Shown here: positions 1 to 64,000 of the stretch, one piece after another
Layout: each line of letters opens with the position of its first letter
Position numbering within the stretch: the first letter of the stretch is position 1
IMG/VR virus record: IMGVR_UViG_3300042695_002264
Location: 1 to 64,000 of that record
DNA from: a virus
Strand: one strand, 5' to 3'
Length of the DNA stretch: 64,000 nucleotides
The notes under the pieces: model-generated
Databases searched by the model: none
What the model saw: the letters and a program-made list of their open reading frames with translations, nothing else
What the model was told of the DNA's origin: nothing
Program-made: the position numbers and the translations under genes

Positions 1-189
1 TACAACACGCAACCGCAATCCGACGAATACGCGACCGAGCACGAGGAAGTGCGCGGCACGTTCGCCGCCGAGCCTGCCGTTGAGCAGGAGCCGCAACCCT
101 ATGATGGGTTTGAGGGGCAGTGGGCTGGGGATGGGTCGGGCTTCGACGACCTCGCAGACTGGGGCGAGCAGGAGGGCTGGGACACGTAA
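1..189 (+). CDS. partial small acidic protein (5' end outside window)
   Basis: Frame 1 open to TAA 187-189: YNTQPQSDEYATEHEE...GDGSGFDDLADWGEQEGWDT; very D/E-rich; shares a motif with 5617..5748. Confidence 0.7.
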   Translation, partial: YNTQPQSDEYATEHEEVRGTFAAEPAVEQEPQPYDGFEGQWAGDGSGFDDLADWGEQEGWDT

Positions 190-308
190 GAGTGTCATAA
201 ACTTTCTCCGAACGTTTCGATGCGTGTCTCCATGACGCGGGAATAAACGATGAGGAGACGAAGCGCCCGTTTAAACGGGCGTTTCAATTTGCTAAAATTC
301 AATGTTGC

Positions 309-385
309 GTAAACCCTTGATATTCAACAACTTACGCTGGCGCGCGGGGCGCGCGGCCGTAAGTCCTTGATAATTAACGACTTAC
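309..385. repeat. 77-bp element copy 1 (core inverted)
   Basis: gtaaacccttgatattcaacaacttac / gctggcgcgcggggcgcgcggcc / gtaagtccttgataattaacgacttac (27+23+27). Confidence 0.95.
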
Positions 386-523
386 GTAACGTCATCAAGA
401 GTGTCATAAAGAATGTCATAGCGCAAAATTCAAACGCTCGTTTGCCAAAACGTCAACAAAAATAGTTTCGCTAATCGCAAAAAAATATCTCGCTTTTCGC
501 GCGTCCTGTGCTATTCTGTATAC

Positions 524-706
524 ATGAGAAACAACAACAGAAGCTGGCGCGACGAAGAACGCGAAGCAACCCTCGACTACCCGCTAGGTGTGGATCGTGA
601 AGATCCCGCCTACCAGCAAAGCCCAGACGCTTACGAGCGTGAAATCGAGCGCCTTAATCGGCACGAAGGCTGGGAGCGTAATCGCGGTGGTTACTACCGC
701 CGATGA
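524..706 (+). CDS. small charged hypothetical early protein
   Basis: 60-aa ORF; ATG 6 nt after an extended -10 (TGCTATTCT). Confidence 0.75.
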   Translation: MRNNNRSWRDEEREATLDYPLGVDREDPAYQQSPDAYEREIERLNRHEGWERNRGGYYRR

Positions 707-714
707 AAAATCGC

Positions 715-743
715 TTGACTTTCAGCCCCATTTCACCGATACT
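715..743 (+). promoter_or_regulatory. sigma70-like promoter, leaderless-type
   Basis: TTGACT-17-GATACT, ATG 750 six nt downstream. Confidence 0.65.
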
Positions 744-749
744 TTCAAC

Positions 750-914
750 ATGACAGAAAACACCACAACTGGCTGGCCCGAAGTCTGGAACTTCGACGAA
801 CCCAAAGACGACAACCTCACGCCCGAACAAGCGTTCGACATCCTTTTCGGCTACGCCGAGGAGCGTCATCGCAACGACCCGTGCGCTCGTCCCGCCCCTA
901 AACCCAAACACTAA
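750..914 (+). CDS. small hypothetical protein (MTENTTTGWPEVWNFDE...)
   Basis: Internal ATG of track ORF 588..914, fits the promoter at 715-743. Confidence 0.7.
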   Translation: MTENTTTGWPEVWNFDEPKDDNLTPEQAFDILFGYAEERHRNDPCARPAPKPKH

Positions 915-918
915 CACT

Positions 919-1128
919 ATGACAAACACAGACGGCATCATCAAGTCGCTTGAAACTCTCATCAAGCATGAGAAAGCAATTCAGCGTCAAGAAAAAGAAA
1001 TTGAAAAATTAAAAGACATCATTGATGGCTCTTTGCAGACGATGCAGGGCCTTCTTGTGTTGAGCGCTGTTCTCTCAAAAGAGATTGAAAGCTTGCACAA
1101 TAATAAGCCTTCTTTTGGACTAAACTAA
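919..1128 (+). CDS. small coiled-coil hypothetical protein
   Basis: 69-aa ORF directly after the previous stop. Confidence 0.7.
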   Translation: MTNTDGIIKSLETLIKHEKAIQRQEKEIEKLKDIIDGSLQTMQGLLVLSAVLSKEIESLHNNKPSFGLN

Positions 1129-1281
1129 CATGAGCAAAATCATTATGACAATCGACACGCGACCGCTTGCGCGTGTCATAGAGCGCAGCGTCCGCAAGGC
1201 ATCTTGCCGCCCATCCTTCGCCATGCGTGTCAAGAAAAAATTCGCGCGCAAGGCAAAGTTTTTTCGCGGTTGGTCTGATCA

Positions 1282-1358
1282 GTAAAGCTTTGAATATCAA
1301 CGACTTGCGGCGGCGCGCCCCGCCGCGCGGCATAACCCATTGCAAATCAACGACTTGC
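1282..1358. repeat. 77-bp element copy 2
   Basis: gtaaagctttgaatatcaacgacttgc / ggcggcgcgccccgccgcgcggc / ataacccattgcaaatcaacgacttgc. Confidence 0.95.
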
Positions 1359-1369
1359 AATATATAGTA

Positions 1370-1386
1370 TTCAGGTAGCGTGCCAA
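1370..1386 (-). promoter_or_regulatory. sigma54-like -24/-12 motif
   Basis: TTGGCACGCTACCTGAA on - strand, at the fixed offset from the element. Confidence 0.55.
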
Positions 1387-1426
1387 TATTGGCGAATCTA
1401 TAAAAATAAAAAAATAAAAAAACCTA

Positions 1427-1455
1427 TTGACGAAAACATCAAACCGAGTTAGCAT
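1427..1455 (+). promoter_or_regulatory. sigma70-like promoter, leaderless-type
   Basis: TTGACG-17-TAGCAT, ATG 1462 six nt downstream; A-tracts upstream. Confidence 0.65.
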
Positions 1456-1461
1456 AAATGT

Positions 1462-1926
1462 ATGAAAAATAAAATTATAACAATCATAGTCACTGCATTG
1501 GTAACCGCAGCAGTTACTTTCGTTACTCTATCACTTACAGATAGCGAACCGCTGACCGACTGGGTAAAAATGGCGAAGTTAAGAATTAAAGGATGCTCTG
1601 ATCCCGAGGCGCACCTGAGCAACGCCAAGCGGATAAAGGGTTGGCTTACCGCAGTTGGAGAGCATGAGCCTGTTAGTGTGAGAATCAGAGAAGGTGTAGG
1701 CTTGCCGCCAGACCAGAGTTTGGCTCCTAAAGGGGTTAAACTCACTCCAACAGCTACAGAAATGTTCATTTTAGTTCGTTCTTCTGATTTTGAGAACAAT
1801 ATCCGTGAGATATACGAATTTGATCTCATGAAAATTATGGTGGATAAGGATGCAAGAAAACAATTAAGAGAACTTATTACCAAAACTAAAGCACAGAGCA
1901 ATGAGTTTGGTTTCGGTAGTAACTAA
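1462..1926 (+). CDS. hypothetical protein with N-terminal signal/membrane anchor
   Basis: 154 aa; MKNKIITIIVTALVTAAVTFVTL; stop lies inside element copy 3. Confidence 0.8.
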   Translation: MKNKIITIIVTALVTAAVTFVTLSLTDSEPLTDWVKMAKLRIKGCSDPEAHLSNAKRIKGWLTAVGEHEPVSVRIREGVGLPPDQSLAPKGVKLTPTATEMFILVRSSDFENNIREIYEFDLMKIMVDKDARKQLRELITKTKAQSNEFGFGSN

Positions 1927-1995
1927 CTGAAATTCAACAACTTGCAGAGCCAGATCGGGCCGCGCGGCGTAACTCCTTGATATTCAAAGACTTAC
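1919..1995. repeat. 77-bp element copy 3
   Basis: gtaactaactgaaattcaacaacttgc / agagccagatcgggccgcgcggc / gtaactccttgatattcaaagacttac. Confidence 0.9.
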
Positions 1996-2006
1996 GCAAA
2001 ACGCTA

Positions 2007-2023
2007 CGCAATAGCCATGCCAA
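2007..2023 (-). promoter_or_regulatory. sigma54 -24/-12 motif (canonical)
   Basis: TTGGCATGGCTATTGCG matches TGGCAYR-N4-TTGC. Confidence 0.65.
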
Positions 2024-2097
2024 GTTGCAGAAAAAAAATTTCACACAATCGCAAAAAAATCCCTTGCATTTTTGCGCGTCCGCGCTATATTGAAATC

Positions 2098-2613
2098 ATG
2101 AAAGAGAGAAAATCACTAAACGAAAAGCCTCTGACTTGCCTGTTCGTCGGCGTTACCCTCGCTTTGGTATCAGCAGGAGTTGCCATTTATGGGTTGCGGT
2201 TTGGGTTTGCGTCTATTGCCTTTTTGCTTGTTGCTGCTGCAATCTTAAATATCGCAGCGTGGTTTTTTGCCACCCCTGTCGTCTCTTTCGTTGGCGATTT
2301 TGTAGGAAAATTTTTTACTGGAAGTCAAAACTTTAGCAAGCCCCAGCCTGCTTACAGCCTGCCAGATGGTCTTGCCGCTACCGGACAAAACGCTTGCGCT
2401 ATCCTTGCCTACAATGAACTTGCAAAAAATCATCCCGAAGAAATCTTGCCTCATCTTCGCGTGATGAGAATATGGATTGAAAAAATGAATGACGTTGACG
2501 CTGCGGTTATGGCTTACAATCTCGCCTTGAAAAAAATTCGCGGACAAAAAAATCGCAACGAGTTTACAAAAATGGCAAAAAATAATTTCAGCAAATTCAT
2601 CAGCTTTGAATGA
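2098..2613 (+). CDS. two-TM membrane protein with TPR-like helical C-terminus
   Basis: ATG 2098 six nt after TATATT; two hydrophobic segments, then helical repeats (PQPAYS...AILAYNELAKNHPEE). Confidence 0.75.
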   Translation: MKERKSLNEKPLTCLFVGVTLALVSAGVAIYGLRFGFASIAFLLVAAAILNIAAWFFATPVVSFVGDFVGKFFTGSQNFSKPQPAYSLPDGLAATGQNACAILAYNELAKNHPEEILPHLRVMRIWIEKMNDVDAAVMAYNLALKKIRGQKNRNEFTKMAKNNFSKFISFE

Positions 2614-2679
2614 GTGTCATAGCAATGTCATAAACGCTCGGTCAAACGGGCGTTTTACTTTGCGCGAAACCAATTCTAT

Positions 2680-2756
2680 ATAAACCCTTGAAAATCAACG
2701 ACTTACGGCGGCGCGCCCCGCCGCGCGGCGTAACCCATTGCAAATCAACAACTTAC
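2680..2756. repeat. 77-bp element copy 4
   Basis: ataaacccttgaaaatcaacgacttac / ggcggcgcgccccgccgcgcggc / gtaacccattgcaaatcaacaacttac. Confidence 0.95.
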
Positions 2757-2767
2757 AACATACATCA

Positions 2768-2784
2768 TTCAGATAGCGTGCCAA
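2768..2784 (-). promoter_or_regulatory. sigma54-like -24/-12 motif
   Basis: TTGGCACGCTATCTGAA. Confidence 0.55.
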
Positions 2785-2866
2785 CTTTGCAGAGGGGCAA
2801 AAAATAAAAAAAATAAAAAACGAAAAAATCCCTTGCGTTTTTGCAGTCCTGTGCTATTCTTTAAGC

Positions 2867-3019
2867 ATGGAAAAGAAAATGACTCAATATGCGGACAAGC
2901 TCAACGCCTTCCGCGCTGGCGAAATCACCGAGGACGAATGGAAAGCGTTCTGTTTTGAGGCTCTCTCCGAGATTCTCGAAGACACGAAAGATGTCCTCAT
3001 CAGGCTGAAAAATGCTTGA
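2867..3019 (+). CDS. 50-aa hypothetical protein (below ORF-track cutoff)
   Basis: MEKKMTQYADKLNAFRAGEITEDEWKAFCFEALSEILEDTKDVLIRLKNA; ATG 6 nt after TGCTATTCT. Confidence 0.75.
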   Translation: MEKKMTQYADKLNAFRAGEITEDEWKAFCFEALSEILEDTKDVLIRLKNA

Positions 3020-3050
3020 CCCAATCGCAACAATCAAACATACTACGACC

Positions 3051-3227
3051 ATGAAACAAACACCACAAAAAGCCCAACTCTGGGCAGTCGGAAACAAAGT
3101 CTATCGCGTCATCCGCAACGAAGGCGACAAGACTCACGTTCATCATCACGGGCAAATGGCCCTGTTCTATACGCGCCATCTGAAAATGGCGACACCTTCA
3201 CAAGTTGCAGAATACTTGGGAAAATAG
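3051..3227 (+). CDS. small beta-rich hypothetical protein
   Basis: TTGACC(3016)-17-CATACT-6-ATG; resembles 9548..9718. Confidence 0.75.
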   Translation: MKQTPQKAQLWAVGNKVYRVIRNEGDKTHVHHHGQMALFYTRHLKMATPSQVAEYLGK

Positions 3228-3263
3228 TTTGACAATCACCACAAAACCTAACAGAATAACAAC

Positions 3264-3479
3264 ATGACAAAAAAACAATTCACCGCAATCGCTAACATCT
3301 TGGGAAAACGCTTGGCCGAAAAAGTCAAAGCACCCATCGGAGAATACGAAGTTGTCGAAGTCCTCGCGTTGGACTTGGCGAAATACTTCTCGACAGAAAA
3401 CCCTCGTTTCGACGAAGATCGCTTTCTGGAAGCTGTTTTTACTCACACCCCTAACATCCCTGTGGGATCATATAAATAA
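3264..3479 (+). CDS. small phage protein (MTKKQF..IA...NPRFD..RF..A type)
   Basis: TTGACA(3229)-17-CAGAAT-6-ATG; NPRFDEDRFLEA motif typical of small phage proteins. Confidence 0.8.
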   Translation: MTKKQFTAIANILGKRLAEKVKAPIGEYEVVEVLALDLAKYFSTENPRFDEDRFLEAVFTHTPNIPVGSYK

Positions 3480-3483
3480 TCAC

Positions 3484-3663
3484 ATGAAAAAATACATCAC
3501 ATTCGACCGCATTGCCTACGCAATGTCCCTCTCCACCTTCATCTTCATCGCCGTGACGCTTTGCGCTGCTTGCGTTGAATTGCAAAACAGAACCAGCAAG
3601 AACCAAAAGCAAATGCAGGAAGAAGTCCGCGCAATGTTTGCCCACATCGAGGCACCTCTATGA
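3484..3663 (+). CDS. small single-TM protein
   Basis: MKKYITFDRIAYAMSLSTFIFIAVTLCAA; ATGA overlap with the next gene. Confidence 0.7.
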   Translation: MKKYITFDRIAYAMSLSTFIFIAVTLCAACVELQNRTSKNQKQMQEEVRAMFAHIEAPL

Positions 3664-3860
3664 TTACCCCCAATATCCAAAAAGCTCTTGAGTCAAACGG
3701 AGTTCGTTTCTTTGCAAAAGACTTTCTCATGGAAGGTATGCGGAAAGACTGCGTTGACGCCGTGCATGATGCAAAACTCGTTTACGAATTGCTAAAAGAA
3801 CGCATGGAAAAAATGCTTGCAATCGAACCCGAAGACGAATACATTAAAGCCAATGAGTAA
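3660..3860 (+). CDS. hypothetical protein
   Basis: 66-aa ORF, translationally coupled. Confidence 0.7.
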   Translation: MITPNIQKALESNGVRFFAKDFLMEGMRKDCVDAVHDAKLVYELLKERMEKMLAIEPEDEYIKANE

Positions 3861-4041
3861 AGACCAAGTCAAAGCCGTGTGCGATTACTCGCATGATGTC
3901 ATAATGAAAATCAAAGCCGTGTTCGGATTCAAAAAGAAAAGTCCTTCGCTTCTTTGTCATAGTCTCGCGCACCTCAACACCGCGACATGGCTTGAGCGCG
4001 CGGTCTGCAACGGCACAATCATGGACTACAAGCCGCGATAA
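3853..4041 (+). CDS. hypothetical protein
   Basis: ATG overlaps the previous ORF end; stop 1 nt before element copy 5. Confidence 0.55.
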   Translation: MSKDQVKAVCDYSHDVIMKIKAVFGFKKKSPSLLCHSLAHLNTATWLERAVCNGTIMDYKPR

Positions 4042-4042
4042 C

Positions 4043-4119
4043 GTAAAGCGCTAATAATCAAGCACTTACGGCGGCGCGCCCCGCCGCGCAGCGTAAGTCG
4101 TTGAAAATCAATCACTTAG
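4043..4119. repeat. 77-bp element copy 5
   Basis: gtaaagcgctaataatcaagcacttac / ggcggcgcgccccgccgcgcagc / gtaagtcgttgaaaatcaatcacttag. Confidence 0.95.
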
Positions 4120-4130
4120 GCAAAAGCACT

Positions 4131-4147
4131 TTCATACAGTGTGCCAA
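4131..4147 (-). promoter_or_regulatory. sigma54-like -24/-12 motif
   Basis: TTGGCACACTGTATGAA. Confidence 0.5.
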
Positions 4148-4230
4148 GTCCGCTGTCAAGTAGAAAAAAAATATTTTTTTAATCGTAAAAAATTCCTTGC
4201 GTTTTTGGCATATTGTGGTATTCTTTAATT

Positions 4231-4470
4231 ATGAAAATCACCAAGCCCGACCTCTACGAAGCCCTCATCCAAGCGCGTGTCGCCTTATCGAAAGACATCC
4301 GCGAAACTTTGCGCGGTCGCCACCTCTCCTACGTTCAAGACCTCTCGCGGAAATCCATCCGCGAAAAAATCGCGGCCTATCGGTTGCTCTCCAACCTCTC
4401 CACGATCAACGCGGAAAGCTACTCGGACAACCGCTCTCTGCGTCACGTTAAAAAAGCTCTTGCCAAGTAA
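4231..4470 (+). CDS. hypothetical basic protein
   Basis: TTGCGT...TGGTATTCT-6-ATG. Confidence 0.75.
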   Translation: MKITKPDLYEALIQARVALSKDIRETLRGRHLSYVQDLSRKSIREKIAAYRLLSNLSTINAESYSDNRSLRHVKKALAK

Positions 4471-4495
4471 CGCAATCTCTGACAAAATCACCACC

Positions 4496-5179
4496 ATGAA
4501 ACTACTAAGCACCAACAATACCAAAATCAAAAAAGGCGAAAAGCTCGGCTGGCGCACTTACGGCCTTTCACTTTCACCCGCTGGCAAAAGTGGAAAACAA
4601 TTCTGTCCGCATCGCTCGGCTGGCTGTGAGTTTGCTTGTCTCGACACTTCGGGCATGGGCATCTTCTCAAACGTCCAAGACGCACGCCTTGCAAAGTCGC
4701 GTTTCTTCATCGACAACCGCAACGAGTTTCTCGCTCAGTTGCATAAAGAATTGCACAATGCCGAAAAGTGGAGCGCAAAAAATAATACGCCTGTGGCCGT
4801 GCGTCCGAACGTGCTTTCTGATCTGCCTTTCCATAAGCTGATCGACATGGCGCGCTTTCCGTCAATTCAGTTTTACGATTACACGCCGAACCTTCAACGC
4901 ATGATGCAGTTTCTAAACGGCGAGTTGCCTAAAAATTATCACCTGACCTTCTCGCGCAAAGAGGACAATCAGCATCGTGTCCACGCTGTTGTTGCCGCTG
5001 GCGGTAACGTGGCCGCTGTCTTTAGTGAGTTGCCCGAAACCTACCTCGGAAAGCCTGTCATAAACGGCGACGAAAGCGACTTGCGTTTTCTCGACGCGCA
5101 GGGCGTGATCGTTGGACTCAAAGCAAAAGGCAAAGCTCTCAAAGATCAATCTGGCTTTGTGGTGCAAGTTGGCGTATAA
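4496..5179 (+). CDS. GP88-like phage protein (Cys-cluster)
   Basis: MKLLSTNNTKIKK...CPHRSAGCEFACL...VRPNVLSD...QFYDYT...NYHLTFS...GDESDLRFLD...IVGLKAKG, typical of the GP88 family; probable start ATG 4496. Confidence 0.8.
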   Translation: MKLLSTNNTKIKKGEKLGWRTYGLSLSPAGKSGKQFCPHRSAGCEFACLDTSGMGIFSNVQDARLAKSRFFIDNRNEFLAQLHKELHNAEKWSAKNNTPVAVRPNVLSDLPFHKLIDMARFPSIQFYDYTPNLQRMMQFLNGELPKNYHLTFSRKEDNQHRVHAVVAAGGNVAAVFSELPETYLGKPVINGDESDLRFLDAQGVIVGLKAKGKALKDQSGFVVQVGV

Positions 5180-5250
5180 TGAAAACCTATGGAAATCATA
5201 ATCCTTCTTGCTGGCATTATCGGTGGCGCATTACTAATAAATAAAAAATT

Positions 5251-5409
5251 ATGACACTAAACCTAATCGCACGAAAAAACTTGTTTCGCTTGTCTGAATA
5301 CTTTTTCAGCCTTGCGGTATGGTGGGAACGCGCTGGCGTTATGACACTCCAAAAACTTTTCTTTATGGGGTGGCAAAAATGCCTTGACACACGAGACAAA
5401 TTACGGTGA
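5251..5409 (+). CDS. 52-aa hypothetical protein
   Basis: MTLNLIARKNLFRLSEYFFSLAVWWERAG...; stop 1 nt before element copy 6. Confidence 0.5.
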   Translation: MTLNLIARKNLFRLSEYFFSLAVWWERAGVMTLQKLFFMGWQKCLDTRDKLR

Positions 5410-5410
5410 C

Positions 5411-5487
5411 ATAACCTACTGAAAATCAACGACTTACGGCGGCGCGCCCCGCCGCGCGGCGTAAGTGCTTGAAAATCAACGACTTAT
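5411..5487. repeat. 77-bp element copy 6
   Basis: ataacctactgaaaatcaacgacttac / ggcggcgcgccccgccgcgcggc / gtaagtgcttgaaaatcaacgacttat. Confidence 0.95.
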
Positions 5488-5498
5488 ACAAAATGCCA

Positions 5499-5515
5499 TT
5501 CAAGAAGCATGCCAA
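5499..5515 (-). promoter_or_regulatory. sigma54-like -24/-12 motif
   Basis: TTGGCATGCTTCTTGAA. Confidence 0.55.
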
Positions 5516-5616
5516 CTCACAGAAAAAACGCTCGTTTGAATTTTCGTCAACAAAAATACTTTTCAGAATCGCAAAAAATCCATTGCATCGTGCCGTGCCT
5601 GTGCTACTCTTTACCT

Positions 5617-5748
5617 ATGCAAGCGAACACCATCACCGACGACTTCAACACGCAAACCCAAAGCGACGAGTTTGCCTCCGAATTTGAGGCTTGGCTCGAC
5701 GCGCAGGAACTGAAATACTGGCAGGAAATCGACGCTCGCGGAAATTAA
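5617..5748 (+). CDS. 43-aa acidic protein
   Basis: TTGCAT...TGCTACTCT-6-ATG; MQANTITDDFNTQTQSDEFASEFEAWLDAQE. Confidence 0.75.
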   Translation: MQANTITDDFNTQTQSDEFASEFEAWLDAQELKYWQEIDARGN

Positions 5749-5752
5749 TTTT

Positions 5753-5989
5753 ATGACAAACACAAACCCACTACACGGCTACCTCTCCGACTGCTGCGGA
5801 GCCGAACACGACATCAACGCCGAACACCACATTCTCAACGAGAGTGTGCGTGGAGGATGCTCCGCTTGCGGACACTACTCGGAGTTTTCCCCTGTGGAGG
5901 AAAACGTCCGGCACAATCAACGCATCAGCCTCTCCGCTCTCAATGCGTTCGTGCCAGACGAGTTGAACTCTTACGAGCAGCCGTGGTAA
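5753..5989 (+). CDS. small Zn-ribbon-like protein
   Basis: SDCCGA...CSACG motifs. Confidence 0.75.
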   Translation: MTNTNPLHGYLSDCCGAEHDINAEHHILNESVRGGCSACGHYSEFSPVEENVRHNQRISLSALNAFVPDELNSYEQPW

Positions 5990-6032
5990 ATTGTTTGACA
6001 CTCTCAACCCTAACAACTAACATCATCAATCT

Positions 6033-6527
6033 ATGAACAAAGCAAAAGTCCTAATCAGTCCTTACGGAAACGGCATCGCTGTCGGCCTTGAGGGAAACAA
6101 AGATCAAATCGAACGCGAATATAATCGCTTTTTTAATTGGGGCGCAGCTGGTGCTGGCGCGAATGTCGAACGTGGCAACGGCGACTCTGAAATCCAGCAC
6201 GGAGAACTTGGCGACTCTTACCTCCACTATGTCGGAGAAGGGTTTGCCTACTTCCTGTCATCGGAAAAAGATATGCTTCGCGCTATGACATATGAACACT
6301 TGACCAAGTGGCAAGATAGCGAAACGTCAGCGCAATATAAAACAAAGCCACGCAATCACAAGAGGGATTCGGGCAAGGTATTCCGCGAACACGCGCAGAT
6401 CGCAGCGCAAGACGAATATAATGAAATCGAACGCGAGAACTTCATGCTCTACCAGAAAGCTCCCGCATACATCTTCCGCGAGCTTGATGGCGGCGCGCCG
6501 TCTTGGAGAAGTGAAACGGAGGACTAA
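6033..6527 (+). CDS. hypothetical protein
   Basis: 164-aa ORF with TTGACA-17-TAACAT upstream. Confidence 0.8.
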   Translation: MNKAKVLISPYGNGIAVGLEGNKDQIEREYNRFFNWGAAGAGANVERGNGDSEIQHGELGDSYLHYVGEGFAYFLSSEKDMLRAMTYEHLTKWQDSETSAQYKTKPRNHKRDSGKVFREHAQIAAQDEYNEIERENFMLYQKAPAYIFRELDGGAPSWRSETED

Positions 6528-6531
6528 TATA

Positions 6532-6801
6532 ATGAAAAAAATACTTGTCACCGTTAAGCAAATTATAGAAGTCCCAGACTCTTTCAAAATTACAAGTTTT
6601 ACAGAGCCAGGAGATGTAGCGTTTGATTATATAAAAATAGGAAAAAAATTAACTGCGCCAGATATAACATGGTTTGACTATGACAAAGTTTCTGGCGTTG
6701 GAAGCGAGAGCGACGAACTCGTTGAGCGTCTCGCCCCTGCAATAGTTGACTACTCCTTGCAAGAATTTTCTTTCGATGAAGATCCTAACGTAAGTTGTTG
6801 A
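6532..6801 (+). CDS. acidic hypothetical protein
   Basis: MKKILVTVKQIIEVPD...; TGA lies inside element copy 7. Confidence 0.7.
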   Translation: MKKILVTVKQIIEVPDSFKITSFTEPGDVAFDYIKIGKKLTAPDITWFDYDKVSGVGSESDELVERLAPAIVDYSLQEFSFDEDPNVSC

Positions 6802-6866
6802 AAATCAACGACTTGCGGCCCCGCGCCCCGCGCCCATGTGTAAGTGCTTGATACTGAACAACTTAT
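6790..6866. repeat. 77-bp element copy 7
   Basis: gtaagttgttgaaaatcaacgacttgc / ggccccgcgccccgcgcccatgt / gtaagtgcttgatactgaacaacttat. Confidence 0.9.
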
Positions 6867-7107
6867 ACATAATACCATAACAAGCCCATCTGATAATAAT
6901 AATGCATTTTTATTCATATGATAGTGTTTTATCTATTTAGCTATTTGACTAATAACTATTTCCTATTTATCTATTTCACTTTTAGCTATTTCGCTATTTG
7001 TCGAAGTATTTAAGAAATTTCGACAGGTTTTTTTGTTATGTCGAAAGGATCGACATGAGAGAAAAACATTTGACTGATGTGTAAATTGTGATAGAGTTGG
7101 AGGTAGA

Positions 7108-7181
7108 GGAGTTTTAGCTCAATTGGTTAGAGCGCTGCCCTGTCACGGCAGAGGTTGCGGGTTCGAGCCCCGTAAACTCCG
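7108..7181 (+). tRNA. tRNA-Asp(GTC)
   Basis: Acceptor ggagttt/aaactcc; anticodon arm ctgcc-ctGTCac-ggcag; GGTTCGAGCCC. Confidence 0.95.
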
Positions 7182-7189
7182 TTTTTTTT

Positions 7190-7264
7190 GGGAAGGTAGC
7201 TCAAAGGTAGAGCAGCGCCCTTTTAAGGCGTTGGTTCTGGGTTCGATCCCCAGTCTTCCCACCA
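7190..7264 (+). tRNA. tRNA-Lys(TTT)
   Basis: Acceptor gggaagg/tcttccc; loop ctTTTaa; encoded CCA. Confidence 0.95.
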
Positions 7265-7330
7265 AAAAAATTTCAAAAAATAATCAAAATACCCGTTGAC
7301 AAAACCATCAAAAAACCCTATTCTTAAAAC

Positions 7331-7594
7331 ATGAAAGCACTACTAAATAAAGTCAAACTCGCAATCGCTGACTCCAAAATCGGTCAGTTCACCAACCCTG
7401 TGTATCGCTTGAAGTATCGGCCTTACACCGAACAAGGAAACAATGAGGTTTATACCTACTTCGTTTCTCGACCCTTCGACTTGTTCGCTAACGGAATCGT
7501 GGCTTACTGCTTCGGCAAAGGTGTTCGCAGGTTCCGCTACGATGAAATCGTTGAGCGGGAAGTTGTATCGCTCTTTGGAAAATCTGTGGCGTAA
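7331..7594 (+). CDS. small protein, possibly WYL/Sm-like fold
   Basis: TTGACA(7296)-17-TATTCT-6-ATG; C-terminal AYCF..GVRRFRYDEI resembles the WYL signature R.FR.DRI. Confidence 0.65.
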   Translation: MKALLNKVKLAIADSKIGQFTNPVYRLKYRPYTEQGNNEVYTYFVSRPFDLFANGIVAYCFGKGVRRFRYDEIVEREVVSLFGKSVA

Positions 7595-7799
7595 AGCCAC
7601 GAATAAACAATCTGCCCGACAATCAATATCGGAAATAAAAGAAGCAAAGTTAACCGGATCTTTGCGGTGGTCGCTTAATGCGAAATATAAAACATCCGCC
7701 GAGGCAGATAAACATTTACAAGTAGCCCGAAAAAATATCGGAAACAAAAGCAGGACAGAATAGCGTCTGTCATCATATACAAAACGCACCGAGGCTTGA

Positions 7800-8345
7800 A
7801 ATATGGGAGTCGCCCCGACCCCAAAGATGTAATGCATGACATCTCGGGGCAACTTTAAATATCTACGAGTTCATACCAGAGGGAACTGGTGCCCACGCGT
7901 AGAGAATAAACTCCCAAACTTTTAGTTCTTTTACATCTTGAGGGCTGACTCCTCCCAGAAGGGGGAGAGCGCGCAGCAGAAAACCAGAGGAATTAACCTC
8001 CAGCCCACAACTCTCCCAAGCTCTGGCGGATACATCTCCGTTCAACTTGTGAGCTAGTCGTCGAAAGACGATTCGATGTCGGTGCCGCCAGAAGGCACGG
8101 AGTCATAGGCAGGGAGTTCTGGCCTCCCTGTCAACACTTTCTGTCATAAAAAAAAATCGCCGTGGAGTAACGGTCCACTAGTCAGAACCTACTGATGAAT
8201 AAGAGTAAGCTGATCGTGACAGCAATAAAGGGGATGGTCACCACCGACCCGCGAGCGGCTCGCGTTAGCTGGTTAGTGCTGCAAAGCATTAGCCCCCATT
8301 TGATCCGTAAGGAGACGATGATGGGAAGCATGGCAGCCGACACTT
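7800..8345 (+). ncRNA. candidate structured ncRNA(s), family unknown
   Basis: No credible ORF; many nested helices and GNRA loops (see findings); lies in a tRNA-bearing unit. Confidence 0.55.
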
Positions 8346-8347
8346 TC

Positions 8348-8418
8348 GCACCTTTAGCCAAGTGGTAAGGCAGGAGTCTGCAACACTCTTATCGCTGGTT
8401 CGAATCCAGCAAGGTGCT
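8348..8418 (+). tRNA. tRNA-Cys(GCA)
   Basis: Acceptor gcacctt/aaggtgc; loop ctGCAac; U discriminator; 3' end overlaps element copy 8. Confidence 0.9.
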
Positions 8419-8485
8419 GATTATCAACGAGTTACAGCTACACGCCCCGCCGCGCCGCGTAAATGCTTGAATATCAACGCTTTAT
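8409..8485. repeat. 77-bp element copy 8
   Basis: gcaaggtgctgattatcaacgagttac / agctacacgccccgccgcgccgc / gtaaatgcttgaatatcaacgctttat. Confidence 0.9.
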
Positions 8486-8537
8486 AAAGTATAAATATCC
8501 AGTTGACAAAATTTTCAAATAGGGCTATTCTTACAGC

Positions 8538-9263
8538 ATGATCACCACACAACTACCTCTACCCATGCGTTGCTCTTCTGATGCTCTCGTTCAGCCAGAG
8601 CTTGAACTCAAGCCTACGCGCAATCCTTCCTACTCTCGCGTCGAACGCTTCTTTGATTCCTTGGATCGTTCGCGTGTTGTGTCATACACCGACTACTGGA
8701 ATTCCATTGCGCCCAAAGGAACACAAGATGCAATGTTGCGCTGGCTCTTTGCTTTTATGTCAGTCCATACGAGTTGGAAGTCCAACGTCAACGGCTACAA
8801 CGCAATCAAAACAATGGATTGGTGGCACGATCAACAAGTCCTCCTTAACAAGCTCAAGCATAGTGGCGTTGGCTTGCACAACAATCGCACGAAATTTGTC
8901 TGGCAGTTCCAGAAAAACTTTTGGGGTGATGTCAAAAAGTATTCTCACGCTCCTACGGATTGGCGCGGTCATCGTGACGAGTTGGTTAGCGAAGTGCTTG
9001 GTCTTGGCAAAGCTAAAGTCTCTTTCTCGTTGGAGATGATTCATCCCGACAAGTGCGAAGTTGTCTGCATGGATACTCATATGTTCCAAGCCTACTCGCT
9101 CGACCAAACCAAAGACGAAAAACATTACGATAACATCGAAGCCCATTGGATTTCAATGTGCCGTGCGTATGACGTTCCCTGCTACATTGCGCGTTGCCTT
9201 TACTGGGATGCGATTCAAGACAAGCAGGATTCGCGCTACTGGTCGTATGTTTTTGAAGAATAA
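8538..9263 (+). CDS. HhH-GPD superfamily DNA glycosylase-like protein (Ogg2-like)
   Basis: HhH motif VLGLGKAKVSF followed by VCMDTHM; promoter TTGACA(8503)-17-TATTCT. Confidence 0.65.
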   Translation: MITTQLPLPMRCSSDALVQPELELKPTRNPSYSRVERFFDSLDRSRVVSYTDYWNSIAPKGTQDAMLRWLFAFMSVHTSWKSNVNGYNAIKTMDWWHDQQVLLNKLKHSGVGLHNNRTKFVWQFQKNFWGDVKKYSHAPTDWRGHRDELVSEVLGLGKAKVSFSLEMIHPDKCEVVCMDTHMFQAYSLDQTKDEKHYDNIEAHWISMCRAYDVPCYIARCLYWDAIQDKQDSRYWSYVFEE

Positions 9264-9301
9264 TCCTTGCAATCCATTTCAAAATCCAATACATTAAGAA
9301 C

Positions 9302-9526
9302 ATGAACAAAACCACTACCATCATCACCCGCCGTTCACCCTTCACCCAAAAAGTTAACAGGATGGAGATTCCTCTCTCCCATTCGGAGTTTGAGAAGAGG
9401 ACAATTCTTTGGCAGTCTGGGATGCTCATTCAAGATGCGTTCCCCATGCTGTCCGCTGATGAGCGCGAGTTCATCAAAACTGGTATCACTCCCGAAGAGT
9501 GGGAACAGATGTTTGGAGAAGACTAA
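9302..9526 (+). CDS. conserved small phage protein
   Basis: IQDAFPMLSADEREFIKTGITPEEW motif common in phages; own promoter. Confidence 0.85.
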   Translation: MNKTTTIITRRSPFTQKVNRMEIPLSHSEFEKRTILWQSGMLIQDAFPMLSADEREFIKTGITPEEWEQMFGED

Positions 9527-9547
9527 TATAGAAAGGAGGAAAATATA

Positions 9548-9718
9548 ATGAAACTAATCGAAGGTGCTATTTATAACTACAAAGGGGAAGCTGTTCGTTT
9601 CCGTAAACAGATTGGCGTTGTTGCTTTCTTGTCGCGTCGTAAGCGAGGTTCGTTTGTTGGACGAACTGATTTGCTCAAGAAGGCAAATAAAAAGCAGGTC
9701 GATAAATTCCTCAAATAA
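9548..9718 (+). CDS. 56-aa basic protein
   Basis: Strong SD AAAGGAGG at 9532; MKLIEGAIYNYKGEAVRFRKQ...; stop 2 nt before element copy 9. Confidence 0.75.
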   Translation: MKLIEGAIYNYKGEAVRFRKQIGVVAFLSRRKRGSFVGRTDLLKKANKKQVDKFLK

Positions 9719-9720
9719 GC

Positions 9721-9797
9721 GTAAAGCTCTCGTAATCATGGGGTTACGAGGGCGCGCCCCGCCGCGCTGCGTAAGTCGTTGGAAATCAACCACTTGC
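9721..9797. repeat. 77-bp element copy 9
   Basis: gtaaagctctcgtaatcatggggttac / gagggcgcgccccgccgcgctgc / gtaagtcgttggaaatcaaccacttgc. Confidence 0.9.
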
Positions 9798-9808
9798 GCA
9801 TTTGTCCT

Positions 9809-9825
9809 TTCAGGAACCGTGCCAA
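9809..9825 (-). promoter_or_regulatory. sigma54-like -24/-12 motif
   Basis: TTGGCACGGTTCCTGAA. Confidence 0.55.
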
Positions 9826-9902
9826 TTCCCAGAAAAATATTTTCAATCAAATTGCAAAAAAAGGTTTGCTCGCTCATACAAAAACACTTATTCTTATGAA
9901 GT

Positions 9903-10682
9903 ATGAGAAACCTAAACCTAACACTGCACTGCGGCGGTCACGCCGTGGAATCCACCCAAGTTCAGCAAACTCCCACTCCCGCACCCACGGATTCGTGGAT
10001 GCCCATCCCGCACTTCGCGCTCATCGAGCGTCTGCGCGAGATCGTCGGTAGTGCTGGCTTGACCATCACGCAAGAGGCGCACGCCCTTGCTCGCAACGGC
10101 CTTCGCTACTTCGGATTGTTCCAAGTGGCGGGAATCCCCAACTTCTCACAGGAGTCCAACATCGGGACTGTGATCGGCTTGCGCAACTCGCACGACAAGT
10201 CGTTTCCCGCTGGCATCAACGCTGGTTCCGCGCCTTTCGTGTGCGACAACCTCGCGTTTCACAACGAGATCAAAATCGCTCGTCGTCACACCAAGTTCAT
10301 CATGCGCGACCTTCCTTCGCTCCTTTCGGGCGCATTCGGAAAGTTGCTCAACACTTGGGGCAACAACGCCAAGCGTATCGAGGCTTACCAGTCTTGCGCG
10401 CTCAAGGACGTTCAAGCGCACGACCTCATCGCCAAGGCTTACCGCTGTGGCGCAGTGAGCAAGACCGCTCTGGCGGACGTTCTCGACCAGTGGCACAACC
10501 CCGAACACGCCGAGTGGTCGGAGCAGAAGAACCTCTGGGGTCTTCACAACTCCTTCACCAACGTCATGCGCGGAAACGTGCTCGCGTTGCCCAAGCGTAG
10601 CGATGCGCTCCACGGACTTCTCGACCCTATCGCAGGCGTGGCGCTGGCGAGGGCAGAAGACGCCGAGGCCATCACGGTCTAA
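9903..10682 (+). CDS. DUF932-family phage/plasmid protein
   Basis: Signature LRNSHDKS...FVCDNL...RHT. Confidence 0.85.
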   Translation: MRNLNLTLHCGGHAVESTQVQQTPTPAPTDSWMPIPHFALIERLREIVGSAGLTITQEAHALARNGLRYFGLFQVAGIPNFSQESNIGTVIGLRNSHDKSFPAGINAGSAPFVCDNLAFHNEIKIARRHTKFIMRDLPSLLSGAFGKLLNTWGNNAKRIEAYQSCALKDVQAHDLIAKAYRCGAVSKTALADVLDQWHNPEHAEWSEQKNLWGLHNSFTNVMRGNVLALPKRSDALHGLLDPIAGVALARAEDAEAITV

Positions 10683-10698
10683 ATTCTGAGACGCACAA

Positions 10699-10736
10699 AA
10701 GGGCTTGGCAGGGCAACCTGTCAAGTCTTTTTTTTG
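10699..10736 (+). terminator. intrinsic terminator
   Basis: gggcttggcagg-gcaa-cctgtcaagtct followed by a T-run. Confidence 0.8.
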
Positions 10737-10753
10737 CAAAAATTCATTGTTGT

Positions 10754-10830
10754 GTAAGTCATTGAATATCAAGCACTTGCGCCGCCGCGCCCAGCTGCCC
10801 AGCGTAAGTCTTTGATTGTCAAGGGTTTAC
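10754..10830. repeat. 77-bp element copy 10
   Basis: gtaagtcattgaatatcaagcacttgc / gccgccgcgcccagctgcccagc / gtaagtctttgattgtcaagggtttac. Confidence 0.9.
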
Positions 10831-10893
10831 ATTTTAATGCAAAAAATATCTTGACCGCACACGCAAAAGACTTTATTGTCATTATATCACCAC

Positions 10894-11220
10894 ATGAAAC
10901 TATCAGAAATTCAAGCCATTGCAAACCTCACAGCAAAATTCCTCGGACTCCCAATCAAACCCAAGGCCGAAATTACTACCAATAAACGAGGCCGCGCCTA
11001 CACCACGCAGGGCCGCTTCAATATTCCAGAGTGGGCCTTCAAGCACGGAGAAAAGTTTGTCATATACTATGTTGTGCATGAAGTCTGCCACTTTTACGGA
11101 GGAACATTAGATCACGGCAAACTCTTTTGTCAAGTCGAAGACCGCGCATTAAAATTTTGGGGGCTTTACATTCAACGCAAAAAAGTTTATCCTAATCCAC
11201 AATCAATCTACAAACTATGA
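10894..11220 (+). CDS. SprT/YgjP-like zincin metallopeptidase
   Basis: YYVVHEVCH...DHGKLF. Confidence 0.75.
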   Translation: MKLSEIQAIANLTAKFLGLPIKPKAEITTNKRGRAYTTQGRFNIPEWAFKHGEKFVIYYVVHEVCHFYGGTLDHGKLFCQVEDRALKFWGLYIQRKKVYPNPQSIYKL

Positions 11221-11465
11221 GCAAAAATACCTGCCCTGCTGATTACGATGGCGAAATGCTTGTTATCGGTGGCTATGTAAAATACGATGGAAAGACTTGG
11301 GAAGTCCTTGACTACGAAGATTCCGAACAGCCATACTTTGATGATAACTACACGGAACATAGTATTCTTTTATTGGCTTGCCGCTCGCAAGAGGAAGACA
11401 ATATTTGGATACCAGATTATGAGGTAGAGCAAACTGAATATCAGCAATTGTGTTTTGAACTATGA
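11217..11465 (+). CDS. acidic hypothetical protein
   Basis: ATGA-coupled 82-aa ORF. Confidence 0.7.
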   Translation: MSKNTCPADYDGEMLVIGGYVKYDGKTWEVLDYEDSEQPYFDDNYTEHSILLLACRSQEEDNIWIPDYEVEQTEYQQLCFEL

Positions 11466-11544
11466 AAAATATCGTTCTATTTGTCGCTCTACCTATCACT
11501 ATTTGTGTCTGGTCGTTCACTATTTATGGAGTAATTAAATTTTT

Positions 11545-11617
11545 GGGGTGGTAGCTCAATGGTTAGAGCGTGCGGCTCATAATCGCTTGGTTGTCGGTTC
11601 GAATCCGACCCGCCCCA
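11545..11617 (+). tRNA. tRNA with CAT anticodon (Ile2 or elongator Met)
   Basis: Acceptor ggggtgg/ccgcccc; loop ctCATaa; last base is the first base of element copy 11. Confidence 0.9.
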
Positions 11618-11693
11618 CATCTATTTGAAAATCAAGCACTTACAGATGAGTGCCCCGCCGCGCCGCGTAAGTCGTTGATATTCAATGGCTTAC
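11617..11693. repeat. 77-bp element copy 11
   Basis: acatctatttgaaaatcaagcacttac / agatgagtgccccgccgcgccgc / gtaagtcgttgatattcaatggcttac. Confidence 0.9.
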
Positions 11694-11736
11694 AAAAACA
11701 CTTGACACCAATCGCAACCTGTGATACATTTAGAGG

Positions 11737-11901
11737 ATGAACACTACTATTGCATCCTGTCGTGAACAAATCCAAGAGGACTTGATTTGCTTGCTTGAAG
11801 CTGCGAATAATCTTGGCCTCAAAGAACATCTTGAAGAAGTCACTACGCTGGCCTGTAAAATTGTGGTTGACAACTTCAAAAAACTTGAGAAGATAAGCTA
11901 A
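11737..11901 (+). CDS. 54-aa hypothetical protein
   Basis: TTGACA(11702)-17-TACATT-6-ATG; MNTTIASCREQIQEDLICLLE. Confidence 0.7.
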   Translation: MNTTIASCREQIQEDLICLLEAANNLGLKEHLEEVTTLACKIVVDNFKKLEKIS

Positions 11902-12164
11902 TGAACGACTACAAACTACCCAAAGACGCCTACTCTGCTGCTCGCTATGACGAGTTACACTTTGCTGTTGCCCACTATGGCACAGCCATGCACCGAAACC
12001 TTTGGGACTTGCTTGTTGACGCTGGCTTGAGCAAGCGACAAATCTTTTCCCAATACATGAAGGTTCTTCGTGTGACTACGGCTGTAAATAAAGACATTCT
12101 CTATTGTGTAGGGACTGGTAATTTTTCAATCAAACCTGTTGACAAAAAGAGCAAAACCCTATAA
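11901..12164 (+). CDS. hypothetical protein
   Basis: TAATG-coupled 87-aa ORF. Confidence 0.7.
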   Translation: MNDYKLPKDAYSAARYDELHFAVAHYGTAMHRNLWDLLVDAGLSKRQIFSQYMKVLRVTTAVNKDILYCVGTGNFSIKPVDKKSKTL

Positions 12165-12172
12165 TATCAAAA

Positions 12173-13042
12173 ATGATGAAAACGCTAAACGCACTAATCA
12201 AAACCGACGAGTCCATCACCGCAGTTCTTGATGGAGTTCCCAAGACGATGAGTTGTAACCATCCGTCTTTCACCGAGGCGATCACTTGCCTCGCTACTGG
12301 AGACTACGAAACCCTCGACACCCTGTTCGATGTTTCCGAGTCTATCACCCGCAAGTTTAATGCCGATAATGTCGGCGGTGTGGAGATCACCGATGGCGTG
12401 ATCTACTACCAAGGTGAACCTGTCCACAACTATGTCGTTGATCGTATCTTCGACTTCATGGACGAGGGCTTGCCGTTTGAGCCGCTTGCCAAGTTCCTTA
12501 ACAAACTCATGGCGAATCCTTCTCGCCGTGCGGTTGAGGAATTGTATAAGTTCCTTGAACACAAGCATCTTCCGATCTGTCAAGATGGCGACTTCCTTGC
12601 CTACAAGAGTGTTCGTCAAGACTACATGGATCACCATAGCGGCAAGTTCTTCAATGGTGTTGGTGAGGTCTTGGAAATGCCCCGCAACGCTGTCTGTGAC
12701 GATGCCGATGTGGGTTGCTCCTATGGCTTCCATGCTGGTAGCCATGCGTATGCCAGCACTTTTGGTGGCGGCGACTCTCGCCTTGTGATCGTCAAGATCA
12801 ATCCTGCCGATGTTGTGTCGGTTCCGAAAGATTGCGACTGCCAGAAGTTGCGGACTGCTCGCTACGAGGTTGTCAAAGACTTCGATGGAGTCTATAAGAA
12901 ACCTCTCAACACGGAGTTCAATTCCTACGATGAGGACTACGATGACGAGGGCTACGAAGATGAAGATTATGGTTGCACGGATAAAAATTGCAACTATCAT
13001 AATGTGAGGGATAGCAAGGGTCGCTTCATGCGGAAGCGGTAG
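12173..13042 (+). CDS. rIIB: rIIB-like protein
   Basis: AYKSV..DY.D.HSGKF.N.VG..LEMPR..V....CSYGFHAGS..YA..F....VKINPADVVSVP.D..QKLR..RYEV. Confidence 0.9.
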   Translation: MMKTLNALIKTDESITAVLDGVPKTMSCNHPSFTEAITCLATGDYETLDTLFDVSESITRKFNADNVGGVEITDGVIYYQGEPVHNYVVDRIFDFMDEGLPFEPLAKFLNKLMANPSRRAVEELYKFLEHKHLPICQDGDFLAYKSVRQDYMDHHSGKFFNGVGEVLEMPRNAVCDDADVGCSYGFHAGSHAYASTFGGGDSRLVIVKINPADVVSVPKDCDCQKLRTARYEVVKDFDGVYKKPLNTEFNSYDEDYDDEGYEDEDYGCTDKNCNYHNVRDSKGRFMRKR

Positions 13043-13058
13043 TCGGTGGTGCGACAAA

Positions 13059-13098
13059 AGGGGGTGGGGCTTGTGGTGGGCCTCACCCCCAACTTTTT
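13059..13098 (+). terminator. intrinsic terminator
   Basis: gggggtggggctt/gggcctcaccccc hairpin followed by a T-run. Confidence 0.7.
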
Positions 13099-13116
13099 GC
13101 TCTTGTCTTGTTTGTT

Positions 13117-13193
13117 GTAAGTGGTTAATACTCAAGCACTTGCAATCGCGCGCCCCGCCGCGCCGCGTAAGTCGTTGGCGTTCAACGTGTTAT
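13117..13193. repeat. 77-bp element copy 12
   Basis: gtaagtggttaatactcaagcacttgc / aatcgcgcgccccgccgcgccgc / gtaagtcgttggcgttcaacgtgttat. Confidence 0.9.
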
Positions 13194-13264
13194 GATTTTG
13201 TGAAAAAAATCGCTTGCCATCCCACTCAAATACCACTATTCTGATTACTCAACCTACTACTACA

Positions 13265-15511
13265 ATGATCGTTACACAATCCAAAGCTAATGTCGTCACG
13301 CAAGGTGTTCAAGGTGCTGTTTCTTTCGGCATCAAACAAGAAGGTCTTGCCCACATCTTCAACGTCCTCCGCAATCAGTTGTATTCGGACAAGATTCTTG
13401 CAGTCTTGCGCGAGTATTCCTGTAACGCTGTTGACTCTCACACCGAAGCTGGTCACAATCGTCCGATTGAGGTTACGCTTCCTTCTCGTCTGTCTCTGGA
13501 ACTCAAGATTCGTGACTACGGCATCGGCCTTTCCGAAACTGACATCCAAGAGATTTATGCTTTCTATGGTGAATCAACGAAGCGTAAGAGCAACTCCCTC
13601 ATCGGGCAGTTAGGTCTTGGCAGTAAGTCCGCTTTTGCCTATGGTGACAACTTTGTCATCAATAGCTACTACAACGGCGTCAAGACTATCTACAACGCTT
13701 ACATTGATCCCTCGCAGATCGGTCAAATCGCTAAACTCGCATCCGCTCCGACTAACGAAGCGAATGGTGTTGAAATTGTGATTCCGGTAAAACCCGCCGA
13801 CTGCGAAACTTTCGTCTCGACTGCTCGTAGCTTGTTCGCCTTCTTCAAGGTCAAGCCTATCGTGCGCGGTGCTGCCAACTTCACTTACGAAGAAAAGCCC
13901 TCCATTTATAGTGGCGCGGATTGGCGCATCTTCAAGGCAGATCGTAACTCCTATGGTCGTAACTGCGTTGCTGTCATGGGCAATATCGGCTACACCATTT
14001 CCTCGTCTGCTCTCAAGCTCGATGAGAACAATGATGCCGAAGCAACGATTGAGCGTCTGCTCAACAACTGCGACATTCAACTCGACGTTCCGATTGGCGA
14101 ACTCGACATCGCTGCCTCGCGTGAAGGTTTGCAATACACGGATCGCACCATTGACAATATCAAAAAGCGCATCCTTGTCATTCGTGACTTCCTCGTTGCT
14201 GACATTACCAAGCAACTCAAAGGCGCACAAAGTCTGTGGTCGTTCAAGCGTATGCTTGGTGAAATGCACAACTTCAATAGTCCCTACTATGTTGTGTGTA
14301 ACGCTATGCGCGGCAAAAATGGTTACGATTACAACGGCAAAGCCATCAAAGATTATACGATCAACTTTGGCAACTCGCGTGGATTCAAACTCTACACGCC
14401 GCGCAAGGGTTATCTGAATGGTTCTTACATTGTCAAAGGCAGTAAGAATGAGGACATGACTCATCTGATTAGCCTCGACGGAGGTATGGTCATCGTGGAG
14501 AACACGAAGAAGATCAAGACGCAGATCGTCAATCACATCTTCCCCATGCTTCAGAATGATGGCAAGGTGATCGTGTTTGAGCCGCTTAATGCTGCTGATC
14601 GTAAGAAGCAGATGGACGCTCTTGGTCTTGTTGACTCTGACATCGTTGACATGGCAACCTTGCCCAAGGTGTTGCTGCCTCGCGCAACTCGTCGTGCGAA
14701 CAACAATGCCCTCATGGTCAATCGTAGCAAACACACCAGCAAAGTGTTTTCGATTGATCCCAATGCCAAAAGCCTTTCATCCTATCACAAGGTCAAAAGT
14801 GACTACTGGATGGAAGATGATCTCGACCTGTCCTCGCTCGACCCGAAGAAATACTGCTACGTTGAGATTGAGCGGTTCATGGGTAAGATCGACGGACATG
14901 AAATCAGCCCGACAAGTCTAATGTCTTGCTGTGCCAAGATTGAAACTCTTGCCAAACTTACCAAAGCTAAAGGTATCGTTGCTCCTATCATCGTCGGTAT
15001 CAAAGGTGGTGGCACTACGCTTAACAAAGCCAAGATGAGCAAACTCATGGACTTCAAAACTTTCTTCACCAATGCGTTGAAAGAAGTCGAAGCTCAAGCC
15101 AATGTCGGTGAGATTCTTTATGCTGAAGAAATCTATCAGAAGTTTGCTGGTAAGAACCAATGCTTGCGCGGTGAGGTTCGCAAACTGGTCAACGCGACCA
15201 ATGCGCCGAACACGCATCGTGTCTTGGAAGAAGTCTTGGCTTTGTCTGCGGAGAAAGACAATGCAACGATCAAGACTTGCATCGAAAGCATCTGCGGACA
15301 CATCGGGGTTCCTTCAAAGAATGTCCGTTCCAAACGTAGTGCCAAACTCGATGCTATGGAAGTCAAGGCGACCAAACTTGCCCACTCCATGCGCCTGTTG
15401 CAAGCGATTGACCAGTATAATCTCCAGACCTATCGTGATGGTCACAAAGAGCATCGTGAGGCTTGCGTGGATTATATTCAGACCCGCGACCATCTGCTCG
15501 CGGGAGTATAA
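13265..15511 (+). CDS. rIIA: rIIA-like protein (N-terminal GHKL ATPase)
   Basis: LYSDKILAVLREYSCNAVDSH, RDYGIGLS, YGESTKR.SN..IG.LGLGSKS.FAY, LDIAASREGL; probable start ATG 13265. Confidence 0.9.
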   Translation: MIVTQSKANVVTQGVQGAVSFGIKQEGLAHIFNVLRNQLYSDKILAVLREYSCNAVDSHTEAGHNRPIEVTLPSRLSLELKIRDYGIGLSETDIQEIYAFYGESTKRKSNSLIGQLGLGSKSAFAYGDNFVINSYYNGVKTIYNAYIDPSQIGQIAKLASAPTNEANGVEIVIPVKPADCETFVSTARSLFAFFKVKPIVRGAANFTYEEKPSIYSGADWRIFKADRNSYGRNCVAVMGNIGYTISSSALKLDENNDAEATIERLLNNCDIQLDVPIGELDIAASREGLQYTDRTIDNIKKRILVIRDFLVADITKQLKGAQSLWSFKRMLGEMHNFNSPYYVVCNAMRGKNGYDYNGKAIKDYTINFGNSRGFKLYTPRKGYLNGSYIVKGSKNEDMTHLISLDGGMVIVENTKKIKTQIVNHIFPMLQNDGKVIVFEPLNAADRKKQMDALGLVDSDIVDMATLPKVLLPRATRRANNNALMVNRSKHTSKVFSIDPNAKSLSSYHKVKSDYWMEDDLDLSSLDPKKYCYVEIERFMGKIDGHEISPTSLMSCCAKIETLAKLTKAKGIVAPIIVGIKGGGTTLNKAKMSKLMDFKTFFTNALKEVEAQANVGEILYAEEIYQKFAGKNQCLRGEVRKLVNATNAPNTHRVLEEVLALSAEKDNATIKTCIESICGHIGVPSKNVRSKRSAKLDAMEVKATKLAHSMRLLQAIDQYNLQTYRDGHKEHREACVDYIQTRDHLLAGV

Positions 15512-15533
15512 TTGTTAGTGGTGTAGTGGTGGG

Positions 15534-15571
15534 TGCGGGGCGTGCCGAGTGGTGCGCCCCGCATTTTTTTT
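15534..15571 (+). terminator. intrinsic terminator
   Basis: tgcggggcgtgcc-gagt-ggtgcgccccgca followed by T8. Confidence 0.85.
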
Positions 15572-15581
15572 AGATTAAAAT

Positions 15582-15658
15582 GTATCCCCTTGAAAATCAA
15601 CGACTTACAACGCGGCGGCGGGCGCGCTCGCGTAAGTCCTTCATAATCAACAACTTAC
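15582..15658. repeat. 77-bp element copy 13 (core inverted; last copy)
   Basis: gtatccccttgaaaatcaacgacttac / aacgcggcggcgggcgcgctcgc / gtaagtccttcataatcaacaacttac. Confidence 0.9.
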
Positions 15659-15781
15659 GAATAAAATAGATTAAAAATGTAATATATAATAACTCATTAT
15701 TATTAATACTATGATAGGTCTACTTTCTTATATCTTATTCTTGACATTAGTCTATATTGGTGTATTATATCTAATGGGAAA

Positions 15782-15853
15782 GTCCTCGTAGTGAAGCGGT
15801 TATCACAGTTCCCTTTCACGGAACTATCACGGGTTCGAATCCCGTCGAGGATG
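15782..15853 (+). tRNA. tRNA-Glu(TTC)
   Basis: Acceptor gtcctcg/cgaggat; anticodon arm gttcc-ctTTCac-ggaac. Confidence 0.9.
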
Positions 15854-15905
15854 CATATTGCTATTTGGCTAGTGGCTATTTCGCAAATATGGTGTTCACA
15901 AATAT

Positions 15906-15996
15906 GGGTAGATGGCTGAGTTGGTCTAAGGCGCTCGACTTGAAATCGAGAGTGGGGGAAACTTCACCGTGGGTTCGAATCCTACTCTACCCGCCA
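15906..15996 (+). tRNA. tRNA-Ser(TGA)
   Basis: Anticodon arm ctcga-ctTGAaa-tcgag; long variable arm; GCCA end. Confidence 0.95.
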
Positions 15997-16013
15997 TTTC
16001 TTCTGTATAAACT

Positions 16014-16043
16014 AAAACTGGCGACCCCTTTCGAGATCGCCAG
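16014..16043 (-). terminator. terminator at the convergence of the + and - blocks
   Basis: ctggcgatc/ggtcgccag hairpin followed by TTTT on the - strand. Confidence 0.6.
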
Positions 16044-16233
16044 CTTAGATATGCAATAATAAACAAAAATAGAGTTTTTTTAACCCCAGCAACAGTATCC
16101 ACTCTGTCACTTTTTATATATTAAGCTTATTTGTTCTTCATGTCAACGGTTTATTTACCACCAGCTAGTGCTAATATTACAAGTATTAATACAGCTAATA
16201 GTATACAAAATTTACCACTATTATCTTTTTCGA

Positions 16234-16467
16234 TCATTTGTTTGCGAACTCCAGCAATTCCTTCCTTATTTGGAGACGACGCGTTGCACCGATTGGAGAT
16301 TCATCACTCTGCAGATCAGAGAAGTATTCTTTAATTAATACTTTCAATTTATCAATGTGATATTTATACGAATCAGTAAGATCTTTGACAGCACTCTCTA
16401 TTTCATCAACTTGGTCAATGGACCGTATAAGAGATTCGGTTGCGTATTCGATAGGGTCTTTTTTCAT
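16234..16467 (-). CDS. hypothetical protein
   Basis: 77-aa ORF in the - strand gene string. Confidence 0.65.
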   Translation of the reverse strand: MKKDPIEYATESLIRSIDQVDEIESAVKDLTDSYKYHIDKLKVLIKEYFSDLQSDESPIGATRRLQIRKELLEFANK

Positions 16468-16710
16468 ATTTATTTAGCTAACAATCCAACCAGATAAATG
16501 AACAGTAATCCTGTTACGATTATAATTAGGGCCAAGTATTTGTTTGTTTTGGGTTTCATATTATTGAATGAATTTAGCAACGAATACAAGAAATAGTCCG
16601 AATGCAAATCCCCATTTTAAAGCTCTGTTGTTTTCTGTGTCCATGATTTGTAATTTTTATAGGTTGTTTCATATGTTAGTAGGTATGGGTGTGTTTGTCA
16701 AGTTATGGGT

Positions 16711-16923
16711 TTAGAGATCTTCCTCCTCCAGAAGGAATTCAGGAATGTCCGCCTCTGCGGCATCAGGAGCGTCTACGATATCAATGGCATCGAAAAGCTC
16801 ATCATACTTTGCCATGTTCATGATATCTTCGTAGAAGCATTCCTTTGCGCGTTGTTCCATTTGGTCATCTCCAGAACGGATAACATATCCTAGATCTATT
16901 ACTAGTCGTTTGTATTTGCTCAT
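16711..16923 (-). CDS. acidic hypothetical protein
   Basis: 70-aa ORF. Confidence 0.7.
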   Translation of the reverse strand: MSKYKRLVIDLGYVIRSGDDQMEQRAKECFYEDIMNMAKYDELFDAIDIVDAPDAAEADIPEFLLEEEDL

Positions 16924-16929
16924 AAAATA

Positions 16930-17382
16930 TTATACCATGTTTCGGGCTTCGAAGCCAGTGAATTCACGATAGAATTGCCGCGCCTCACTCCAGTCTTCTT
17001 CATCTCCATCAGAGGAGAAAGAAAAAACTTCTGGACTGAAAAAGCTAGCGAATGTCAGCAACGCAAACGAAACCAAAAAATCATACGGTTTCCTTGCCGT
17101 CTTGCAAAAGTCGCGGCCACTTCCACCCCTGTTAAACCAGTGAATCGAAAACGTTTCATGACTCAGACCTTCCTTGTCATTGCCATTAAACCAGATTTCA
17201 GTCTCGTTGAAGACAGGTTTTCCAGCGCCCAATCCTCCACGAATTTTAATGTCTTTACGTTGATTACGAATCCACAAGTAGCAACGGCGAATTTGTCTAG
17301 AGGCTTCAAGAAACTTTTCGCGCAACTCTTCAGTGTCTTCAATTTTGTCTGGATTATAGGTCCAGTAATGTGTATATCCCAT
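16930..17382 (-). CDS. conserved phage protein (MGYTHYW...FCKTARKPYD family)
   Basis: Recurrent phage motif; function unknown. Confidence 0.8.
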   Translation of the reverse strand: MGYTHYWTYNPDKIEDTEELREKFLEASRQIRRCYLWIRNQRKDIKIRGGLGAGKPVFNETEIWFNGNDKEGLSHETFSIHWFNRGGSGRDFCKTARKPYDFLVSFALLTFASFFSPEVFSFSSDGDEEDWSEARQFYREFTGFEARNMV

Positions 17383-17788
17383 ATTATTTTTTCCTTTCGA
17401 TTAGTTCACCTATCAGAAACATTCCCATAAACAGGGAATACATAATCATAATTAATATTGAAATGAATCTATGCATGGATATCACAGTATTTTACTTCAA
17501 GTTTCTCAAACTGTCTACACAATTCTTGGGCGGTCTCACTTTCGCCACCTGAATACTCTTCGGCCAGATAGAGTGCTTCGCCAGCAATCTCCATAGCCTT
17601 ATCTAATAGTTTAATAATTTCGTTCTTATTCATTTGGGTATTGTTCTACTTTGATTTTGTTGTTATGATATTTACCTAACACTTTGACGAACTCTTCATA
17701 GCTCATGCCGAGATCCGCCTCGATGTGATCGTCCCATGATGCAAACAAATAGCACAGGGCATAATCGATCACAAAATTTAGTTTTTTA

Positions 17789-18286
17789 TCAGATATTTTC
17801 ATCTGACCATTCCTCCTCTTCATCAATCATTAGATCTTTTTTTAGATGTTCGGGCGCATCGGTGCGCGGCGAATAGCAGTTGTCCTCATAAGTTCCGTCT
17901 GGGTTAAACAAAGTTTCTCCACAGAAATCAACGCCAGGCTCATCATACATTAACCGCAACGGTTTTTTAATTTGTTTAGCAAGGGCAGCAATAACCGGAA
18001 CAGGAGGAGCCCATGCCGTATTAAACGAAATTCCGTCTTCGGTAACGTTACCATCGTAGGAACTCCACTTGGTTCCCCAGTTTTCTACGCACCAGTCATA
18101 CCAGTTTGGTTTGTCTGCAGGCGCTTCGGTTCCCTTGAGTTCGGGAGGCATGGGAAGGATCTTTTCGAAATCAAGAAACACTTCAGGCAAAGAGCTGTAA
18201 GCGCGCTTTGCGGTAGAAAAGTAATCCGAGATTAGTGAAACGTCTCCGTCTGGAGCCTCTAGGTAGTTGTAACAGTCATTAGGCAT
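17789..18286 (-). CDS. YubB/DUF1281-like ferredoxin-fold protein
   Basis: MPN.C.N...WYDWCVENWGTKW...FNTAWAPP...YDEPG..FCG. Confidence 0.8.
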   Translation of the reverse strand: MPNDCYNYLEAPDGDVSLISDYFSTAKRAYSSLPEVFLDFEKILPMPPELKGTEAPADKPNWYDWCVENWGTKWSSYDGNVTEDGISFNTAWAPPVPVIAALAKQIKKPLRLMYDEPGVDFCGETLFNPDGTYEDNCYSPRTDAPEHLKKDLMIDEEEEWSDENI

Positions 18287-18320
18287 AAGACCACCAATAT
18301 ACTACAACCTGCAGAATTTG

Positions 18321-19220
18321 TCAAGTGGCGTAAAGAGTTTTCCCAGAAATAAATAACAAAATTGATTTTTCTTTCATTTTAGCTTCGACCTCTACATCGT
18401 ATGGAGTTACCGGCATGGCATCCACATAGTCGCTATGCGCTGGATCAGTTGTTGACTTACGACCCTCGCTATAGTGCTGGACAGGATCATTATTTGGCCA
18501 AGTCGAAGCAGCTAATTGAACAGCATCTTGAACTGATACATCTTTATCAGGATTCAAGTTGTAATGATGATAATCAAATGTTATTGGCGTATTTGGGAAG
18601 TGCGTATTAATATTTTTTGGCGTCCAATAATTCGCCTGCTCGTTCTCAAAGACTAATCTATTAATTACACTTGGAGAAAGTCGGGATAAAGAATTATATA
18701 CATCATCTACTATTTTTTCTGCACTCTTGCCATTACTCAAGTGTATGTTAATCGGACAAGAATAATTTTGTGGTAATCCAATAAGATCAAGCAGCTGACC
18801 ATGGTATTCAAGATTCTTGATTGAATTATTTCGCGTATCTTCATTCGCAGATCCAATGCTAACGAATTGCCCAGGGTGTATTGTGAAACGCCCACGACGC
18901 TCAAGATATTCTTGAACCATCTTACGCACAGGACCAAGCACACCATAATTTTTAATGTTATTACGCCAATCTTCCCAAAGATATCCCCACTCTTCATGAT
19001 CAGCAAAAGGAACAAGATCGCTACTAATACGATACAGCCATATATTATTTTGAATGTTCCAATTGATTATTTTATAAAGCAACGTGAAATTGTGTTCGAC
19101 TATCTCGCGCCACTTGGCCTCAACATCCTCGCGCTTGTTACGATTCGCCCACGCGAGCGTCATTGTCCTGAACTTTTCGCCAATCGTTAGATTGATACAG
19201 CAATATCCAATACGATGCAT
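18321..19220 (-). CDS. uvsE: UV-damage endonuclease
   Basis: RIGYCCIN, YRISSDLVPF, HPGQF, FENE, FDYHH, QHYSE, HSDY, EAKMKE. Confidence 0.9.
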   Translation of the reverse strand: MHRIGYCCINLTIGEKFRTMTLAWANRNKREDVEAKWREIVEHNFTLLYKIINWNIQNNIWLYRISSDLVPFADHEEWGYLWEDWRNNIKNYGVLGPVRKMVQEYLERRGRFTIHPGQFVSIGSANEDTRNNSIKNLEYHGQLLDLIGLPQNYSCPINIHLSNGKSAEKIVDDVYNSLSRLSPSVINRLVFENEQANYWTPKNINTHFPNTPITFDYHHYNLNPDKDVSVQDAVQLAASTWPNNDPVQHYSEGRKSTTDPAHSDYVDAMPVTPYDVEVEAKMKEKSILLFISGKTLYAT

Positions 19221-19415
19221 TCCAATAGTCTACCTATATTTGCCAAAAGTGTCAAGGCAAGTATTTATATATATAAATACCGTACAGATCGATATCTAAT
19301 TATCAATTATTTGGCGTTGTATATTTCGCTTATTTGGATTCCTATATTTCGCTTAGTATATTTAGCTTATTTACATTCGCTTATTTCGCAAATTATAGTT
19401 CACAAATAATAAAAG

Positions 19416-19715
19416 TTATTTAAAATTATCTGGAGTAATAATATTGGATCCCTCTTCTTCGCCCACATTACCACCTTCAATACTCTTTGCAATCTCAGCT
19501 TTTAGTTCGTCATATTTTTCTTGAGTAATGACTGGCCAATGCTCTGCAGGAAAAGTTGATTCATAATAGTGACGAATAGCATCTTTATTTTGCTCGTCTT
19601 CAGTCCTATTTTCAAGAAATTCTTGTGCTTTTACCCTGGCCATATCTTCGTTTTCAGCCTCTACTTCGATGATATTTGAGAAAATGCTGCTCACTTTTAC
19701 AACGTATTTATTCAT
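19416..19715 (-). CDS. hypothetical protein
   Basis: 99 aa; IEVEAENEDMA motif; TTGACA promoter upstream. Confidence 0.75.
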   Translation of the reverse strand: MNKYVVKVSSIFSNIIEVEAENEDMARVKAQEFLENRTEDEQNKDAIRHYYESTFPAEHWPVITQEKYDELKAEIAKSIEGGNVGEEEGSNIITPDNFK

Positions 19716-19905
19716 AAGAGCCTATTATAACAGTATTAATACATATGTCAAATATTATTTATTTAGCCCGGATTATTTCGCAAATTCTTGTTCGCTTATT
19801 TTGATAATCCGTTCTCACAAATTCGTGGCATTATTATTTTAAATTAATTTTTATTCTGTAAACAAAACACACTATTTATTTATCTAAAATGTGTAATAAT
19901 TATTA

Positions 19906-20376
19906 ATGAATACAATTTTTAATGTTGATAACCAAATTGATCGCGTGATTGACCGCCAGCTGGATAGAACTGATATGGAATTTACAGCAATTACGAAAAG
20001 AAGCCGAGTGTTTGTTATACCATATACTGGACCAGTCTATGCGCCGCTTCCAATAGTTGGATTGCCAAATATTACCCTTGCTACAACAGAGGTTGTGCAA
20101 GTAAGTAATTATTCATTATTAAATGGTACTTACACAAAAGGTTATGATATTGATCTTGGTTATTATTTTATTCGTGATGATGGACAATACTATTTTTGGT
20201 GGAATAGCGGGCTTGGTGGTACTCAAGCAGTTTGGCAAATGGAATCACTATCAACTTATGAAATAGTTGCTGAAGTATCACAACCAAATAATGGTGATAT
20301 TATTCCAGCTGAAGGATGGTATATACCAGGGGCAGTAGCGCAACCAATTCCATTACAAATTACATTTCTCGGATAA
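19906..20376 (+). CDS. hypothetical beta-rich protein
   Basis: 156-aa ORF with GTGTAA upstream. Confidence 0.65.
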   Translation: MNTIFNVDNQIDRVIDRQLDRTDMEFTAITKRSRVFVIPYTGPVYAPLPIVGLPNITLATTEVVQVSNYSLLNGTYTKGYDIDLGYYFIRDDGQYYFWWNSGLGGTQAVWQMESLSTYEIVAEVSQPNNGDIIPAEGWYIPGAVAQPIPLQITFLG

Positions 20377-20481
20377 ATTTTAATAATAATTAATTTTTAT
20401 TTATTATTATAGATTATTGCTTATTTAGCAGGATCTCGTTCCTTTATTTCCGATCTTGTTATTCCCTAATATAGGAATCTA

Positions 20482-20880
20482 TTATCGAAATGGATTCGGT
20501 TCATCAGGCCCAACAATAACTGGCTGAGACCAACCAGGCGGTGGCCATCCAGGTGGGCCTCCAATTGGCAACGAGTAATCGGGACAACAACTTCTGCCAT
20601 TTTCCATAGTACAATAACCATTTTCTGACCAATTAATAGTCTCGGTTTCATCGTATGTATAAGTATAAACACACCCGTCTGAATACATTGTGCAGCTCCA
20701 ACTATAAGTAATTAGCTGTTGATAGTGATACACATTCATTTTGCCTGGACAACTCACATTAGTCTGCCATCCAGTATCAACATATTCGCATGTAAAATCG
20801 CTCATGCAATCTTGTTGTGTTGTATTAACAAGCTCTTTTGGCCCCTTCGTGGTATTTGTAAGAACACAATCAACGTTCAT
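20482..20880 (-). CDS. Cys/Pro-rich hypothetical protein
   Basis: 132 aa with many Cys and a GPPGWPPPGW tail. Confidence 0.55.
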   Translation of the reverse strand: MNVDCVLTNTTKGPKELVNTTQQDCMSDFTCEYVDTGWQTNVSCPGKMNVYHYQQLITYSWSCTMYSDGCVYTYTYDETETINWSENGYCTMENGRSCCPDYSLPIGGPPGWPPPGWSQPVIVGPDEPNPFR

Positions 20881-21462
20881 AGCTATAAATTACATTTAAT
20901 AGTAAAAATTTTCATTATTTCCGCTTTTGCATTTCGCATATATACTAGTATAACATAGTAAAAATACCCACCTATAATTTTAATTCATTTTAATTATAGC
21001 TGGTATAATTTTAATTAGTTTTAATTAGTTTTTATTATTTTCTGGTCTTGATTTCGGTTATAGATTGTGGTAGTAGTAATAGAAGACAGGGGAAAATATA
21101 TTTATTGATTAAAATAATTACACTGTTATTTTATTATTTATAAAAAGGAATCCTCTAATCATTATATTTAATTCATTTTAATTATTCCTTATTCCTTATT
21201 TCTATCTATGTTATTAGCGTATAGAAAAGATCTATTAACAGAGTAAAGTGGTGTTATGTGGGTGGTGGTTTAGGTGGTTTAGGGTGTGTTGTTGTGGGGA
21301 GGTGTGGGTAAGAGTGGGGCGTAAATAAAAGAAAGCCGTTCTTAACCATATAAAACCCTCTTTTATATACTATAGGGGGTGTTCAGTAAGCAATAGAAAG
21401 ATTATTTAAAAAAATAATAATTCTTTTTGTTACTGTGAATAACCATTGTAATATATAAGGAT

Positions 21463-21858
21463 ATGAGAAGGGACGCCACAATGAAGTTACTGAGGGAAGT
21501 CTGTAAGGAATACAGGGTGAGGGTTCGTTTTGTTAAATTGCCAGGGCTTGATGGTGAGTGTTCACATGATGGCAAGGTTATATTTATAAATAAAAATCGT
21601 TCATGTGCAGTCATGGCATCGGCTGTGTTTCATGAACTTGGTCACGCATATTGTATTCGTAATGGTATTTGGAGATTATTTCATAAGAGCATAACTTATC
21701 CTCCTATGAAGTCTTTTATCATCGAAAATTGGGTTGAATGGTGGGCCAAACGCGAATGGGACGCCCAAGGTATGCGCCGATTATTTGGTCACTACAAGTT
21801 TGTTTATTTAAAGCGCGACAAAAAACAACTGATCAAATGGATAAAAAAAGTCTATTGA
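21463..21858 (+). CDS. IrrE/ImmA-like metallopeptidase
   Basis: LDG....IFIN...AVFHELGH. Confidence 0.65.
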   Translation: MRRDATMKLLREVCKEYRVRVRFVKLPGLDGECSHDGKVIFINKNRSCAVMASAVFHELGHAYCIRNGIWRLFHKSITYPPMKSFIIENWVEWWAKREWDAQGMRRLFGHYKFVYLKRDKKQLIKWIKKVY

Positions 21859-22035
21859 GATTCGTTTAAAATCTCTTTTAACCTATCGATTATTTTGTTT
21901 ATACTATCTATCTCAATTTCTTTCTCTCTATCATCAATATGGCTCATTTGCTTGGTGCGCTCAATATCGTCATGTAGCATGGCAAGATAGTCAAGATATT
22001 CCTGTTTCTTTTCTGGACTCATATAGTATTAAAAA

Positions 22036-22434
22036 TTAAATTTTATTAAAGAACCGCGCTGTAGTATTGTTCTCATCTTGCCCATGATCTACGAGCAATA
22101 CTTCAATTCCAGCCATAGTCAGTAAGGTGCAAGTCTCTACATGATCATCAATATGTAGTGAACTATTTAACTTTTTAATAAATTCTGTTTTTGTCTTTCC
22201 TTCTGTGCATACCACGCTTTTAATTTTAATCCCATGGCCTTTACAAAAATTGAGAACTTCTTGTTTGTTTGAATGATTACGGAATGTTACGATATGAACT
22301 TCATAACCTTCATCAATTTTAGATTTGACAAAGTTAATAACACGAAGAATAGGACTCAATGAAGTTCCGTCCCAAGCAGTAAAAACTGTTGCGGCAAGCG
22401 TATCATCAAAATCAACTGTTAATACTTTATTCAT
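22036..22434 (-). CDS. HAD-family phosphatase
   Basis: DFDDTL, IVTFR, K..., HIDD. Confidence 0.85.
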   Translation of the reverse strand: MNKVLTVDFDDTLAATVFTAWDGTSLSPILRVINFVKSKIDEGYEVHIVTFRNHSNKQEVLNFCKGHGIKIKSVVCTEGKTKTEFIKKLNSSLHIDDHVETCTLLTMAGIEVLLVDHGQDENNTTARFFNKI

Positions 22435-22819
22435 CCCACAAGAATACTACATTTTCATACTTACTCAAGTTATATTCAAGGCCACTTTTAATTACAAGCT
22501 CCCATATCTTGTAACGATTAGCCAACCCACCACCAAGCTGTGAAACGTAGAATGTTTTATTTTTATCCTTTTTAATATCATTCTCAAGATACATGAGTTC
22601 GCGCTTGAAGACATCTCGGTATTCGTGAACGCCATAAAAAGAATCACTATCATTGCTTGGATATTTTTTAGTAATAAATCCATAGGCTTGAGGGTGGTCA
22701 CGCAAAATGGCCGCGCCTCCATAACCCTTATGAACAAGATTGTCACCAAAAACAAAGACGGCACTCTCATTCTCATTGAGAAACTCTCTTGTCATTATAA
22801 AATTATCGTATTTTGCCAT
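22427..22819 (-). CDS. conserved phage protein (VFVFGDN..G.GGAA family, macro-like fold)
   Basis: VFVFGDNL..KGYGGAA...YG.ITK...LGGGLA. Confidence 0.7.
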   Translation of the reverse strand: MAKYDNFIMTREFLNENESAVFVFGDNLVHKGYGGAAILRDHPQAYGFITKKYPSNDSDSFYGVHEYRDVFKRELMYLENDIKKDKNKTFYVSQLGGGLANRYKIWELVIKSGLEYNLSKYENVVFLWDE

Positions 22820-22822
22820 AGT

Positions 22823-23119
22823 TTATCCCATTCCGTAATTAATTGTTCCCTTAAATTGTTCGGGCTTGTCTTCCAATTCAACCCAAGAATTGGTATCGTG
22901 ATCGGCTACAAACCAAGTTTCAGCCCCGAAACTCATCGCATAAATGCCAGATTCAAATTTCTCTATGACTAAATATTTAAATAGCCCACCTTCATCTAAT
23001 CCATTGATACCATACTTATTTATTTGATTTAATGCGTCTTGATATGAATAGAAATAGCCTACACAGCGACAATGGCCGCGCTCTGGAACTGCTGTTACTG
23101 TGTAGATCAAACCGCTCAT
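22823..23119 (-). CDS. hypothetical protein
   Basis: 98 aa, coupled. Confidence 0.7.
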   Translation of the reverse strand: MSGLIYTVTAVPERGHCRCVGYFYSYQDALNQINKYGINGLDEGGLFKYLVIEKFESGIYAMSFGAETWFVADHDTNSWVELEDKPEQFKGTINYGMG

Positions 23120-23317
23120 TCTTTATATTTTTTCTTTACCAACTCCTTGAGCTTTGATAGCATTTTTAAAATTTCTTCATTTGTTTTGCGATTATCATAG
23201 AACCTGTCGAGGCACTCATCGGTCAACTGGTCAATCTTTTCAATCACATCTTTCATCCAAACAGAATAAGGAATGTAATCTTTTACTTTTTTATTTTTTT
23301 GTTTTTCGGCGGTCATA

Positions 23318-24316
23318 TTAATCTTTATAATTTCTATTAATGATTTTAAAACTCAATGGGCGACCATTGCCAGCACTATGATATTCCAATGGGCGCACAA
23401 CGATACCTTCGGCTGGCTCACCACTTGGTAAAATCTGTTTGTCAGCCAAATCTTGAAGATAATCAGCAGTAATTTTAGTTTCGGTAGTATCAAAATTCTC
23501 AACGTGTCGCACATATTTACAGCCAAAAGTATTACGGCATTCAAAAACCATTTCAATATAAGGGTAAAAAGCATTTTCATAGCTTATTTGAAACACATAA
23601 AGTTCTGGTTCGATCAGCTTGAGTTGATTGCCTTGAATTCCTGGCCCCATCAACTCGCCTTGAATAACATAGCGGCCACGAACACACTTGCTCAAATCAA
23701 GTTTACGAGCGGCTTTCCAAAAACTATTTTCTTCGGTTTCTTTTAAAGCCAGACGGCGACTGCAAACATATTTGATTTCACGATCTTGTATAATGATAGT
23801 GCAGGAACTACCATCAAGCTTTTCGGTAACAGTAATCCATTTGCTTTTGAGAACCTCATCCATTAATTCTGGATTTGAAAGTCCATTATCTTCATCAGTT
23901 TGGGCGCAAAGATAGGTTGGAAATCCACCCAATACTTCACCGGATAATTGAGCGGGGATTTCTTTTTCGTACTTTTTAATACCAAGTGCGCCACTAACAT
24001 CAGCGCCTTCATGCCAGCCTTGAACATTTTCTGGCAGAACAGAAAGCGGAAGAACAAGACCTTGAGAATAAAAAGCACGAAGTTTTGCAGTTTTTAAACG
24101 AATAGGGGATTCTGGATTTTTTTTATCAGCAAGAAATTCACTCCAAGGAGCTTTGGGTAGTATAGTGTCAATTACAACAAAGACAACTTTATCACCTTTC
24201 TTAAACTCGTCACGTTTTGTAATGACTTGCCAGCCAAGAACTTTGACAATATCCAACTTGTCCGCATTGGGATGATGAATACGATCAGTTATAGTCTCTA
24301 TTGAAGCCAGCTTCAT
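23318..24316 (-). CDS. RNA ligase (DRB0094-like, N-terminal OB domain)
   Basis: PNADKL..V.GW.V; EKLDGSS; QGEL.GPGIQGN; EGIV.R; FK.IN. Confidence 0.9.
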   Translation of the reverse strand: MKLASIETITDRIHHPNADKLDIVKVLGWQVITKRDEFKKGDKVVFVVIDTILPKAPWSEFLADKKNPESPIRLKTAKLRAFYSQGLVLPLSVLPENVQGWHEGADVSGALGIKKYEKEIPAQLSGEVLGGFPTYLCAQTDEDNGLSNPELMDEVLKSKWITVTEKLDGSSCTIIIQDREIKYVCSRRLALKETEENSFWKAARKLDLSKCVRGRYVIQGELMGPGIQGNQLKLIEPELYVFQISYENAFYPYIEMVFECRNTFGCKYVRHVENFDTTETKITADYLQDLADKQILPSGEPAEGIVVRPLEYHSAGNGRPLSFKIINRNYKD

Positions 24317-24684
24317 AATTGATCTACTAGCTTATCAAAATTTTCACCACTTCGCAAGTTTTTTAAATACAATTCTTTTATTTCTCGTAGATTTAATCGG
24401 CGCAATTTTTCATAGCGATCATGTCCAATTTTGTATTCATCGCGCTCTTGTTCTAATTTTTTATTCATCCTATCCAAATCTTCATTTGCAACAATGAGAA
24501 CATGATTGTGAAGTTCAAGAGCACTAATTTTATCAAACAATTCTTGAATTTCTTTGCAAATCTTCTTAAAAGTTTCTGATTCTGTGGGCGGTTCTTCCTT
24601 TAGAGCCGTATCCAAAGGAACAGTTTTACCTTCTTCAATATCTTTTACGGCTTTATCAAAAGATTCTGGTATATTTTTATTCAT
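24313..24684 (-). CDS. coiled-coil hypothetical protein
   Basis: Probable start MNKNIPESF within the track ORF. Confidence 0.6.
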   Translation of the reverse strand: MNKNIPESFDKAVKDIEEGKTVPLDTALKEEPPTESETFKKICKEIQELFDKISALELHNHVLIVANEDLDRMNKKLEQERDEYKIGHDRYEKLRRLNLREIKELYLKNLRSGENFDKLVDQL

Positions 24685-24686
24685 AA

Positions 24687-24947
24687 TTAAATCTCCCAAG
24701 TTGTCCAGCTTACAGTATCTCCACACTGATCGCAAGGTTCTTTATCATATTTGTGATCGTCGCACTCAAACATTTCAACAATATCTTGTAGGCCAATATC
24801 TTCTTTTTCAAAAGCTAACCAAATTTTTTCCATTAGATCATCCAATATTTCATATTGTTTGTCCTTGGAAAGATCGTCAATTGGCTCGCCGTCAACAGTG
24901 AAACCATATGCCGTGCAACCTTCTGTTTTGACAAATTTATGTTTCAT
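24687..24947 (-). CDS. hypothetical protein with C-terminal CxxC
   Basis: CDQCGD. Confidence 0.7.
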   Translation of the reverse strand: MKHKFVKTEGCTAYGFTVDGEPIDDLSKDKQYEILDDLMEKIWLAFEKEDIGLQDIVEMFECDDHKYDKEPCDQCGDTVSWTTWEI

Positions 24948-25134
24948 GAATTATAGTTTTAACTTTATCATTATGTTGCAATCTTGCTAAATGTTTGGAT
25001 GCTTCTTCCAATGTGCTAAAATCGGCAGGAAAATAATGACAACCAGCATCAACCCAAAATAGTCCAAACATTTTCCATTGAACTTGGAATCTTGGCCCAT
25101 CGTAATATTGATACTCTTTAATTCTGTATTTCAT
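24937..25134 (-). CDS. hypothetical protein
   Basis: MKYRI..; coupled. Confidence 0.7.
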   Translation of the reverse strand: MKYRIKEYQYYDGPRFQVQWKMFGLFWVDAGCHYFPADFSTLEEASKHLARLQHNDKVKTIIHET

Positions 25135-25457
25135 TTCATTTCCTCCCCCGATTTTGAGCCGTGCTTGAACCCGTATCTGACGGCATCAGCAATTTTATGC
25201 AGCGCATGGAGCATATTGCCCCGCTGGCGCGATAGCTCCCAATAGTTCTCGTTGGAACTGGCCTTGAGCTTGGCGATCTCTCGGCGCGCCTCTTCAAGCT
25301 GCCGCCTGATCTCGGTGTTGGTCGCGCAGGTTTGTTGGAGTGCTGCTAAAGCATCGTTGAGCTTTCTTTCAACCTTCCGCGCATCCTCAATGGGCACGAA
25401 TCCAGTTGGTCCATCGTAGTAAAGCTCTGCAGCGTCAATTTCGGGGGTGTCGCTCAT
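25131..25457 (-). CDS. hypothetical protein (MSDTPE.D...AR..ER type)
   Basis: Common phage N-terminal motif; ATGA coupling. Confidence 0.7.
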   Translation of the reverse strand: MSDTPEIDAAELYYDGPTGFVPIEDARKVERKLNDALAALQQTCATNTEIRRQLEEARREIAKLKASSNENYWELSRQRGNMLHALHKIADAVRYGFKHGSKSGEEMK

Positions 25458-25593
25458 TTGGAGTCTCCGATCTGTTTTTTCAATTCGTTCAAAGCTGTCA
25501 TCGCGTTGAGATCGCCGCAGTAGTTTGGTCTATATCGCCAAATTCCCTTCCATTGGATGGCTTCTGCAATTGCATCGTTGATTTGTTCGTTGG

Positions 25594-26097
25594 TCATTTG
25601 CTTTCCTCCTTCAGCTGCTCCCAGTTGGCTAGTGCGGCTTTCCACATCCCATTGTAAAAAAGAACCGTGGCCTGCAGCCGCAAGGTGTACACCTTTGTCT
25701 GCACCGGATGCCTCAGGCTCACCAGGATGTAGTAATACACCACGAATTTCGCGAGAAGATCCCGGAGTTCCTTTGGCCCTTCGGCCACCTCTTGCTCGAT
25801 GGCTTTTCGCATTCTCGCCGCCGCCTCGCTCTCATCCGAATGCACCCTCGGCATCGGGTATGACGACATGGCCTGCACCGCCAGCATGAGCCCATAAACC
25901 TCGTTATGGCACACCTGCCCGCCGCGAATCTCCTCGCCTAGAAGCAGCTTGTTGTACCGCGTGATGATCCTAGATACCTCGAGCTTAGCCACTGCCAGTT
26001 GCCTGTCGCGCTTAGCAGCGTAGACAGTCCACAGGCAAGGAACACACACGAGGAGCACCCCCGCCAGATACATCGCCGATGAAATTTCTACGTGCAT
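25594..26097 (-). CDS. single-TM hypothetical protein in a GC-rich patch
   Basis: 167-aa ORF with an N-terminal hydrophobic helix. Confidence 0.6.
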   Translation of the reverse strand: MHVEISSAMYLAGVLLVCVPCLWTVYAAKRDRQLAVAKLEVSRIITRYNKLLLGEEIRGGQVCHNEVYGLMLAVQAMSSYPMPRVHSDESEAAARMRKAIEQEVAEGPKELRDLLAKFVVYYYILVSLRHPVQTKVYTLRLQATVLFYNGMWKAALANWEQLKEESK

Positions 26098-26399
26098 AGT
26101 TCACAAACTTCTTTGTGTTTAATTCTGGCGTTTTCACACGCCTCTTTCCATTTGCTGTTTCCCTTGTATTTCCGAGCCGATATAGGCTTAAGAAAGTCAA
26201 TGACAGTAGTTATGGTTTTTTTCAACATGCGGACATTTTTGGCATCTACATCGTTATCATACTTTTCTGTAAAGTATTGACGGGCATCTTTAATGTCTTC
26301 AAATCCAACTGTCTTGGTTCTAGCACAACTCTTGGAGTAATAGCGAACCAAATATATGTTTTCAGTTGTGTTTTGTTTGTCACTTTTGGTAGTTTTCAT
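26088..26399 (-). CDS. hypothetical protein
   Basis: Probable start MKTTKSDK. Confidence 0.6.
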   Translation of the reverse strand: MKTTKSDKQNTTENIYLVRYYSKSCARTKTVGFEDIKDARQYFTEKYDNDVDAKNVRMLKKTITTVIDFLKPISARKYKGNSKWKEACENARIKHKEVCELCT

Positions 26400-26436
26400 A
26401 AATTTGCTTGGATAGTTTGATTGCAAATGATTTATC

Positions 26437-26769
26437 TTACATTTCCAGAGGGTTTTCCTCTATGGTTTTCTCTTTTTGAAGCTCCTTGATTTCAAGGTAG
26501 TAGTCTTCGTTGCAAAAGACGCCATCTCCACAGTAATCATCTTGGTCAAAGTCTGCGGTTGAGCTATTGTTTGGGGTAAGGGTCACGATACTCCCAGCCT
26601 TCCACCAATCAGAGGAGCCTTGGTAGCGTTTCTTGATAGGAAGATCTACCGTTCGTTTATTGACATAGAGCGGACCTTTGGTCCAAGGCTCCCAAATGAC
26701 GGAGTTGGGACCTGCCCTACCTACACGGTATTCTACGATGATGTTATTTTCTATTTCTTCAAGTTTCAT
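26437..26769 (-). CDS. hypothetical protein
   Basis: 110-aa ORF. Confidence 0.65.
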   Translation of the reverse strand: MKLEEIENNIIVEYRVGRAGPNSVIWEPWTKGPLYVNKRTVDLPIKKRYQGSSDWWKAGSIVTLTPNNSSTADFDQDDYCGDGVFCNEDYYLEIKELQKEKTIEENPLEM

Positions 26770-27674
26770 TTATTTGATTTCTTTTGTAGGTTATTAATTC
26801 TCTTTAGCTATCAGCCTATAGGCTCTTGATGGTTTGCCAGATCATCCCTACTAGGGCGAAGGCATAGCCAAGCCAGACCATGGCCAGACTAAATTTTCCT
26901 TTTACAACCATCTCAATTCCAACGATGATGTAGATGATGCAAACTATAGCTAACAGGTAAGGACTCATTTTATACCATATCCCTCTCTGGCTTCATCAAC
27001 CCATTGTCCAATTTTCTTGAGGGTTTTCTCATATTTAGATTGAGAAACAGCCTCGCAGTAAGACTCCATGAGCTCATCGAAAAGCTCAAAGATGTTGACA
27101 TCTTTAAGGTCGATTTGATTCATGCCGATTTTAGTAACGAGGACTACTTGGTTTTTCTTTTTCATAGTGTTTATAGATTAAATGTTTTTGTTGGAAAGGT
27201 CAAGAAGTTTTTTCTCTTTCTTGAATAGCTTTTTGCCAAAGATCCCGAACCTTTTTAAAGGTTTTTTCTACTTCATCATCGGAAAAGGTTTTAGAATACA
27301 GCGGATATTCTTCGCTAGTAACGTAAGAATCAAGTGCATCGCAAATGATATCACAATCTCTTTCTGTGAGTTTATTTTTCATTGTTCTAAGTATATGGGA
27401 ACTTTAAGGACAAAGCAAGAACTATTTTACCCTCTTCCATCTAAACCCAAAGAACAGGGTCATCATCCATCTATAGAAGATGTTAGGTGCTTTGGGTAAA
27501 TTTATAGTAAGATAACTGTCATTACAAAAAGGATAAAGTTCCCAAGAGATAGGGGGATATTCTGTTAGTTTTATAAAAGATTCTCCTTGCCAGCGAGTAG
27601 GTACTTTCACATCTTGACAAATATCACACACTTGATTGCGACCTATAACATCAGCACAATCACATTTTGGCTTT

Positions 27675-28088
27675 TTAGATTTCATTTTCAAATATATTAC
27701 CTATAATTTCAACGCTTTCAATAAAATCTGACAAATAAACATAATCATTCCCATTTGTATCTTTGAGTATATATGATGCTTCTTCATTAGACCATTCACA
27801 CACCAAAGGAACTTTATAGGGAATTTTACTAAAAGATCTTTGTATTATGTCACCCTCATAAATCTCTTTGCCATTTTTGTCAAGCATTCCTGTGAATTGT
27901 TGAATAACATAATGTTCTGAACAATTTATAATTCCTGTATGTTTAAAATCTCCAATTAATTGACCATCTAATTGTAAATAGATTTTTTCTTCATAATCTC
28001 CATTTTTAGTTGGACTTGATGGGTACAACATTTCTTGATATGTTGGATTCCAAACTCTGAATTTAAGTTCTTTAGATTTCTTTTTCAT
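27675..28088 (-). CDS. YopX-family protein
   Basis: KFRVWN...QQFTG.LDKNGKEIYEGDI...EIIGNIFEN. Confidence 0.9.
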   Translation of the reverse strand: MKKKSKELKFRVWNPTYQEMLYPSSPTKNGDYEEKIYLQLDGQLIGDFKHTGIINCSEHYVIQQFTGMLDKNGKEIYEGDIIQRSFSKIPYKVPLVCEWSNEEASYILKDTNGNDYVYLSDFIESVEIIGNIFENEI

Positions 28089-29199
28089 CTTGTAATGTCC
28101 ATTTTAGATCTTGTCTGAGATTTAGTTCTTCATCTGTATAATGCATGTCGATGAAGTGACATGCGTGTTCTGCTCTCATGTCAATATACTTGAGTAATAG
28201 TTCTAGTTGTTCTTTAGTCATAATTTAGGTACTCCTTGAGATAGAAGGAAATCATCTCCAAACTCTTCCCAATACTTTTTTGCTTTAGTCATAATACTAT
28301 CAAGCACTTCTTTTTTATTTTGCTCTTTCATAGCCTCAATATCGTTTTTGAGTTTTCGATAAACTTCACCAATAGCAAATTTATTATCCTGAAGCATAAA
28401 GAGATCATCTTCAGTCATTCTATGACAAGCCCAAAGGTCTGTTTGCTTTGATGGGCAATAGTCTCTAACTCTTATTTCAACCAATGGACTCATTGTATTC
28501 ATCCCTTTCAAATAGTTCTCTCCATCTCCATGGACCATAAGCTGACATTGACAGAAAGATACCTAATACCACCCACCACCCAGACCATCCCTGCCAACCA
28601 TAAAGGTAAATAGAGCCTCCCAGAACTAAAGACTCCCAGAAGATAATATAGATCAAATATGTTAAGGCTCTCATTTTAAATATCCTTTCTTTTTTGCTAT
28701 AGCAATCAATCTATTAGCATTTCTCTCATACCAATAAAAGTTAAACTCTGAAGGTTTTTTAGCAAAGAATTTTTGATCAAGCCTAGAACTCAGACCAAGC
28801 CATCTTTGAGGGAAGGCAAAGCTTTTTTCTAGTCTTGTTTTAAAAGATTTGATTCTGTTAAATATTTTCATGATAAAAAGTATAGCACACTAAAGTAAAT
28901 TGCCCAAGTTAAAATCATTCCTAAGAATGATATAAAACTTAAAATTAAAAGAACAAAAGATTCATAAGTGCCTTTATTCGATTCCCGTAGCAAATAAGCC
29001 GAGACCACCAAGAACACTATGGATATTGGAATAACAATAGCAATTGAAGGTATTGTGATCATTGTATTAATGTTAACTCCCTTTTAACCATTTTACAAGT
29101 AAATAAATCCAAGAAATTAAAATAGCACCCCAAACAAAGAACATTTCAGGGTTTCTTTTATGAAATTCCCATTCAACTTTAAATAGATTTTTGTATTCT

Positions 29200-29547
29200 T
29201 TAAAGGTCATTTTCTTTTAATTTTTCAAAGTTTTCTAGGGCAGTCCTTTCTTTAGAGTATGACCCATCACTCTGAATCCTAAAGTCTGTATTGAGTTCTT
29301 TTAAAGCTTCTGCTAATTCTTCAGCACATTTGCGCCAGCTATCTAATTTTGTTCTAATTGTAAATACCTGCAAGTTAGTACAATTGTGACCTTCTGGACC
29401 ATGACTTTCTAATTGCTCTTTTAGCTGATCTCTTTCTTCTTGAAGTTTATATACTTTATTCACCAAAGCAATATTAGACTTTGACAAGCTATTTACATCT
29501 GCTTGAAGTTTGGAAAAGTCTTTTACAATGTCAATATTTGATTTCAT
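29200..29547 (-). CDS. coiled-coil hypothetical protein
   Basis: 115 aa, coupled. Confidence 0.65.
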   Translation of the reverse strand: MKSNIDIVKDFSKLQADVNSLSKSNIALVNKVYKLQEERDQLKEQLESHGPEGHNCTNLQVFTIRTKLDSWRKCAEELAEALKELNTDFRIQSDGSYSKERTALENFEKLKENDL

Positions 29548-30206
29548 TTTGTCTTAAATTGAAATTTAGCATCACCATTTGCATCTGCTACCCATTCAGC
29601 GACTCCAGCCTTTACAGCTTGCGATTGCCATTGTGATCCATTTAGTGCGCCTCCAGCCACAAATCCAAAAAGAAAAATAAGGCCAGCCATTACAATTATT
29701 ATTGGAAAATTTTCATTCATATTATTATACTTTTGCTGTTTTATCAGACCATCTACCCAATTTAAATTCGTAGCAGATGATATCCCAAATAACCATAGGA
29801 AGTCTCCAAAGTTTTCCATCTTTTAAATCTCTTCCTTCGGCTTCTGCACCACAATAATGAGGTTTAATAGTTAGATAATAGTTGCTGTTTTTTAGTTTGA
29901 ATTTAGTTTTCATAAATATATATTATTCTTTATACCATTTCTTTTCAATTAATTTTTTAAATTCTTCGTTGCGCGCTTTCATTTTCTGATATTCTTCAAA
30001 ATACCAGTCGCGCTGATCGGCAATATCATGCAGATCATTCATATTTAATTCAATTAATTTTTCAAGCATTTTATTCTGCCTACGACATTCGTTGAGCAAA
30101 TCAATATGTGTTTGTAAGAGTGTTTTATTCATTAAACAAGAGTAGGATATATTAATTTAATTTTTTTGTCAAGGGAAAAAAGTGTATTCCATGTGTAAGT
30201 ATATGC

Positions 30207-30815
30207 ATGATCCTAGAACACGCAAAAACAGATGGTAGCAAAGAGTTATATATAAATAAAAAATTTAATAAATTAACAGTTTTAAAGTATACTTCTCCCC
30301 CAAAAGATACTAAAGATAAATTGGCTAAATATCATAAATGGGTATTATGCAAGTGCGATTGTGGCAATACCGTGGTTCATAGACTTTCTGGTTTAAAATC
30401 GGGCAAAACAAAATCTTGCGGTTGTTTAAAGTACTTAAAAGGAGAAAAATCTCCGTTCTTTACTGGATGCGGTGAAATATCTGGAAAATTTTTCTCACAT
30501 ATTAAAAGAACTGCTAATGGCGGAACAAACAAAAGAAAAAGAATTTGTAAAGATTTTGACATAAATGTAGAATTTTTATGGGATTTGTTTTTAAAACAAA
30601 ATAAAAAATGTGCGATTACAAATGTTCCAATATGTTTTAGCAGTATTTTTGGAAAATTTTCTGATGGAACTGCATCTTTAGATAGAATTGATTCTAATAA
30701 AGGCTATACTGAAGATAATGTTCAATGGGTTCATAAGACAATTAATATGATGAAAAATAAATTGTCAATGAAAGAATTTATCCAATGGTGTGAATTGGTC
30801 TCAAAAAATAATTAA
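30207..30815 (+). CDS. HNH homing endonuclease-like protein
   Basis: CKCDCG...TKSCGC N-terminal domain; SLDRIDSNKGYTEDNVQWV...NMMK. Confidence 0.85.
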   Translation: MILEHAKTDGSKELYINKKFNKLTVLKYTSPPKDTKDKLAKYHKWVLCKCDCGNTVVHRLSGLKSGKTKSCGCLKYLKGEKSPFFTGCGEISGKFFSHIKRTANGGTNKRKRICKDFDINVEFLWDLFLKQNKKCAITNVPICFSSIFGKFSDGTASLDRIDSNKGYTEDNVQWVHKTINMMKNKLSMKEFIQWCELVSKNN

Positions 30816-31486
30816 AAAGGATTCTTTGTTTCACTGTTATGATGGTCAAAAGCAATTGGATCAAGTTTATCAAATTTTGATTTGATTTCTCCGAAAGAAA
30901 TTGGGAAAGGGCAACATTCTACCCCAACATCCATAATTTTGGCTTTGTATAGAACATTACCAAGTTCAGTCCCGTAAAGATTACCATGAGAGTGACTATG
31001 GATCATGTAGCTGCCTTTACCTTGACCGTTCCACGCCGCGAGCGCATAATGACTAGCGACAATCGGCTGTCCATTAACATAAGCCTCTAGATAATTTGGT
31101 ACAAAAATAACTTCTTTTTTATACCCATTCAGATAAAGGGTATTATCTTTAACGCTTTCAAATGTTTGTTTCCAACCGCTCTGATGGTTCCCACTCATAA
31201 CAAACACGCGCCAAAAATTAAGACGATTCATTAGCTTAACGAATTCTTCTTCGCCGCCATAACCGAACATAATATCACCAAGAAGAAAGCCAACAGTTTT
31301 TTCTGTTGCTTTACTATTCCAGTTACGAACAATACCTTCGTCGTGTTCGGCGGAAGATTCGTAGCCGCGCCGCTTCCAGATGGGAACTTCCCACTTTGGA
31401 TTGTGCCTATAATGCAGACAGCCCCAAAAAAGAATCTCATGATTCTTGGCTTCAACACGAACTGGCTGATAGAATAGACCTTTCAT
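30812..31486 (-). CDS. calcineurin-like metallophosphoesterase
   Basis: GCLH..H, LLGD, GNH, SHY, HSHSH, DVGV. Confidence 0.85.
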   Translation of the reverse strand: MKGLFYQPVRVEAKNHEILFWGCLHYRHNPKWEVPIWKRRGYESSAEHDEGIVRNWNSKATEKTVGFLLGDIMFGYGGEEEFVKLMNRLNFWRVFVMSGNHQSGWKQTFESVKDNTLYLNGYKKEVIFVPNYLEAYVNGQPIVASHYALAAWNGQGKGSYMIHSHSHGNLYGTELGNVLYKAKIMDVGVECCPFPISFGEIKSKFDKLDPIAFDHHNSETKNPF

Positions 31487-31641
31487 TTTAAATATACATT
31501 CTTAATTTTCTGTATTGATCTTTTAATGGGTGTTCTCGATGTAATTTTCTTTTAGTAGAACGATGCCAACAAAAGCAAATTTTGCATTTATATGGCGAAA
31601 TATTCTTTTGCCGCGCTTCTCTAGCGGTAAAATATCTACGC

Positions 31642-32334
31642 TTACTTGCGCAAACCAGTATATCTCTTTGTGTGAAGCTCATATGTTTTTGCTGCTTCTT
31701 TATAAATTTGACTATACTCTTTTCTTACGTCAATGTCAACACCTTTCCCAAACTGTGCCTCTTGGTACCCATATTGCAAATATGCTTGGATTTCATCATC
31801 AACGACTTTTTGGGCATAACCCATCTTCAAAACATTATCTTTAAAAGTGTTATAATATTTTTTCGGTAATCCATGAGTATATGTGTCCATTTGTTTTTTA
31901 TAGTTTTTATTGGTATGATAGAGTGCATGGCATACCTCATGTTTAAATGTATCACCACTGGTATCTTTTGCACCAATAACATAAGCATCTTTACTTTCGT
32001 GCTTTAGCTTTGCCAAGATTTGGTCCATTACCTTATCGTAAGGACTTTCTGGTTTTGTTAGTTTATTGTAACAATCACGAATAGTTTTAAGTGGGATATT
32101 GAATCCAGACCAATCAGCGCCATAACTAAAGCCCCAATCGTTCTGTTCGTGATACCACTTCATGTAGTTCCAAATTGAAAAGTTTTTGCCACGAAATTTT
32201 TGGCTTGGACTCTCATAATATTCTTGCGCTCGGCAGAAAAGCATGGCACGATCATACTTATCTTTGACGATAACCGCAAAGATATTAGGAAGAACTTCTT
32301 TAATTTTATAGTTAATTTTCATTGATATTTCCAA
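31642..32334 (-). CDS. hypothetical protein with HExxH
   Basis: FCRAQEYYES...GFNIP...HEVCHALY...DEIQAY. Confidence 0.75.
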   Translation of the reverse strand: MEISMKINYKIKEVLPNIFAVIVKDKYDRAMLFCRAQEYYESPSQKFRGKNFSIWNYMKWYHEQNDWGFSYGADWSGFNIPLKTIRDCYNKLTKPESPYDKVMDQILAKLKHESKDAYVIGAKDTSGDTFKHEVCHALYHTNKNYKKQMDTYTHGLPKKYYNTFKDNVLKMGYAQKVVDDEIQAYLQYGYQEAQFGKGVDIDVRKEYSQIYKEAAKTYELHTKRYTGLRK

Positions 32335-32689
32335 CTACCTCAATACTTTCTTCCATTATTTTATCAAGTATTTGGTGACCATCTTTACCAAAGTAGAACC
32401 CAGCAAGACGCTCATCGTAATAAACTTCACAATTTTTATATTCGATTATGTCCCTATCACTAAGATCTACAGTATAATCACAAGAAAAATTAATAAGGTC
32501 GCCTTCGTAAACCTCTACGCCATTCTTGTCAATGAGTCCTGTGAATTGTTGAGGAACGAGAGTATCATAATCACTTCCATCAAAAAGCTCATCTACAAGA
32601 CCATCATAGCGATAATCATGAACAAAAGCTTTTCCAGCAGGACACCAGAAACGAAATTTAATCGTTCTCTTTTTCATTCTCTTTTTCAT
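32312..32689 (-). CDS. YopX-family protein
   Basis: IKFRFW...QQFTGLIDKNGVEVYEGDL...EVVGNI. Confidence 0.85.
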   Translation of the reverse strand: MKKRMKKRTIKFRFWCPAGKAFVHDYRYDGLVDELFDGSDYDTLVPQQFTGLIDKNGVEVYEGDLINFSCDYTVDLSDRDIIEYKNCEVYYDERLAGFYFGKDGHQILDKIMEESIEVVGNINEN

Positions 32690-32987
32690 TCTCTTTATAT
32701 CCAGCACCACAAATTTGTCCAGCAGAAATAGTTCCACCGTACTTTTCCATAATTTGGCGCATTTCATTTTGAATATCGAACATACACCAATTTTCAGTTA
32801 GGGTCAGGTCATATTCATATTTTGCCCATCCATCATCAAGAGTCATCTTGAAAACATGTGGCTCGCCAGATTTCAAATGCTTTTCTTTTTCAAATTCTTT
32901 CATAACGTAATCGCTTATTTCTTTTTTTCTTTTACGTAATTCTTTTATTTCCTCTTCGGTTAAATCGTATGGTAATTTTTTACTCAT
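32658..32987 (-). CDS. hypothetical protein
   Basis: 109-aa ORF. Confidence 0.6.
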   Translation of the reverse strand: MSKKLPYDLTEEEIKELRKRKKEISDYVMKEFEKEKHLKSGEPHVFKMTLDDGWAKYEYDLTLTENWCMFDIQNEMRQIMEKYGGTISAGQICGAGYKENEKENEKEND

Positions 32988-33261
32988 TATGATACCACCA
33001 AGAGCGAACTTCTGATTTTACAAAATCATTGTACTCAAGGCCAGCTTCAGCCAAAAATTCGTCAAATGAAATGGTATTATCGTCGCAATTAAAGATATAG
33101 TCAAGTAACCAATCTGCACCAGCCTCATCAAGACGAAGGTCTTTTACAAGCTTATTAAATTTATTATCAACAATATTATTAATCTCACGGATAAACTCGC
33201 GCTCCTTGTAAATAACATCTTCGGGATGGCGACCATCTTTGGTATAATGACTTTTGTTCAT
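32980..33261 (-). CDS. hypothetical protein
   Basis: TTGACA-17-TAATAT-6-ATG. Confidence 0.75.
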   Translation of the reverse strand: MNKSHYTKDGRHPEDVIYKEREFIREINNIVDNKFNKLVKDLRLDEAGADWLLDYIFNCDDNTISFDEFLAEAGLEYNDFVKSEVRSWWYHNE

Positions 33262-33281
33262 GTAGGAATATTAATAGGTTT

Positions 33282-33683
33282 TTATTTATCTGTCAAGCCC
33301 ATTTCAAATTCATTTTGCTTGTTGAGACAGGAAACTAAGTATTCTGCATTTTCAAAAGTATTTCCAATGACTTCCATCTCTCCAAGCTTATCAAAGACAG
33401 TATGAAACCAAATAAATTTTAGCGTTGAAATATTCTCAAGTTTCCATAACATATAGCTACCATAACGAAAACGAACAAGATAATTTTCCCCATTATAATG
33501 GAGAATATCTCCAACATAAACGTCTTTTAAATTTTTATCAGTTACGCCAGTATGCTCTTGCGGGGCCGTAGCATTGATTCCTTTAAGCGGATACCCCTCA
33601 TACATATCCCATGTATAAAGCGTTTTATCGTCACGATTAAAAGCACGAAAACGAATTAAATATCTTGTTTTATTCTGTTGCAT
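33282..33683 (-). CDS. YopX-family protein
   Basis: IRFRAF...TGVTDKN.KDVYVGDIL...EVIGNTFEN. Confidence 0.85.
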   Translation of the reverse strand: MQQNKTRYLIRFRAFNRDDKTLYTWDMYEGYPLKGINATAPQEHTGVTDKNLKDVYVGDILHYNGENYLVRFRYGSYMLWKLENISTLKFIWFHTVFDKLGEMEVIGNTFENAEYLVSCLNKQNEFEMGLTDK

Positions 33684-34355
33684 TACTGCCTACCAGTTGA
33701 GGAAAAAAGAATTCCAAAAAGCATATACAGAAAAGCAGCATCAATCCAACCAATTTGTGGAAGTCCAAAAATTTGCGGAATGACAGCATTCCATAGCATA
33801 AAAACTGGAACAGCAACGATAAACGAAAAAATAATAATGATTGATACGCTAGTCAAAAAAGCCAGTGCCATTTGTTTTATATACTCAAGCATATGTCTCC
33901 TCTCCGCTAAAATAGTCTCTGGCCGCTTCAAGATAGCCTTCGCTGTCTAGGTATTGGCGCAGGGCTTGGAAATCATCGCCACTGAGCGCCCCTTTAACTC
34001 TGACTTCGATATCGTAACCATCGCTACCAACAGGACGAATACCCACATCAAAATGGCGACCTTTGAAAGTTAGTTTAGTATAGTATGTATTATTTTTTTT
34101 CATTTTAAATCCATTTATTCAGTCCAATAATTGTGCTGTGCAACCAATCGTTGCAAACTTTTTGAGCTTCTTTTAGGCTTGTCAAGTATGTTCCGTATGG
34201 AAGGATTGGTTGGTCGTCTCCAGTTCCATAATAAATGAATGCTTGGTATTTCGCTTTATCTACTTCTTCAATAGAAAACTGCCAACCAACCGATTTTATT
34301 TCGGCCATCCAAAAAGCAAAATCATCGTATTTTTTCTTTTTCCAAGTTAGTTTTT

Positions 34356-34700
34356 TCATAGTTGGTCGCTATAATGTCTGGCATTGAATCCACCAGTTTT
34401 TCTATATTCCTCATCTTCCTCTCCAATTTCAAACCAGTAATCGCAAAATTTATGAGCAGAATTAGAATATTCTTCCAATTCGGCTTCACTACCTAATACC
34501 GACAATGCTTCAATAGTTTCATCAGAGAGCCCATCAATATCATCAAGATCGAAAACTTTAATGTAGTTGAGAAAATCTTCTTCCGAGTTTCCTTCATATG
34601 GATAATTTTCGTGATTTCGAAAATCTTCTGGATCAAGATGTGTAACTGGACCAGCTAGGTAAGCTGTATATTTTTCACAACGTCTGACTTGGTATTTCAT
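34356..34700 (-). CDS. acidic hypothetical protein
   Basis: True start MKYQVRRC after the tRNA-Leu 3' end. Confidence 0.65.
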   Translation of the reverse strand: MKYQVRRCEKYTAYLAGPVTHLDPEDFRNHENYPYEGNSEEDFLNYIKVFDLDDIDGLSDETIEALSVLGSEAELEEYSNSAHKFCDYWFEIGEEDEEYRKTGGFNARHYSDQL

Positions 34701-34716
34701 ATAAATGTTTTTAAAT

Positions 34717-34802
34717 TGGTAGCGAAGGTGGGACTCGAACCCACACGGTCTTTCGACCAACGGATTTTAAGTCCGTTGTGGCTGCCATTACACCACTTCG
34801 CC
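34717..34802 (-). tRNA. tRNA-Leu(TAA)
   Basis: Anticodon arm acgga-ctTAAaa-tccgt; variable arm; ACCA end. Confidence 0.9.
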
Positions 34803-34850
34803 ATATTGGGAAAGAGAAAAAATAGGGGGTCTTACGACCCCCATTGTGAA

Positions 34851-35336
34851 TTAGGAAATACGGTAAACCTTGCTAGGCTTGCCTTTTCCAAGACCCTTGC
34901 GGGTTCCAACCTCACGAATACGCGAGTTGATATACTTCTTGATGTAGTTAGTCACATCATACTTCTCACAACCATTGAGCGTAGCGACATCAGTAACAGT
35001 CCACTCGCCTTCAGGCAGTTTGAGATCTAGGGACTTCTTAGGGCGCCCCCTTTGCCCTTTTACCTTTACGGTTTCTTCTTGTGTGTTCATAATTTCTACC
35101 ATTTGACCATCTTGGATTTTAAAATTGCTACGACCAGTATAAACTACATTTGTAGTTGGCGCAAGAGAATAGCGGAAAGGTGACCACGAATCATTAGGTG
35201 TTTCACGCTTTTCGCCACGAACAAGCACCGAGCATTGACTATTACGAAGAACAACGAGATTCTTCATAGTATCTTTGATTGATGGGATCTCAAAACGATC
35301 TCCCTCGTTTAGGTTTTGCAGTTGTACTGTTTTCAT
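34851..35336 (-). CDS. putative DNA-binding protein (AT-hook-like RGRPKK plus wHTH-like tail)
   Basis: QRGRPKK...WTVTDVA...GKGKPSKVY. Confidence 0.65.
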   Translation of the reverse strand: MKTVQLQNLNEGDRFEIPSIKDTMKNLVVLRNSQCSVLVRGEKRETPNDSWSPFRYSLAPTTNVVYTGRSNFKIQDGQMVEIMNTQEETVKVKGQRGRPKKSLDLKLPEGEWTVTDVATLNGCEKYDVTNYIKKYINSRIREVGTRKGLGKGKPSKVYRIS

Positions 35337-35377
35337 TATGTTTATATATTAAAGACTTTTTTCACTAAATGCAAGCA

Positions 35378-36346
35378 TTATTTTTCTAAATCTTGCATTT
35401 TCTTCAAGTATTCATTACCTTTTGTAGTAAGGCGACGACCCTTGGCCGCAATCTCGATAAGTCCAAGTCTCAAAAGGTATGTTTCATACTCATTCTGAAT
35501 GGCAGACTTTTCAAGACCAGTAGCGGCTGAGAGTGCGGTCAGTGAGCGACCCTCGTAACCATCAAGCGCCCTCATGATTTGGAGTTCACCCTCTCCAACG
35601 CCGAGCGGGTTGATGCCAAGCAATTCACTCATCTTGCCCCAAGCATCCATATCAAAATCGCTGATTTTAGCGGCAGCACAATACTGCATGATATTTTCTT
35701 GAGCCATGCGAACACTGGCGCGAGGATTACCACGACAAGTTTTAGCAGCTTCGCTGAGAGCTTCGTCTTGAATATCAATATCACTAAGATTAATCTTAAT
35801 AATATCTGCAAGATCATCTTGACTATAAGGCTCAAGCTGAATTGAGCGCAAACGATCTTTTAGCGGATTATTCATCGCTTGAGGATCGGTAGTTGCAAAG
35901 ATAAAAGAAATCTTCTTGAAAGGAAATTCCAGAACGTAATCTTTATAATTGATATAGCCAATCATGTTCTTGTCAGGATTCAATGCGGTAAGCAAGGCTT
36001 CCTGAGCAATGGGATCGAGAGCGTGAGCCTCATCAAAGAAAAGGGTGCAATGGTCCTGCACATAAGGAATAAAAACATTTTCAATGAGATTATCCAGCTT
36101 GCGAACAGTGGCGCAGTTGACCTTGATCATGGGCTTGATTTTTCCACCAAGCTCTTTGACGCGCAAGTTTTTGGCAACCAGAGTTGCAAGCGCAGTTTTG
36201 CCAGAACCCTTACCGCCAATCACAAGCATATGGGGCAGGATTTGAGTTGATTGAAACGAGTTGATGTAAAAAGCCAACTGGCGCTTCACTTTATTCTGTC
36301 CCACGATGTCGGGGAAGAAACTATCTACGTATTCTTGGTTGATCAT
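35378..36346 (-). CDS. ruvB: RuvB-like Holliday junction branch-migration ATPase
   Basis: IVGQ..VK.QL, PHML..G.KGSGKT.LA, FFDEAH, FATT, PL.DR, RGNPR, YE.YL...GLI....GR. Confidence 0.9.
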   Translation of the reverse strand: MINQEYVDSFFPDIVGQNKVKRQLAFYINSFQSTQILPHMLVIGGKGSGKTALATLVAKNLRVKELGGKIKPMIKVNCATVRKLDNLIENVFIPYVQDHCTLFFDEAHALDPIAQEALLTALNPDKNMIGYINYKDYVLEFPFKKISFIFATTDPQAMNNPLKDRLRSIQLEPYSQDDLADIIKINLSDIDIQDEALSEAAKTCRGNPRASVRMAQENIMQYCAAAKISDFDMDAWGKMSELLGINPLGVGEGELQIMRALDGYEGRSLTALSAATGLEKSAIQNEYETYLLRLGLIEIAAKGRRLTTKGNEYLKKMQDLEK

Positions 36347-36389
36347 GTCCCTAGTATGGGATTTTTTTTGCTAAATGTCAAAGCAAATT

Positions 36390-36683
36390 TTAGAATTTCT
36401 CAATCTCTATAATTGGCTTGAGGCCAGAATCTTCTGAAGAATCTTTCTTCTTTTGGACATATTTTTCGTCAAAACTTTCGACTTTGACATCAGCGGTTAC
36501 ATGATTGGCAACAGCTTTGATCGTTGCGGTATCAGCTGAAATTTTTGATCCATCTAGACCGATCATTTCTGCATATCGCAGGGAAACAACCACATTCGCA
36601 GAAGGTTTCAAGATCCTGTTTAGCTCGGCAAGAGATACCTTACAGAAACTAACAGCGCCAACTTTTCTACCACGTTTTTTCAT
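36390..36683 (-). CDS. hypothetical protein
   Basis: MKKRGRK.GA.SF; 97 aa. Confidence 0.7.
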   Translation of the reverse strand: MKKRGRKVGAVSFCKVSLAELNRILKPSANVVVSLRYAEMIGLDGSKISADTATIKAVANHVTADVKVESFDEKYVQKKKDSSEDSGLKPIIEIEKF

Positions 36684-36900
36684 ATATTTTTATTAGATTA
36701 AAATTTCAAGGAAGCTTTTTCCCGTTTCTTCGTCATTATTGATACCAGCCCCAAATGGAAACATAGTGTCTTCATCTACGTTAATACGAACTTGGGCATC
36801 ATCGGGAAGCAAGTCGATGATATTTTTGATTTCTTTGATTGTCAGTACTTTCATTTTTATTATTCTGCTATATATTTATAAAATTGTCAAGAGGATTTTT

Positions 36901-37173
36901 TTATTGAAAATCAATGCCCATTTCTTGATTGAAGGAAACGATTCCAGAAAGTTCTTTTTTAAAATTTCTGTATACATATTTGGCGCACTCTTGTTCGCTT
37001 TTTCCAAGCCCCTTTTGAAACTGAATTCCGGAAAATATTGCGCCATCAAGTTCATCTATAGATATTGAGCTTGCCCAAATCGCACACCGCTCTAAATCTT
37101 TACTACTTATTTTCACGGTATTATTAATTACACTTTCAGGCATTTTCGTCGTATTCTTCTTCAGAAACTTCAT
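36901..37173 (-). CDS. hypothetical protein
   Basis: 90-aa ORF. Confidence 0.6.
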   Translation of the reverse strand: MKFLKKNTTKMPESVINNTVKISSKDLERCAIWASSISIDELDGAIFSGIQFQKGLGKSEQECAKYVYRNFKKELSGIVSFNQEMGIDFQ

Positions 37174-37610
37174 CTATTGAGCATTCATCAAATCCATAAG
37201 CATCTATCAAGCCTTCTTCTACAGCCTGCTCGAACACTTCTTCATCGGATAGGTCATTTTTGCTATTAATATAAAATTCTTCTCCGCTTTCCGTAATTAA
37301 TTTATAGTACTTCATTTATTAATTATGTCTTCAATAATTTGGTTTAAATCTCTTTTATCATTCTTTGTTATACAATAAAGTATAAAAATGCTAAAAACTA
37401 TTACACCAACTATCATTAGTAATGAAATAAATTTATTCTAATTCTGAAGCATCTGTTTGGCCATCGCTATAGCCATCCATGTAATCAGCATCTTCTGATT
37501 TTGGATTATAAATATTATTTATACCATGATTATAACCATCATTATAACCATTCTGGTATGTTTTTGTCAATTCTGTTTCAAACATATTTTCGATTGTTGT
37601 GTTCATAAAT

Positions 37611-37919
37611 TCATTCCCCTTTGTGGATTCTAATATGCCAGTCAATTCCTCCAATTTTATGGAAAAAAGACACTCCGCCAAATTGCTCTGGTATCTTTTC
37701 GTCTTTAAACTTTAATCTAACGTAGGATTTTTCTCCAATTTCGTTTTGGCAAATTTCCTCATATCCCCTTTTCCATACGCTAATTCCGTCAACAAAGTCC
37801 ATTTCGGAAAAGCATTTGTCTTGCTCTATTAATCTATCTAAATTTAACTTCTCTTCGTTAGTCAATGGTAAATCCCCAACTTCACTATTGATCAGATTAA
37901 ATGCGTTTATTGTAGTCAT
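37611..37919 (-). CDS. hypothetical protein
   Basis: 102 aa; TTGACT promoter upstream. Confidence 0.7.
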   Translation of the reverse strand: MTTINAFNLINSEVGDLPLTNEEKLNLDRLIEQDKCFSEMDFVDGISVWKRGYEEICQNEIGEKSYVRLKFKDEKIPEQFGGVSFFHKIGGIDWHIRIHKGE

Positions 37920-37962
37920 TTTTATATATTCTAAGTTGAATTGAAAATTTAGTCAATATTTT

Positions 37963-38283
37963 TTAAAAATCTTTAAGGCACTTCTTTACTTCATGCTCTA
38001 TGATTTCACATAACTTTTCTTTTGATGGAATTTCGTTTAAACTATAATGGATCTTTACAGCCTTTAAAAATTCATCAGTTAATTCAATATTGAATTTTAC
38101 AGATCCATCAGATGCAATATATGGATTGCAAAAAATTTTAAAATATTCTGGAAACCTATTCGAATATTTTTCTGGCAAAATCTCTGCAAAATCGCTTTGT
38201 TTATTTTCCGAATTGTTTGGAAAATTTTCTGGATTTTCTCCAATATAAAAATCTTCCATTAAAGGGATATCTTGATGCTTCAT
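37963..38283 (-). CDS. hypothetical protein
   Basis: 106 aa, coupled. Confidence 0.65.
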   Translation of the reverse strand: MKHQDIPLMEDFYIGENPENFPNNSENKQSDFAEILPEKYSNRFPEYFKIFCNPYIASDGSVKFNIELTDEFLKAVKIHYSLNEIPSKEKLCEIIEHEVKKCLKDF

Positions 38284-38912
38284 TTTAATGGTTTTTTTCT
38301 TTTAACAGTATCTTTTTTTAATTTGCGCTTTTTATTTGGTAGAGTTTTTTTAATTTTAAAATCTGGAACCGTATTGTAAATTTCATTTTTATTCATAGCA
38401 ACCATTTTCCAGTATTCTTTTTGTAGAAGATCAAAATTTATAATAGATGCCTGTTTAATATAAAGATCTTGTAGGCTAATAATTGATTTGGCAACAAATT
38501 TTGCAAAATCTTTAAAGTTGTATGTTTTATTATAAAAATTTTCGTTGGAATTTTCTTTTTTGTTTTCTGGGGAAGTTAGCAATCGTTTATGGTCAGACCA
38601 TTCCTCTATAAATTGCATTAGGTCTTCTCTAATGTTATTTTTATTTTTTCTCCATTTCTGGAAAATCTCGCCAGGAACAATTTTAGATCCTTCTACGGTA
38701 TACATTTGATATTGGAATAGGTATCTGTATTTTGGCTCAAAATCTGTAAATTCCTGCGCTGAACACCAATAAAAATATGGGGATATTGATTTTAAAGTAA
38801 CCAAGTCTATATCATCACCTTTCTGTGCTTTGTTAAAAACAATAGTTTCTGGCATAAAAAAGAAAATCATTTTATATTCCACAGACTCAATATCTTCAGG
38901 TATGTCATTCAT
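38280..38912 (-). CDS. hypothetical protein
   Basis: 210-aa ORF. Confidence 0.7.
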   Translation of the reverse strand: MNDIPEDIESVEYKMIFFFMPETIVFNKAQKGDDIDLVTLKSISPYFYWCSAQEFTDFEPKYRYLFQYQMYTVEGSKIVPGEIFQKWRKNKNNIREDLMQFIEEWSDHKRLLTSPENKKENSNENFYNKTYNFKDFAKFVAKSIISLQDLYIKQASIINFDLLQKEYWKMVAMNKNEIYNTVPDFKIKKTLPNKKRKLKKDTVKRKKPLK

Positions 38913-39087
38913 ATTTAATATGGCTTTGATAGCTTCTTCTTTAAAACATTTTCTGCCACATCCATTGCAAGCTCTGCATCTTCCATTAAAATATCATTAA
39001 AATCTTTTTCGGCACACAATAGTTCCCATTCACTTTCAGAGAATTGTTTGGCCCATTTTTTTAAAGACTTCATATCTTTTTTTAGCA

Positions 39088-40314
39088 TTAGATCTTTTTC
39101 TTTTTAGCTCTCTTAGTTGTATTTTGAATTGGGGCAGATGAGTATGCAGATGTATCTGCTACAGAAATTGTATTTAAATTATTAAAAAATCCATTTAGAT
39201 TATTTGTATTTGTGCCCCAGCTAGGATTACTTGTAGTTAAATAATTACCATTATCAATAGTGTTGCCAAAATCATCAAGATTAATGCCGCGCATTTTTTT
39301 AAGTATATGCTGTATTTTTCGCAATAGTGAGTCGTCACATAACTTGTTATGCTCTGCCATTTCAAGCAATGGTTTGTAATGAATCGCATCTCCAAAAACA
39401 ATATCTTGAAACTTTTTATTACCAAAAAATAAAGATAATTGCCTTTCCTCATCAAGAAATGGAACAAAAAAGTTTGACCAATCTTTGTTTTGCACCAGAA
39501 GGTGGGCGCAAGATTGATAATAGTTTTCATTAACTAAAAATTCAAGAGCAGCTTTTTTATCCTTGGCTTTGAATATATCAGTGATAACTTTTTCAATTCC
39601 ACCAAAATTAATAGATGCCAAAAGCTTTGATGGGTTGCTCTCTATTGGTAAGACATCATTGATATCGCCACCAATTTGATAAACTTCTAACGCATAGTCT
39701 ATTCTACGGGGGCTAACTAGCTTTTTAATTTTTTCTGGCAAATTATTCCACCACTCAGTTGCGCCCTCTGCCCACTTTTGGCCAAATTTGTTATTAAAAT
39801 ATTCATTGTCAAGAGCATAAGGAATATTTATCTGAACTTGAAAGCGATCTTTTTGTGCTGGATCAATCGGCTCAACATCATAAATTTCGTTATCTTCGTC
39901 ATCTGGATTGTATGGATTTACTCCACCCCATACAACTTTTAAATTTGGAAATTTTTTACCATTGAGGGATTTAAATTGAATAAGCTCCATGATGGCATTG
40001 CGAACTTTTTTAACGCTACGGTTATATTCATCAATAAAGATAGCCTCAACTTCTTCATTCATATATTCTGGTCTAATAAACTCAAGAGTCGATCCAGTTT
40101 TTGTAACTTTCTCTTTTGGTACTCCAATAAAATCGACAAATGGATCGAGTGTGGAGCCTGAGAAATAAAGCCATTTTGTGGTTTTTCGATTAAAGACCTC
40201 TGTAATGATCGAGGTTTTTCCAACTCCTTTGTGTCCGGAAAGTAAGACATTTTTTCCATGATCAAAATAAAACTCTAATTTTTTAATTAAATCTTGCGAT
40301 TTAAATGCTTTCAT
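39088..40314 (-). CDS. MoxR-like AAA+ ATPase
   Basis: VLLSGHKGVGKT, DFIGVP, FIDEYNR, D.AQ.DRF, SPRR. Confidence 0.85.
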   Translation of the reverse strand: MKAFKSQDLIKKLEFYFDHGKNVLLSGHKGVGKTSIITEVFNRKTTKWLYFSGSTLDPFVDFIGVPKEKVTKTGSTLEFIRPEYMNEEVEAIFIDEYNRSVKKVRNAIMELIQFKSLNGKKFPNLKVVWGGVNPYNPDDEDNEIYDVEPIDPAQKDRFQVQINIPYALDNEYFNNKFGQKWAEGATEWWNNLPEKIKKLVSPRRIDYALEVYQIGGDINDVLPIESNPSKLLASINFGGIEKVITDIFKAKDKKAALEFLVNENYYQSCAHLLVQNKDWSNFFVPFLDEERQLSLFFGNKKFQDIVFGDAIHYKPLLEMAEHNKLCDDSLLRKIQHILKKMRGINLDDFGNTIDNGNYLTTSNPSWGTNTNNLNGFFNNLNTISVADTSAYSSAPIQNTTKRAKKKKI

Positions 40315-40352
40315 ATATTTTATTATCTTATTATTTTATATTTTTGTCAAAT

Positions 40353-41621
40353 TTATTCAAAGTCTTCAAGCTTAAATATTTTTGACTTGTTTGGTACGCA
40401 CTCTTTATAATCTGTAGTTAAAAGAAAAACCCAGCGATTTGGATGTTGTGGGTAAAAAATACTGGCATAGCCATCAGTAATAACAAATATATTTCTAGGA
40501 TATTGAATGCCTTCTCTTTTTATGATTTCCTGCACTTTGTTTTCAATGCATTTAAATGATGTTCCGCCGCCGCCAATCACCCTGTCACTTTGCTTATCCA
40601 ACTCATAAGCCATATCATCAAAGCTAAAAAGCCTAACCCTAATTGTTTTAGGGATAGATTTAAATGCTTTATAAAAACGCTCTTTGTAGCCCCAGCATGA
40701 TCCACTAACATCAAGAAAGCAAAAAATGCTTTGCTTTTCTTTGTCATTTTTCTGATCATCAATATCAACATCGGCTGGCAACATCAAGGAACTATCAAGA
40801 AGATTATGTCTGCGATTTTTAATAATCCAATGATTGGTTTCAAATTCTTTTTCTACAATTTTTTTTGCATATTTGCGAATAATTGTTTCCCATTTTGGCT
40901 TCTTTTTGACAAGTTTCTTTTCTATCTTGGCAATAATTCCAGCAGTTCCAGTTCCAGCCTGTTGACCTCTTTTTTCTTCTTTCTTATTTGGCTCGCCTTC
41001 GTTCATTTTTTGGCGATCTAGAATATTTTTTAATGACTCCGCCTCATGCTGGTCAAGAGATTCAACAAGGCTATTTATAAATTCATTCTCAGATTTTTTA
41101 TTTGGTAAGCTGCTATGATCATTGCATTTAATAGGCATTTTAACCGTCTTGATTCGCCCTTGCTTATTAAGTAATGAATAATAGTATTCAAATGATCGCC
41201 CATATTCTGCTTCGCCTTTTTTAAACCACTTATCCACCCAACAATAATCATCGTCTGGATCTATTTCTGATCTATTAAAACCGAAATATTTTACAAGACC
41301 CTCGTTGATTGGAATATCCAAGCAAACATTTTTGGCATCATCAAATTCACCATTTGCTCGCGCGCCATGCTGATTGATCAAATGATAGGCTTCGTGCGCG
41401 ATAACAAAACGTTTTTGATTGTCGGAGCATTTATCCCAAAAATCTTTATTTATGCTAAAATTTAAATTATTATTTTTCTTGTCAATACCAACGCAAGCAG
41501 TTGGAACTCTATCAGAAAATTCTGGCCGAACAAGCTCCCAGAATTTATAAAAAACTCCGTGATGAGAAGTTAAAAGATGTGATATTTCTTTTTTTTCTTC
41601 GTATGTTATCGGACGGTTCAC
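40353..41621 (-). CDS. metallopeptidase-VWA (DUF2201-like) protein, MoxR partner
   Basis: IAHEAYH, DIPIN, MIDAS motif LDVSGS, GGGTSF, ITDG. Confidence 0.85.
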   Translation of the reverse strand: MNRPITYEEKKEISHLLTSHHGVFYKFWELVRPEFSDRVPTACVGIDKKNNNLNFSINKDFWDKCSDNQKRFVIAHEAYHLINQHGARANGEFDDAKNVCLDIPINEGLVKYFGFNRSEIDPDDDYCWVDKWFKKGEAEYGRSFEYYYSLLNKQGRIKTVKMPIKCNDHSSLPNKKSENEFINSLVESLDQHEAESLKNILDRQKMNEGEPNKKEEKRGQQAGTGTAGIIAKIEKKLVKKKPKWETIIRKYAKKIVEKEFETNHWIIKNRRHNLLDSSLMLPADVDIDDQKNDKEKQSIFCFLDVSGSCWGYKERFYKAFKSIPKTIRVRLFSFDDMAYELDKQSDRVIGGGGTSFKCIENKVQEIIKREGIQYPRNIFVITDGYASIFYPQHPNRWVFLLTTDYKECVPNKSKIFKLEDFE

Positions 41622-41622
41622 T

Positions 41623-42660
41623 CTATAGATTAAAGTATATTTTGTTAATTAATCCAAGATTTTTATCATATATAGAGGAAATAACCCCTCTAGTATTATT
41701 AACATAGCCTTTACGCTTATGCCATGCATCAGTAGCAGATAAGGATGGAAGTATTTCAACCTTGACACCGCAATATTCACGCAACATTTCTTGATGGAAA
41801 TGTCCTAATTTAATATATCTGCTTGGGCATTCTGACCATTCTTTTGGCATTTCTGCCGCCATAATAAGCGGCAAATCAGAGTTTTTTTCTTGATCACCAT
41901 GTGTATACATGATCAAATTTTTGCCATAAACATAATATTTACGATCTGTTGATCCGTTATCGACATTAACGTGCTTATCATTTTGATATTTTATATGCAA
42001 TAATTCGCCAAGCATAAATTCGCTAACCCTTCCATGGTTGCCAGGAACAACAACAACATCTACTGGAGCAAGCTGTTTTAACTTTTCTATTGTTTCAATT
42101 ACAACTCTTCTTCCCTCTTTAAAAATCTTTTTAAATCTCGAATCAGTATCTTGTTGTGTTCCAGCAGTTGTTGTTCCCTGCTCGTTATCTATTTGGAAAA
42201 AATCCTGCCCAAATGGAAAAACAATTTTTGTAATTGGAAATTTTGAAGCAGTATTTAGCGTAAAATCTATAGACTTTATTAAAGCCTCTTCTGCTAAATC
42301 CATATCATAATTTTGCCCAGATTCTTCATCCCACGCGAGTTTGCCCCAATGAAGATCAAACAAGCCAAACTCCATTAGGAGATTTTCCTCTTTGTGCTTG
42401 TGCTGAACTTTAACTGGACTTTTTGCATATTCAGCGAGTTCTTTTTTAAGCTCTTCAATATTCCATAGTAAGGGCGATTTTCTCTTAAATGTAATTTTAT
42501 AGTTATAGCCCTTTGTATTTTCCTCTACAGCGTAACGCTCTACTTCCCAAGTATCAAGATCAGCTTTGCACCCCCTAAGCGCATCCTCAAGAGATTTAGA
42601 GTTTACTTCTACTTCTTTTTCCATTCTTTCTTCGTTTGCCATAATTATATTTGTCTCCAT
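41623..42660 (-). CDS. calcineurin-like metallophosphoesterase/nuclease
   Basis: DLHWG, GQDFF, PGNH, THGD, GHFH. Confidence 0.85.
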   Translation of the reverse strand: METNIIMANEERMEKEVEVNSKSLEDALRGCKADLDTWEVERYAVEENTKGYNYKITFKRKSPLLWNIEELKKELAEYAKSPVKVQHKHKEENLLMEFGLFDLHWGKLAWDEESGQNYDMDLAEEALIKSIDFTLNTASKFPITKIVFPFGQDFFQIDNEQGTTTAGTQQDTDSRFKKIFKEGRRVVIETIEKLKQLAPVDVVVVPGNHGRVSEFMLGELLHIKYQNDKHVNVDNGSTDRKYYVYGKNLIMYTHGDQEKNSDLPLIMAAEMPKEWSECPSRYIKLGHFHQEMLREYCGVKVEILPSLSATDAWHKRKGYVNNTRGVISSIYDKNLGLINKIYFNL

Positions 42661-43643
42661 TCTACATTTTGAAATGCTTGTAGATCACTTCCACCAGCAT
42701 AACTAATTGCTGATGATAGGTCTTGCTGAATTTCTTCAAGTTTTTGTTTGTATGTCATTCCATTCATCGACATCGAAATAGTTTTACCTTCAATATTTTT
42801 TTTGTTCCCATTTAATGAAGACGCCGAGCCAAAATACAATTTTTTAGTTGGGTCCGTTGGATCGACAAGGGCTGGAGAATCAATACATCTGGCGAACATG
42901 CTTCCACACATCACCATATCTGCCCCAGCTACCATAGCCTTTGCTATATCGCCATTAGAGGAAATTCCACCATCACCAATAATCATTGGGGCACGAACTC
43001 CACGTTCATTAATTAAATCAATTTTGGCTTGTTTTACTTCCTGAATACTGGAGAACATTGGGGAAGCAAATCCTGTTTTGTTATAAGTAATGCATGAAGC
43101 GCCACATGCAATACCAACTTTTACCGCATCTACAAGACCAGCCATGCGAATATAAGCGTCAGCAGTAGCAATATTTCCACCAATAATAAACAAATTCGGA
43201 TTATCATTCGTCCTATAAATATTCAAGAAGCGCAACATTTCTAATGCAGCTTCATGATCGCCATGGGCAACATCAACTGTTACATAATCTAATTTAAGAT
43301 TTAATTCTTTAATTTTATGAATAAATTCTATATCACGCTTTTTAATTCCAAGAGAAATTGAGATATATGGAACTGTAGTATATTTGAACTTTGCTGATTC
43401 GCTAATCCAATTTATAATTTCTTCATATTCATAAAAACGATGAAGAATATAAAAGTATTTATTTTGAGCTAGCCATTCAGCCTTCTCAAAAGAAATGCAT
43501 GAGGCCATATTTGCTGGAACTACCGGCAATTCAAATTCGTTATTTGCAACCCTAACTTTCGTATTTGCATCTTTGCGAGAATGAAGCGTTGAATAATTAG
43601 GTACAAGATGGATATCTTTGTAATTTAAACTTTTAATAGGCAT
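42645..43643 (-). CDS. guaC: GMP reductase
   Basis: PVVPANM, YILHRF, DVAHG, GNIAT, KVGI..G..CIT..KTGF, DGGI..NGDIAKA, YFGSAS, IEGK, SAISYAGG. Confidence 0.9.
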   Translation of the reverse strand: MPIKSLNYKDIHLVPNYSTLHSRKDANTKVRVANNEFELPVVPANMASCISFEKAEWLAQNKYFYILHRFYEYEEIINWISESAKFKYTTVPYISISLGIKKRDIEFIHKIKELNLKLDYVTVDVAHGDHEAALEMLRFLNIYRTNDNPNLFIIGGNIATADAYIRMAGLVDAVKVGIACGASCITYNKTGFASPMFSSIQEVKQAKIDLINERGVRAPMIIGDGGISSNGDIAKAMVAGADMVMCGSMFARCIDSPALVDPTDPTKKLYFGSASSLNGNKKNIEGKTISMSMNGMTYKQKLEEIQQDLSSAISYAGGSDLQAFQNVEWRQI

Positions 43644-43657
43644 AATATGTTATTTTT

Positions 43658-44245
43658 TTAGATATATCTGACAAGTAGCCAATAAACTTTATCAAGAAGT
43701 TTTCTTAGCAATTCAATTGGCTTGATGATAATTTTCCACTTAATGAATCTATAAAATTTAGTATTAAAAAAATATTTATTATACCATAGCTTTGCTTTGC
43801 GAGCAGATTCGGCCATATTCTTTTGTAAGTTATCTAGTCTTTCAGTTGCATCGCTTATTTCGTAAGACAAAATCTCTATATTTTCAAGTTTACCATTAGT
43901 AAATTTGGCCAGATAATCTATTGAGATATCAGTTGCCTTATTACCATCTTTATTGCGAACGGTTTCGTAGCAATAAAAATTCACTACACCATGGTAATTG
44001 TATGGAACAATTTCTTCTTTGACGACTTCCATATACCCCTTCAAGAAGGCACTATCATCATCTTTCCATTCATACTCGCGCTTTCTACAAAGAAGGTCGC
44101 CATTTTCATTAAGAATATAGAGATCTAATACATTGTCAAAATCTTTGGTTTGAAATTCACTATCGCATGCATCTGGCATAATATCAATAACCTCTAATGG
44201 TAGGGGTAATGGATAATCACACCGTATTGAATCGTACATTCCCAT
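43658..44245 (-). CDS. conserved phage protein (MGMYD...FQTKD family)
   Basis: Recurrent phage motif; function unknown. Confidence 0.75.
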   Translation of the reverse strand: MGMYDSIRCDYPLPLPLEVIDIMPDACDSEFQTKDFDNVLDLYILNENGDLLCRKREYEWKDDDSAFLKGYMEVVKEEIVPYNYHGVVNFYCYETVRNKDGNKATDISIDYLAKFTNGKLENIEILSYEISDATERLDNLQKNMAESARKAKLWYNKYFFNTKFYRFIKWKIIIKPIELLRKLLDKVYWLLVRYI

Positions 44246-44279
44246 AATGTTTGTATATTATTGTTTTTGTGCGTAATTG

Positions 44280-44918
44280 TCAATTAATTAATTTAAACGC
44301 TTCAAGAGTATATTTGAATGGATTGCCTTCGATTTTGGACACTTGATTTAACATTTGTTTAGCAATGTTTTTAATTTCAAGCTGCGCATCTGGTTTGTTT
44401 CGCAGATTTAAAAAGTGGGCAAAACTGCGAAAGTTAAACATTACATCGGCAACTATCTGAGTATTGTATGGTCGAAAAAATCGAGCAGATTCTTTTGCCC
44501 TTTTCCTATCAATTCCATACCTTGAAGTTAAACTATCAATGCATTTATGATATAATTCAAGCCCATTCTTTGTATATTTATGAAGCTCATCAACCCACTC
44601 ATATGGCCAATCACTTGGAGTATAATACTCGTCTTCTTTTAATTCTTTATATCGCGCGCTTTCAGCGTTAATTGAAACGCCAATTCGGTGCTTTAATAGG
44701 TGGATATGACTAGCAATATCTGTTTTAACAAGAAAATGAATGGATGATTTTTCAAATGGAGTATGATGCCCATTAGAGGCAAGCATTTCCAATAAGGCTG
44801 GAATTCTTTTCTTTTTATCTTCAGTAATTTCTCTACTTGTAGATGTCCATGCTGAACATGCATGGGTTTCATCTGAGCCATAATAACCAATTAACTCAAC
44901 GGTATTAGTATTTTTCAT
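44280..44918 (-). CDS. thyX: flavin-dependent thymidylate synthase
   Basis: HHTPFE, LLKHR..SINAESARY, KESAR, NFRS..HFL.LR...AQ.EI. Confidence 0.92.
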   Translation of the reverse strand: MKNTNTVELIGYYGSDETHACSAWTSTSREITEDKKKRIPALLEMLASNGHHTPFEKSSIHFLVKTDIASHIHLLKHRIGVSINAESARYKELKEDEYYTPSDWPYEWVDELHKYTKNGLELYHKCIDSLTSRYGIDRKRAKESARFFRPYNTQIVADVMFNFRSFAHFLNLRNKPDAQLEIKNIAKQMLNQVSKIEGNPFKYTLEAFKLIN

Positions 44919-44921
44919 ATT

Positions 44922-45575
44922 TTAATCTTTATTTTTTTCAAACTGATAAAAGTAGAATTCATCTTCACCAGCAAACCAGCGGCTTCCAGACTGTTCGCAA
45001 GAAAATTCTTTGTTAAAAACAATCCACTTATCATGACCTTTTAATTCGCTGCCAATCCATGCCCCGCCATCTCGCCAAACAACTCGATTACCAGGCTGCA
45101 AAAAGTATTGACCACCTTCACCAACGATTAGATGTCCTTGCTTATGACCCCCTGGGTTTTCACTTTGACCTGTTTGAAATTCTGGCCCATAAGACCAATC
45201 AATAGTCATTAAATATTTTCCGTTGTGCCATTTTTTATCTTTTAAAAGAATTTTACAAGCACTATTTTTTAAATATTCGTACCTATGAACTGAAAAATAT
45301 GGAGAATAACTATCCCAAAGTTCTAGCCAGTCGAGAGGATAATCGCTTAATCCATTTTCTGGCAGCTTGTCATTCAAATAATGAATTGGAACCCTAGTAT
45401 GAATACTTCCCATTTCAGTCATTACTGAGAATAGGCCACAACGACGATTTAAAGAAGTAAATCCAAAAACCTCTACAGGAATAAATTCTCCAGTTCCTCT
45501 AGCCTCTTTGTTGTAAAGAAAACTAGTATCCAGCCATGAAGTAAAAAGTGGTATATCAGAATTAATATAAGCCAT
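44922..45575 (-). CDS. conserved phage protein of unknown function
   Basis: RVPIH...LELWDSYS...YLMTIDW...HK..H...QP.NR. Confidence 0.75.
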   Translation of the reverse strand: MAYINSDIPLFTSWLDTSFLYNKEARGTGEFIPVEVFGFTSLNRRCGLFSVMTEMGSIHTRVPIHYLNDKLPENGLSDYPLDWLELWDSYSPYFSVHRYEYLKNSACKILLKDKKWHNGKYLMTIDWSYGPEFQTGQSENPGGHKQGHLIVGEGGQYFLQPGNRVVWRDGGAWIGSELKGHDKWIVFNKEFSCEQSGSRWFAGEDEFYFYQFEKNKD

Positions 45576-45930
45576 TTCTATAGTGATTAATTATTCCAAT
45601 CTGGAAGTGGCGGCTCTAGATATTCTTTTATAAATTTAATATCTTTTTTAATATGAATTAACCTTACTTCGCTAGAGAGTAAAACAAAAAATATTCCCAA
45701 CAATAATCCTAAAATTGCAAAATCGAAATAGTGCCTATTCATTTTCTACAAAGTCAAGATGAGTGTTTTCTGGAAGTGTAAATCCAATAGCTTGCAAAAA
45801 TCTTTCAAAAGCATACAGGTGATCACTCAATCCAGATTGCTGATCAATTTGCATATGAACAGTTGGAAAAACCTGATCTTTAGATGGGCCGAGAGTATCA
45901 ACCACAGTATAAGTATGATTTTCAGCTTGT

Positions 45931-46227
45931 TTAACTTTTAAATTTGTCATAATTTTTAAGAGATTCTTCTAAAAGATTTGAAATTACATCATTTACAGAG
46001 ATGTCTTTTTCGCAAGATTCTTGGATAATAAACAAAAGCAATTCTTGTGGCCAACTATCCATGTCCAACTCCATCTTTACAAATGGTTTAATGGTGATAG
46101 CCCCAGTTTCTTCATCGACTTTCATTGAAAGTTTTTGATTTTTTTCCCAACCAAGTTCCTCCATTTCTTCTTCGGAGAATTGGATAAAAAGATCTTTTTT
46201 TTCTTGGACTTTTTTATGTTTTTCCAT
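45931..46227 (-). CDS. AbrB-like/ribbon DNA-binding candidate
   Basis: DLFIQF.EE.MEELGW....L......G.ITI. Confidence 0.55.
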   Translation of the reverse strand: MEKHKKVQEKKDLFIQFSEEEMEELGWEKNQKLSMKVDEETGAITIKPFVKMELDMDSWPQELLLFIIQESCEKDISVNDVISNLLEESLKNYDKFKS

Positions 46228-46238
46228 TCGCGTATTAT

Positions 46239-46604
46239 CTAACTATTTTCTTTCCATGTCAATAAATTTTTGTCACTAATTTGTATTTTATAATTTTTAT
46301 AGTAAAAAATTGTTTCTTCTGTTTCAAGTTTGGAGTGTAGGCTCTGCCAAAGTAAGTCAAGTAAAAGCGCAGCAGTATCTTCAAAAAGAAAATAGCCATC
46401 TAGAGATATCAATTGTTTTATCTGATCGTTTTGTTGGACGATATGATTTATATAATCCTCTATATTTTTTCTGGCCGCTTTCCATCTAGGATCCAAAGAT
46501 TCTATTGTGCGCGATTTTAATAATTCATTACGGAAATTATGATCAATCATGTTGGATAAATTACCAACAGTTTGATTATATGTATCTACGATTTCCTTTT
46601 TCAT
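46239..46604 (-). CDS. hypothetical protein
   Basis: Probable start MKKEIVD. Confidence 0.6.
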   Translation of the reverse strand: MKKEIVDTYNQTVGNLSNMIDHNFRNELLKSRTIESLDPRWKAARKNIEDYINHIVQQNDQIKQLISLDGYFLFEDTAALLLDLLWQSLHSKLETEETIFYYKNYKIQISDKNLLTWKENS

Positions 46605-46747
46605 ATCTAAGCCAACCAACTTCAAAAATAAAGTTTCCTAAGTATATGCTGTATTTTCTATAAAACCTAGATCGTATGATAAAAACTTTAAATGAGAAAT
46701 CTTTTTTGCGCCAGATTAGAAAATGATATTTTCCAAAATGAATGTTT

Positions 46748-47026
46748 TTAATATTTTTCGTTGTAGTCATCTGCAAAAATACTTTCTTTGCCATTTTTCA
46801 TTTGATCGAAACGTTCTTGGGAAAGGTTCATTTTAATAAAGTCAAGAATATGACTAGCCTCTTCATCTGTTAAGTGAAATTCTAAATTTTCACCATCAAA
46901 TTTTGACCCGTAATTAAATTCAAAATTAATTACAACATGCGGATCCAAATCCAAAAAAGATTTATCACTAAAATCAGAACGATATTCAACTTCTTCTGGT
47001 TCAAGTGGTTTTATTACTATTTTCAT
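46748..47026 (-). CDS. hypothetical protein
   Basis: 92 aa, coupled. Confidence 0.7.
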   Translation of the reverse strand: MKIVIKPLEPEEVEYRSDFSDKSFLDLDPHVVINFEFNYGSKFDGENLEFHLTDEEASHILDFIKMNLSQERFDQMKNGKESIFADDYNEKY

Positions 47027-47610
47027 TTTACAAAATACTTTAAGTATCTGCTGTTTTTATCAAGATATTGATCAATAGTCAAGAAAATTATGGGCATTTT
47101 TTTCCAGATACGCGGGTTTTCGTATGGTGTTGGATACCATTTTCTATAAATAAGTGCATATAAGTAAGCAAATAGATAAGAATTTGCTTTCTGTATATAT
47201 TCTTCCCTGCAGATATCTAGCTTATATTTTTTAATTTTTGCTATGGTTCTTTTTTCACAATCAAGTTCTAATGCAATTGTATTTTTAAAACCTTTGTCTC
47301 TGCGCTGTTCGCTAATATTCTTTTTATTTATCCAAGCCTCTACAACGCATAGGCTTTCACTGTCTGAAACCCATAGTTTTGATTTTTCTAAAAACTGATC
47401 AAGATGGCAAGATTCATGAACAAGAACATCTAGCCACTCTCTAACGTTGTTTTTATTAGTTGCTACTACTAAATTTTTTTCATCAAAATAGCCACTGCAT
47501 GGAAGGTTTTCTTGATCTACTTTATTAACATAATCTAAATGAAAAAACATTTTATTTTGAATGCATTTAAATGCTACGTCGCCAATAAGCTTTTTAATAT
47601 TTTTATTCAT
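47023..47610 (-). CDS. hypothetical protein with HExxH
   Basis: CSGYFD...LVHESCHLDQ...ELDCE. Confidence 0.75.
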   Translation of the reverse strand: MNKNIKKLIGDVAFKCIQNKMFFHLDYVNKVDQENLPCSGYFDEKNLVVATNKNNVREWLDVLVHESCHLDQFLEKSKLWVSDSESLCVVEAWINKKNISEQRRDKGFKNTIALELDCEKRTIAKIKKYKLDICREEYIQKANSYLFAYLYALIYRKWYPTPYENPRIWKKMPIIFLTIDQYLDKNSRYLKYFVK

Positions 47611-48395
47611 TTAATTTTGTATGTGGAAAATCTGCCATCTCTAATTTTCGCGTAGTCTTTTAGATTAGTGTCCATATTCCAGCTTTCATATTCTGTATTT
47701 ATTGCCGTTGCTGTTGGTTCTGGAACATAGCTGTGTCCAAAAACCTGCCTTCCAATATCTTTGGATGCATGAAATTCATTATGGTAATCAAGCCACAAAA
47801 GACCGCCAGTATTGTCTTGTCCACCACGAGCAATACCAACAGCAGAAATAAGTGAATTTTGACGATAGGTAGTGTTTCTAAAATTGAGCCATACATCTGG
47901 CAATACATCGTCAATAACTTGCTCAACGGTCATTCTGTATGGGATTTGACGATTTATCACCCCAGCATGAGAAAAAATCCAGCCTTGAGAACGATGTGCT
48001 ATTTTGAAATTTTCAATGAACCAATCATCCTTCAAGCCCTTATCATAAAAAACTTGCCTGAAGGTAGCAATTTTGCTTTTTGTAACGCCAGAACACCAAT
48101 ATGTAACGCTTGGCGCAACGCTTGAATAGCCTGTCTTTTTATTATTATAAATATAGGCAAGATCATGGTTTCCAACAAGGAATACCATTTTTTTATGTTT
48201 ATTGTTTTCCCAAACAAGATCCCGAACAAAAAGACAAGTATCTTTGAAGCTTGCTACTTTTGGTGGCTCATGAAAAGAATCAAACCAGTCTCCTAAAAAA
48301 ACTATTTCATCAAATGAATTAATATCTTCAACGGCAAAAATCTTTTTGACCGCATTGATGTCTTGATGAACGTCTGGAATGACAAGCGTGATCAT
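47607..48395 (-). CDS. calcineurin-like metallophosphoesterase
   Basis: PDVH, LGDWFD, GNHD, SHAG, FGHS. Confidence 0.88.
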   Translation of the reverse strand: MITLVIPDVHQDINAVKKIFAVEDINSFDEIVFLGDWFDSFHEPPKVASFKDTCLFVRDLVWENNKHKKMVFLVGNHDLAYIYNNKKTGYSSVAPSVTYWCSGVTKSKIATFRQVFYDKGLKDDWFIENFKIAHRSQGWIFSHAGVINRQIPYRMTVEQVIDDVLPDVWLNFRNTTYRQNSLISAVGIARGGQDNTGGLLWLDYHNEFHASKDIGRQVFGHSYVPEPTATAINTEYESWNMDTNLKDYAKIRDGRFSTYKIK

Positions 48396-48698
48396 ATATG
48401 GATTATACGCTTTTTTTGAAGTTTATGTCCAGATTCTTTTCAAGAGACGCTTTTTAAATGGAATCCACCAAAAAATAAATTTCATCTTCCATGTAAATTT
48501 GTAATTTAATGGATCTGCTGGAATTATAATTTTCTTGCGCTTTACTTCCAAAGTGCCAAAGAAGACAATTTAGAGTGTAGCCACAATGAAAAGTTTTGCC
48601 ATACGGATTGCTTGGCAGCAACTGGCTTAACAGTCTTTTTTGTGCTATTCTTTTTAGCTACTGTCTTTTTTGGTTTTACTGATGTTTTCTTTTTCATA

Positions 48699-49850
48699 TT
48701 AATTAAATCCTATTTTTGGTTTTTCTAAATTTTTAATATTTCCAATTAATTCCTCGTCTGATTTTGCATAAAATATATCTGCAAGAGTCATATTATCTTG
48801 TGCTTCTATATTTAAATCAAGTTTTTTTATTAATCTATCTGCATTTTCTTTATCTAATCCCATAAAAGAGTATTCAGCTTTTAGCCGCCCTTTTCTCAAA
48901 AGCGCTTCGTCAATATCCTGACGATCACAGTTGTAAGTAACAATTACATTTAATTTTAGCACATCACCCAAAATTCCATCAGTCATATTGAGCAGTGTTG
49001 ACACAAGAGATGGCTGATCTGATAGGCTACGTTTAGTAAGTGCTTTTTCAGCATCTTCAAGAATCAAAATACAATCTTGCTTTTTGCGAAGCAAGTTTAA
49101 AATTGCGGGATTGGTAATTTCATCTATGAATGATGTTGGGAAGAAAATAACATCTTTTTTAAGAACAGATGCAAGGTATCTAATATAAGTTGTTTTTCCT
49201 GTTCCTGGCAATCCATGAAACATGTAAAGGCCAGAATGGTTTTCATGCAATGATTTAATGATTTTTTTGTTTATATTGGCGAATTCATCACCATAATTAA
49301 AATCAATATCAAAAGTTTCTGGTAAGTTAATTTCAAATTTAGAAAATGAAAAATTTCCATACTCTTGATTTACCATGAATACTTTCGGCTTATTGTCCAG
49401 TATTAGAAAATCTTCAAATTCTTTGTTTGTACAAGCATGGCTTGATGGGTAATAAAATGCTAATTTGCACTTATCACGTTCGCTTTTTGCATCTCCGATG
49501 GTAACTTGTATAAAATTATCTTTATAAAAATAAAAGCTGCCCTCTTCATAATCTAGGTTTGGAAGTATCATTTCTCCACCAATCATAAAGGGCTCATCTT
49601 CACTTTCATCACGCAAGGCTTTTTCTATTTTAACCTCTTCGCCAGATTGGATTAGTTTTGCTTTATTCTTTTTTAAATAACTTAATACTTTATCAAGATC
49701 AAAAAAATCTCTGTATCTTTTATAACTTGGCGCAGCGCCATCATAAATATGGCAAATAAGCGGCATTGGGTTAAGAAACTCAGAGTGAAAAAGATGATAC
49801 GGATCTAGCGTGGATAGATGCTCTTTTGGGATTTTGTATGTTTTATCCAT
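48699..49850 (-). CDS. AAA+ ATPase
   Basis: HGLPGTGKT, ILEDAE, LLN.TDG.LGD, ID.ALLRKGRL. Confidence 0.88.
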   Translation of the reverse strand: MDKTYKIPKEHLSTLDPYHLFHSEFLNPMPLICHIYDGAAPSYKRYRDFFDLDKVLSYLKKNKAKLIQSGEEVKIEKALRDESEDEPFMIGGEMILPNLDYEEGSFYFYKDNFIQVTIGDAKSERDKCKLAFYYPSSHACTNKEFEDFLILDNKPKVFMVNQEYGNFSFSKFEINLPETFDIDFNYGDEFANINKKIIKSLHENHSGLYMFHGLPGTGKTTYIRYLASVLKKDVIFFPTSFIDEITNPAILNLLRKKQDCILILEDAEKALTKRSLSDQPSLVSTLLNMTDGILGDVLKLNVIVTYNCDRQDIDEALLRKGRLKAEYSFMGLDKENADRLIKKLDLNIEAQDNMTLADIFYAKSDEELIGNIKNLEKPKIGFN

Positions 49851-49859
49851 AAATTTAAA

Positions 49860-49932
49860 TGGAGGTGACAGGGCTCGAACCTGCTACCTTGACCTTGCAA
49901 AGGTCCTGCTCTACCAGATGAGCTACACCCCC
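49860..49932 (-). tRNA. tRNA-Ala(TGC)
   Basis: Acceptor gggggtg/cacctcc; loop ttTGCaa. Confidence 0.9.
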
Positions 49933-49937
49933 TAAAA

Positions 49938-50012
49938 TGGTGGACAGTGAGGGGATCGAACCCCCGACCAACTCGGTGTAAACGAGCCGCTCTACCGCTG
50001 AGCTAACTGTCC
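49938..50012 (-). tRNA. tRNA-Val(TAC)
   Basis: Acceptor ggacagt/actgtcc; loop ttTACac; ACCA end. Confidence 0.92.
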
Positions 50013-50015
50013 ATG

Positions 50016-50099
50016 TGGGAGTGGATGGATTCGAACCAACTAAGCCAAAAGGCGACAGATTTACAGTCTGTTGTAACTCTCCAACTTTACCGCGCTCCC
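50016..50099 (-). tRNA. tRNA-Tyr(GTA)
   Basis: Anticodon arm acaga-ctGTAaa-tctgt; variable arm. Confidence 0.88.
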
Positions 50100-50147
50100 A
50101 ATTCATACTATTAGTATACAATTTTTGTATTAAAATGTCAAATAAAA

Positions 50148-50224
50148 TGGCGTTCCCAGCAGGGATCGAACCTGCAACCTACAGCTTAGAAGGCTGTTGC
50201 TCTCTCCAGTTGAGCTATGGGAAC
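50148..50224 (-). tRNA. tRNA-Arg(TCT)
   Basis: Anticodon arm acagc-ctTCTaa-gctgt; GCCA end. Confidence 0.92.
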
Positions 50225-50231
50225 GTAATTA

Positions 50232-50618
50232 TTAAATTTTAGGCAAAATCAGCACTAGTCCCTCATGAACTTCTCTATGGCAGTTGGCGCACAATAGAAT
50301 ACATGGGGTGTTATTAATTTCATCTTTATATTTTTGCTGATTATTGTCCCTACCTATTCGTGAAAATTCCAGCGTTTTACCTGCGGGATCAACGTGATGC
50401 ACCTCTAGACCGGATAGGCACTTGTTATAGCCACAAATTTGACATTCACCACCCATGTATTCCATTAAAAAATATTTATTGTCTTTTCTTATATCACTTT
50501 TTCGCATATTTTTGCATGGTTTGCATTTGTAATATTTTTTATCACCAACAACTTTATTAAGTTCATGCAATACATCTCCATGTACTTTGCAATTTTTGAT
50601 TATTGATTTAGCATTCAT
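50232..50618 (-). CDS. HNH endonuclease within the tRNA cluster
   Basis: CK.HG...CKPC; GGECQICGY...LEVHH.DP..K...C.LLCANCHREVH; start MNAK after tRNA-Asn. Confidence 0.85.
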   Translation of the reverse strand: MNAKSIIKNCKVHGDVLHELNKVVGDKKYYKCKPCKNMRKSDIRKDNKYFLMEYMGGECQICGYNKCLSGLEVHHVDPAGKTLEFSRIGRDNNQQKYKDEINNTPCILLCANCHREVHEGLVLILPKI

Positions 50619-50623
50619 TAATT

Positions 50624-50698
50624 TGGCTGTCGAGGTAGGATTCGAACCTACAACCAATGAGTTAACAGCTCATCGCTCTACCATTGAGCTACTCGACA
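50624..50698 (-). tRNA. tRNA-Asn(GTT)
   Basis: Anticodon arm atgag-ctGTTaa-ctcat; GCCA end. Confidence 0.92.
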
Positions 50699-51424
50699 TT
50701 ATTACTTATAATACAACTGTATGCGCTCAGGGTCAATTTTTTCTTCTTATATAAAGCACAGCTTGCTCTTCATAAAAGCACCTAATAAGCGTTTTATCTC
50801 CCGAATATCCTTTTAAATAGTAATTTCTCCAAATTGGGAATAAGTTGAATCTCCATTGTGGCACATAGTATCTTTGCTCATTCTCAATGATTTTTTTAAC
50901 TCTATAGCTGTATAAAAAATTCATACATACTATTACACCATAATTTGTAAAATTAAAAAAAATAGCAGACTATACTATGATAGCCTGCTATTTTAATACT
51001 TTTAAATACGGGTTTTTATTTAACAGCAGCGACTGTAGTTTTGCCGCATGGCTGACAAGGCTTTTTGGAAGCACAGGCTGCCAATGCAACAACTACAACG
51101 ATTGATAGAATAATATTTTTCATAAGGCCTTATTATATAATGTTTATTAAATAAGTCAAATATTTTGTTGGTTAAAAATAATAAAATGGTAATGAAGTGT
51201 TTTACTCTAGAAATTGTCACTTCTTCAACGAGTTCTGGCATGGAGCCAGATGCATCGTCATAGCTTGTATTTTAATAATGATACTTTCGTAGCTTCCCAT
51301 GACTTTTTGCTCAGTATCGGACCATTCTTATCAATCACCAACAAGCAACTTCAGTTTGGCTGATCAAGAATATGCGTCATGAACTTGATCGTATAAATTA
51401 TACTACGTTTTTTTAAATGGAAAG

Positions 51425-51610
51425 TCAATCTTTTTTCTTTTTTCTTTCTCTGACCCATTTATTTTTAAATCTCATAGTCCAATCTATCAATGCATAGGCA
51501 AATCCAACATCGCGCCCAGCCTTTTCACTCTCGTACCACTTATGCTTCATTATCTCCTCTTTTTGCGCCAAGAATTCTCGATATAATGATGTTTCTGCGA
51601 TATTCATCAT
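51425..51610 (-). CDS. DUF4032-like small protein
   Basis: SLYREF....EEI.KHKW.ESEKAGRDVGF..AL.DW. Confidence 0.75.
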   Translation of the reverse strand: MMNIAETSLYREFLAQKEEIMKHKWYESEKAGRDVGFAYALIDWTMRFKNKWVRERKKKKD

Positions 51611-51805
51611 ACTCTATATTACACTAATATAATAGGATCGCAACAATACTTGCAATTATTAGTATTGCTGCAAATGTAAAACAACATAAATCCATAACTT
51701 GTATGAATTTATCTTTAAATGTAGGATCCGCTCTCACTCTATAGTTTAGTACGAACGCAACAATATTTAATTAATTAAATTTCCTCCTTTCTTGTTTTGG
51801 TTAAG

Positions 51806-51876
51806 CTGGCTCGCTACGATTTGAACGTAGAAAAGTTCCTCCAAAGGGAACCGTGATACCGTTTCACCACGAGCCA
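51806..51876 (-). tRNA. tRNA-Gln(TTG)
   Basis: Acceptor tggctcg/cgagcca; anticodon arm gttcc-ctTTGga-ggaac. Confidence 0.85.
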
Positions 51877-51919
51877 ATATTGTTGTAACTATATATTACA
51901 TTAAAATAGCTTAATCTTC

Positions 51920-52210
51920 TTAAAAATCAAAGAATTCTTGCCGCTCTCGATCTTGATGACACATCTCCTCTTTGATCATTTTTTCTAGCTTGTGTTCTAA
52001 AAAATCTAGAGCTTTATCGTATGTCTCGAAATCTTCATCAATTTCGTCTGCTACGTAACCATGATGTTGAACGCAGTATGTTTGATTTTGGCCATAACTC
52101 CAAACTGTATTGATGTAAAAATGGCAATCACGATCTTTATGGTGATCCTTACCAATTAACTTATACCATTCATCTGTTAATTGTGTTATTTTTTTAAGCT
52201 TGTCTTTCAT
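51920..52210 (-). CDS. hypothetical protein
   Basis: Probable start MKDKLK; DHHKDRDCH motif. Confidence 0.7.
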   Translation of the reverse strand: MKDKLKKITQLTDEWYKLIGKDHHKDRDCHFYINTVWSYGQNQTYCVQHHGYVADEIDEDFETYDKALDFLEHKLEKMIKEEMCHQDRERQEFFDF

Positions 52211-52212
52211 AA

Positions 52213-52611
52213 TTATCCCAAAGTACAAAGATCAAAATCAATCAATACGGGTTTATTTCTAATCTTGCCAACATTATCAGAGAAAAGATCATATGTACTC
52301 CATCCCATTGATGAAACATTTTTTCTTAACGCGGACATTTCTTCATTATTAAGCCCACCCTGCATTGCGTGTTCAGTAACATAATAAAAATAGCGTCCTT
52401 TGGTTCCCATAAATAATGGTTTGGGGCCAAAGCCCATTTTGTGGGCAGCATCTTGTCGAAAAAAGCATCCCTTACATTTTAGTTGACTGGTATAGAATTT
52501 TACACCATATCGCCCACTAATTTGAATGTAGTACCGAACAGTTGCGGAATCTGTTTGTTCATAAAACCGCAAATTGATTTTGTTGATGATTTTTTTAAGT
52601 TTAGCAATCAT
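52213..52611 (-). CDS. minimal protein-kinase-like protein
   Basis: GVKF...G.GP...YYVTE...DL..DNVG....PVLIDF. Confidence 0.55.
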   Translation of the reverse strand: MIAKLKKIINKINLRFYEQTDSATVRYYIQISGRYGVKFYTSQLKCKGCFFRQDAAHKMGFGPKPLFMGTKGRYFYYVTEHAMQGGLNNEEMSALRKNVSSMGWSTYDLFSDNVGKIRNKPVLIDFDLCTLG

Positions 52612-52931
52612 GGCTCACAAACAAGAAGTGCAAGACTATTTCCGCTAAAAAACTCTTCTACTGTTTTTTTTGCTGTTTTGAAATCATATTTTCCATCGAC
52701 CCATTTGCAACCACGATCATAAGCAGTGGCTTCTTCAATTGAAGAATACTCCTCATAAACAAAATCTTCGCCACAGCACTTGCAAGTTACATTATCTGGA
52801 TCGCGCTTAAATAGTTCTTTAAAAGTCCTAACGGCTTCTCCAAGCGGCTCATCAATATATATGTGAGCATAAGGCGTCTTCAAATGACCACCACTATGCA
52901 TATCCATGAAACGTGTAACAGTTTTCTTCAT
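52608..52931 (-). CDS. hypothetical protein with CxCC
   Basis: FMDMHSGG...CKCCGEDF. Confidence 0.75.
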   Translation of the reverse strand: MKKTVTRFMDMHSGGHLKTPYAHIYIDEPLGEAVRTFKELFKRDPDNVTCKCCGEDFVYEEYSSIEEATAYDRGCKWVDGKYDFKTAKKTVEEFFSGNSLALLVCEP

Positions 52932-53888
52932 ACCACCATTATGGGATTTTTTACAAATTTTGTCAATAGAAAACTTGGTGTTTTTGTCGCACTTTGGACC
53001 AGATCAGAGTTGCGCCCCTGCTGGCATCAGTTAACAATTTTTCTTGATTATAGAGTTAACCTCAGAACACCTAACCATTTATACAAGAGTTTTGGCCCAT
53101 ATAGCCTTGGTTTACCCAGAACCTACGCTCTTTTTTTTAATTACATATGTGCGCGCACACTATGTGATCTTATTTACTGTGAAACCTATATCATAACGAT
53201 TATAGGGGGTAGAGTTGCATACCTTATAAGGCGATCCCATTTTTTGGCTGGTCATCGCCACACCACCATTTGCAAAATTTTAAAGAACTATTAATATTTA
53301 TACACACTCTTTATAAAAAGATCAATTATTTTTTAAAAATTTTTATTTCAAGAATGCGAAATTTTGTTCCCAAACCATGGCTTTTAAAATTTTCTACTTC
53401 TTGCGTTGCTTTTTTAACATTTTTATAATTGATAAAATCGTGCCTAATCCAAGATTTAAACAAGTGGCTCCAGCATTCAATTTGGTAGTATTTATTCATT
53501 TTAAAAAAGTATTTCAAGTCCAGTTTCACCATAGTCAGGCATCCCAACATCCATAGAGTGATTGCTGATATATGGTTGCGCCATTTTTCCTTTGATATTT
53601 AATCGCTCATTAATCGGATAAATTGCAGTAATAACGTGCTTGCCTTTGGTGAATTGCTGATTGCTATATTTAGTGCCTGTGACTTCACCCTTGACTTGAA
53701 TTTTATCCAGATGTTCGCATGCTGTCAGCAGAAGGCATAGTAGTATTATTGCTTTCATCGTTTTCGTTTTTTTTAGACCAGTCTATCAAATCATAATTAT
53801 CTTTGAATTTTTTGGAAAAGCAATTTCTTGGCTTATCGCCTTTTCCCGCCCCTTTATTTGATGCTTTTTCGCTCATAAATTTGTTAAA

Positions 53889-53960
53889 TAGAGGCAGTAG
53901 GACTTGAACCTACAACCCTCACCTTATCAAAGTGATGCTCTGCCATTGAGCTATGCCTCT
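53889..53960 (-). tRNA. tRNA-Ile(GAT)
   Basis: Acceptor agaggca/tgcctct; loop ttGATaa. Confidence 0.88.
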
Positions 53961-54011
53961 GCGTATTCATAGTTTAGATTATCTAAATTTTATTTAAATG
54001 TCAAAAAGAAA

Positions 54012-54093
54012 TGGGCATGAAGGGAGTCGAACCCCTACTCCTTACGGAACCAGATCCTAAGTCTGGCGCGGCTGCCAGTTACGCCACATGCCC
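54012..54093 (-). tRNA. tRNA-Leu(TAG)
   Basis: Anticodon arm ccaga-ctTAGga-tctgg; variable arm. Confidence 0.9.
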
Positions 54094-54095
54094 TT

Positions 54096-54362
54096 TTATT
54101 TGTTATACTTACACCAAGCATAGACAAGAATCAAGCACATAATTAAACCTACACAGTAGTTTAAAAACCACCACAGGCCAAATGTGCCCAAAAACATATA
54201 AATCATTCCTGAAATATACCCAACGATTGACATTAAAATTAGCATTAATGAAACATCTTTGGATGAATGATTTTTAAAAATTTTAACTATTTGTGGGATA
54301 TAGCAAAACATAAAAGCAAATGTCATTACTATCCCAGCAATCTCTCGCATTATCTCTTTCAT
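54096..54362 (-). CDS. PQ-loop/SemiSWEET-like 3-TM protein
   Basis: YIPQI.K..K..SSKDVS; three hydrophobic helices; 88 aa. Confidence 0.8.
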   Translation of the reverse strand: MKEIMREIAGIVMTFAFMFCYIPQIVKIFKNHSSKDVSLMLILMSIVGYISGMIYMFLGTFGLWWFLNYCVGLIMCLILVYAWCKYNK

Positions 54363-54557
54363 AGTGAATATGCCATTTCGTTATTCCATTCTGCAAACTC
54401 TTCAATTTCGTCGATAAGCTGCTTCTCCATAAATTCAATAAATGCAATATCATTACTCAATTCACGCTTGGCTATCAGCATAGTATCGGACAATTCTTCT
54501 TGTGGAATTGTAAGAAGCCAAAGAATAATTTTACCATATTGATTGACTTTGGTTTCT

Positions 54558-54896
54558 TTATTCATATTGCCCTCCAAACAATAAATCTATATCTTCATCT
54601 GATGCTTTTAAAATCCATTTGTTCATTTCGGGAATTCTATCTAAGTAGTTTAATATGTCTAGGTTATACTTTTCTGTGAGAAAAGGCAATATTATAAAAT
54701 AAAAGATGGATGGATCTTCGAGGTCGCCGTCACGAAACCAGCTTGGCATATTCCAATCAAATATATATTTTGAGTCATAGCCGTGATCGTCCATGAAGTT
54801 ATGGAACGTATTTACAAGATGATTTTTTGGTAGCTTATTGACAATTTTGCAGAAGCTGCAATTACAATCTTTTGTTTTGTGAGATTTCCCTTTCAT
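54558..54896 (-). CDS. hypothetical protein
   Basis: 112 aa, coupled. Confidence 0.65.
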   Translation of the reverse strand: MKGKSHKTKDCNCSFCKIVNKLPKNHLVNTFHNFMDDHGYDSKYIFDWNMPSWFRDGDLEDPSIFYFIILPFLTEKYNLDILNYLDRIPEMNKWILKASDEDIDLLFGGQYE

Positions 54897-55534
54897 TTTA
54901 TTTTATCTAAAAATATTGCCCAATCAGGATTAAGAGCTTTAATAAGTAAATGCGCGGTCATAGGTCTTGGATTTTTTAGTTTGTATTTTGGACTGTACCC
55001 ATGTTTGGACACAAATTCATCAATTGTCATGTCATTTTTTAAACGATTAATTTTTGATGATGTGATGGCAAGATTATCCCAAGAATTTTTGCCGCCTTTT
55101 GATTTTGGATGCAAATGATCAATTGTTGCTTCGTTATAGGTGAGCTTTTCCCCCGTCCAAAAATCAACGCCATCATAACGTTCGTAAAGATTCTTTTTTG
55201 TAGGTCTAAAAGTTTTAATTGGAAGTTTATTATAATTGCTTCCTACAATAGCCACTGTTGGAACGCGAATTTCAAGATTGATTGTGTGGATTGAAAACTC
55301 ATCGTGCTCTCTTGGTGACAATGTGACCCACTCATCCCAGCCAAGTGGGATAATTTCGCTTGGGCTAGCATAATCTGGCTCCCCATTATCATCTTCTAAA
55401 TACTCTATCTTAATGGCTTTTTTGGGGTAATTAGCAGAATTCATATCTTCCAATACTTTCTTAACTGGAAGCGTACAGATGGGCAACCAAGAAGCATTAA
55501 GCATTAAAACTTTATGATTTAGAATATTAATCAT
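54893..55534 (-). CDS. HNH endonuclease (McrA-like)
   Basis: VL.LNASW.P...TIDH..PKSKGGKNSWDNL.....N..K. Confidence 0.85.
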   Translation of the reverse strand: MINILNHKVLMLNASWLPICTLPVKKVLEDMNSANYPKKAIKIEYLEDDNGEPDYASPSEIIPLGWDEWVTLSPREHDEFSIHTINLEIRVPTVAIVGSNYNKLPIKTFRPTKKNLYERYDGVDFWTGEKLTYNEATIDHLHPKSKGGKNSWDNLAITSSKINRLKNDMTIDEFVSKHGYSPKYKLKNPRPMTAHLLIKALNPDWAIFLDKIK

Positions 55535-55600
55535 TTAAAAATAAAGATTAGAATTTTTTGGGTTAAAAGTAAAGATTATTTAATAATAAAAATGTAATGA

Positions 55601-56089
55601 ATGGTGAAGTTTATGGACAAACAAGATTTGCCATTATTGGCGACAACAGAACACAAAGATGATATGGGTCGCCGCTCATATGATGAGAATGGTAATGGTA
55701 ACGGCTGGTCACGATATCAAATAATGGTATTGCAGCAATTAACTGACCACACAAAGCTTCTTCAAGCATTAATGTCAGAAATTAATACAATAAAGCAGCA
55801 AATTGCAATCACGGATATTGTATCAAAAAATTGGAGAGATCAAGCTGATAGGTCAATACAGGAATTAAAAGATGATGTTGAATTTATTCTTGAGGACGAA
55901 GGTGGTATTAACCAAAGATTAAAGAGTATTGAAGATAATACAAAAATAGAAGAAAAGTCAAGCTTAAAAATAAAAGCATTTTGGGGTCTTTTGGGTGGGG
56001 CAGTTGTGGTAATTGTAGATTTGGCAATAAGAGTTGTAAGCTTGATTAGTAGTAAACTGCAAATTATAATGCAAAATCCGCCGCAGTAA
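55601..56089 (+). CDS. coiled-coil protein with C-terminal TM
   Basis: NGW..Y...VL..L motif; C-terminal hydrophobic helix. Confidence 0.7.
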   Translation: MVKFMDKQDLPLLATTEHKDDMGRRSYDENGNGNGWSRYQIMVLQQLTDHTKLLQALMSEINTIKQQIAITDIVSKNWRDQADRSIQELKDDVEFILEDEGGINQRLKSIEDNTKIEEKSSLKIKAFWGLLGGAVVVIVDLAIRVVSLISSKLQIIMQNPPQ

Positions 56090-56117
56090 AGTTGCGCTAA
56101 CTAGTGTAACTTTAATT

Positions 56118-56519
56118 ATGGTAGTAAAAACATTTTTTATTTGCCTTAGTGCGGTTTTAGTTCTCGGACTATTGCCTCATTATTCTACAAAGCCGCCAGA
56201 GGAAGATTTTGTACTCAATAATGGCTGTTTAATCTATTCTATTCAATATCAGCACGCACTAAAGGCTAAAAAAATACTTGGCGAATCAGAAGTTTGGGCT
56301 AAAGTTATAATGTACAAAGTATTGGGGGCAAAAGCGGGACATGCTGTTACTCTGTATATTTATAAAAACTCTACATATGTGTATGATCCGGCATTTGCAA
56401 GCTATCAATTGGCGCAATTTCCTGTATACAATCCATACAAGGTTGCAAAAATGATGCATCCAATGAATGATATTGTATGGGCTGAATATGCAGAGAATGT
56501 GATGCTATATAACCCTTAA
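56118..56519 (+). CDS. exported protein, possible papain/transglutaminase-like Cys-His-Asp triad
   Basis: N-terminal TM; NGC...GHAV...VYD. Confidence 0.6.
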   Translation: MVVKTFFICLSAVLVLGLLPHYSTKPPEEDFVLNNGCLIYSIQYQHALKAKKILGESEVWAKVIMYKVLGAKAGHAVTLYIYKNSTYVYDPAFASYQLAQFPVYNPYKVAKMMHPMNDIVWAEYAENVMLYNP

Positions 56520-56523
56520 TTTT

Positions 56524-57852
56524 TTATCTAGTTTCGCGCCACTGAAGACTGGTTAATACATTTGTAGTATTTCCTGGCCCAGTAGCAGCATTTTTTAATA
56601 AAACGGCAAATATATTGCTGTCCGTGCTGTCTATGTTTTGACTAATATAATTTCTTTTAGCGCTAGAAACATTTGCTAAACTTGAAGATACTCCAGCAGT
56701 ATTGCCAACCCCAACTGCGTTTACCGTAATAAATCCAGCATCAAATAAATTTCCGCCATTTAAATTAAATCCAGTCGCTGTAATATTATATTCTACAACA
56801 CTTGAATCGTCTACGCTTTGCCAAGATCCTCCAATTAAAGAAGCACCACTTGGTAGGCGCCAAAATTCATAAGAGCAAAGTTGGTCGGCACTATAAAGTT
56901 GGGAAGATCCCAATCTAACAACACTTCTATTTGGTGCCCCATAATATCCAGTTTTTAATCTTATTGCAATAACTGGCATTGTAGATCCAGCTGTTATATT
57001 TCTATATCCAGTAGTTCTTGCTGCAAAATCTACACCAGCTTCACTATAACCACCTTCGCTCACTACTGTTGCACAAATTTGATCCATAGAAGATATTCCA
57101 GTCGTTCCATTACTATAGTTTCTAATTTCACAACGAATCGGCAAATTAGGATTGCTCCAATATACAGTGTTTTTATTATTACTATTATAAAATTCGTGAG
57201 CAATAATCGTATTGCCATCATGTACAAATCCCGCACGTACGCGACCAACTCCAAGCCATTGATAATCAGCTGTAAATAATTGGGTTTTAGTAATATCTAA
57301 ATTAAAAGCTGATGGGCCAGTTCCATCACAGCGATCTTTATTCCAAGCGGATTGTGGAATTACCGTATTTTGAACACTTCCAGATACGTCACTTCTTAAT
57401 ACGATAGCTAAGCTACCATCGCCGCTATGTTGGAAAAATATCCCATTATAATCATCATACAAGCCAATCCTTTTATTAGTTCCAGATCTGGGAGGGTGAG
57501 AATTAAAGCTTTGTAGTGTTAATTGGCTTTTACCAGCCATATAGTGATGGTACATGCGGCTTTGATGAATTACATAATCATTTGCGCCAGTGCCAACTGT
57601 TAGAATAGCTTTTGCTTGCTTTACATTGAATGCAATATTAGATTGCGTGCCGCTAGTTTTAGTTAAAAGCTCTGTTTCTTCTCCGTAAACATGAGTATAG
57701 TCAGCCAACGTGTATTGCTCTGATACTCTTTGGCGACCAAAAGCATCTATTGTTCCATCTTTGTACAAATTTTGTACATTCAGAACGCCGTCAGTAACTG
57801 AAACTTTTATTGGTGCGTCTTGATATTCTTTTTCTATTCTATAGATGTGCAT
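56524..57852 (-). CDS. probable virion structural protein (DAFGR.RVS family)
   Basis: 442 aa, beta-rich; DAFGRQRVS, DYQWLGVGRVR. Confidence 0.7.
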   Translation of the reverse strand: MHIYRIEKEYQDAPIKVSVTDGVLNVQNLYKDGTIDAFGRQRVSEQYTLADYTHVYGEETELLTKTSGTQSNIAFNVKQAKAILTVGTGANDYVIHQSRMYHHYMAGKSQLTLQSFNSHPPRSGTNKRIGLYDDYNGIFFQHSGDGSLAIVLRSDVSGSVQNTVIPQSAWNKDRCDGTGPSAFNLDITKTQLFTADYQWLGVGRVRAGFVHDGNTIIAHEFYNSNNKNTVYWSNPNLPIRCEIRNYSNGTTGISSMDQICATVVSEGGYSEAGVDFAARTTGYRNITAGSTMPVIAIRLKTGYYGAPNRSVVRLGSSQLYSADQLCSYEFWRLPSGASLIGGSWQSVDDSSVVEYNITATGFNLNGGNLFDAGFITVNAVGVGNTAGVSSSLANVSSAKRNYISQNIDSTDSNIFAVLLKNAATGPGNTTNVLTSLQWRETR

Positions 57853-57950
57853 AATTATATATATTAATTACACACAATAAAATTAAAAAAAATTAAAAAT
57901 ATCCCCCACGCGCGAACGCATGAGGGATTATATATTTTATTTATTATTTA

Positions 57951-58109
57951 TTAAAATAAAGCCATTATGGTTTTTTTGGCCCAACGAAATAATCCGAAAA
58001 AAATCTTACCGATTTCCTTCAAATCTTCCCGCTGTATTGTTCCTGCATAGCCAATTGATCCATAAGGACCAAAAATGATCCCTAACTGGTGAGTTTGATA
58101 ACGTTCCAT
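57951..58109 (-). CDS. 52-aa peptide with strong SD
   Basis: AAAGGAGGT upstream; MERYQTHQLGIIFGPYG...IGKIFFGLFRWAKKTIMALF; hairpin downstream at 57901-57929. Confidence 0.5.
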   Translation of the reverse strand: MERYQTHQLGIIFGPYGSIGYAGTIQREDLKEIGKIFFGLFRWAKKTIMALF

Positions 58110-58178
58110 TAAGATTAGCACCTCCTTTCATATACTGTATATTACAGCAATTTAGGTGCCAATCAAGTTACAATTTTG

Positions 58179-58874
58179 TTATAAATAGGCTGCTTGGAAG
58201 TGCATCCAGTCATAATTACGCCTTCTACCCAAGCTTGTCCAGCCCTCAGCTTCTACAATTTTCCAGAATGGTTCATATTCTTTCTTGCTAAATGTAGCTT
58301 TGGGACTGCTCCATTTTAATTGATTATTGTCGGGATCAAGGTCAATTGCAGCGCCCCAACTGTGTATTGACCAAGCTGATCCGCCGCGCATTTTACGAAC
58401 ATTCAAGCATCCGCCAAACATATTTAATCTTAATTTCTCAATATCTTTTTCGCCATATGTTTTTAATGTATTATCAAAAATAATACCAAGCGATTGTGCA
58501 ACTTTTTGATTGCATGTAATTCTTGATAGTGTGGTTGATGGCGCCCATGCTAGTTTTATTTTATATGGCAACTCTAGCTTGATTTGATTTTCGCCAACCG
58601 AACCATAAAAATCAACCATACTATTGTAGTCTTGTTTTGGCCAGCGTTGTGATAGTGGTGTATTTTTTGAAACGTTTGTTACAAATTTCCAAGTCTTGGG
58701 ACCAACAACACCATCTGCCTTTAATCCGTTTTTAAGCTGAAATTTTAAAGTTTCACGCTCTGTTGCTGGGCCAAAAGCACCATCAACATATGGAATTTTA
58801 TAACCAGTGCTTTGTAGAAACAATTGCCATTGTTTTACTTCTTCTCCAAAACTACCTTTTTTCAAAGCTTCCAT
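58179..58874 (-). CDS. endolysin: peptidoglycan-binding domain plus M15 peptidase
   Basis: LKKGS.GE.VK..Q..L...DG.FG..T...FQ..NGL.ADGVVGP.T; SIHSWGAAIDL; DWMHFQ. Confidence 0.9.
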   Translation of the reverse strand: MEALKKGSFGEEVKQWQLFLQSTGYKIPYVDGAFGPATERETLKFQLKNGLKADGVVGPKTWKFVTNVSKNTPLSQRWPKQDYNSMVDFYGSVGENQIKLELPYKIKLAWAPSTTLSRITCNQKVAQSLGIIFDNTLKTYGEKDIEKLRLNMFGGCLNVRKMRGGSAWSIHSWGAAIDLDPDNNQLKWSSPKATFSKKEYEPFWKIVEAEGWTSLGRRRNYDWMHFQAAYL

Positions 58875-59353
58875 TACTGTTTGCCCTCCTGATCAAATAC
58901 CCATTCTATGGGAGCATAGGATGGATCGTCTTTGTATTTTTCTGCATAAACAATTGTTTGCTCTTCTATAATTTTTTCTTCCCTTTGTTCGGATGTTAAT
59001 AGGGAATCTAAATTAACACTTGATGAGCTGCCATACTTGAGATCAATCGCGGCTTGTACCCCAATGTAAGAAGCTACAATGATTGCTACAATTTCAATGG
59101 TCTTTGTAAAAATAGTAACATAACCAGCAATAAGTTCATTTCTGCTTGGTAATAAAAATAATATACCAACAGATGTCAGATAAAAAAACAATAAACCAAC
59201 AAAAGAAGAAAATGCTAAGAAAAATTTTTTAGACTTGAAGTGATTTTCTTTTCGTAGTGAGCTTTGTAACTCGATTGGGGTTCCTGGCGGAACGCGATTC
59301 GATGTTAAAAAAGAAGCTGCACTGCTTGCGATATTTTTTAAGTTACCCCACAT
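58874..59353 (-). CDS. holin-like 2-TM membrane protein
   Basis: SKKF followed by two TM helices; adjacent to the endolysin. Confidence 0.55.
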   Translation of the reverse strand: MWGNLKNIASSAASFLTSNRVPPGTPIELQSSLRKENHFKSKKFFLAFSSFVGLLFFYLTSVGILFLLPSRNELIAGYVTIFTKTIEIVAIIVASYIGVQAAIDLKYGSSSSVNLDSLLTSEQREEKIIEEQTIVYAEKYKDDPSYAPIEWVFDQEGKQ

Positions 59354-59354
59354 A

Positions 59355-59873
59355 TTATAAAAATACCCAAACAAGTGTTGCGAATAATCCAGCACCGCCA
59401 ATTGGAACTAGTAAGCTGTATGGTGGAGGAACAAAGCTCATAATTTGCAAGCCCAAAAGTACGCCGACTGCGCCAGCTATAATTGCAGCAATCCATTTAA
59501 GACGGTGATAGCGCTTGATTGCATTAGTGTATTTTTCAAGCCATTTTTGCGCTTCGGCTTGCTGAACAACGCCCCACTCTTTTAATGCGTCAATATCTTT
59601 TTTAAGTTTATCAATTTGTAAAAAGCTGTCTTTTAAATTACCGTTTGCTTTACTTAAGTTATCTTTAAGTTTTGCATTTTCCGACTTGGCAACTCTTAAT
59701 TCCGATTGCAATTCTTTAACAATTTGTTTTGCATCTTGAACTGGAGTTTTAGACTTTTGCACAACTGCGACTGGTGTTGGCTGTGCTTTTGGCTTTGGCT
59801 TGAACCAATTGAATTGGCTGTAGCCAGTGCTTGTTAGGATTAATAATAAAACTATTGGTACTAATTTTTTCAT
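59355..59873 (-). CDS. signal peptide, coiled coil and C-terminal TM (spanin-like?)
   Basis: Topology and position in the lysis cassette. Confidence 0.5.
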   Translation of the reverse strand: MKKLVPIVLLLILTSTGYSQFNWFKPKPKAQPTPVAVVQKSKTPVQDAKQIVKELQSELRVAKSENAKLKDNLSKANGNLKDSFLQIDKLKKDIDALKEWGVVQQAEAQKWLEKYTNAIKRYHRLKWIAAIIAGAVGVLLGLQIMSFVPPPYSLLVPIGGAGLFATLVWVFL

Positions 59874-60145
59874 TTGATTGGTTCCTTTACTATTTTGGAG
59901 CTGGACTGTTCCTCGATTTGCTCAAGAAGCTTTTCAAGCCGCTCGGCCAATGTTAGTGCTGTTTCTACCTTGTCGCCAACAATTGTGTTGGATTCTCCAG
60001 CTTTGGCAAGATCTTCTTGTGTTTTTTCCAAGGATTGTATAACTTCGCCTGTATTGGCAATTGGCGGAGCTGCCTTTTTGTGATCTGGATTCAAGCATAC
60101 GCATCCAGTTAAAAATGGAATAATAATTAATAAAAAATACCTCAT
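59870..60145 (-). CDS. lipoprotein (spanin-like?)
   Basis: Lipobox LTGC; coiled coil; lysis cassette. Confidence 0.55.
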   Translation of the reverse strand: MRYFLLIIIPFLTGCVCLNPDHKKAAPPIANTGEVIQSLEKTQEDLAKAGESNTIVGDKVETALTLAERLEKLLEQIEEQSSSKIVKEPIK

Positions 60146-60187
60146 ACTATTCTTTACACCAAATATTATTGGGTTAGAATTAAATAA

Positions 60188-60619
60188 TTAATTGGCAGAA
60201 AGTGTTTGCGCTGCTTCTCCGCTAGTTTCAGCATAAGTAAATGGTGCGGATGGAAAGCTACTAGATGATTGTGCAAACATCATAGCCTCTAACCATTGTT
60301 TGGACGCTTCCATTTTTGGACCAAGTGTTTTTCCTTGAGATAGGATAGCCTGTTCAAGGCGCATTAGTGCTATGACTTCGAGATTTGTGAAGTATTTGCC
60401 GACCCACTCCTCTGCCGTGTAGGTTGGAAGGGTTAGGTTTTCAACCAGCCACCCGCCATTGCCCCAAACTAAAAATTGCGTTTCTGGATTATACTCTGGC
60501 TCTGGCGGTGTTAGTTGCCAATTATTGGCTTTTGGATTGCCATTATTAATCCAACCATCCATAGTTTCGTCACTAATGTCGCGCCTTTCAAAGGTTAATG
60601 TGTTGTAATAATTTTTCAT
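60188..60619 (-). CDS. probable tail-fibre-associated protein
   Basis: P.YNP.TQ.L.W motif; probable start MKNYYN. Confidence 0.55.
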   Translation of the reverse strand: MKNYYNTLTFERRDISDETMDGWINNGNPKANNWQLTPPEPEYNPETQFLVWGNGGWLVENLTLPTYTAEEWVGKYFTNLEVIALMRLEQAILSQGKTLGPKMEASKQWLEAMMFAQSSSSFPSAPFTYAETSGEAAQTLSAN

Positions 60620-60623
60620 AATT

Positions 60624-61274
60624 TTATGCGTAAACTCTTGGATGTGCGGTAACTGTTGGACCATTATTCGCTGTGAGGATTAGGCCACCTTTAGTGTCTA
60701 TCAAATCTCTAACTAAAGGCGCATAAAATACTAAATTTTGAGGTCTAATTTTATTACAAGTAACGCCCTTAGCTAATGAGATAATTTCTGACTGGGTAAG
60801 CGCTACGTTCCACGCGCCAACCTCTGCAATAATACCCTCTAACCATCCAGCTGTTGCAGTGTTTGTAAAATTGGCTCCAATATTTATATTAGTAATATTT
60901 AGAGCTCCGGCAACCGTTGTATTCGTTGATGTTGTTGTTCCATTTAAATAAATTGAACGAGAGGATGTGGAATTAAATACAGCTGCTCCATGATAAAAAT
61001 TATTAGCTATTACAGAGCCAGGAGGAGTATCTGCGGTACCGAGCCCAGCAGTGCTGTTATGTAATGCGCGTAAAAAGGTACTGTTAGCTGGCACAACCAT
61101 TCGGTATGAGTTGGAGGTAGAGCCGAAACTAAAGTTATTTAGTTGAACAATTACTTGTAAGGCAGATCTTGGAACTGTTGTTAATCTAAACCAAGCAGCT
61201 AGAGTTAAGGGAAGATTTGTTACTGGAGCAATGGCTGATATGCTTTGAGTAGTTCCGTTAAAATTATAAGCCAT
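60624..61274 (-). CDS. LamG/ConA-like lectin-domain virion protein
   Basis: LTLAAWF...YH.AAV....SIYLNG...IG.....G.IAEV..WN.ALT..EI..L. Confidence 0.8.
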   Translation of the reverse strand: MAYNFNGTTQSISAIAPVTNLPLTLAAWFRLTTVPRSALQVIVQLNNFSFGSTSNSYRMVVPANSTFLRALHNSTAGLGTADTPPGSVIANNFYHGAAVFNSTSSRSIYLNGTTTSTNTTVAGALNITNINIGANFTNTATAGWLEGIIAEVGAWNVALTQSEIISLAKGVTCNKIRPQNLVFYAPLVRDLIDTKGGLILTANNGPTVTAHPRVYA

Positions 61275-61275
61275 A

Positions 61276-62355
61276 TTATACCGCCCTCACTTCAATAAAA
61301 TTTATCTCAGCATCTCCAAGCATCGTATCATTCACAGTGTCCGCACTATTTCTAAAAACAAGCATTCGGTAAAAACTGCCAGTGGTCAGCCCGTTAATAC
61401 CAGTGCATGTTATTTGGGTTACTGTTGGAACGCCATTTGTGGCATTTGCCACACCGCTACCAAAACCAGCAACGTCAAAACTATCAATGTCTAAATCTGT
61501 ATTTAGATTCATAAATCGTGCGCCCCAAACACAACTTCCGCTAGTTCCTGATACTGCAGACCAATTAATCCTAACATTTAATCCATTTGAAATATTTGCC
61601 GTATCTGGTATTGATCCAACAAAAGTTCCGGACTCTGTGAGCGTATCATCAAAATCTAAAACTAAAATTGAATTGCGCGTATCGAATTGTGCGAAACCTG
61701 TAGATGGCGGTTGATTTTGAGATGGTGTAAATTTATCAATTATTTTTGATATATCTTGTTTGTATGCAACGTTGCCAGTTTGATTAAAAGTTATCTTGCC
61801 ATTGCCAATAGCAGCGCCATTTAAAAACTCTAAAGAGTATACATTTCCAGCATCACCTCTTAAAATAAAAGCTGCGTCATCAAGCTCTGGGGATTCAGAT
61901 GCTTCTTGTGGTGGAATTGCAAACCTAATTTTGTTTATGCCATTATTAATAGTTAAAAATGGATTATCGTACGTGTTGGTCGTGCCAGTATTATAAATAC
62001 TTATATTTCCATTAAGTATTGATAATGGTCCATTATAACTTGGCTGGCCACCACCATACTGAAAACTGCCGTCATTCATTTTTGCTGCTATAACCTCATC
62101 ATTATCAGTAATAAGGCCAAGCTCGCCACTGATACTGTCATCTGATATTGAAACAGTACCGTTAAGACCCATACCAAAATGGGATAATTGGCTATAAAAA
62201 GTTTTAATTCCACTAATTGTTTGATCACCAGTTGTAAAAACAACATTCTCTACAGATCCGCCAGCAGCCTCGCCCTGTAATAGAACGCCAGTACCATTAA
62301 CCGTTGGTCGATTTTGTACTTCTAAATATCCAATCTGTAAACGCTCATTAATCAT
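61276..62355 (-). CDS. tail-fibre-like protein
   Basis: RPTVNGTGVLL.GEA, V.TTGDQTISG.KTF fibre motifs. Confidence 0.7.
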   Translation of the reverse strand: MINERLQIGYLEVQNRPTVNGTGVLLQGEAAGGSVENVVFTTGDQTISGIKTFYSQLSHFGMGLNGTVSISDDSISGELGLITDNDEVIAAKMNDGSFQYGGGQPSYNGPLSILNGNISIYNTGTTNTYDNPFLTINNGINKIRFAIPPQEASESPELDDAAFILRGDAGNVYSLEFLNGAAIGNGKITFNQTGNVAYKQDISKIIDKFTPSQNQPPSTGFAQFDTRNSILVLDFDDTLTESGTFVGSIPDTANISNGLNVRINWSAVSGTSGSCVWGARFMNLNTDLDIDSFDVAGFGSGVANATNGVPTVTQITCTGINGLTTGSFYRMLVFRNSADTVNDTMLGDAEINFIEVRAV

Positions 62356-62470
62356 ATTTTATTATTTAATATACCAACAAGGACTGGCCTTTGTGGCAGT
62401 CCACATGAAATCATTTTTGCATGAAATCACGTAGGCATAGCTATGAACTAGCCCTTGTTGATATACTATT

Positions 62471-64000
62471 TTACCAATGTTTAAATTCTGATCCATTTGG
62501 TCCCTTATCTATTAATATTACACGTTCTTTTTGTACAAAATTATAATTTGCCCCACTTAATGTAAATATTGGAGTATTGTTATTTATATCCAGACCGCTA
62601 ATTACGCATGGGTTGTTATCGGCTTCAAAATCAAAACGTAAATTCATACAAGTTCCTTGGACAAATGGAAAGCTATTTGGCCTACTAAATAATATATATC
62701 TTATTCCTCCGCCATTTGGCACACTAATATCATAAAATGTTTCTAATCTGCGCGTTTTGGGCCTGATAATTGGACAATTTGTTGTATCGTATCCTGCTGA
62801 TAAAACAAATCTTTCATAGCCATTTCCAACTGTAGAATTATAACGTACTTTTCTTATTGCCTTTCCTGAATAATTGCTATCATCTGGAAATTTTATAAGA
62901 TTGCGATTTGATGGACCGCCATTGTAATCAACAATAACCCCAGGGTTTACTTTTAATGTTTTAGAATAGGGGTTAACATTGCCTATTCCTTCTGATAGGG
63001 GTTCTTCAAAATATAAATTAACAAGATCACCATTCTCCATTCCTGATTTATGAATTTGACTTGTTAAAATATTTTCTTGTTGAAGATATTGATCTGTCTT
63101 ATTAGTTTGTATATAATATTTATGCAAACCATTATTTATAATAAACCCGCTAGGGTTATCTTTCGTATAAAAGTTAGAAGTGTTTATTCCTGTTATAAAG
63201 CCGCTTGGATTGTTTCTTGGATATAGATTCGATAAATCAACTCCTGTAATAAATCCGCTAGAATTAATGTTGTTAATTTGTTGTTGTAAATTAGATCCAG
63301 TAGATGCTAGATTTAAAATTGTAGCATATTTATTATTTACAAATCCGCTATAATTTATTATGTCTTGAACGGCGGCAATGTCATTTAATACAGAGAGATC
63401 ATCACTTCTTCTAGCTATGCCAAATTTAAATTTATTACTATGATCAAAGCCAATGATTGGCCCATAATCATTTGCGCCAGTTAAGCCACTTCCAGTAACG
63501 AAGAATATGCCGCCATCTGTAGAGCCGCCTGTTAAATTTAATAAAATATAAGAGCTTTCTATAAAATTATTTTGTACATTGGCAATAAACTCTGTTCCAG
63601 TAACATACAAATCATGAATATAAACACTATTTCTAAATGTTTTTGTTCCATCAATAGTTTGATTGCCATAAACTAGTACAGAAACTCCACTTAAATTATT
63701 AATTTTAGAATCTAAATTTAGCCCAGTTAAGGCAAGATTAGAAATGCTGGCATAGTTACCTGTTAATGTTCCGCTAAGATTATTGATTTGTGCGGTTAGA
63801 GTAGATCCTGTCGCTGCTAGATTAGCGGTTGTGGCATATGAGCTTAAATTAACTCCTGTTATAAATCCACTTGGGTTGCTGCGCGGATATAGATGTGATA
63901 AATCTACGCCTGTAATAAAGCCACTACCATATAAATTATTAATTTGTTGCTGTAGATTAGACCCTGTTTGTGATAACTGAAGATCGCTGGCATAATTTAA
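62471..64000 (-). CDS. partial long tail-fibre-like protein (5' end probably beyond window)
   Basis: Frame continues upstream of the track start at 63610 (..VYGNQTIDGTKTF..); repeats NPSGFITGVDLS and YAT..NL..TGS.LQQQIN. Confidence 0.75.
   Translation of the reverse strand, partial: LNYASDLQLSQTGSNLQQQINNLYGSGFITGVDLSHLYPRSNPSGFITGVNLSSYATTANLAATGSTLTAQINNLSGTLTGNYASISNLALTGLNLDSKINNLSGVSVLVYGNQTIDGTKTFRNSVYIHDLYVTGTEFIANVQNNFIESSYILLNLTGGSTDGGIFFVTGSGLTGANDYGPIIGFDHSNKFKFGIARRSDDLSVLNDIAAVQDIINYSGFVNNKYATILNLASTGSNLQQQINNINSSGFITGVDLSNLYPRNNPSGFITGINTSNFYTKDNPSGFIINNGLHKYYIQTNKTDQYLQQENILTSQIHKSGMENGDLVNLYFEEPLSEGIGNVNPYSKTLKVNPGVIVDYNGGPSNRNLIKFPDDSNYSGKAIRKVRYNSTVGNGYERFVLSAGYDTTNCPIIRPKTRRLETFYDISVPNGGGIRYILFSRPNSFPFVQGTCMNLRFDFEADNNPCVISGLDINNNTPIFTLSGANYNFVQKERVILIDKGPNGSEFKHW

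Follow-up and report, generated by a model that had tools for sequence, protein, structure and literature searches.

The early-gene region of an uncultured 170-kb phage is partitioned by a 77-bp element of fixed length, which is also present in many related phages. Each copy consists of two 27-bp arms around a 23-bp GC-rich core, and the arms match the IHF consensus in sequence. We put at about even the chance that the element is a host-IHF-bound architectural "bend-clamp-bend" module that acts near early promoters and doubles as recombination homology.

Copies of the element and their geometry

A sequence-only reading of the 64,000-nucleotide window analyzed here had listed 13 copies, each split exactly into 27, 23 and 27 bp with no indels. 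All 13 start coordinates were right, and the split holds in every copy. The copies and the region that they occupy are as follows.

309 to 385, minus strand: element copy 1 (27 + 23 + 27 bp), with its best profile score on the minus strand
1282 to 1358, plus strand: element copy 2; the small ORF upstream ends at a stop codon within the first bases of the copy
1919 to 1995, plus strand: element copy 3
2680 to 2756, plus strand: element copy 4, directly 3' of a terminator-like hairpin
4043 to 4119, plus strand: element copy 5
5411 to 5487, plus strand: element copy 6, the top match to the family profile
6790 to 6866, plus strand: element copy 7; the upstream ORF terminates within arm L
8409 to 8485, plus strand: element copy 8; its first 10 bp are shared with a tRNA 3' end (tRNA at 8348 to 8418)
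9721 to 9797, plus strand: element copy 9; left arm degenerate, and kept so in the orthologous copies of four relatives
10754 to 10830, plus strand: element copy 10
11617 to 11693, plus strand: element copy 11, adjoining a tRNA 3' end (tRNA at 11545 to 11617), with a promoter 8 bp downstream
13117 to 13193, plus strand: element copy 12, flanked by the rIIB terminator and the rIIA promoter
15582 to 15658, plus strand: element copy 13, which closes the array, with its core inverted relative to the consensus
1 to 15658, no strand: GC-rich island (46 to 48% GC), of the same extent as the array

The statement that no copy follows 15.7 kb was correct with one exception: a whole-genome scan located a 14th copy at genome positions 169,688 to 169,764, spanning the junction of the circular map, and found no further copies or lone arms elsewhere in the genome. 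Since the contig ends share a 255-bp overlap, the array is unbroken across the circular map. Orientation varies among the copies, because the minus strand gives the better score for the copy at 309, and the core of the copy at 15582 carries its G-run on the plus strand, the inverse of the consensus orientation. The island with which the array coincides stands out from the 30 to 38% GC found elsewhere, and all genes inside it are on the plus strand.

The proposal that selection acts on geometry gained strong support. Alignment of 96 distinct family copies with MAFFT gave 77 columns and zero gaps. In a clade survey of 127 IMG/VR loci (1.28 Mb), 350 neighboring arm pairs were spaced at exactly 50 bp and no other arm-pair spacing occurred more than 6 times, so that the 50-bp spacing is kept clade-wide. 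Across the same loci, the core is always 23 bp long and approximately 87% GC, and its sequence varies between subfamilies. Within one subfamily, the core sequence is conserved and one orientation predominates (C-rich on the coding strand in approximately 90% of copies), which a role as a pure spacer leaves unexplained.

The element had been put forward as undescribed, and comparison with Rfam, with cultured phages and with the literature that was searched bears this out. Megablast and blastn searches of cultured phages returned a tRNA match only, with no array or element. Literature searches with the arm sequences yielded irrelevant matches only, and those on phage intergenic repeats, IHF and sigma-54 turned up no account of the element. 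Among 185,579 species genomes, a pattern with the core of this subfamily was present in only five short MAG contigs. The complete 27-bp arm was absent from 401 sampled bacterial genomes of the phylum of one MAG that carries the element on a small contig; therefore, the arm is not a known type of chromosomal IHF site. No such host chromosomal repeat was found in the species-genome scan or in the 401 genomes.

BIME-1 (RIP, or RIB) of E. coli, in which REP palindromic units flank an IHF site, is thought to organize DNA topology between transcription units. Like the phage element, it is a repeated extragenic mosaic of GC-rich units and an IHF consensus site. The order is reversed in the phage element, where two IHF-type sites surround one GC-rich unit, and the element is phage-borne and of invariant length. 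Correia elements and MITEs are small intergenic repeats with terminal inverted repeats and internal IHF sites, and the element resembles them as a small intergenic repeat with inverted repeats and IHF-type sites. The bases on either side of the element (Y at -1, R at +1) prolong the palindrome, and there is no direct target-site duplication. Without such a duplication, and with all copies in one array of conserved order, there is no sign of transposition, and a transposable MITE or Correia element was rejected.

The arms as putative IHF-type sites

The earlier reading counted a perfect WATCAANNNNTTR in 22 of 26 arms, which is exact, and inclusion of the 14th copy brings the count to 24 of 28. 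Genome-wide, WATCAANNNNTTR has 61 matches, 24 of them in elements that make up 1,078 of approximately 170,000 bp, an enrichment of approximately 100-fold. Each arm is a two-fold symmetrized IHF consensus with two mirror-symmetric halves: in 96 copies, arm positions 14 to 26 track WATCAANNNNTTR column by column, and its mirror image is retained at positions 2 to 14. Position 26 is A or G in 96/96 copies; at position 2, 95/96 have T or C. Invariant AA and TT steps (positions 9/10 and 18/19) lie 9 bp apart around the W position, a spacing that agrees with the kink geometry described for IHF and HU (PMC5829579). TTR occupies arm positions 24 to 26 and thus, in sequence, stands 6 bp past the nearer kink, as expected of an IHF site. 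In the broader family, approximately 63% of arms fit the IHF consensus WATCAANNNNTTR. In silico support for the IHF reading of the arms therefore includes the 9-bp spacing of the kink steps and the W and R positions, where the consensus is degenerate. The description of the arm as a quasi-palindrome fits the consensus, which is palindromic, but real copies systematically avoid perfect complementarity.

Phage-encoded HU or IHF was not found in the phage genome or in four large relatives; therefore, among IHF-type binders a host protein is the likeliest, although a phage protein of another family may bind the arms. At arm positions 22, 23 and 27, conservation is stronger than the IHF consensus demands, and this pattern would suit another dimeric protein too. 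The arms could then be operators of a non-IHF dimeric protein, either a phage early or virion protein or a host regulator, and the 14 double operators would switch early transcription on or off. The dyad symmetry of the arms, the conserved blocks at both ends and the three additional conserved positions are consistent with this explanation. So is the weak covariation of arm positions 5 and 23 in the broader family, as if half-sites tracked one protein, and clade-conserved small proteins, among them one with a Zn ribbon and one that is sigma-like, are encoded near the arrays. However, no candidate binder was identified, the IHF match extends to degenerate positions and to the 9-bp kink spacing, and conservation is confined to short A/T-rich words distributed over 25 bp, as is usual where a protein reads shape through the minor groove. 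We regard non-IHF operators as unlikely. Boxes for FNR/CRP, Fis, CtrA and TyrR were rejected on their commonly known spacings; in an FNR box, for example, 6 bp separate TTGA and TCAA, compared with 3 in the arm.

Pairing within the element was compared with shuffled sequences. In arm hairpins, 72.8% of cells were paired, versus 73.2% in shuffles. For the long stem the value was 76.0%, versus 78.8 ± 0.5%, and 500/500 shuffles were at least as high; the middle four positions of arm L were only approximately 35% paired. The broader family likewise showed no excess pairing and no compensatory signal. These pair counts ruled out a model of three hairpins and one of a long stem with a core hairpin. 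The GCGGCG/CGCCGC core hairpin noted earlier can form, but its folding z-score is approximately -0.1 in the subfamily, and with a value of -0.5 in the broader family it was dropped as a conserved feature. Because pairing is not conserved and falls below the shuffled expectation, a protein site in double-stranded DNA is favored over hairpins, whether attC-like or of RNA. This argues for reading the 77-bp element as a cis-acting site in double-stranded DNA rather than as an RNA or a folded recombination site.

We infer the following mechanism, which presupposes a host IHF of matching specificity. One host IHF dimer would bind each 27-bp arm and bend it sharply. The 23-bp GC-rich core would serve as a stiff, hard-to-melt spacer that fixes the two bends 50 bp apart, and each element would thereby adopt a single fixed three-dimensional "bend-clamp-bend" fold. 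If IHF binds as predicted, this phage clade builds a precise DNA architecture from a host nucleoid protein at every early unit. In addition, the clade contains hundreds of natural variants of this near-ideal, symmetric IHF site, all with the partner at a fixed distance, and would thus suit studies of the effect of two sharp bends with a stiff spacer on promoters, supercoiling domains and recombination.

The same 28 strong sites could instead act as a sink that titrates host IHF, or as a ratchet that grips the first-entering DNA and helps to pull the genome in. Many near-ideal sites do lie within approximately 16 kb of co-directional early genes. However, fixed 50-bp pairing, a GC-rich core and an element at every cassette boundary would all be superfluous in a sink. 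Either the map is circular or the array starts approximately 18 kb from the ends of a terminal-repeat record, and the maps do not fix the order of entry. We find this explanation hardly credible.

Early promoters and the sigma-54-type motif

The elements sit 3' of gene ends or terminators and 8 to 107 bp upstream of early promoters (measured to the -35 box). Most cassettes begin with their own sigma-70-type promoter; promoters lie mainly downstream of elements and are directed away from them. Examples of these promoters and of the terminators are given below.

8503 to 8531, plus strand: sigma-70-type early promoter, 17 bp 3' of copy 8; the -10 box ends 6 nt before the ATG
11702 to 11730, plus strand: sigma-70-type early promoter, 8 bp 3' of copy 11
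13214 to 13242, plus strand: sigma-70-type promoter of rIIA, 20 bp 3' of copy 12
13060 to 13090, plus strand: terminator-like hairpin and T-run, immediately 5' of copy 12
15531 to 15566, plus strand: terminator-like hairpin and T-run, immediately 5' of copy 13

Several upstream genes end in or beside an element without a separate terminator; the element is therefore probably transcribed. Some early promoters, such as those at 7296 and 12139, have no element. No helical phasing between element and promoter was found across 13 measured distances (8 to 107 bp), which argues against stereospecific activation of the downstream promoter. A role as an intrinsic terminator was rejected, since a T-run follows the element in only 29/217 copies of the broader family and 2/83 of the subfamily.

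From this placement, a host-IHF-bound element might act as an architectural boundary or upstream module between successive early transcription units. Possible effects are the pinning of supercoils between strong tandem units, continued access to promoters, or placement of the core beside flanking promoter DNA. IHF is reported to pin plectonemes and to split DNA into topological domains (PMC9519438).

A sigma-54-type motif is aimed into the element in 45/98 subfamily copies and places the predicted start at the element edge. The following sites were identified in the array.

1371 to 1386, minus strand: sigma-54-type motif (-24/-12), at a fixed offset, into copy 2
2008 to 2023, minus strand: sigma-54-type motif, into copy 3, with the consensus TTGC as -12 element
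2769 to 2784, minus strand: sigma-54-type motif, into copy 4
4132 to 4147, minus strand: sigma-54-type motif, into copy 5
5500 to 5515, minus strand: sigma-54-type motif, into copy 6
9810 to 9825, minus strand: sigma-54-type motif, into copy 9

In the 45 motif copies, TTGGCA and TG are invariant at sigma-54 spacing, and C is present at the -12 position in only 21/45. No such motif is present in half of the subfamily or in the majority of the broader family. A sigma-70 assignment suits two copies; it was rejected since the family consensus has no proper -10 box and TG is invariant at the sigma-54 position. Neither a phage sigma-54 nor its activator was found in the genome, where the PF00158 matches were RuvB-like and other AAA+ proteins.

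The pairing of a -24/-12-type motif with an adjacent IHF-type site, in about half of the subfamily, resembles sigma-54 promoters that use both IHF and an enhancer, among them the flagellar promoter of Caulobacter whose enhancer is located 3' (Gober and Shapiro 1992, as cited in PMC9437464). With a U-turn at arm R (centered near +14), the core, at about +39 to +41, would come to lie next to the -12 region. Unlike those promoters, the element lies downstream of the predicted start, no sigma-54 or activator gene was found in the phage, and the motif is limited to half of the copies. We offer tentatively, as somewhat short of an even chance, the wider proposal that a clade of uncultured aquatic phages carries an undescribed class of cis-element. 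Two host IHF dimers at 50-bp spacing, with a GC-rich clamp, would give each early transcription unit a defined fold, and part of the family would also form a compact unit of sigma-54 promoter, IHF site and downstream partner.

The motif also bears on whether the element acts as RNA, namely, as the antisense 5' part of a transcript from the sigma-54-type promoter, as an RNase III-type site or as a 3' stabilizer of early mRNA. The predicted start at the element edge, the upstream genes that end at the element without a terminator and the C-rich coding strand of the core are compatible with such roles. Yet no compensatory helix changes were found, pairing is below chance, and the motif is restricted to half of the subfamily and a minority of the broader family; nor are T-runs 3' of the element general. 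In Rfam, only tRNAs reached the gathering score, and no match overlapped any element at E ≤ 1. The suggestion that the elements are templates for small structured RNAs thus lacks covariation support, even though the motif aims into about half of the copies, and we judge an RNA role very unlikely.

Cassette boundaries in related phages

Comparison of 20 related loci revealed that elements bound cassettes that are gained, lost or moved among related phages. In the left half of the array, whole inter-element units differ: cassettes c2 and c3 are unique to this genome among the relatives compared, c4 occurs at two different places, and one related locus (L006) has novel cassettes. In the right half (c8 to c12), the elements are present and gene order is the same in all relatives compared. 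Alignment ends cluster in or just after elements, with 28/101 within 50 bp versus 15% expected. Since the same ~80 to 200 bp are repeated between cassettes, elements would also serve as homology for cassette gain, loss and movement.

These differences would also be expected if elements were mainly recombination crossover points, used either by homologous (PeSL-like) exchange or by an unrecognized IHF-aided site-specific enzyme. In addition to the cassette differences and the clustered alignment ends, element orientation differs between orthologous positions, and arrays are often at contig ends. However, the tyrosine recombinase domain PF00589 was not found in the genome or in four large relatives, and the serine recombinase domain PF00239 was not found in this phage genome, which extends the earlier remark that no recombinase is visible from the window to the whole genome. 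Orthologous copies retain position-specific variants, with little sign of concerted evolution, the order of c8 to c12 is constant, and homology alone does not account for the rigid 50-bp geometry. Recombination as the main function appears decidedly unlikely, and we retain it as a second use of a host-IHF-bound architectural module.

As a marker of the rapidly changing early cassettes of a large group of uncultured phages, the element can serve as an annotation signature and for tracking cassette exchange. Two kinds of cassette site had been suggested for it. Like integron attC sites, it forms imperfect inverted repeats between co-directional small gene cassettes. An attC site acts as a folded single strand, varies in length and needs IntI, whereas in the element pairing is selected against, length is fixed and cassettes have their own promoters. 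Hairpin maintenance, an IntI-type recombinase and promoterless cassettes were all lacking, and the integron-like version was abandoned. The PeSL-like version fits the boundaries seen in relatives. PeSL (promoter-early stem-loop) cassettes are known from T4-type phages (PMC2839356, PMC4122927). Like the element, they are short conserved intergenic modules between small early genes, located at indel or replacement boundaries without a dedicated recombinase (PMC2839356, PMC4122927). A PeSL is a composite of terminator hairpin and early promoter (PMC2839356, PMC4122927); the 77-bp element is neither and stands between them. It also differs from a PeSL in lacking conserved pairing and in its makeup, two IHF-type palindromes with a GC-rich spacer of fixed length.

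The element array and its family

All 13 copies of the 77-bp element that the sequence-only reading had placed between 309 and 15658, each with the start then assigned to it, were recovered by repeat search, direct reading and an nhmmer profile. Every copy in this genome (G000, an IMG/VR virus record that is complete per CheckV) splits into a 27-bp arm, a 23-bp core and a 27-bp arm. The earlier view that no copy follows 15.7 kb held in part: a genome scan of the remaining ~154 kb found no further copy and no solitary arm, but a 14th copy lies at genome positions 169,688 to 169,764. The first 255 bp of the contig (window 1-255) are repeated as its final 255 bp (genome 170,264-170,518) with one mismatch. 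This terminal repeat indicates a circular (170,263 bp) or terminally redundant map, though the record is classed as linear, and on the circular map the array runs continuously from 169,688 to 15,658. The array genes are all on the plus strand, and the extent of the array coincides with a GC-rich island (46-48% GC versus 30-38% elsewhere). The array is confirmed as real, and the case for it is stronger than in the first description. The island is sharp, spanning window 1-15658 plus genome 168-170 kb; it could be of foreign origin, or the early genes could have adapted toward a host-like composition.

A core-plus-arm pattern retrieved 20 related IMG/VR loci; with G000 included, these hold 107 copies without gaps, of which 96 are distinct. 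When the arms alone were required, with any 23-bp core, more than 116 further stretches were found among the matches listed. A total of 852 arm-like sites was counted in 127 loci (1.28 Mb), and 350 neighbouring arm pairs are spaced by exactly 50 bp, with any other spacing occurring at most 6 times. The 23-bp core length is constant between subfamilies and the core sequence varies; fixed spacing with drifting sequence, as proposed from the 13 copies, is a property of the wider family. Mean GC over 321 distinct elements is 87% in cores and 39% in arms. Complete relatives carry 8 to 15 elements each, restricted to one ~15-kb region in the large related phage genomes G001 and G002 and divided in another, G004, between two clusters, one on each side of the record's ends.

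No match to the element was found in Rfam or in 50,697 cultured-phage records, and a literature search with the arm sequences gave no hit; the initial reading had likewise not recognised it as a described element. In 185,579 species genomes, a pattern carrying this subfamily's core matched only five short phage-like MAG contigs, and 401 sampled bacterial genomes contained no exact arm.

Three further features of the family were observed. Variant elements in seven loci (L041, L054, L056, L071, L078, L090 and L097) have an AT-rich 23-bp core and keep only the core-proximal half-arms as a simple inverted repeat, and could represent either an ancestral form or a distinct one. At the upstream array edge of three loci (L007:12244-12660, L010:2684-3100 and L015:3369-3615), elements occur in groups of two or three that alternate in orientation, with exactly 93 bp separating them. 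In many loci the arrays very often lie at IMG/VR contig ends, either because assemblies break in repeats or because arrays lie near physical genome ends.

Arm anatomy and folded structures

Arm positions 3, 10, 18, 24 and 25 are invariant, and positions 14-26 read W-ATCAA-N4-TTR, with A or G at position 26 in 96/96 copies and A or T at position 14 in 90/96. The mirror image is retained at positions 2-14 (T or C at position 2 in 95/96), and the TT step (9/10) and AA step (18/19) flank the W position at a distance of 9 bp from each other. HU/IHF kinks have a spacing of ~9 bp, and in the IHF-H' complex 6 bp separate the TTR thymine from the closer kink (PMC5829579). Since the column pattern and the 9-bp step spacing match this kink geometry, each arm is a two-fold symmetrised IHF-type site. 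The element flanks extend the palindrome, with a pyrimidine just before and a purine just after. A perfect IHF consensus is present in 24/28 arms, which supply 24 of the genome's total of just 61 matches (~22 expected genome-wide from base composition); the arms carry the consensus as claimed, and their assignment to IHF is a reading from sequence. In the broader family, which shares the arms and varies in core sequence, the perfect consensus falls mostly on the core-adjacent arm half and is convergent in 28 elements and divergent in 1.

An attC-like or RNA structure received no support. In a three-hairpin model 72.8% of cells were paired versus 73.2% in shuffles, and in a long-stem model 76.0% versus 78.8 ± 0.5%, with 500/500 shuffles at least as high; related copies are not independent, and these figures are not probabilities. 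With pairing not above shuffles, the integron-like and structured-RNA roles considered at first gain no support from the base-pairing. Nor does the core GC hairpin stand as a conserved feature, as its stability in this subfamily is no higher than composition predicts (z ~ -0.1). Of the core-flanking half-sites, CGAC is combined with GTGC in 16 copies and GCAC with GTCG in 21; a complementary pair hardly ever occurs. Columns 20 and 58 show the same anti-correlation in 220 broader-family sequences. The pattern points to hairpins and cruciforms being selected against, in a site that would work as duplex DNA.

Early transcription units and cassette boundaries

A terminator-like hairpin precedes five copies, and the others come directly after a stop codon or the 3' end of a tRNA. 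Host-type promoters lie downstream of the elements at 8, 17, 20, 20, 53, 68, 68, 68, 76, 77, 86, 95 and 107 bp; no helical phasing is seen in these 13 values. Strict promoter matches in the broader family also fall mainly 3-120 bp downstream and are aimed away from the element. Some early promoters have no element. For most of the element-associated promoters, 6 nt separate the promoter end from the ATG; among early promoters generally (window 480-13270), most have a -10 box ending at that distance, with no Shine-Dalgarno sequence. Because of this arrangement, the early mRNAs would be leaderless. The word TGTCAAG(C), whose opposite strand is a -35-like TTGACA, recurs ~32-36 bp downstream of many elements of both subfamilies (in related loci, for example L009:8601-8655 and L039 after 3150), and around copies 1 and 4 there are groups of similar TGTCATA words.

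A minus-strand sigma-54-type motif occupies the right flank of 45/98 subfamily copies, six of them in this genome. TTGGCA and TG occur in every copy of the motif, spaced like the -24 and -12 elements of sigma-54 promoters, and transcription is predicted to start at the element edge. On geometry only, if the DNA made a U-turn about arm R (centre ~+14), the core at ~+39 to +41 would come to face the -12 region. The pairing of such a motif with an IHF-type site resembles the Caulobacter flagellar promoters, which are cited in PMC9437464 as having a 3' enhancer and IHF sites.

The elements had also been proposed as cassette boundaries, and differences among relatives agree with this. Units of the left half (c0-c7) are gained, lost and moved between elements: c2 and c3 are unique to this genome, c4 is placed either ahead of c0 or behind c1, and novel units occur in other genomes. 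In every relative, cassettes c8-c12 retain one order, and elements are present there as well. Differences nearly always involve whole inter-element units, the exception being one L001 junction (cU-c4) that lacks an element, and alignments end within 50 bp of an element at ~2 times the expected frequency.

The best-supported reading is a putative duplex-DNA "bend-clamp-bend" module of IHF type at early-unit boundaries that would also supply recombination homology. The element would mark the borders of early transcription units, predicted binding and bending of the arms would form the module, with a predicted effect on transcription, and the same elements would double as homology between cassettes.

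The phage and its clade

The related loci share a gene module of terminase, ERCC4 nuclease, sigma-70-region-2-like protein, Zn-ribbon protein and PhoH. The module is also present in G000 at 150.9-155.0 kb on the minus strand (150,887-154,974 for the ERCC4-type nuclease, sigma-70-region-2-like, Zn-ribbon and PhoH genes). Because this conserved module is common to the loci, the element-bearing phages form one clade. The sigma-70-region-2-like protein is probably a sigma-like factor that the phage brings itself. No close cultured relative of G000 was found.

The absence of a visible recombinase from the window extends to the whole of G000, in which no tyrosine or serine recombinase, HU/IHF, sigma-54 or sigma-54 activator was found encoded; HU/IHF and tyrosine recombinases were likewise not found in four large relatives. 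G000 does encode a DNA polymerase, a DnaB-like helicase, a distant terminase and many tRNAs, with rIIA and rIIB at the array's right end. The rIIB homologue (window 12173-13042) is only 289 aa long, and its match to the long rIIB profile is confined to the C-terminal quarter of that profile. Its gene is the upstream one of the pair, and an element separates it from rIIA (window 13214-15511). The minus strand also codes for a RuvB-like AAA+ protein (window 35378-36346) in which the N-terminal and C-terminal RuvB domains are both present. Such a protein is unusual among phages and may be connected with branch migration in recombination.

Follow-up and report, generated by a model that had tools for sequence, protein, structure and literature searches.

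Sigma54-like promoter motifs held at a single offset from a repeated IHF-consensus palindrome in an uncultured phage: possible binding sites for host RNA polymerase holoenzyme

Sigma54 promoters are usually viewed as enhancer-dependent switches of bacterial genes, and to our knowledge they are barely documented in phages. Extragenic repeats at gene ends that combine REP palindromes with an IHF site are known from enterobacteria as BIME/RIP elements. The bacterial sigma54 -24/-12 consensus is YTGGCACG-N4-TTGCW (e.g. the Salmonella sites in PMC3844500), and C at -12 is, by a figure quoted in PMC4551910, conserved in 96% of known sigma54 promoters. Sigma54 also binds many non-promoter sites and can repress by occupancy (PMC4551910); PMC4591121 and PMC3844500 deal with such non-promoter and intragenic sites in E. 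coli and Salmonella. T4-type phages carry promoter-early stem-loops (PeSLs; PMC2839356, PMC4122927), Pseudomonas phage YuA uses a sigma54-like promoter, and phage LUZ19 possesses a conserved antisense promoter, P001, in or near the early region, which was proposed to stop read-in to early genes (PMC10914365 for both).

The window analysed here comprises 64,000 nt (positions 1 to 64,000 of IMG/VR record IMGVR_UViG_3300042695_002264) of a 170-kb uncultured phage genome. A 77-bp quasi-palindromic element was detected in 14 copies, not 13, in this genome with an nhmmer model, the additional copy being located at 169689-169764. All 14 copies are followed by a sigma70-type promoter or a tRNA unit. 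The likeness to a PeSL-type cassette, in which small early ORFs are separated by a repeated stem-loop and an early sigma70 promoter, is one of architecture only. The copies relevant here are:

1282..1358, + strand: element copy 2, with two GTAA-N4-TTGA-N3-TCAA-N4-TTAC palindromes, each containing the IHF consensus WATCAANNNNTTR, on the two sides of a 23-bp GC core
1919..1995, + strand: element copy 3
2680..2756, + strand: element copy 4
4043..4119, + strand: element copy 5
5411..5487, + strand: element copy 6
9721..9797, + strand: element copy 9

Judged by sequence against the consensus WATCAANNNNTTR, 61 of the 93 candidate IHF sites on the left agree at 9 of 9 positions and 90 at 8 or more; on the right, the figures are 33 and 70 of 93.

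After these six of the 14 elements, TGCCAA had been reported to begin exactly 23 nt from the last base of the element, with a sigma54-type motif on the minus strand. The nhmmer element model confirmed the coordinates (last bases 1358, 1995, 2756, 4119, 5487 and 9797; TGCCAA starts 1381, 2018, 2779, 4142, 5510 and 9820), and the minus-strand 17-mers, the predicted +1 on the base flanking the element (1359, 1996, 2757, 4120, 5488 and 9798), the IHF-like sites downstream of the motif and TGAA at -12 in five of the six copies, with TTGCG in the remaining one (2007-2023), were likewise found as first described. All six sites lie in the early region:

1370..1386, - strand: sigma54-like site 1, TTGGCACGCTACCTGAA; PWM score 15.5, predicted +1 at 1359, 23 nt past the element end at 1358
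2007..2023, - strand: sigma54-like site 2, TTGGCATGGCTATTGCG; PWM score 18.1, predicted +1 at 1996
2768..2784, - strand: sigma54-like site 3, TTGGCACGCTATCTGAA; PWM score 16.3, predicted +1 at 2757
4131..4147, - strand: sigma54-like site 4, TTGGCACACTGTATGAA; PWM score 12.5, the weakest copy
5499..5515, - strand: sigma54-like site 5, TTGGCATGCTTCTTGAA; PWM score 15.8, predicted +1 at 5488
9809..9825, - strand: sigma54-like site 6, TTGGCACGGTTCCTGAA; PWM score 15.8, predicted +1 at 9798

TGCCAA as such is not enriched in the window (61 occurrences against 49.5 expected); the non-random feature is the fixed offset, not the frequency. When 100 unique element copies were pooled from this genome and 24 related loci, TGCCAA was present within 60 nt of the element in 45 of them, spread over 15 distinct phage contigs (this phage included), and the offset was identical in 45 of 45. 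The preliminary description had raised the question of whether the offset is conserved in relatives; because at least 14 related phage contigs share the arrangement (an orthologue of site 6, for instance, in L002, L003, L017, L022 and L028), the motif can, on comparative grounds, be regarded as a real, selected signal. The distance from TGCCAA to the next + strand -35 box is variable (46, 46, 54, 55, 73 and 46 nt for the six copies in order). The motif is intergenic and oriented opposite to all early genes, with -12 located 12 nt from the element edge. It occurs nowhere else in the genome and does not front middle or late genes; a second copy, whether across the element or in + strand orientation, was not found. 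A lone + strand TTGGCAC, in the related locus L020, forms an arm of a terminator hairpin.

As had been proposed, the motif agrees with the sigma54 -24/-12 consensus in both geometry and sequence. The minus-strand consensus of the 45 unique copies is TTGGCAYG-N4-YTG(C/A); TTGGCAYG-N4-YTG is present in every copy, the GG-to-G spacing is that of sigma54 promoters, one helical turn, and -14T and -13G are invariant although they were not part of site selection. At -12, C occurs in 21 copies, A in 24 and G or T never, and most copies with C carry G at -11, so that most copies depart from the consensus at -12/-11 (TGAA or TGCG). A natural Salmonella sigma54 site with TGA at -12 exists (STM0649.S, ChIP ratio 6.9; PMC3844500). 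For scoring, a PWM was built from 29 ChIP-supported Salmonella sigma54 sites (PMC3844500, Table 3). The 45 copies scored between 12.5 and 21.6 (median 17.1, maximum possible 23.9), while motif-less copies reached at most -1.1 at the same offset and at most 8.9 anywhere within 70 nt. Five of the eight best matches in the 170-kb genome are these sites, the top one being site 2, which is also the only copy of this genome with the consensus TTGC at -12; matches of at least 15 numbered 10, compared with 2.4 ± 1.5 in simulations. A chance origin of the motif is ruled out by the single offset, the split in PWM scores and the simulations.

Downstream of the motif on the minus strand, only the element and, behind it in antisense, the upstream gene's 3′ end are present, and no gene or conserved ORF was found there. 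On the + strand, the sites stand back to back with the promoters of the next units:

2833..2869, + strand: sigma70 promoter of the unit after site 3, TTGCGT-16-TGC TATTCT-6-ATG, leaderless
1427, 2064, 4197, 5583 and 9866, + strand: starts of the equivalent -35 boxes of the other units

An intrinsic terminator nearby is rarer with the motif (6 of 45 copies) than without it (17 of 53; Fisher p=0.03, for copies that are not independent).

With a probability of roughly 45%, we read the 17-bp motif as a promoter-type binding site for the host sigma54 (RpoN) RNA polymerase holoenzyme, binding itself being the inferred step. Given a phage without an activator gene and a -12/-11 region that departs from the consensus in the majority of copies, the holoenzyme would mostly be held in a closed complex, head-on against RNA polymerase coming in from the preceding early unit. 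Along with any protein bound at the two neighbouring IHF-consensus palindromes, it would insulate the immediate-early units, most of which have no intrinsic terminator; if the site fired now and then or under certain conditions, a short antisense RNA would begin at the edge of the element. If binding takes place, the chances of a roadblock and of an antisense promoter would be about even. A further-reaching proposal, and an unlikely one, is that of a repeated insulator module built on host sigma54 holoenzyme in a family of large aquatic phages, consisting of a -12-degenerate sigma54 site that opposes early transcription head-on and stands in single-base register with a neighbouring IHF-type double palindrome; each immediate-early unit would then be ended or silenced by the closed complex or by activator-independent firing from the weakened -12. 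The points counted for the sigma54 reading were the consensus, the PWM scores, the offset lock, the TGA precedent, the intergenic position, a separate site at 58146-58161 and the rarer terminators, together with the YuA and occupancy-repression precedents and, as a weak point, RpoN domains in MAGs. Counted against it were A at -12 in 24 of 45 copies and G at -11 in most others, the lack of a downstream minus-strand gene, of an enhancer-like site and of a phage rpoN or bEBP gene, and the occurrence of TGTCAAG exactly 12 nt further on in about 13 copies, which also fits tandem half-sites. We also know of no sigma54 architecture with IHF-like sites downstream of +1, and this was likewise counted against the reading.

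The separate site is the sole other intergenic match facing a gene:

58146..58161, - strand: site TGGCAC-N5-TTGC with full sigma54 consensus, in sense orientation; it overlaps a TGTAAT late box

It is situated upstream of a strong SD sequence and a small gene after the endolysin and is conserved in four of five relatives, with variation confined to the N5 spacer.

No rpoN or bEBP gene was found in the phage or in five relatives, and no IHF (HU/IHF) gene in the phage. Matches to PF00158 were rejected as bEBPs, as these are RuvB-like AAA+ proteins without GAFTGA, and no enhancer-like site or repeat was recognised upstream of the motif; an activator might still be supplied by the host. The phage encodes two sigma70-family genes, which more likely serve the TGTAAT late boxes. 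Fragments of the phage family were binned into Thiobacillus and Verrucomicrobia MAGs, and both of these encode an RpoN DNA-binding domain, the binning of contigs of 1-2 kb being unreliable. A megablast of the early region against cultured phages gave no near DNA match, and protein matches are distant; a virion protein resembles cyanophage proteins at 41%, and the nearest bacterial DUF932 homologues (49%), labelled Udaeobacter and Planctomycetaceae, are located in integrated elements. Leaderless starts and scarce SD sequences are also compatible with host groups without RpoN.

It is also conceivable, if somewhat unlikely, that another DNA-binding protein, be it an early or middle regulator of the phage or a response regulator of the host, reads direct half-sites TG(C/T)CAAG spaced by 12 bp. 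The sigma54 likeness would then be coincidental, and the protein would cooperate with a palindrome-bound protein, for example in switching off or tuning the neighbouring early promoters. Such a spacing is seen between the CA of TGCCAA and a second, invariant CA that precedes it by 12 nt, at + strand positions 14-15, and also in one subfamily, including element copy 5 of this genome, in which TGTCAAG follows exactly 12 nt past TGCCAA (+ strand, at site 4, 4131..4147) with differing intervening bases. Elements lacking the motif can likewise be followed by a solitary TGTCAAG, about 50 nt ahead of the -35 box. In the vicinity, at 402-419 and 2615-2632, TGTCATA is repeated in tandem with a period of 11 nt, and the phage encodes no sigma54 machinery. 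Sequence hardly distinguishes this reading from the sigma54 one, as the -24 and -12 blocks of sigma54 look like a direct repeat in their own right. However, TGCCAAG is matched poorly by the supposed half-site upstream (minus-strand YTGAA or YTGCG), TGTCAAG at +12 is limited to about 13 of 45 copies, and no candidate protein was found; moreover, the conserved TTGGCAYG together with G at -20 exceeds a 7-bp half-site and fits the extended -24 element of sigma54.

Rather improbable is the explanation in which the motif has no function of its own and travels as a passenger of a mobile terminator-promoter cassette (element, linker and upstream promoter region) whose spread, like that of the PeSLs of T4-type phages, would result from recombination among early units. 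Besides this precedent (PMC2839356, PMC4122927), the shuffling of post-element modules among copies and phages, the mutual information between adjacent linker columns, which points to a few paralogous lineages, and one relative whose motif immediately follows a stop codon, with no element present (L010, 10243-10259), are consistent with it. However, linker positions 5-12 are substitution-saturated and yet show no indel in 45 copies, while the flank past the motif has many indels and diverges in sequence. Motif positions are invariant where neighbouring positions vary, and sites are either intact or entirely absent, without decayed intermediates.

A + strand RNA signal for processing, termination or antitermination at the 3′ end of early transcripts has a very low probability, even though the motif lies just past the 3′ end of each early unit and TTGGCA and TGTCAAGC serve as the paired arms of genuine + strand terminator hairpins at other places in relatives (L028 at about 120-165 on the shown strand; L020 at 5262-5300). 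RNAalifold gave no consensus structure for linker and motif on either strand, a U-tract after the motif is absent, and the Rfam search matched tRNAs alone and no family for the element/motif region; the conservation is bipartite with a variable spacer of 4-5 nt, like a protein site on DNA. For the element, no RNA-type covariation was found on either strand. Hairpin pairing is incomplete, the inner stem forming Watson-Crick pairs in about 25-55% of copies, the folding of a single copy gave z = -1.5, and the excess of G-T versus A-C runs in opposite ways in its two hairpins. An RNA-structure reading was rejected on the Rfam, alifold and single-copy folding results and a negative wobble-asymmetry test, and a structured antisense sRNA from the element is not favoured because covariation is missing and most positions of the inner stems do not pair. 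A minus-strand sigma70-type promoter with TTGGCA as -35 box, as called by a consensus scan at 1386-1359 (TTGGCA-16-TATATT) and 2784-2757 (TTGGCA-16-TATGTT), is hardly credible and largely refuted by the missing -10, given that a minimal TAnnnT occurs at 16-nt spacing in only 5 of 45 copies and at 17 nt in none, and it leaves the invariant TG at -14/-13 unexplained.

What the phage presents is a conserved array of sigma54-like sites that drive no gene, are aimed against early transcription and are fixed to an IHF-consensus repeat. If the sigma54 reading is true, the phage would exploit the unusual stability of the closed complex or the leakiness of a degenerate -12 to partition early transcription units; under the insulator-module proposal, sigma54 would be used as a structural or antisense device, not as a gene activator. 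The role of non-promoter sigma54 sites has been in question since ChIP studies in E. coli and Salmonella, and six sites of known register would be a test bed for it. If the motif belongs to another protein, it defines the operator of a regulator in an uncultured phage group.

Compared with sigma54 promoters, the phage motif shares the extended TTGGCAYG, an invariant TG exactly one turn away from it, Y at -15 and PWM scores within the range of real sites; it differs in having A at -12 in half of the copies and rarely A or T at -11 after C, in IHF-like sites downstream instead of upstream of +1, and in being repeated within a cassette. Like the non-promoter sigma54 sites, the motif is of holoenzyme type, has no obvious gene to drive and lies in antisense, as those often do, and in both cases a stable closed complex could hinder sigma70 transcription; those sites, however, are scattered over a bacterial chromosome, whereas the six of the phage stand at one offset from a repeat and are conserved. 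With PeSLs, the locus has in common repeated cassettes of stem-loop and early sigma70 promoter in one direction, which bracket small early ORFs and are modularly shuffled. There is no sequence relation, PeSLs have no sigma54-like box on the opposite strand, and the phage element, 77 bp long, has two palindromes with IHF-consensus sites and does not preserve its inner stems. YuA provides a parallel for phage use of a host sigma54-type promoter, in its case a single sense promoter, and P001 of LUZ19 is likewise antisense and in or near the early region but is transcribed by the phage's own RNA polymerase; neither promoter recurs or is linked to a repeat. BIME/RIP elements resemble the phage element as repeated extragenic palindromes at gene ends with IHF-consensus sites, but they are chromosomal, carry the IHF site between the palindromes, which is the opposite order, and have no sigma54-like box.

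Fourteen copies of the 77-bp element were identified in the phage genome with nhmmer. The element consists of two 27-bp palindromes (GTAA-N4-TTGA-N3-TCAA-N4-TTAC) located 50 bp apart around a GC-rich core of 23 bp, and the entire element is approximately its own reverse complement. Among 93 aligned copies from the phage and its relatives, the outer and inner tetramers of the palindromes hardly vary, Watson-Crick pairing at the four inner stem positions holds in no more than about one quarter to one half of the copies, and the excess of G-T versus A-C runs in opposite directions in the two element halves, which together points to a protein site on DNA and not to an RNA hairpin. Each half carries the IHF consensus WATCAANNNNTTR, with 9 of 9 positions matched in 61/93 left and 33/93 right sites. 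In some copies the GC core (element columns 28-50) is inverted, with GGGG for CCCC, and the flanking palindromes are unflipped.

309, 1282, 1919, 2680, 4043, 5411, 6790, 8409, 9721, 10754, 11617, 13117, 15582, 169689: starts of the element copies (nhmmer)
336-358: inverted GC core, example
15609-15631: inverted GC core, example

The window covers the initial 64 kb of an IMG/VR phage record of 170,518 bp, rated complete by CheckV. The record begins with an early region (bases 1-16,000, + strand) of about 47% G+C versus about 34% elsewhere, in which small genes stand behind sigma70-type promoters, TTGNNN-16/17-(TGn)TATTCT, ending 6-8 nt before ATG, and which is closed by rIIA and rIIB. The G+C break at 16,000 is sharp (47% in 1-16000 vs 34% in 16001-64000) and coincides with a strand switch and the end of the element array. 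The 14th element copy (169689-169764 of the full record) lies near the right end, and TGTCAAG and then an early-type promoter come after it, so that the early region probably continues across the record's ends. Additionally, an inverted repeat, GCAAAAA-N11-TTTTTGC, which may be an operator, brackets the -35 box of UP-rich early promoters at 2051-2075, 2823-2846 and 4185-4208 (+).

In the preliminary description a sigma54-type site was said to be locked at one offset and to face back into the element. This was confirmed, as copies 2, 3, 4, 5, 6 and 9 all have TGCCAA starting exactly 23 nt past their final base. Relatives were found by scanning IMG/VR with the GC core of the element, which gave 24 loci; element copies are present in 21 of these, on at least 14 related phage contigs, and the remaining three are unrelated GC-rich matches. 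In a scan of bacterial genomes the only matches were two short pieces of phage sequence that had been placed in MAGs. The offset is conserved in the relatives: TGCCAA occurs within 60 nt in 45 of 100 unique element copies, and in 45/45 at the same offset; these 45 are drawn from 15 phage contigs. In these copies the 22-nt linker between element and motif is variable at positions 5-12 and constant in length; 3' of the motif, both sequence and length diverge, and in the phage's own genome the distance from TGCCAA to the next -35 box is 46, 46, 54, 55, 73 and 46 nt. Due to the constant linker and the variable distance to the -35 box, the motif is tied to the element and not to the next promoter.

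The minus-strand consensus of the 45 copies, taken from a frequency table, is A(G/C)TTGGCA(C/T)G-(G/C)(C/T)(A/T)(C/T)-(C/T)TG(C/A). TG at -14/-13 is present in 45/45 and G at -20 in 42/45, neither of which was used in site selection. The spacing from GG to TG is that of sigma54 promoters and, with this spacing, the predicted +1 is the base adjoining the element, as had been proposed. A 16-position PWM was built from 29 intergenic ChIP-supported Salmonella sites (PMC3844500 Table 3), and the phage copies score 12.5-21.6 (median 17.1, maximum possible 23.9). The phage's own copies account for 5 of the 8 top scores among 341,000 genome positions, and 10 matches of at least 15 were observed in the genome versus 2.4 +/- 1.5 in Markov simulations. 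Element copies without the motif do not exceed -1.1 at that offset; the sigma54-like site is either intact or absent. Position -12 is C in 21 copies, mostly followed by G, and A in 24. Since a Salmonella site with TGA at -12, STM0649.S, is ChIP-enriched (PMC3844500), sigma54 binding to the motif is plausible, and the phage sites would be atypical for sigma54, possibly with a weakened lock. Judged by sequence, the motif has what defines a sigma54 promoter at every position but -12; the functional part of the definition is not supplied by the phage's own genes, which encode no activator.

Among other readings, a protein could possibly recognize three half-sites spaced by 12 bp, TGCCAA being one of them. 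TGTCAAG begins exactly 12 nt after TGCCAA in about 13 copies, and the invariant CA upstream of TGCCAA is also spaced by 12 nt.

4142-4160 (+), and related phage loci L001, L009, L010, L011, L012, L016, L020, L023: TGTCAAG(C) 12 nt after TGCCAA, a subfamily of copies

Elsewhere TGTCAAGC precedes a T-run (terminator 3' arm or tail) or A-rich sequence lying upstream of the promoter that follows. In relatives, TTGGCA and TGTCAAGC form the two arms of genuine + strand terminator hairpins, and both strings thus have more than one role in this phage group. In the related locus L010 a complete motif (AGCAGGAAGCGTGCCAAG) at 10243-10259 directly follows a stop codon with no element ahead, and its TGCCAAGT makes up the 5' arm of a hairpin that resembles a terminator and has a T-run behind it. 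Moreover, TGTCATA direct-repeat pairs are located at two positions; their period is exactly 11 nt, which is also that of proteobacterial PhoB boxes.

402-419 (+): pair at copy 1, 17 nt beyond the element end, the place of the sigma54-like motif elsewhere
2615-2632 (+): pair at copy 4, upstream of the element and directly ahead of an intrinsic terminator

Three more readings were rejected: with TTGGCA as a sigma70 -35 box, even TAnnnT stands at the right distance in only 5/45 copies; for an RNA, no consensus structure was obtained on either strand and Rfam reports tRNAs only; and for a phage sigma factor, the motif stands nowhere before middle or late genes, where TGTAAT-type boxes occur instead. 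Two sigma70-family proteins are encoded in the phage genome, and both probably read the TGTAAT/GTGTAA late boxes.

Full record, about 153409-153549 (-): gene with sigma70 region 2
Full record, about 113815-113919 (-): gene with sigma70 region 2

The most likely reading, to which we assign a probability of roughly 0.45, is that host sigma54 holoenzyme binds the sites. Genes for sigma54, a true enhancer-binding protein or HU/IHF were searched for in the phage genome and none is encoded. Early-region fragments were binned in Thiobacillus and Verrucomicrobia MAGs (G007 and G006), and both MAGs encode an RpoN DNA-binding domain. For contigs this short, assignment to a MAG is weak evidence. A proteobacterial-type host would fit the consensus sigma70 promoters with upstream A-tracts, the IHF-consensus sites and the 11-bp TGTCATA pairs together. 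The sites have no downstream gene on their strand and are oriented head-on where the immediate-early units end, and an intrinsic terminator is rarer at units with the motif (6/45) than at those without (17/53; p=0.03, the copies not being independent). Based on these features and on the lack of a phage activator, we favour a roadblock, in which a closed sigma54 complex would act together with a protein bound to the palindromes beside it. About equally likely is an alternative in which the sites, weakened at -12, would fire conditionally in the antisense direction. Apart from the sequence match, all parts of this mechanism are inferred.

One further intergenic PWM match, the only other one facing a gene, was found outside the early region.

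58146-58161 (-): TGGCAC-N5-TTGC, sense-oriented, 3' of the endolysin gene; overlaps a TGTAAT late box, followed by a strong SD, then by a gene for a small hydrophobic peptide

This site is kept in 4/5 relatives (loci compared: L032-L035, L013 and L001), and its N5 spacer (CTAAA, CTTTT, CATTT, CGTTT or TTAAA) is nearly the sole variable part of a conserved 60-nt block, a pattern characteristic of bipartite sigma54 sites. Since it overlaps the late box, however, a late promoter that has an additional site upstream could be the explanation as well. The peptide genes behind it vary from phage to phage, and a near-palindrome, TAACAATATTGTAAC, is located about 10 nt upstream.

For a repeated, register-locked antisense sigma54-type site beside IHF-type palindromes, no described counterpart was found in the literature. 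Precedents exist for its parts, namely a phage sigma54-like promoter in YuA and a conserved antisense promoter in LUZ19 (PMC10914365). In architecture the element-motif module is similar to the PeSL cassettes of T4-type phages (PMC2839356, PMC4122927), and its sites are also similar to the enterobacterial sigma54 sites that are not promoters.

Follow-up and report, generated by a model that had tools for sequence, protein, structure and literature searches.

The window analysed here, a stretch of 64,000 nucleotides, forms the start of the 170.5-kb, circularly permuted genome of an uncultured T4-like phage, in which rIIA, rIIB and other T4-like genes as well as a UvsX-like recombinase can be identified. 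A 77-bp element occurs in this genome in 14 copies, all confined to 169689..15658 of the circular map, that is, to an early region of about 17 kb whose GC content is ~47%, compared with ~34% in the rest of the genome. The copies share one orientation and are separated by segments of 0.6-2.5 kb. Two complete relatives carry 11-12 copies each, likewise limited to the corresponding high-GC block. The region encodes ~30 small early proteins, which have either no family matches or only DUF-type ones.

The element is composed of four half-sites (TCAAnnnnTTAC), which form two 27-bp palindromic arms flanking a 23-bp GC-rich core; in the 100-column frame used here, the left arm occupies columns 8-34, the core 35-57 and the right arm 58-84. 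The 104-105 distinct copies align without gaps, with 10 invariant columns and a mean column identity of 72%. Conservation is greatest in the inner parts rather than at the tips, and the outer half-sites degrade as mirror images of each other, the pattern that a double-stranded site with dyad symmetry should show. Between the inner arms a mismatch is maintained, CG on one side and GC on the other (47 heterotypic copies versus 1 homotypic copy), a feature that the model of promoter-early stem-loop (PeSL) boundaries discussed below does not predict. At least one match to the IHF consensus WATCAANNNNTTR is present in 90 of 105 copies; the matches fall in the inner left half-site (69) and the outer right one (35), and on the opposite strand number 24 and 8. 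Across the genome, 24 matches to this consensus lie in the 17-kb early region versus 37 in the remaining 153 kb. An HU/IHF homologue was not found in the phage genome.

The 13 copies within the window all lie on the plus strand, and upstream gene and tRNA ends meet most of them closely. In-arm stop codons had been noted for genes 1462..1926 and 6532..6801, and both are confirmed: the TAA at 1924-1926 falls in columns 13-15 of copy 3 (1919..1995, left arm 1919-1945), and gene 6532..6801, which is AT-rich, ends at 6799-6801 with a TGA that forms part of the TTGA in the arm of copy 7 (6790..6866). Two more bring the total to four, namely the TAA at 1283-1285, the stop of gene 1130..1285 and at the same time the TAA of the arm's GTAA in copy 2 (1282..1358), and a stop at genome positions 169689-169691 inside the arm of a further copy beyond the window. 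At copies 5 (4043..4119), 6 (5411..5487, the nearest to the consensus of all copies) and 9 (9721..9797), the stops of 3853..4041, 5251..5409 and 9548..9718 lie 1, 1 and 2 nt upstream of the arm, in agreement with the first-pass annotation; the junction at copy 5 differs among relatives. Its reading of the two tRNA junctions was also accurate. The final 10 nt of tRNA-Cys (8348..8418, plus strand) are the first 10 nt of copy 8 (8409..8485) and are common with the arm at 8409-8420, whereas tRNA-Met (CAT; 11545..11617/11618, plus strand) ends with its discriminator on the first base(s) of copy 11 (11617..11693), in which the outer left half is degenerate. The intrinsic terminators reported upstream of copies 10, 12 and 13 are present at 10702-10735, before copy 10 (10754..10830); at 13060-13096, where copy 12 (13117..13193) is located between the rIIB terminator and the rIIA promoter; and at 15531-15573, where copy 13 (15582..15658) follows the rIIA terminator and is the point at which the high-GC early region ends. 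Terminator-like hairpins also precede copy 1 (309..385; hairpin 261-290), which has an inverted core (GGGG, not CCCC), and copy 4 (2680..2756; hairpin 2632-2660), so that 5 of 14 copies stand behind a separate canonical terminator.

The same pattern of abutment or terminator is seen in ~100 copies of related IMG/VR phages. Among the 91 relatives' copies with an upstream ORF, the last base of the stop codon lies at columns 5-19 in 56, and in ~20 a terminator separates the element from a stop located 54-68 nt upstream. It is important to note that genes throughout the early region are separated by only -8 to +8 nt (21-44 nt where a promoter is included), and the abutment at elements therefore matches the general compaction. 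Junction proximity is thus not above what compaction gives, whereas synteny breaks do coincide with elements, as described below. The earlier observation that the outer half of the arm is degenerate where a gene overlaps it needs qualification: of 8 positions, 6.6-7.2 match in the outer half of left arms, compared with 6.9 in the outer half of right arms, which overlaps no genes, and only tRNA overlap clearly lowers the matches (5.2). Gene and tRNA ends would meet the left arm owing to maximal compactness together with the tolerance of its outer half for foreign sequence; the arm would supply TAA and TGA stops in two frames, and ORFs in the third frame would use their own stop just upstream.

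A position at gene and tRNA 3' ends, and an orientation relative to transcription that is uniform in nearly all copies, are what an RNA-level signal would show if transcribed hairpins terminated transcription, protected 3' ends or directed RNase III-type processing, as in the early region of T7. Stable folds are also predicted for some copies (copy 10, z = -4.3; copy 5, z = -3.5), and the right-arm hairpin is rich in G-U pairs. However, the folds of single copies are mutually inconsistent (z from +0.1 to -4.3), hairpin pairing is not higher than in shuffled columns (72.9% vs 73.3%; 73.3% vs 75.3%, with 500 of 500 shuffles higher), RNAalifold gives zero consensus pairs across the element alignment, and compensatory base-pair changes were not found among the aligned copies. 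The conserved long double-stranded RNA hairpin that lies between cistrons at RNase III sites of the T7 early type was not found here either. In addition, the left arm is biased in the opposite direction, towards A-C mismatches in the transcribed strand; mismatch is maintained between the inner arms; a U-tract is missing 3' of the element; and the five copies behind terminators would rarely be transcribed. The proposal that the elements are RNA-processing sites thus finds no support in conserved RNA structure, and we regard an RNA-level signal as unlikely. The pattern of sequence conservation points to an element maintained as double-stranded DNA rather than RNA, for which an insulator role at the DNA level, also raised in the first-pass annotation, is possible.

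Each unit between elements begins, as had been claimed, with its own promoter, which is of the sigma70 type and nearly always leaderless. Approximately 25 leaderless promoters occur in the early region, some of them internal to units, with the form CCCTTGC/TTGACA-N16-17-TAttCT and A-tracts upstream; the ATG follows the -10 hexamer by 6-7 nt, with neither leader nor Shine-Dalgarno site. Promoter-like sites number 42, versus 19.4 +/- 4.1 in shuffled sequences. A typical post-element example is found on the plus strand at 2833..2866 (CCCTTGCGT-N16-TATTCT-N6-ATG), and the unit 1462..1926 is preceded by a leaderless promoter on the same strand at 1427..1461 (TTGACG-N17-TAGCAT, then ATG). This unit and 6532..6801 are indeed more AT-rich than their surroundings, with GC3 values of 0.38 and 0.31, respectively, compared with 0.55-0.75 in most neighbours. 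The distance from an element to the next -35 box varies from 9 to ~200 nt, which makes a fixed-geometry activator role unlikely.

An RTGCCAA box recurs at an identical +22 offset. In this genome it follows copies 2 (1380..1386, plus strand, 22 nt 3' of the right arm), 3, 4, 5, 6 and 9, and overall 46-49 of 102 copies (~45%); its minus strand, TGGCAYG-N4-CTG(C/A), resembles a sigma54 promoter. Such a constant box, together with 27-bp dyad-symmetric arms that have invariant positions, would suit an array of operators for a phage regulator or enhancer-binding protein, bound as one dimer per arm and serving, for example, early shut-off or timing (stoperator-like) or driving the sigma54-like box. 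The ORF 35378-36346 weakly matches the AAA+ family Sigma54_activat, but the match is confined to the Walker region; just ~22 copies have the GC at -12 that is expected of a sigma54 promoter, and a recognisable DNA-binding domain was not found in the ~30 early proteins. We consider an operator array improbable.

In comparisons with relatives, gain, loss and re-ordering of segments are all seen with junctions at elements, which supports the suggestion that the segments are self-contained modules. For example, across phages four or five different units come after the one that ends at 1285, always with an element in between, and at least four come after the one that ends at 4041. The two units at 1462..1926 and 2098..2613 (1462..2613, plus strand), each bounded by elements and with GC3 of 0.38 and 0.42, are specific to this genome; positions 1430-3057 are missing from relative G003. 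A five-gene unit (3051..4041, plus strand) lies elsewhere in relative G001, its right junction crossing a mosaic element. Mosaic elements change parentage at columns 58-73, 35-72 or 23-57, and indels always comprise a unit plus one element. The junctions of copies 8-13 are collinear among relatives, and some breaks are found not at elements but where a promoter meets its ATG. Adjacency is broken in 9 of 37 cases across element boundaries versus 6 of 108 across other gene boundaries, comparisons that are not independent; moreover, selection leaves breaks at gene boundaries under any mechanism, so enrichment at elements alone is not proof of mediated recombination. The comparisons show that units between elements have been exchanged, acquired and lost among related phages, and they support ordinary homologous recombination as the route.

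Short repeats with terminal inverted arms, present in many copies at intergenic 3' ends, could also be selfish miniature mobile elements (MITE or REP/REPIN-like) that insert, or are tolerated, only there, with the shuffling of units as a by-product. Bacterial repeats of similar style with IHF sites are known, namely BIME/RIB-RIP (enterobacterial REP doublets with an IHF site) and the Correia elements of Neisseria. These, too, are short palindromic extragenic repeats at gene 3' ends, carry the IHF consensus and may have boundary, gyrase or IHF-site roles. In contrast, the phage element is specific to its clade and not found in host genomes: its pattern is absent from genomes representing 185,579 prokaryote species, except for four short contigs (1.2-1.9 kb) in MAG bins. 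Its IHF-like motifs are located in the arms, with the GC block between them, the reverse of the RIB/RIP arrangement, and its conservation peaks inside. RAYT (PF01797) gave zero hits in the phage genome, a transposase was likewise not found there, and target-site duplication at elements is not above background. The ~90 junctions yielded neither a solo insertion nor an empty site, and copies at orthologous positions retain private features across phages, which indicates vertical descent. A selfish element is therefore very improbable.

Least probable of all, and hardly credible, is an integron-like system, a reading prompted by the likeness to attC/att junctions that the first-pass annotation drew, in which the elements would be attC-type sites that fold as single strands and on which a site-specific recombinase acts at one constant position: cassette-sized units between imperfect inverted repeats, whole-cassette indels and gene ends entering the left arm do recall integrons, but Phage_integrase (PF00589), Resolvase and Y1_Tnp gave zero hits in the complete 170-kb genome, attI and Pc are lacking, every unit bears its own promoter whereas attC cassettes are mostly promoterless, sequence is conserved and structure is not (no covariation, pairing at or below the shuffled expectation), the crossover point varies over at least three distinct intervals in mosaic copies, and some breaks lie at promoters and not at an element.

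A much closer parallel is provided by the PeSL cassettes of the T4-type phages RB49/phi1, PST/T4 and nt-1/KVP40 (Arbiol et al. 2010, PMC2839356; Comeau et al. 2014, PMC4122927). Both systems belong to T4-like phages and to a hyperplastic early region of small genes without known relatives; in both, a cassette that combines a GC-rich motif, an A-rich tract and a sigma70-like promoter recurs between genes; the indels, replacements and displacements that distinguish relatives fall at these cassettes in each system; and the proposed mechanism is in both cases homologous recombination via short repeats. In PeSL systems, mini-circles also arise when adjacent cassettes recombine. The definition of PeSL includes a terminator stem-loop and a Shine-Dalgarno site (PMC2839356, PMC4122927), whereas here the motif is a sequence-conserved, 77-bp array of four half-sites with an IHF-type consensus, in which a GC-rich core is present but stem-loop pairing is not conserved. 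Canonical terminators, where they occur, are distinct from the element, and the genes have neither leaders nor Shine-Dalgarno sites. The whole region is furthermore a GC island, and the inner arms are kept mismatched. The system is best read as an elaborate variant of PeSL cassettes and not as an integron-like site; what is new here is the anatomy of the element and the enforced CG/GC mismatch of its inner arms.

We therefore favour, as the probable explanation, that the element forms the boundary of a regulatory cassette of the PeSL type, within the host-takeover region of this T4-like phage. Each early unit runs from a sigma70-type promoter through one or more leaderless ORFs to a stop codon or tRNA 3' end directly on the element, or to a terminator followed by the element. 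The element would act as double-stranded DNA, most likely bound by an architectural protein of the IHF type, a prediction made because the arms carry WATCAANNNNTTR, and may mark or insulate the place where one unit ends as well as the sequence upstream of the following promoter. Elements and similar spacer/promoter blocks probably serve as portable homology for a UvsX-type recombination system, and crossovers inside them would delete, insert or re-order whole expression units while leaving the genes intact, the kind of change that is observed among the relatives.

The modular theory of phage evolution (Botstein, 1980) reportedly includes 'linker' or boundary sequences between modules, and lambdoid phages are said to have such boundary sequences as well. 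Like these short conserved inter-module sequences, the element offers crossover points; unlike them, it is long, highly conserved and multi-copy within one genome. Besides this linker role, the PeSL-type boundary element very probably performs a function in its own right. A bolder version, to which we attach only a small chance, is that the element is a dedicated junction, predicted to be protein-bound, with four IHF-type half-sites around a GC core and an inner pair forced to be non-complementary, which would insulate leaderless one-promoter units and also actively focus recombination. If this were true, the protein-bound junction would be an integrase-free platform by which a virulent T4-like phage captures and re-orders cassettes.

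The genome record is 170,518 bp long, with the window as its first 64 kb, and the 265 bp at its two ends are identical, which makes the map circular or permuted. The phage carries a T4-like gene set (rIIB, 12173-13042; rIIA, 13265-15511; RNA ligase; virion proteins), 15 tRNAs within the window, and a UvsX-like recombinase. Its nearest cultured relatives share distant proteins only (rIIA, 28%; virion protein, 41%, with cyanophages). A rightward-transcribed early block of about 17 kb, running from ~169,050 through the origin to ~15,700, has a GC content of ~47% versus 30-36% in the rest of the phage. As four relatives have the same GC island, it is not an assembly chimera. The island (window 1-15700 plus genome 169050-170253) may mirror the codon use of a GC-richer host, before the phage tRNAs are made. 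Neither the region nor one of its cassettes gave a megablast or blastn match to GenBank phages, and an Rfam scan of 1-17000 returned tRNAs only. Directly 5' of tRNA-Cys, 583 nt without an ORF (7765-8347) are a candidate for a large structured RNA, with a folding z of −4.35 against shuffles and 84-95% conservation in relatives, and without an Rfam match. Runs of the word (G)CTATTT at 8- and 15-nt spacing, iteron-like in appearance, are located 5' of tRNA-Asp (6928-6998) and between tRNA-Glu and tRNA-Ser (15861-15884).

The early island is punctuated by a repeated element. With a profile of the 13 copies in the window, 14 were recovered across the genome, every one within the island. In a 100-column frame, each element comprises four half-sites of the form TCAAnnnnTTAC: an outer left half-site (columns 8-19, GTAAnnnnTTGA), a 3-nt A/T spacer, an inner left half-site (columns 23-34, TCAAsSACTTAC), a 23-nt GC core (GGCGGCGCGCCCCGCCGCGCGGC), an inner right half-site (columns 58-69), a second 3-nt spacer, and an outer right half-site (columns 73-84). 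A degenerate pattern matches the element on 25 stretches from about 19 other IMG/VR contigs, and the 105 distinct copies of the genome and its relatives align without gaps, with ten invariant columns. In the two complete relatives (166.5 and 178.5 kb), the element occurs 11-12 times per genome, in the early island only. The element was not found in GenBank phages; when 185,579 prokaryote species were scanned for the pattern through representative genomes, it turned up only on four 1.2-1.9-kb contigs in MAG bins, which are probably phage fragments. In three related contigs (L013:12184-12671, L016:2668-3107, and L022:3362-3622), three or four elements of alternating orientation lie 75-250 nt apart with no gene between them, flanked by ~50-nt tandem repeats (AAAACCACGTTCGTCGCTCGGCGGAATT...).

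A fixed right extension accompanies many copies: RTGCCAA stands exactly 22 nt past the right arm in 46-49 of 102 copies (~45%), here at 1380-1386, 2025-2031, 2778-2784, 4141-4147, 5509-5515, and 9819-9825. Read on the minus strand, it is TGGCAYG-N4-CTG(C/A), a good sigma54 −24 box pointing back into the element; the GC of the −12 position is found in only ~22 copies. A search of the phage for a sigma54 activator yielded only a weak match to the Sigma54_activat AAA+ Walker region (E = 9e-5), in a 322-aa ORF (35378-36346, minus strand) that is probably a generic AAA+ ATPase.

Genes and tRNAs end at the left arm as the first-pass annotation described, and all of its coordinates are correct. Four stop codons lie inside the arm (1283-1285, 1924-1926, 6799-6801, and 169689-169691) and three lie 1-2 nt ahead of it (4041, 5409, and 9718); tRNA-Cys shares 10 nt with the arm, the discriminator of a tRNA-Met touches its first base or two, and a hairpin-plus-T terminator precedes five copies. 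An upstream ORF is present at 91 copies. In 24 of these, the last stop base falls within columns 5-8; it coincides with the TAA of the arm (column 11) in 22 and with its TGA (column 19) in nine, and one copy has it at column 15. The arm thus provides stops in two of the frames, and ORFs that use the third invariably terminate just ahead of it. In about 20 more, the stop lies 54-68 nt upstream, with a terminator between stop and element. The adjacency is thus confirmed, but it is no closer than regional compaction gives: genes within a unit are spaced by −8 to +8 nt, or by 21-44 nt with exactly one promoter squeezed in. Nor does coding overlap cause the degeneracy of the outer left half: its counterpart on the right is equally degenerate although free of any overlap, and only tRNA overlap markedly lowers the half-site score. 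The AT-richer character of two units was borne out, with GC3 of 0.38 for 1462..1926 and 0.31 for 6532..6801 versus 0.55-0.75 in most early genes; GC3 is also low (0.39) in 9548..9718.

Each unit begins with its own transcription signal. The 17 kb hold about 25 promoters that read (CCC)TTGC/TTGACA-N16-17-TAttCT, 6-7 nt ahead of an ATG, and promoter-like sites are twice as frequent as in shuffled sequence. With promoters directly ahead of the ATGs, the units are self-contained and nearly all leaderless (starts at 524, 750, 1462, 2098, 2867, 3051, 3264, 4231, 4496, 5617, 6033, 7331, 8538, 9302, 9903, 11737, and 12173); the exceptions are rIIA, with a 22-nt leader, and 9548..9718, with an AGGAGG site. 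Since promoters are also found inside inter-element segments, the smallest unit is a promoter plus an ORF. The spacers have features of their own. Just 3' of stop codons, paired TGTCATA direct repeats 11-12 nt apart (398-420 and 2614-2636) resemble a Pho box in spacing, and single TGTCATA or TGTCAAG words occur in numerous spacers of relatives. The block AAACGCnCGTTTGAAAAAnCGTCAACAAAAATA follows copies 1 and 6 (432-470 and 5526-5565) and recurs in many relatives, present or absent by cassette; the spacer is therefore a mosaic of smaller blocks.

Comparison with relatives showed that these units move. By gene-family maps and blastn, five phages are collinear over the right half of the island (copies 8-13) but have re-ordered left halves. 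Neighbors were then scored at the DNA level, independently of gene calls, by mapping the flanks of each element of the relatives (400 nt on the left, 600 nt on the right) on this genome. The unit ending at 1285 is followed here by a unique unit (1462..1926), and in other phages by units that start here at 2765, 4125, 169000, or 390; at least four different units come after the one ending at 4041. Compared with the relative G003, 1430-3057 is extra, comprising three promoter-headed units and two elements. Of 37 locus comparisons that span an element boundary, 9 have lost adjacency, versus 6 of 108 that span other gene boundaries; these counts are not independent. Several elements in related contigs are mosaics that record the crossovers: L005:6163-6262 and L018:11808-11907 resemble copy 5 through column 72 (3-4 mismatches) and copy 14 over columns 73-84 (0-1 mismatch), and parentage switches between columns 35 and 72 in L021:11479-11578 and between columns 23 and 57 in L015:8517-8616. 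Other breaks fall at the promoter/ATG joint and leave hybrid promoters. Re-ordering, variable neighbors, and mosaic elements together uphold the first-pass suggestion that units are gained, lost, and shuffled, relatives differing by unit indels and order. Judged from these alignments, the pattern is one of homologous exchange anywhere in repeated regulatory DNA and not at a fixed site.

The nearest known system is the PeSL cassette, of which the element is probably a variant. In T4-type phages, recombination at PeSL cassettes shuffles ORFan genes (PMC2839356, PMC4122927). Both systems belong to the early hyperplastic region of a T4-type phage, combine a GC motif, an A-tract, and a sigma70 promoter, and have indels located at the cassettes. 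In contrast to the simple stem-loop of PeSL, however, the element is sequence-conserved and four-sited, its genes are leaderless, and separate terminators are optional. The attC/att-like interpretation survives only in that modular units move; attC itself fails on every tested feature, as the units have their own promoters, there is no integrase and no conserved structure, and the crossover position varies. Searches of the phage genome for an integrase, a resolvase, a Y1 transposase, and endonuclease VII were all negative, and no target-site duplication was found around the elements. A MITE- or REP-type identity is rejected on three counts: target duplications, transposase, and distribution in hosts.

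A conserved RNA or single-strand fold is likewise rejected. A three-hairpin model paired 72.9% of cells versus 73.3% in column shuffles, and a single long hairpin 73.3% versus 75.3%, with 500 of 500 shuffles higher; RNAalifold found no consensus pair in the element alignment, and single-copy RNA folds were inconsistent in shape from copy to copy. The palindromic look arises instead from four copies of one motif, which matches by sequence the IHF consensus WATCAANNNNTTR (AATCAACGACTTA). At least one exact consensus match occurs in 90 of 105 copies, and the 17-kb island holds 24 matches, all inside elements, versus 37 in the other, AT-rich 153 kb. The outer half-sites decay as mirror images, TCAR...TTAY reading outward on both sides, which fits a dyad-symmetric double-stranded site and not selection on one transcribed strand. 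No HU/IHF gene was found in the phage genome, and Pfam and PHROG scans of ~30 early proteins gave no usable DNA-binding domain, so a host factor would be the simplest candidate binder. Our literature search on IHF-type repeats or leaderless early genes in T4-like phages returned nothing relevant.

The inner arms are kept apart in sequence. No long-range pair of columns in the alignment covaries more strongly than 27 and 65, and the base at the two is identical. At the center of the inner half-sites, the dinucleotide pair is (GC,CG) in 24 copies and (CG,GC) in 23; (CG,CG) occurs once and (GC,GC) never, and the inner inverted repeat thus stays mismatched by two bases (in copy 6, columns 27-28/64-65 are window 5430-5431 and 5467-5468). 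After clustering at 80% identity, 19 clusters are heterotypic versus one (p = 4e-5), and the copies that follow tRNA-Cys in different phages, which are orthologous in position, differ by a joint flip of both sides. Our best guess, a speculative one, is that a perfect hairpin or cruciform is selected against, at the sole positions that a bound protein would not read.

The leading published account of how host-takeover genes are renewed in T4-like phages is PeSL-type shuffling. The linker described here stands out for its size, invariance, and information content; in about 20 related metagenomic contigs, many independent re-joinings across it are preserved, so crossovers can be placed to the base. 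This uncultured phage clade has concrete, testable oddities in its leaderless promoters, its GC island, and the enforced mismatch of the arms. If the arms bind IHF or another architectural protein, then the boundary of a transcription unit would be tied to a host factor and to gene turnover driven by recombination.
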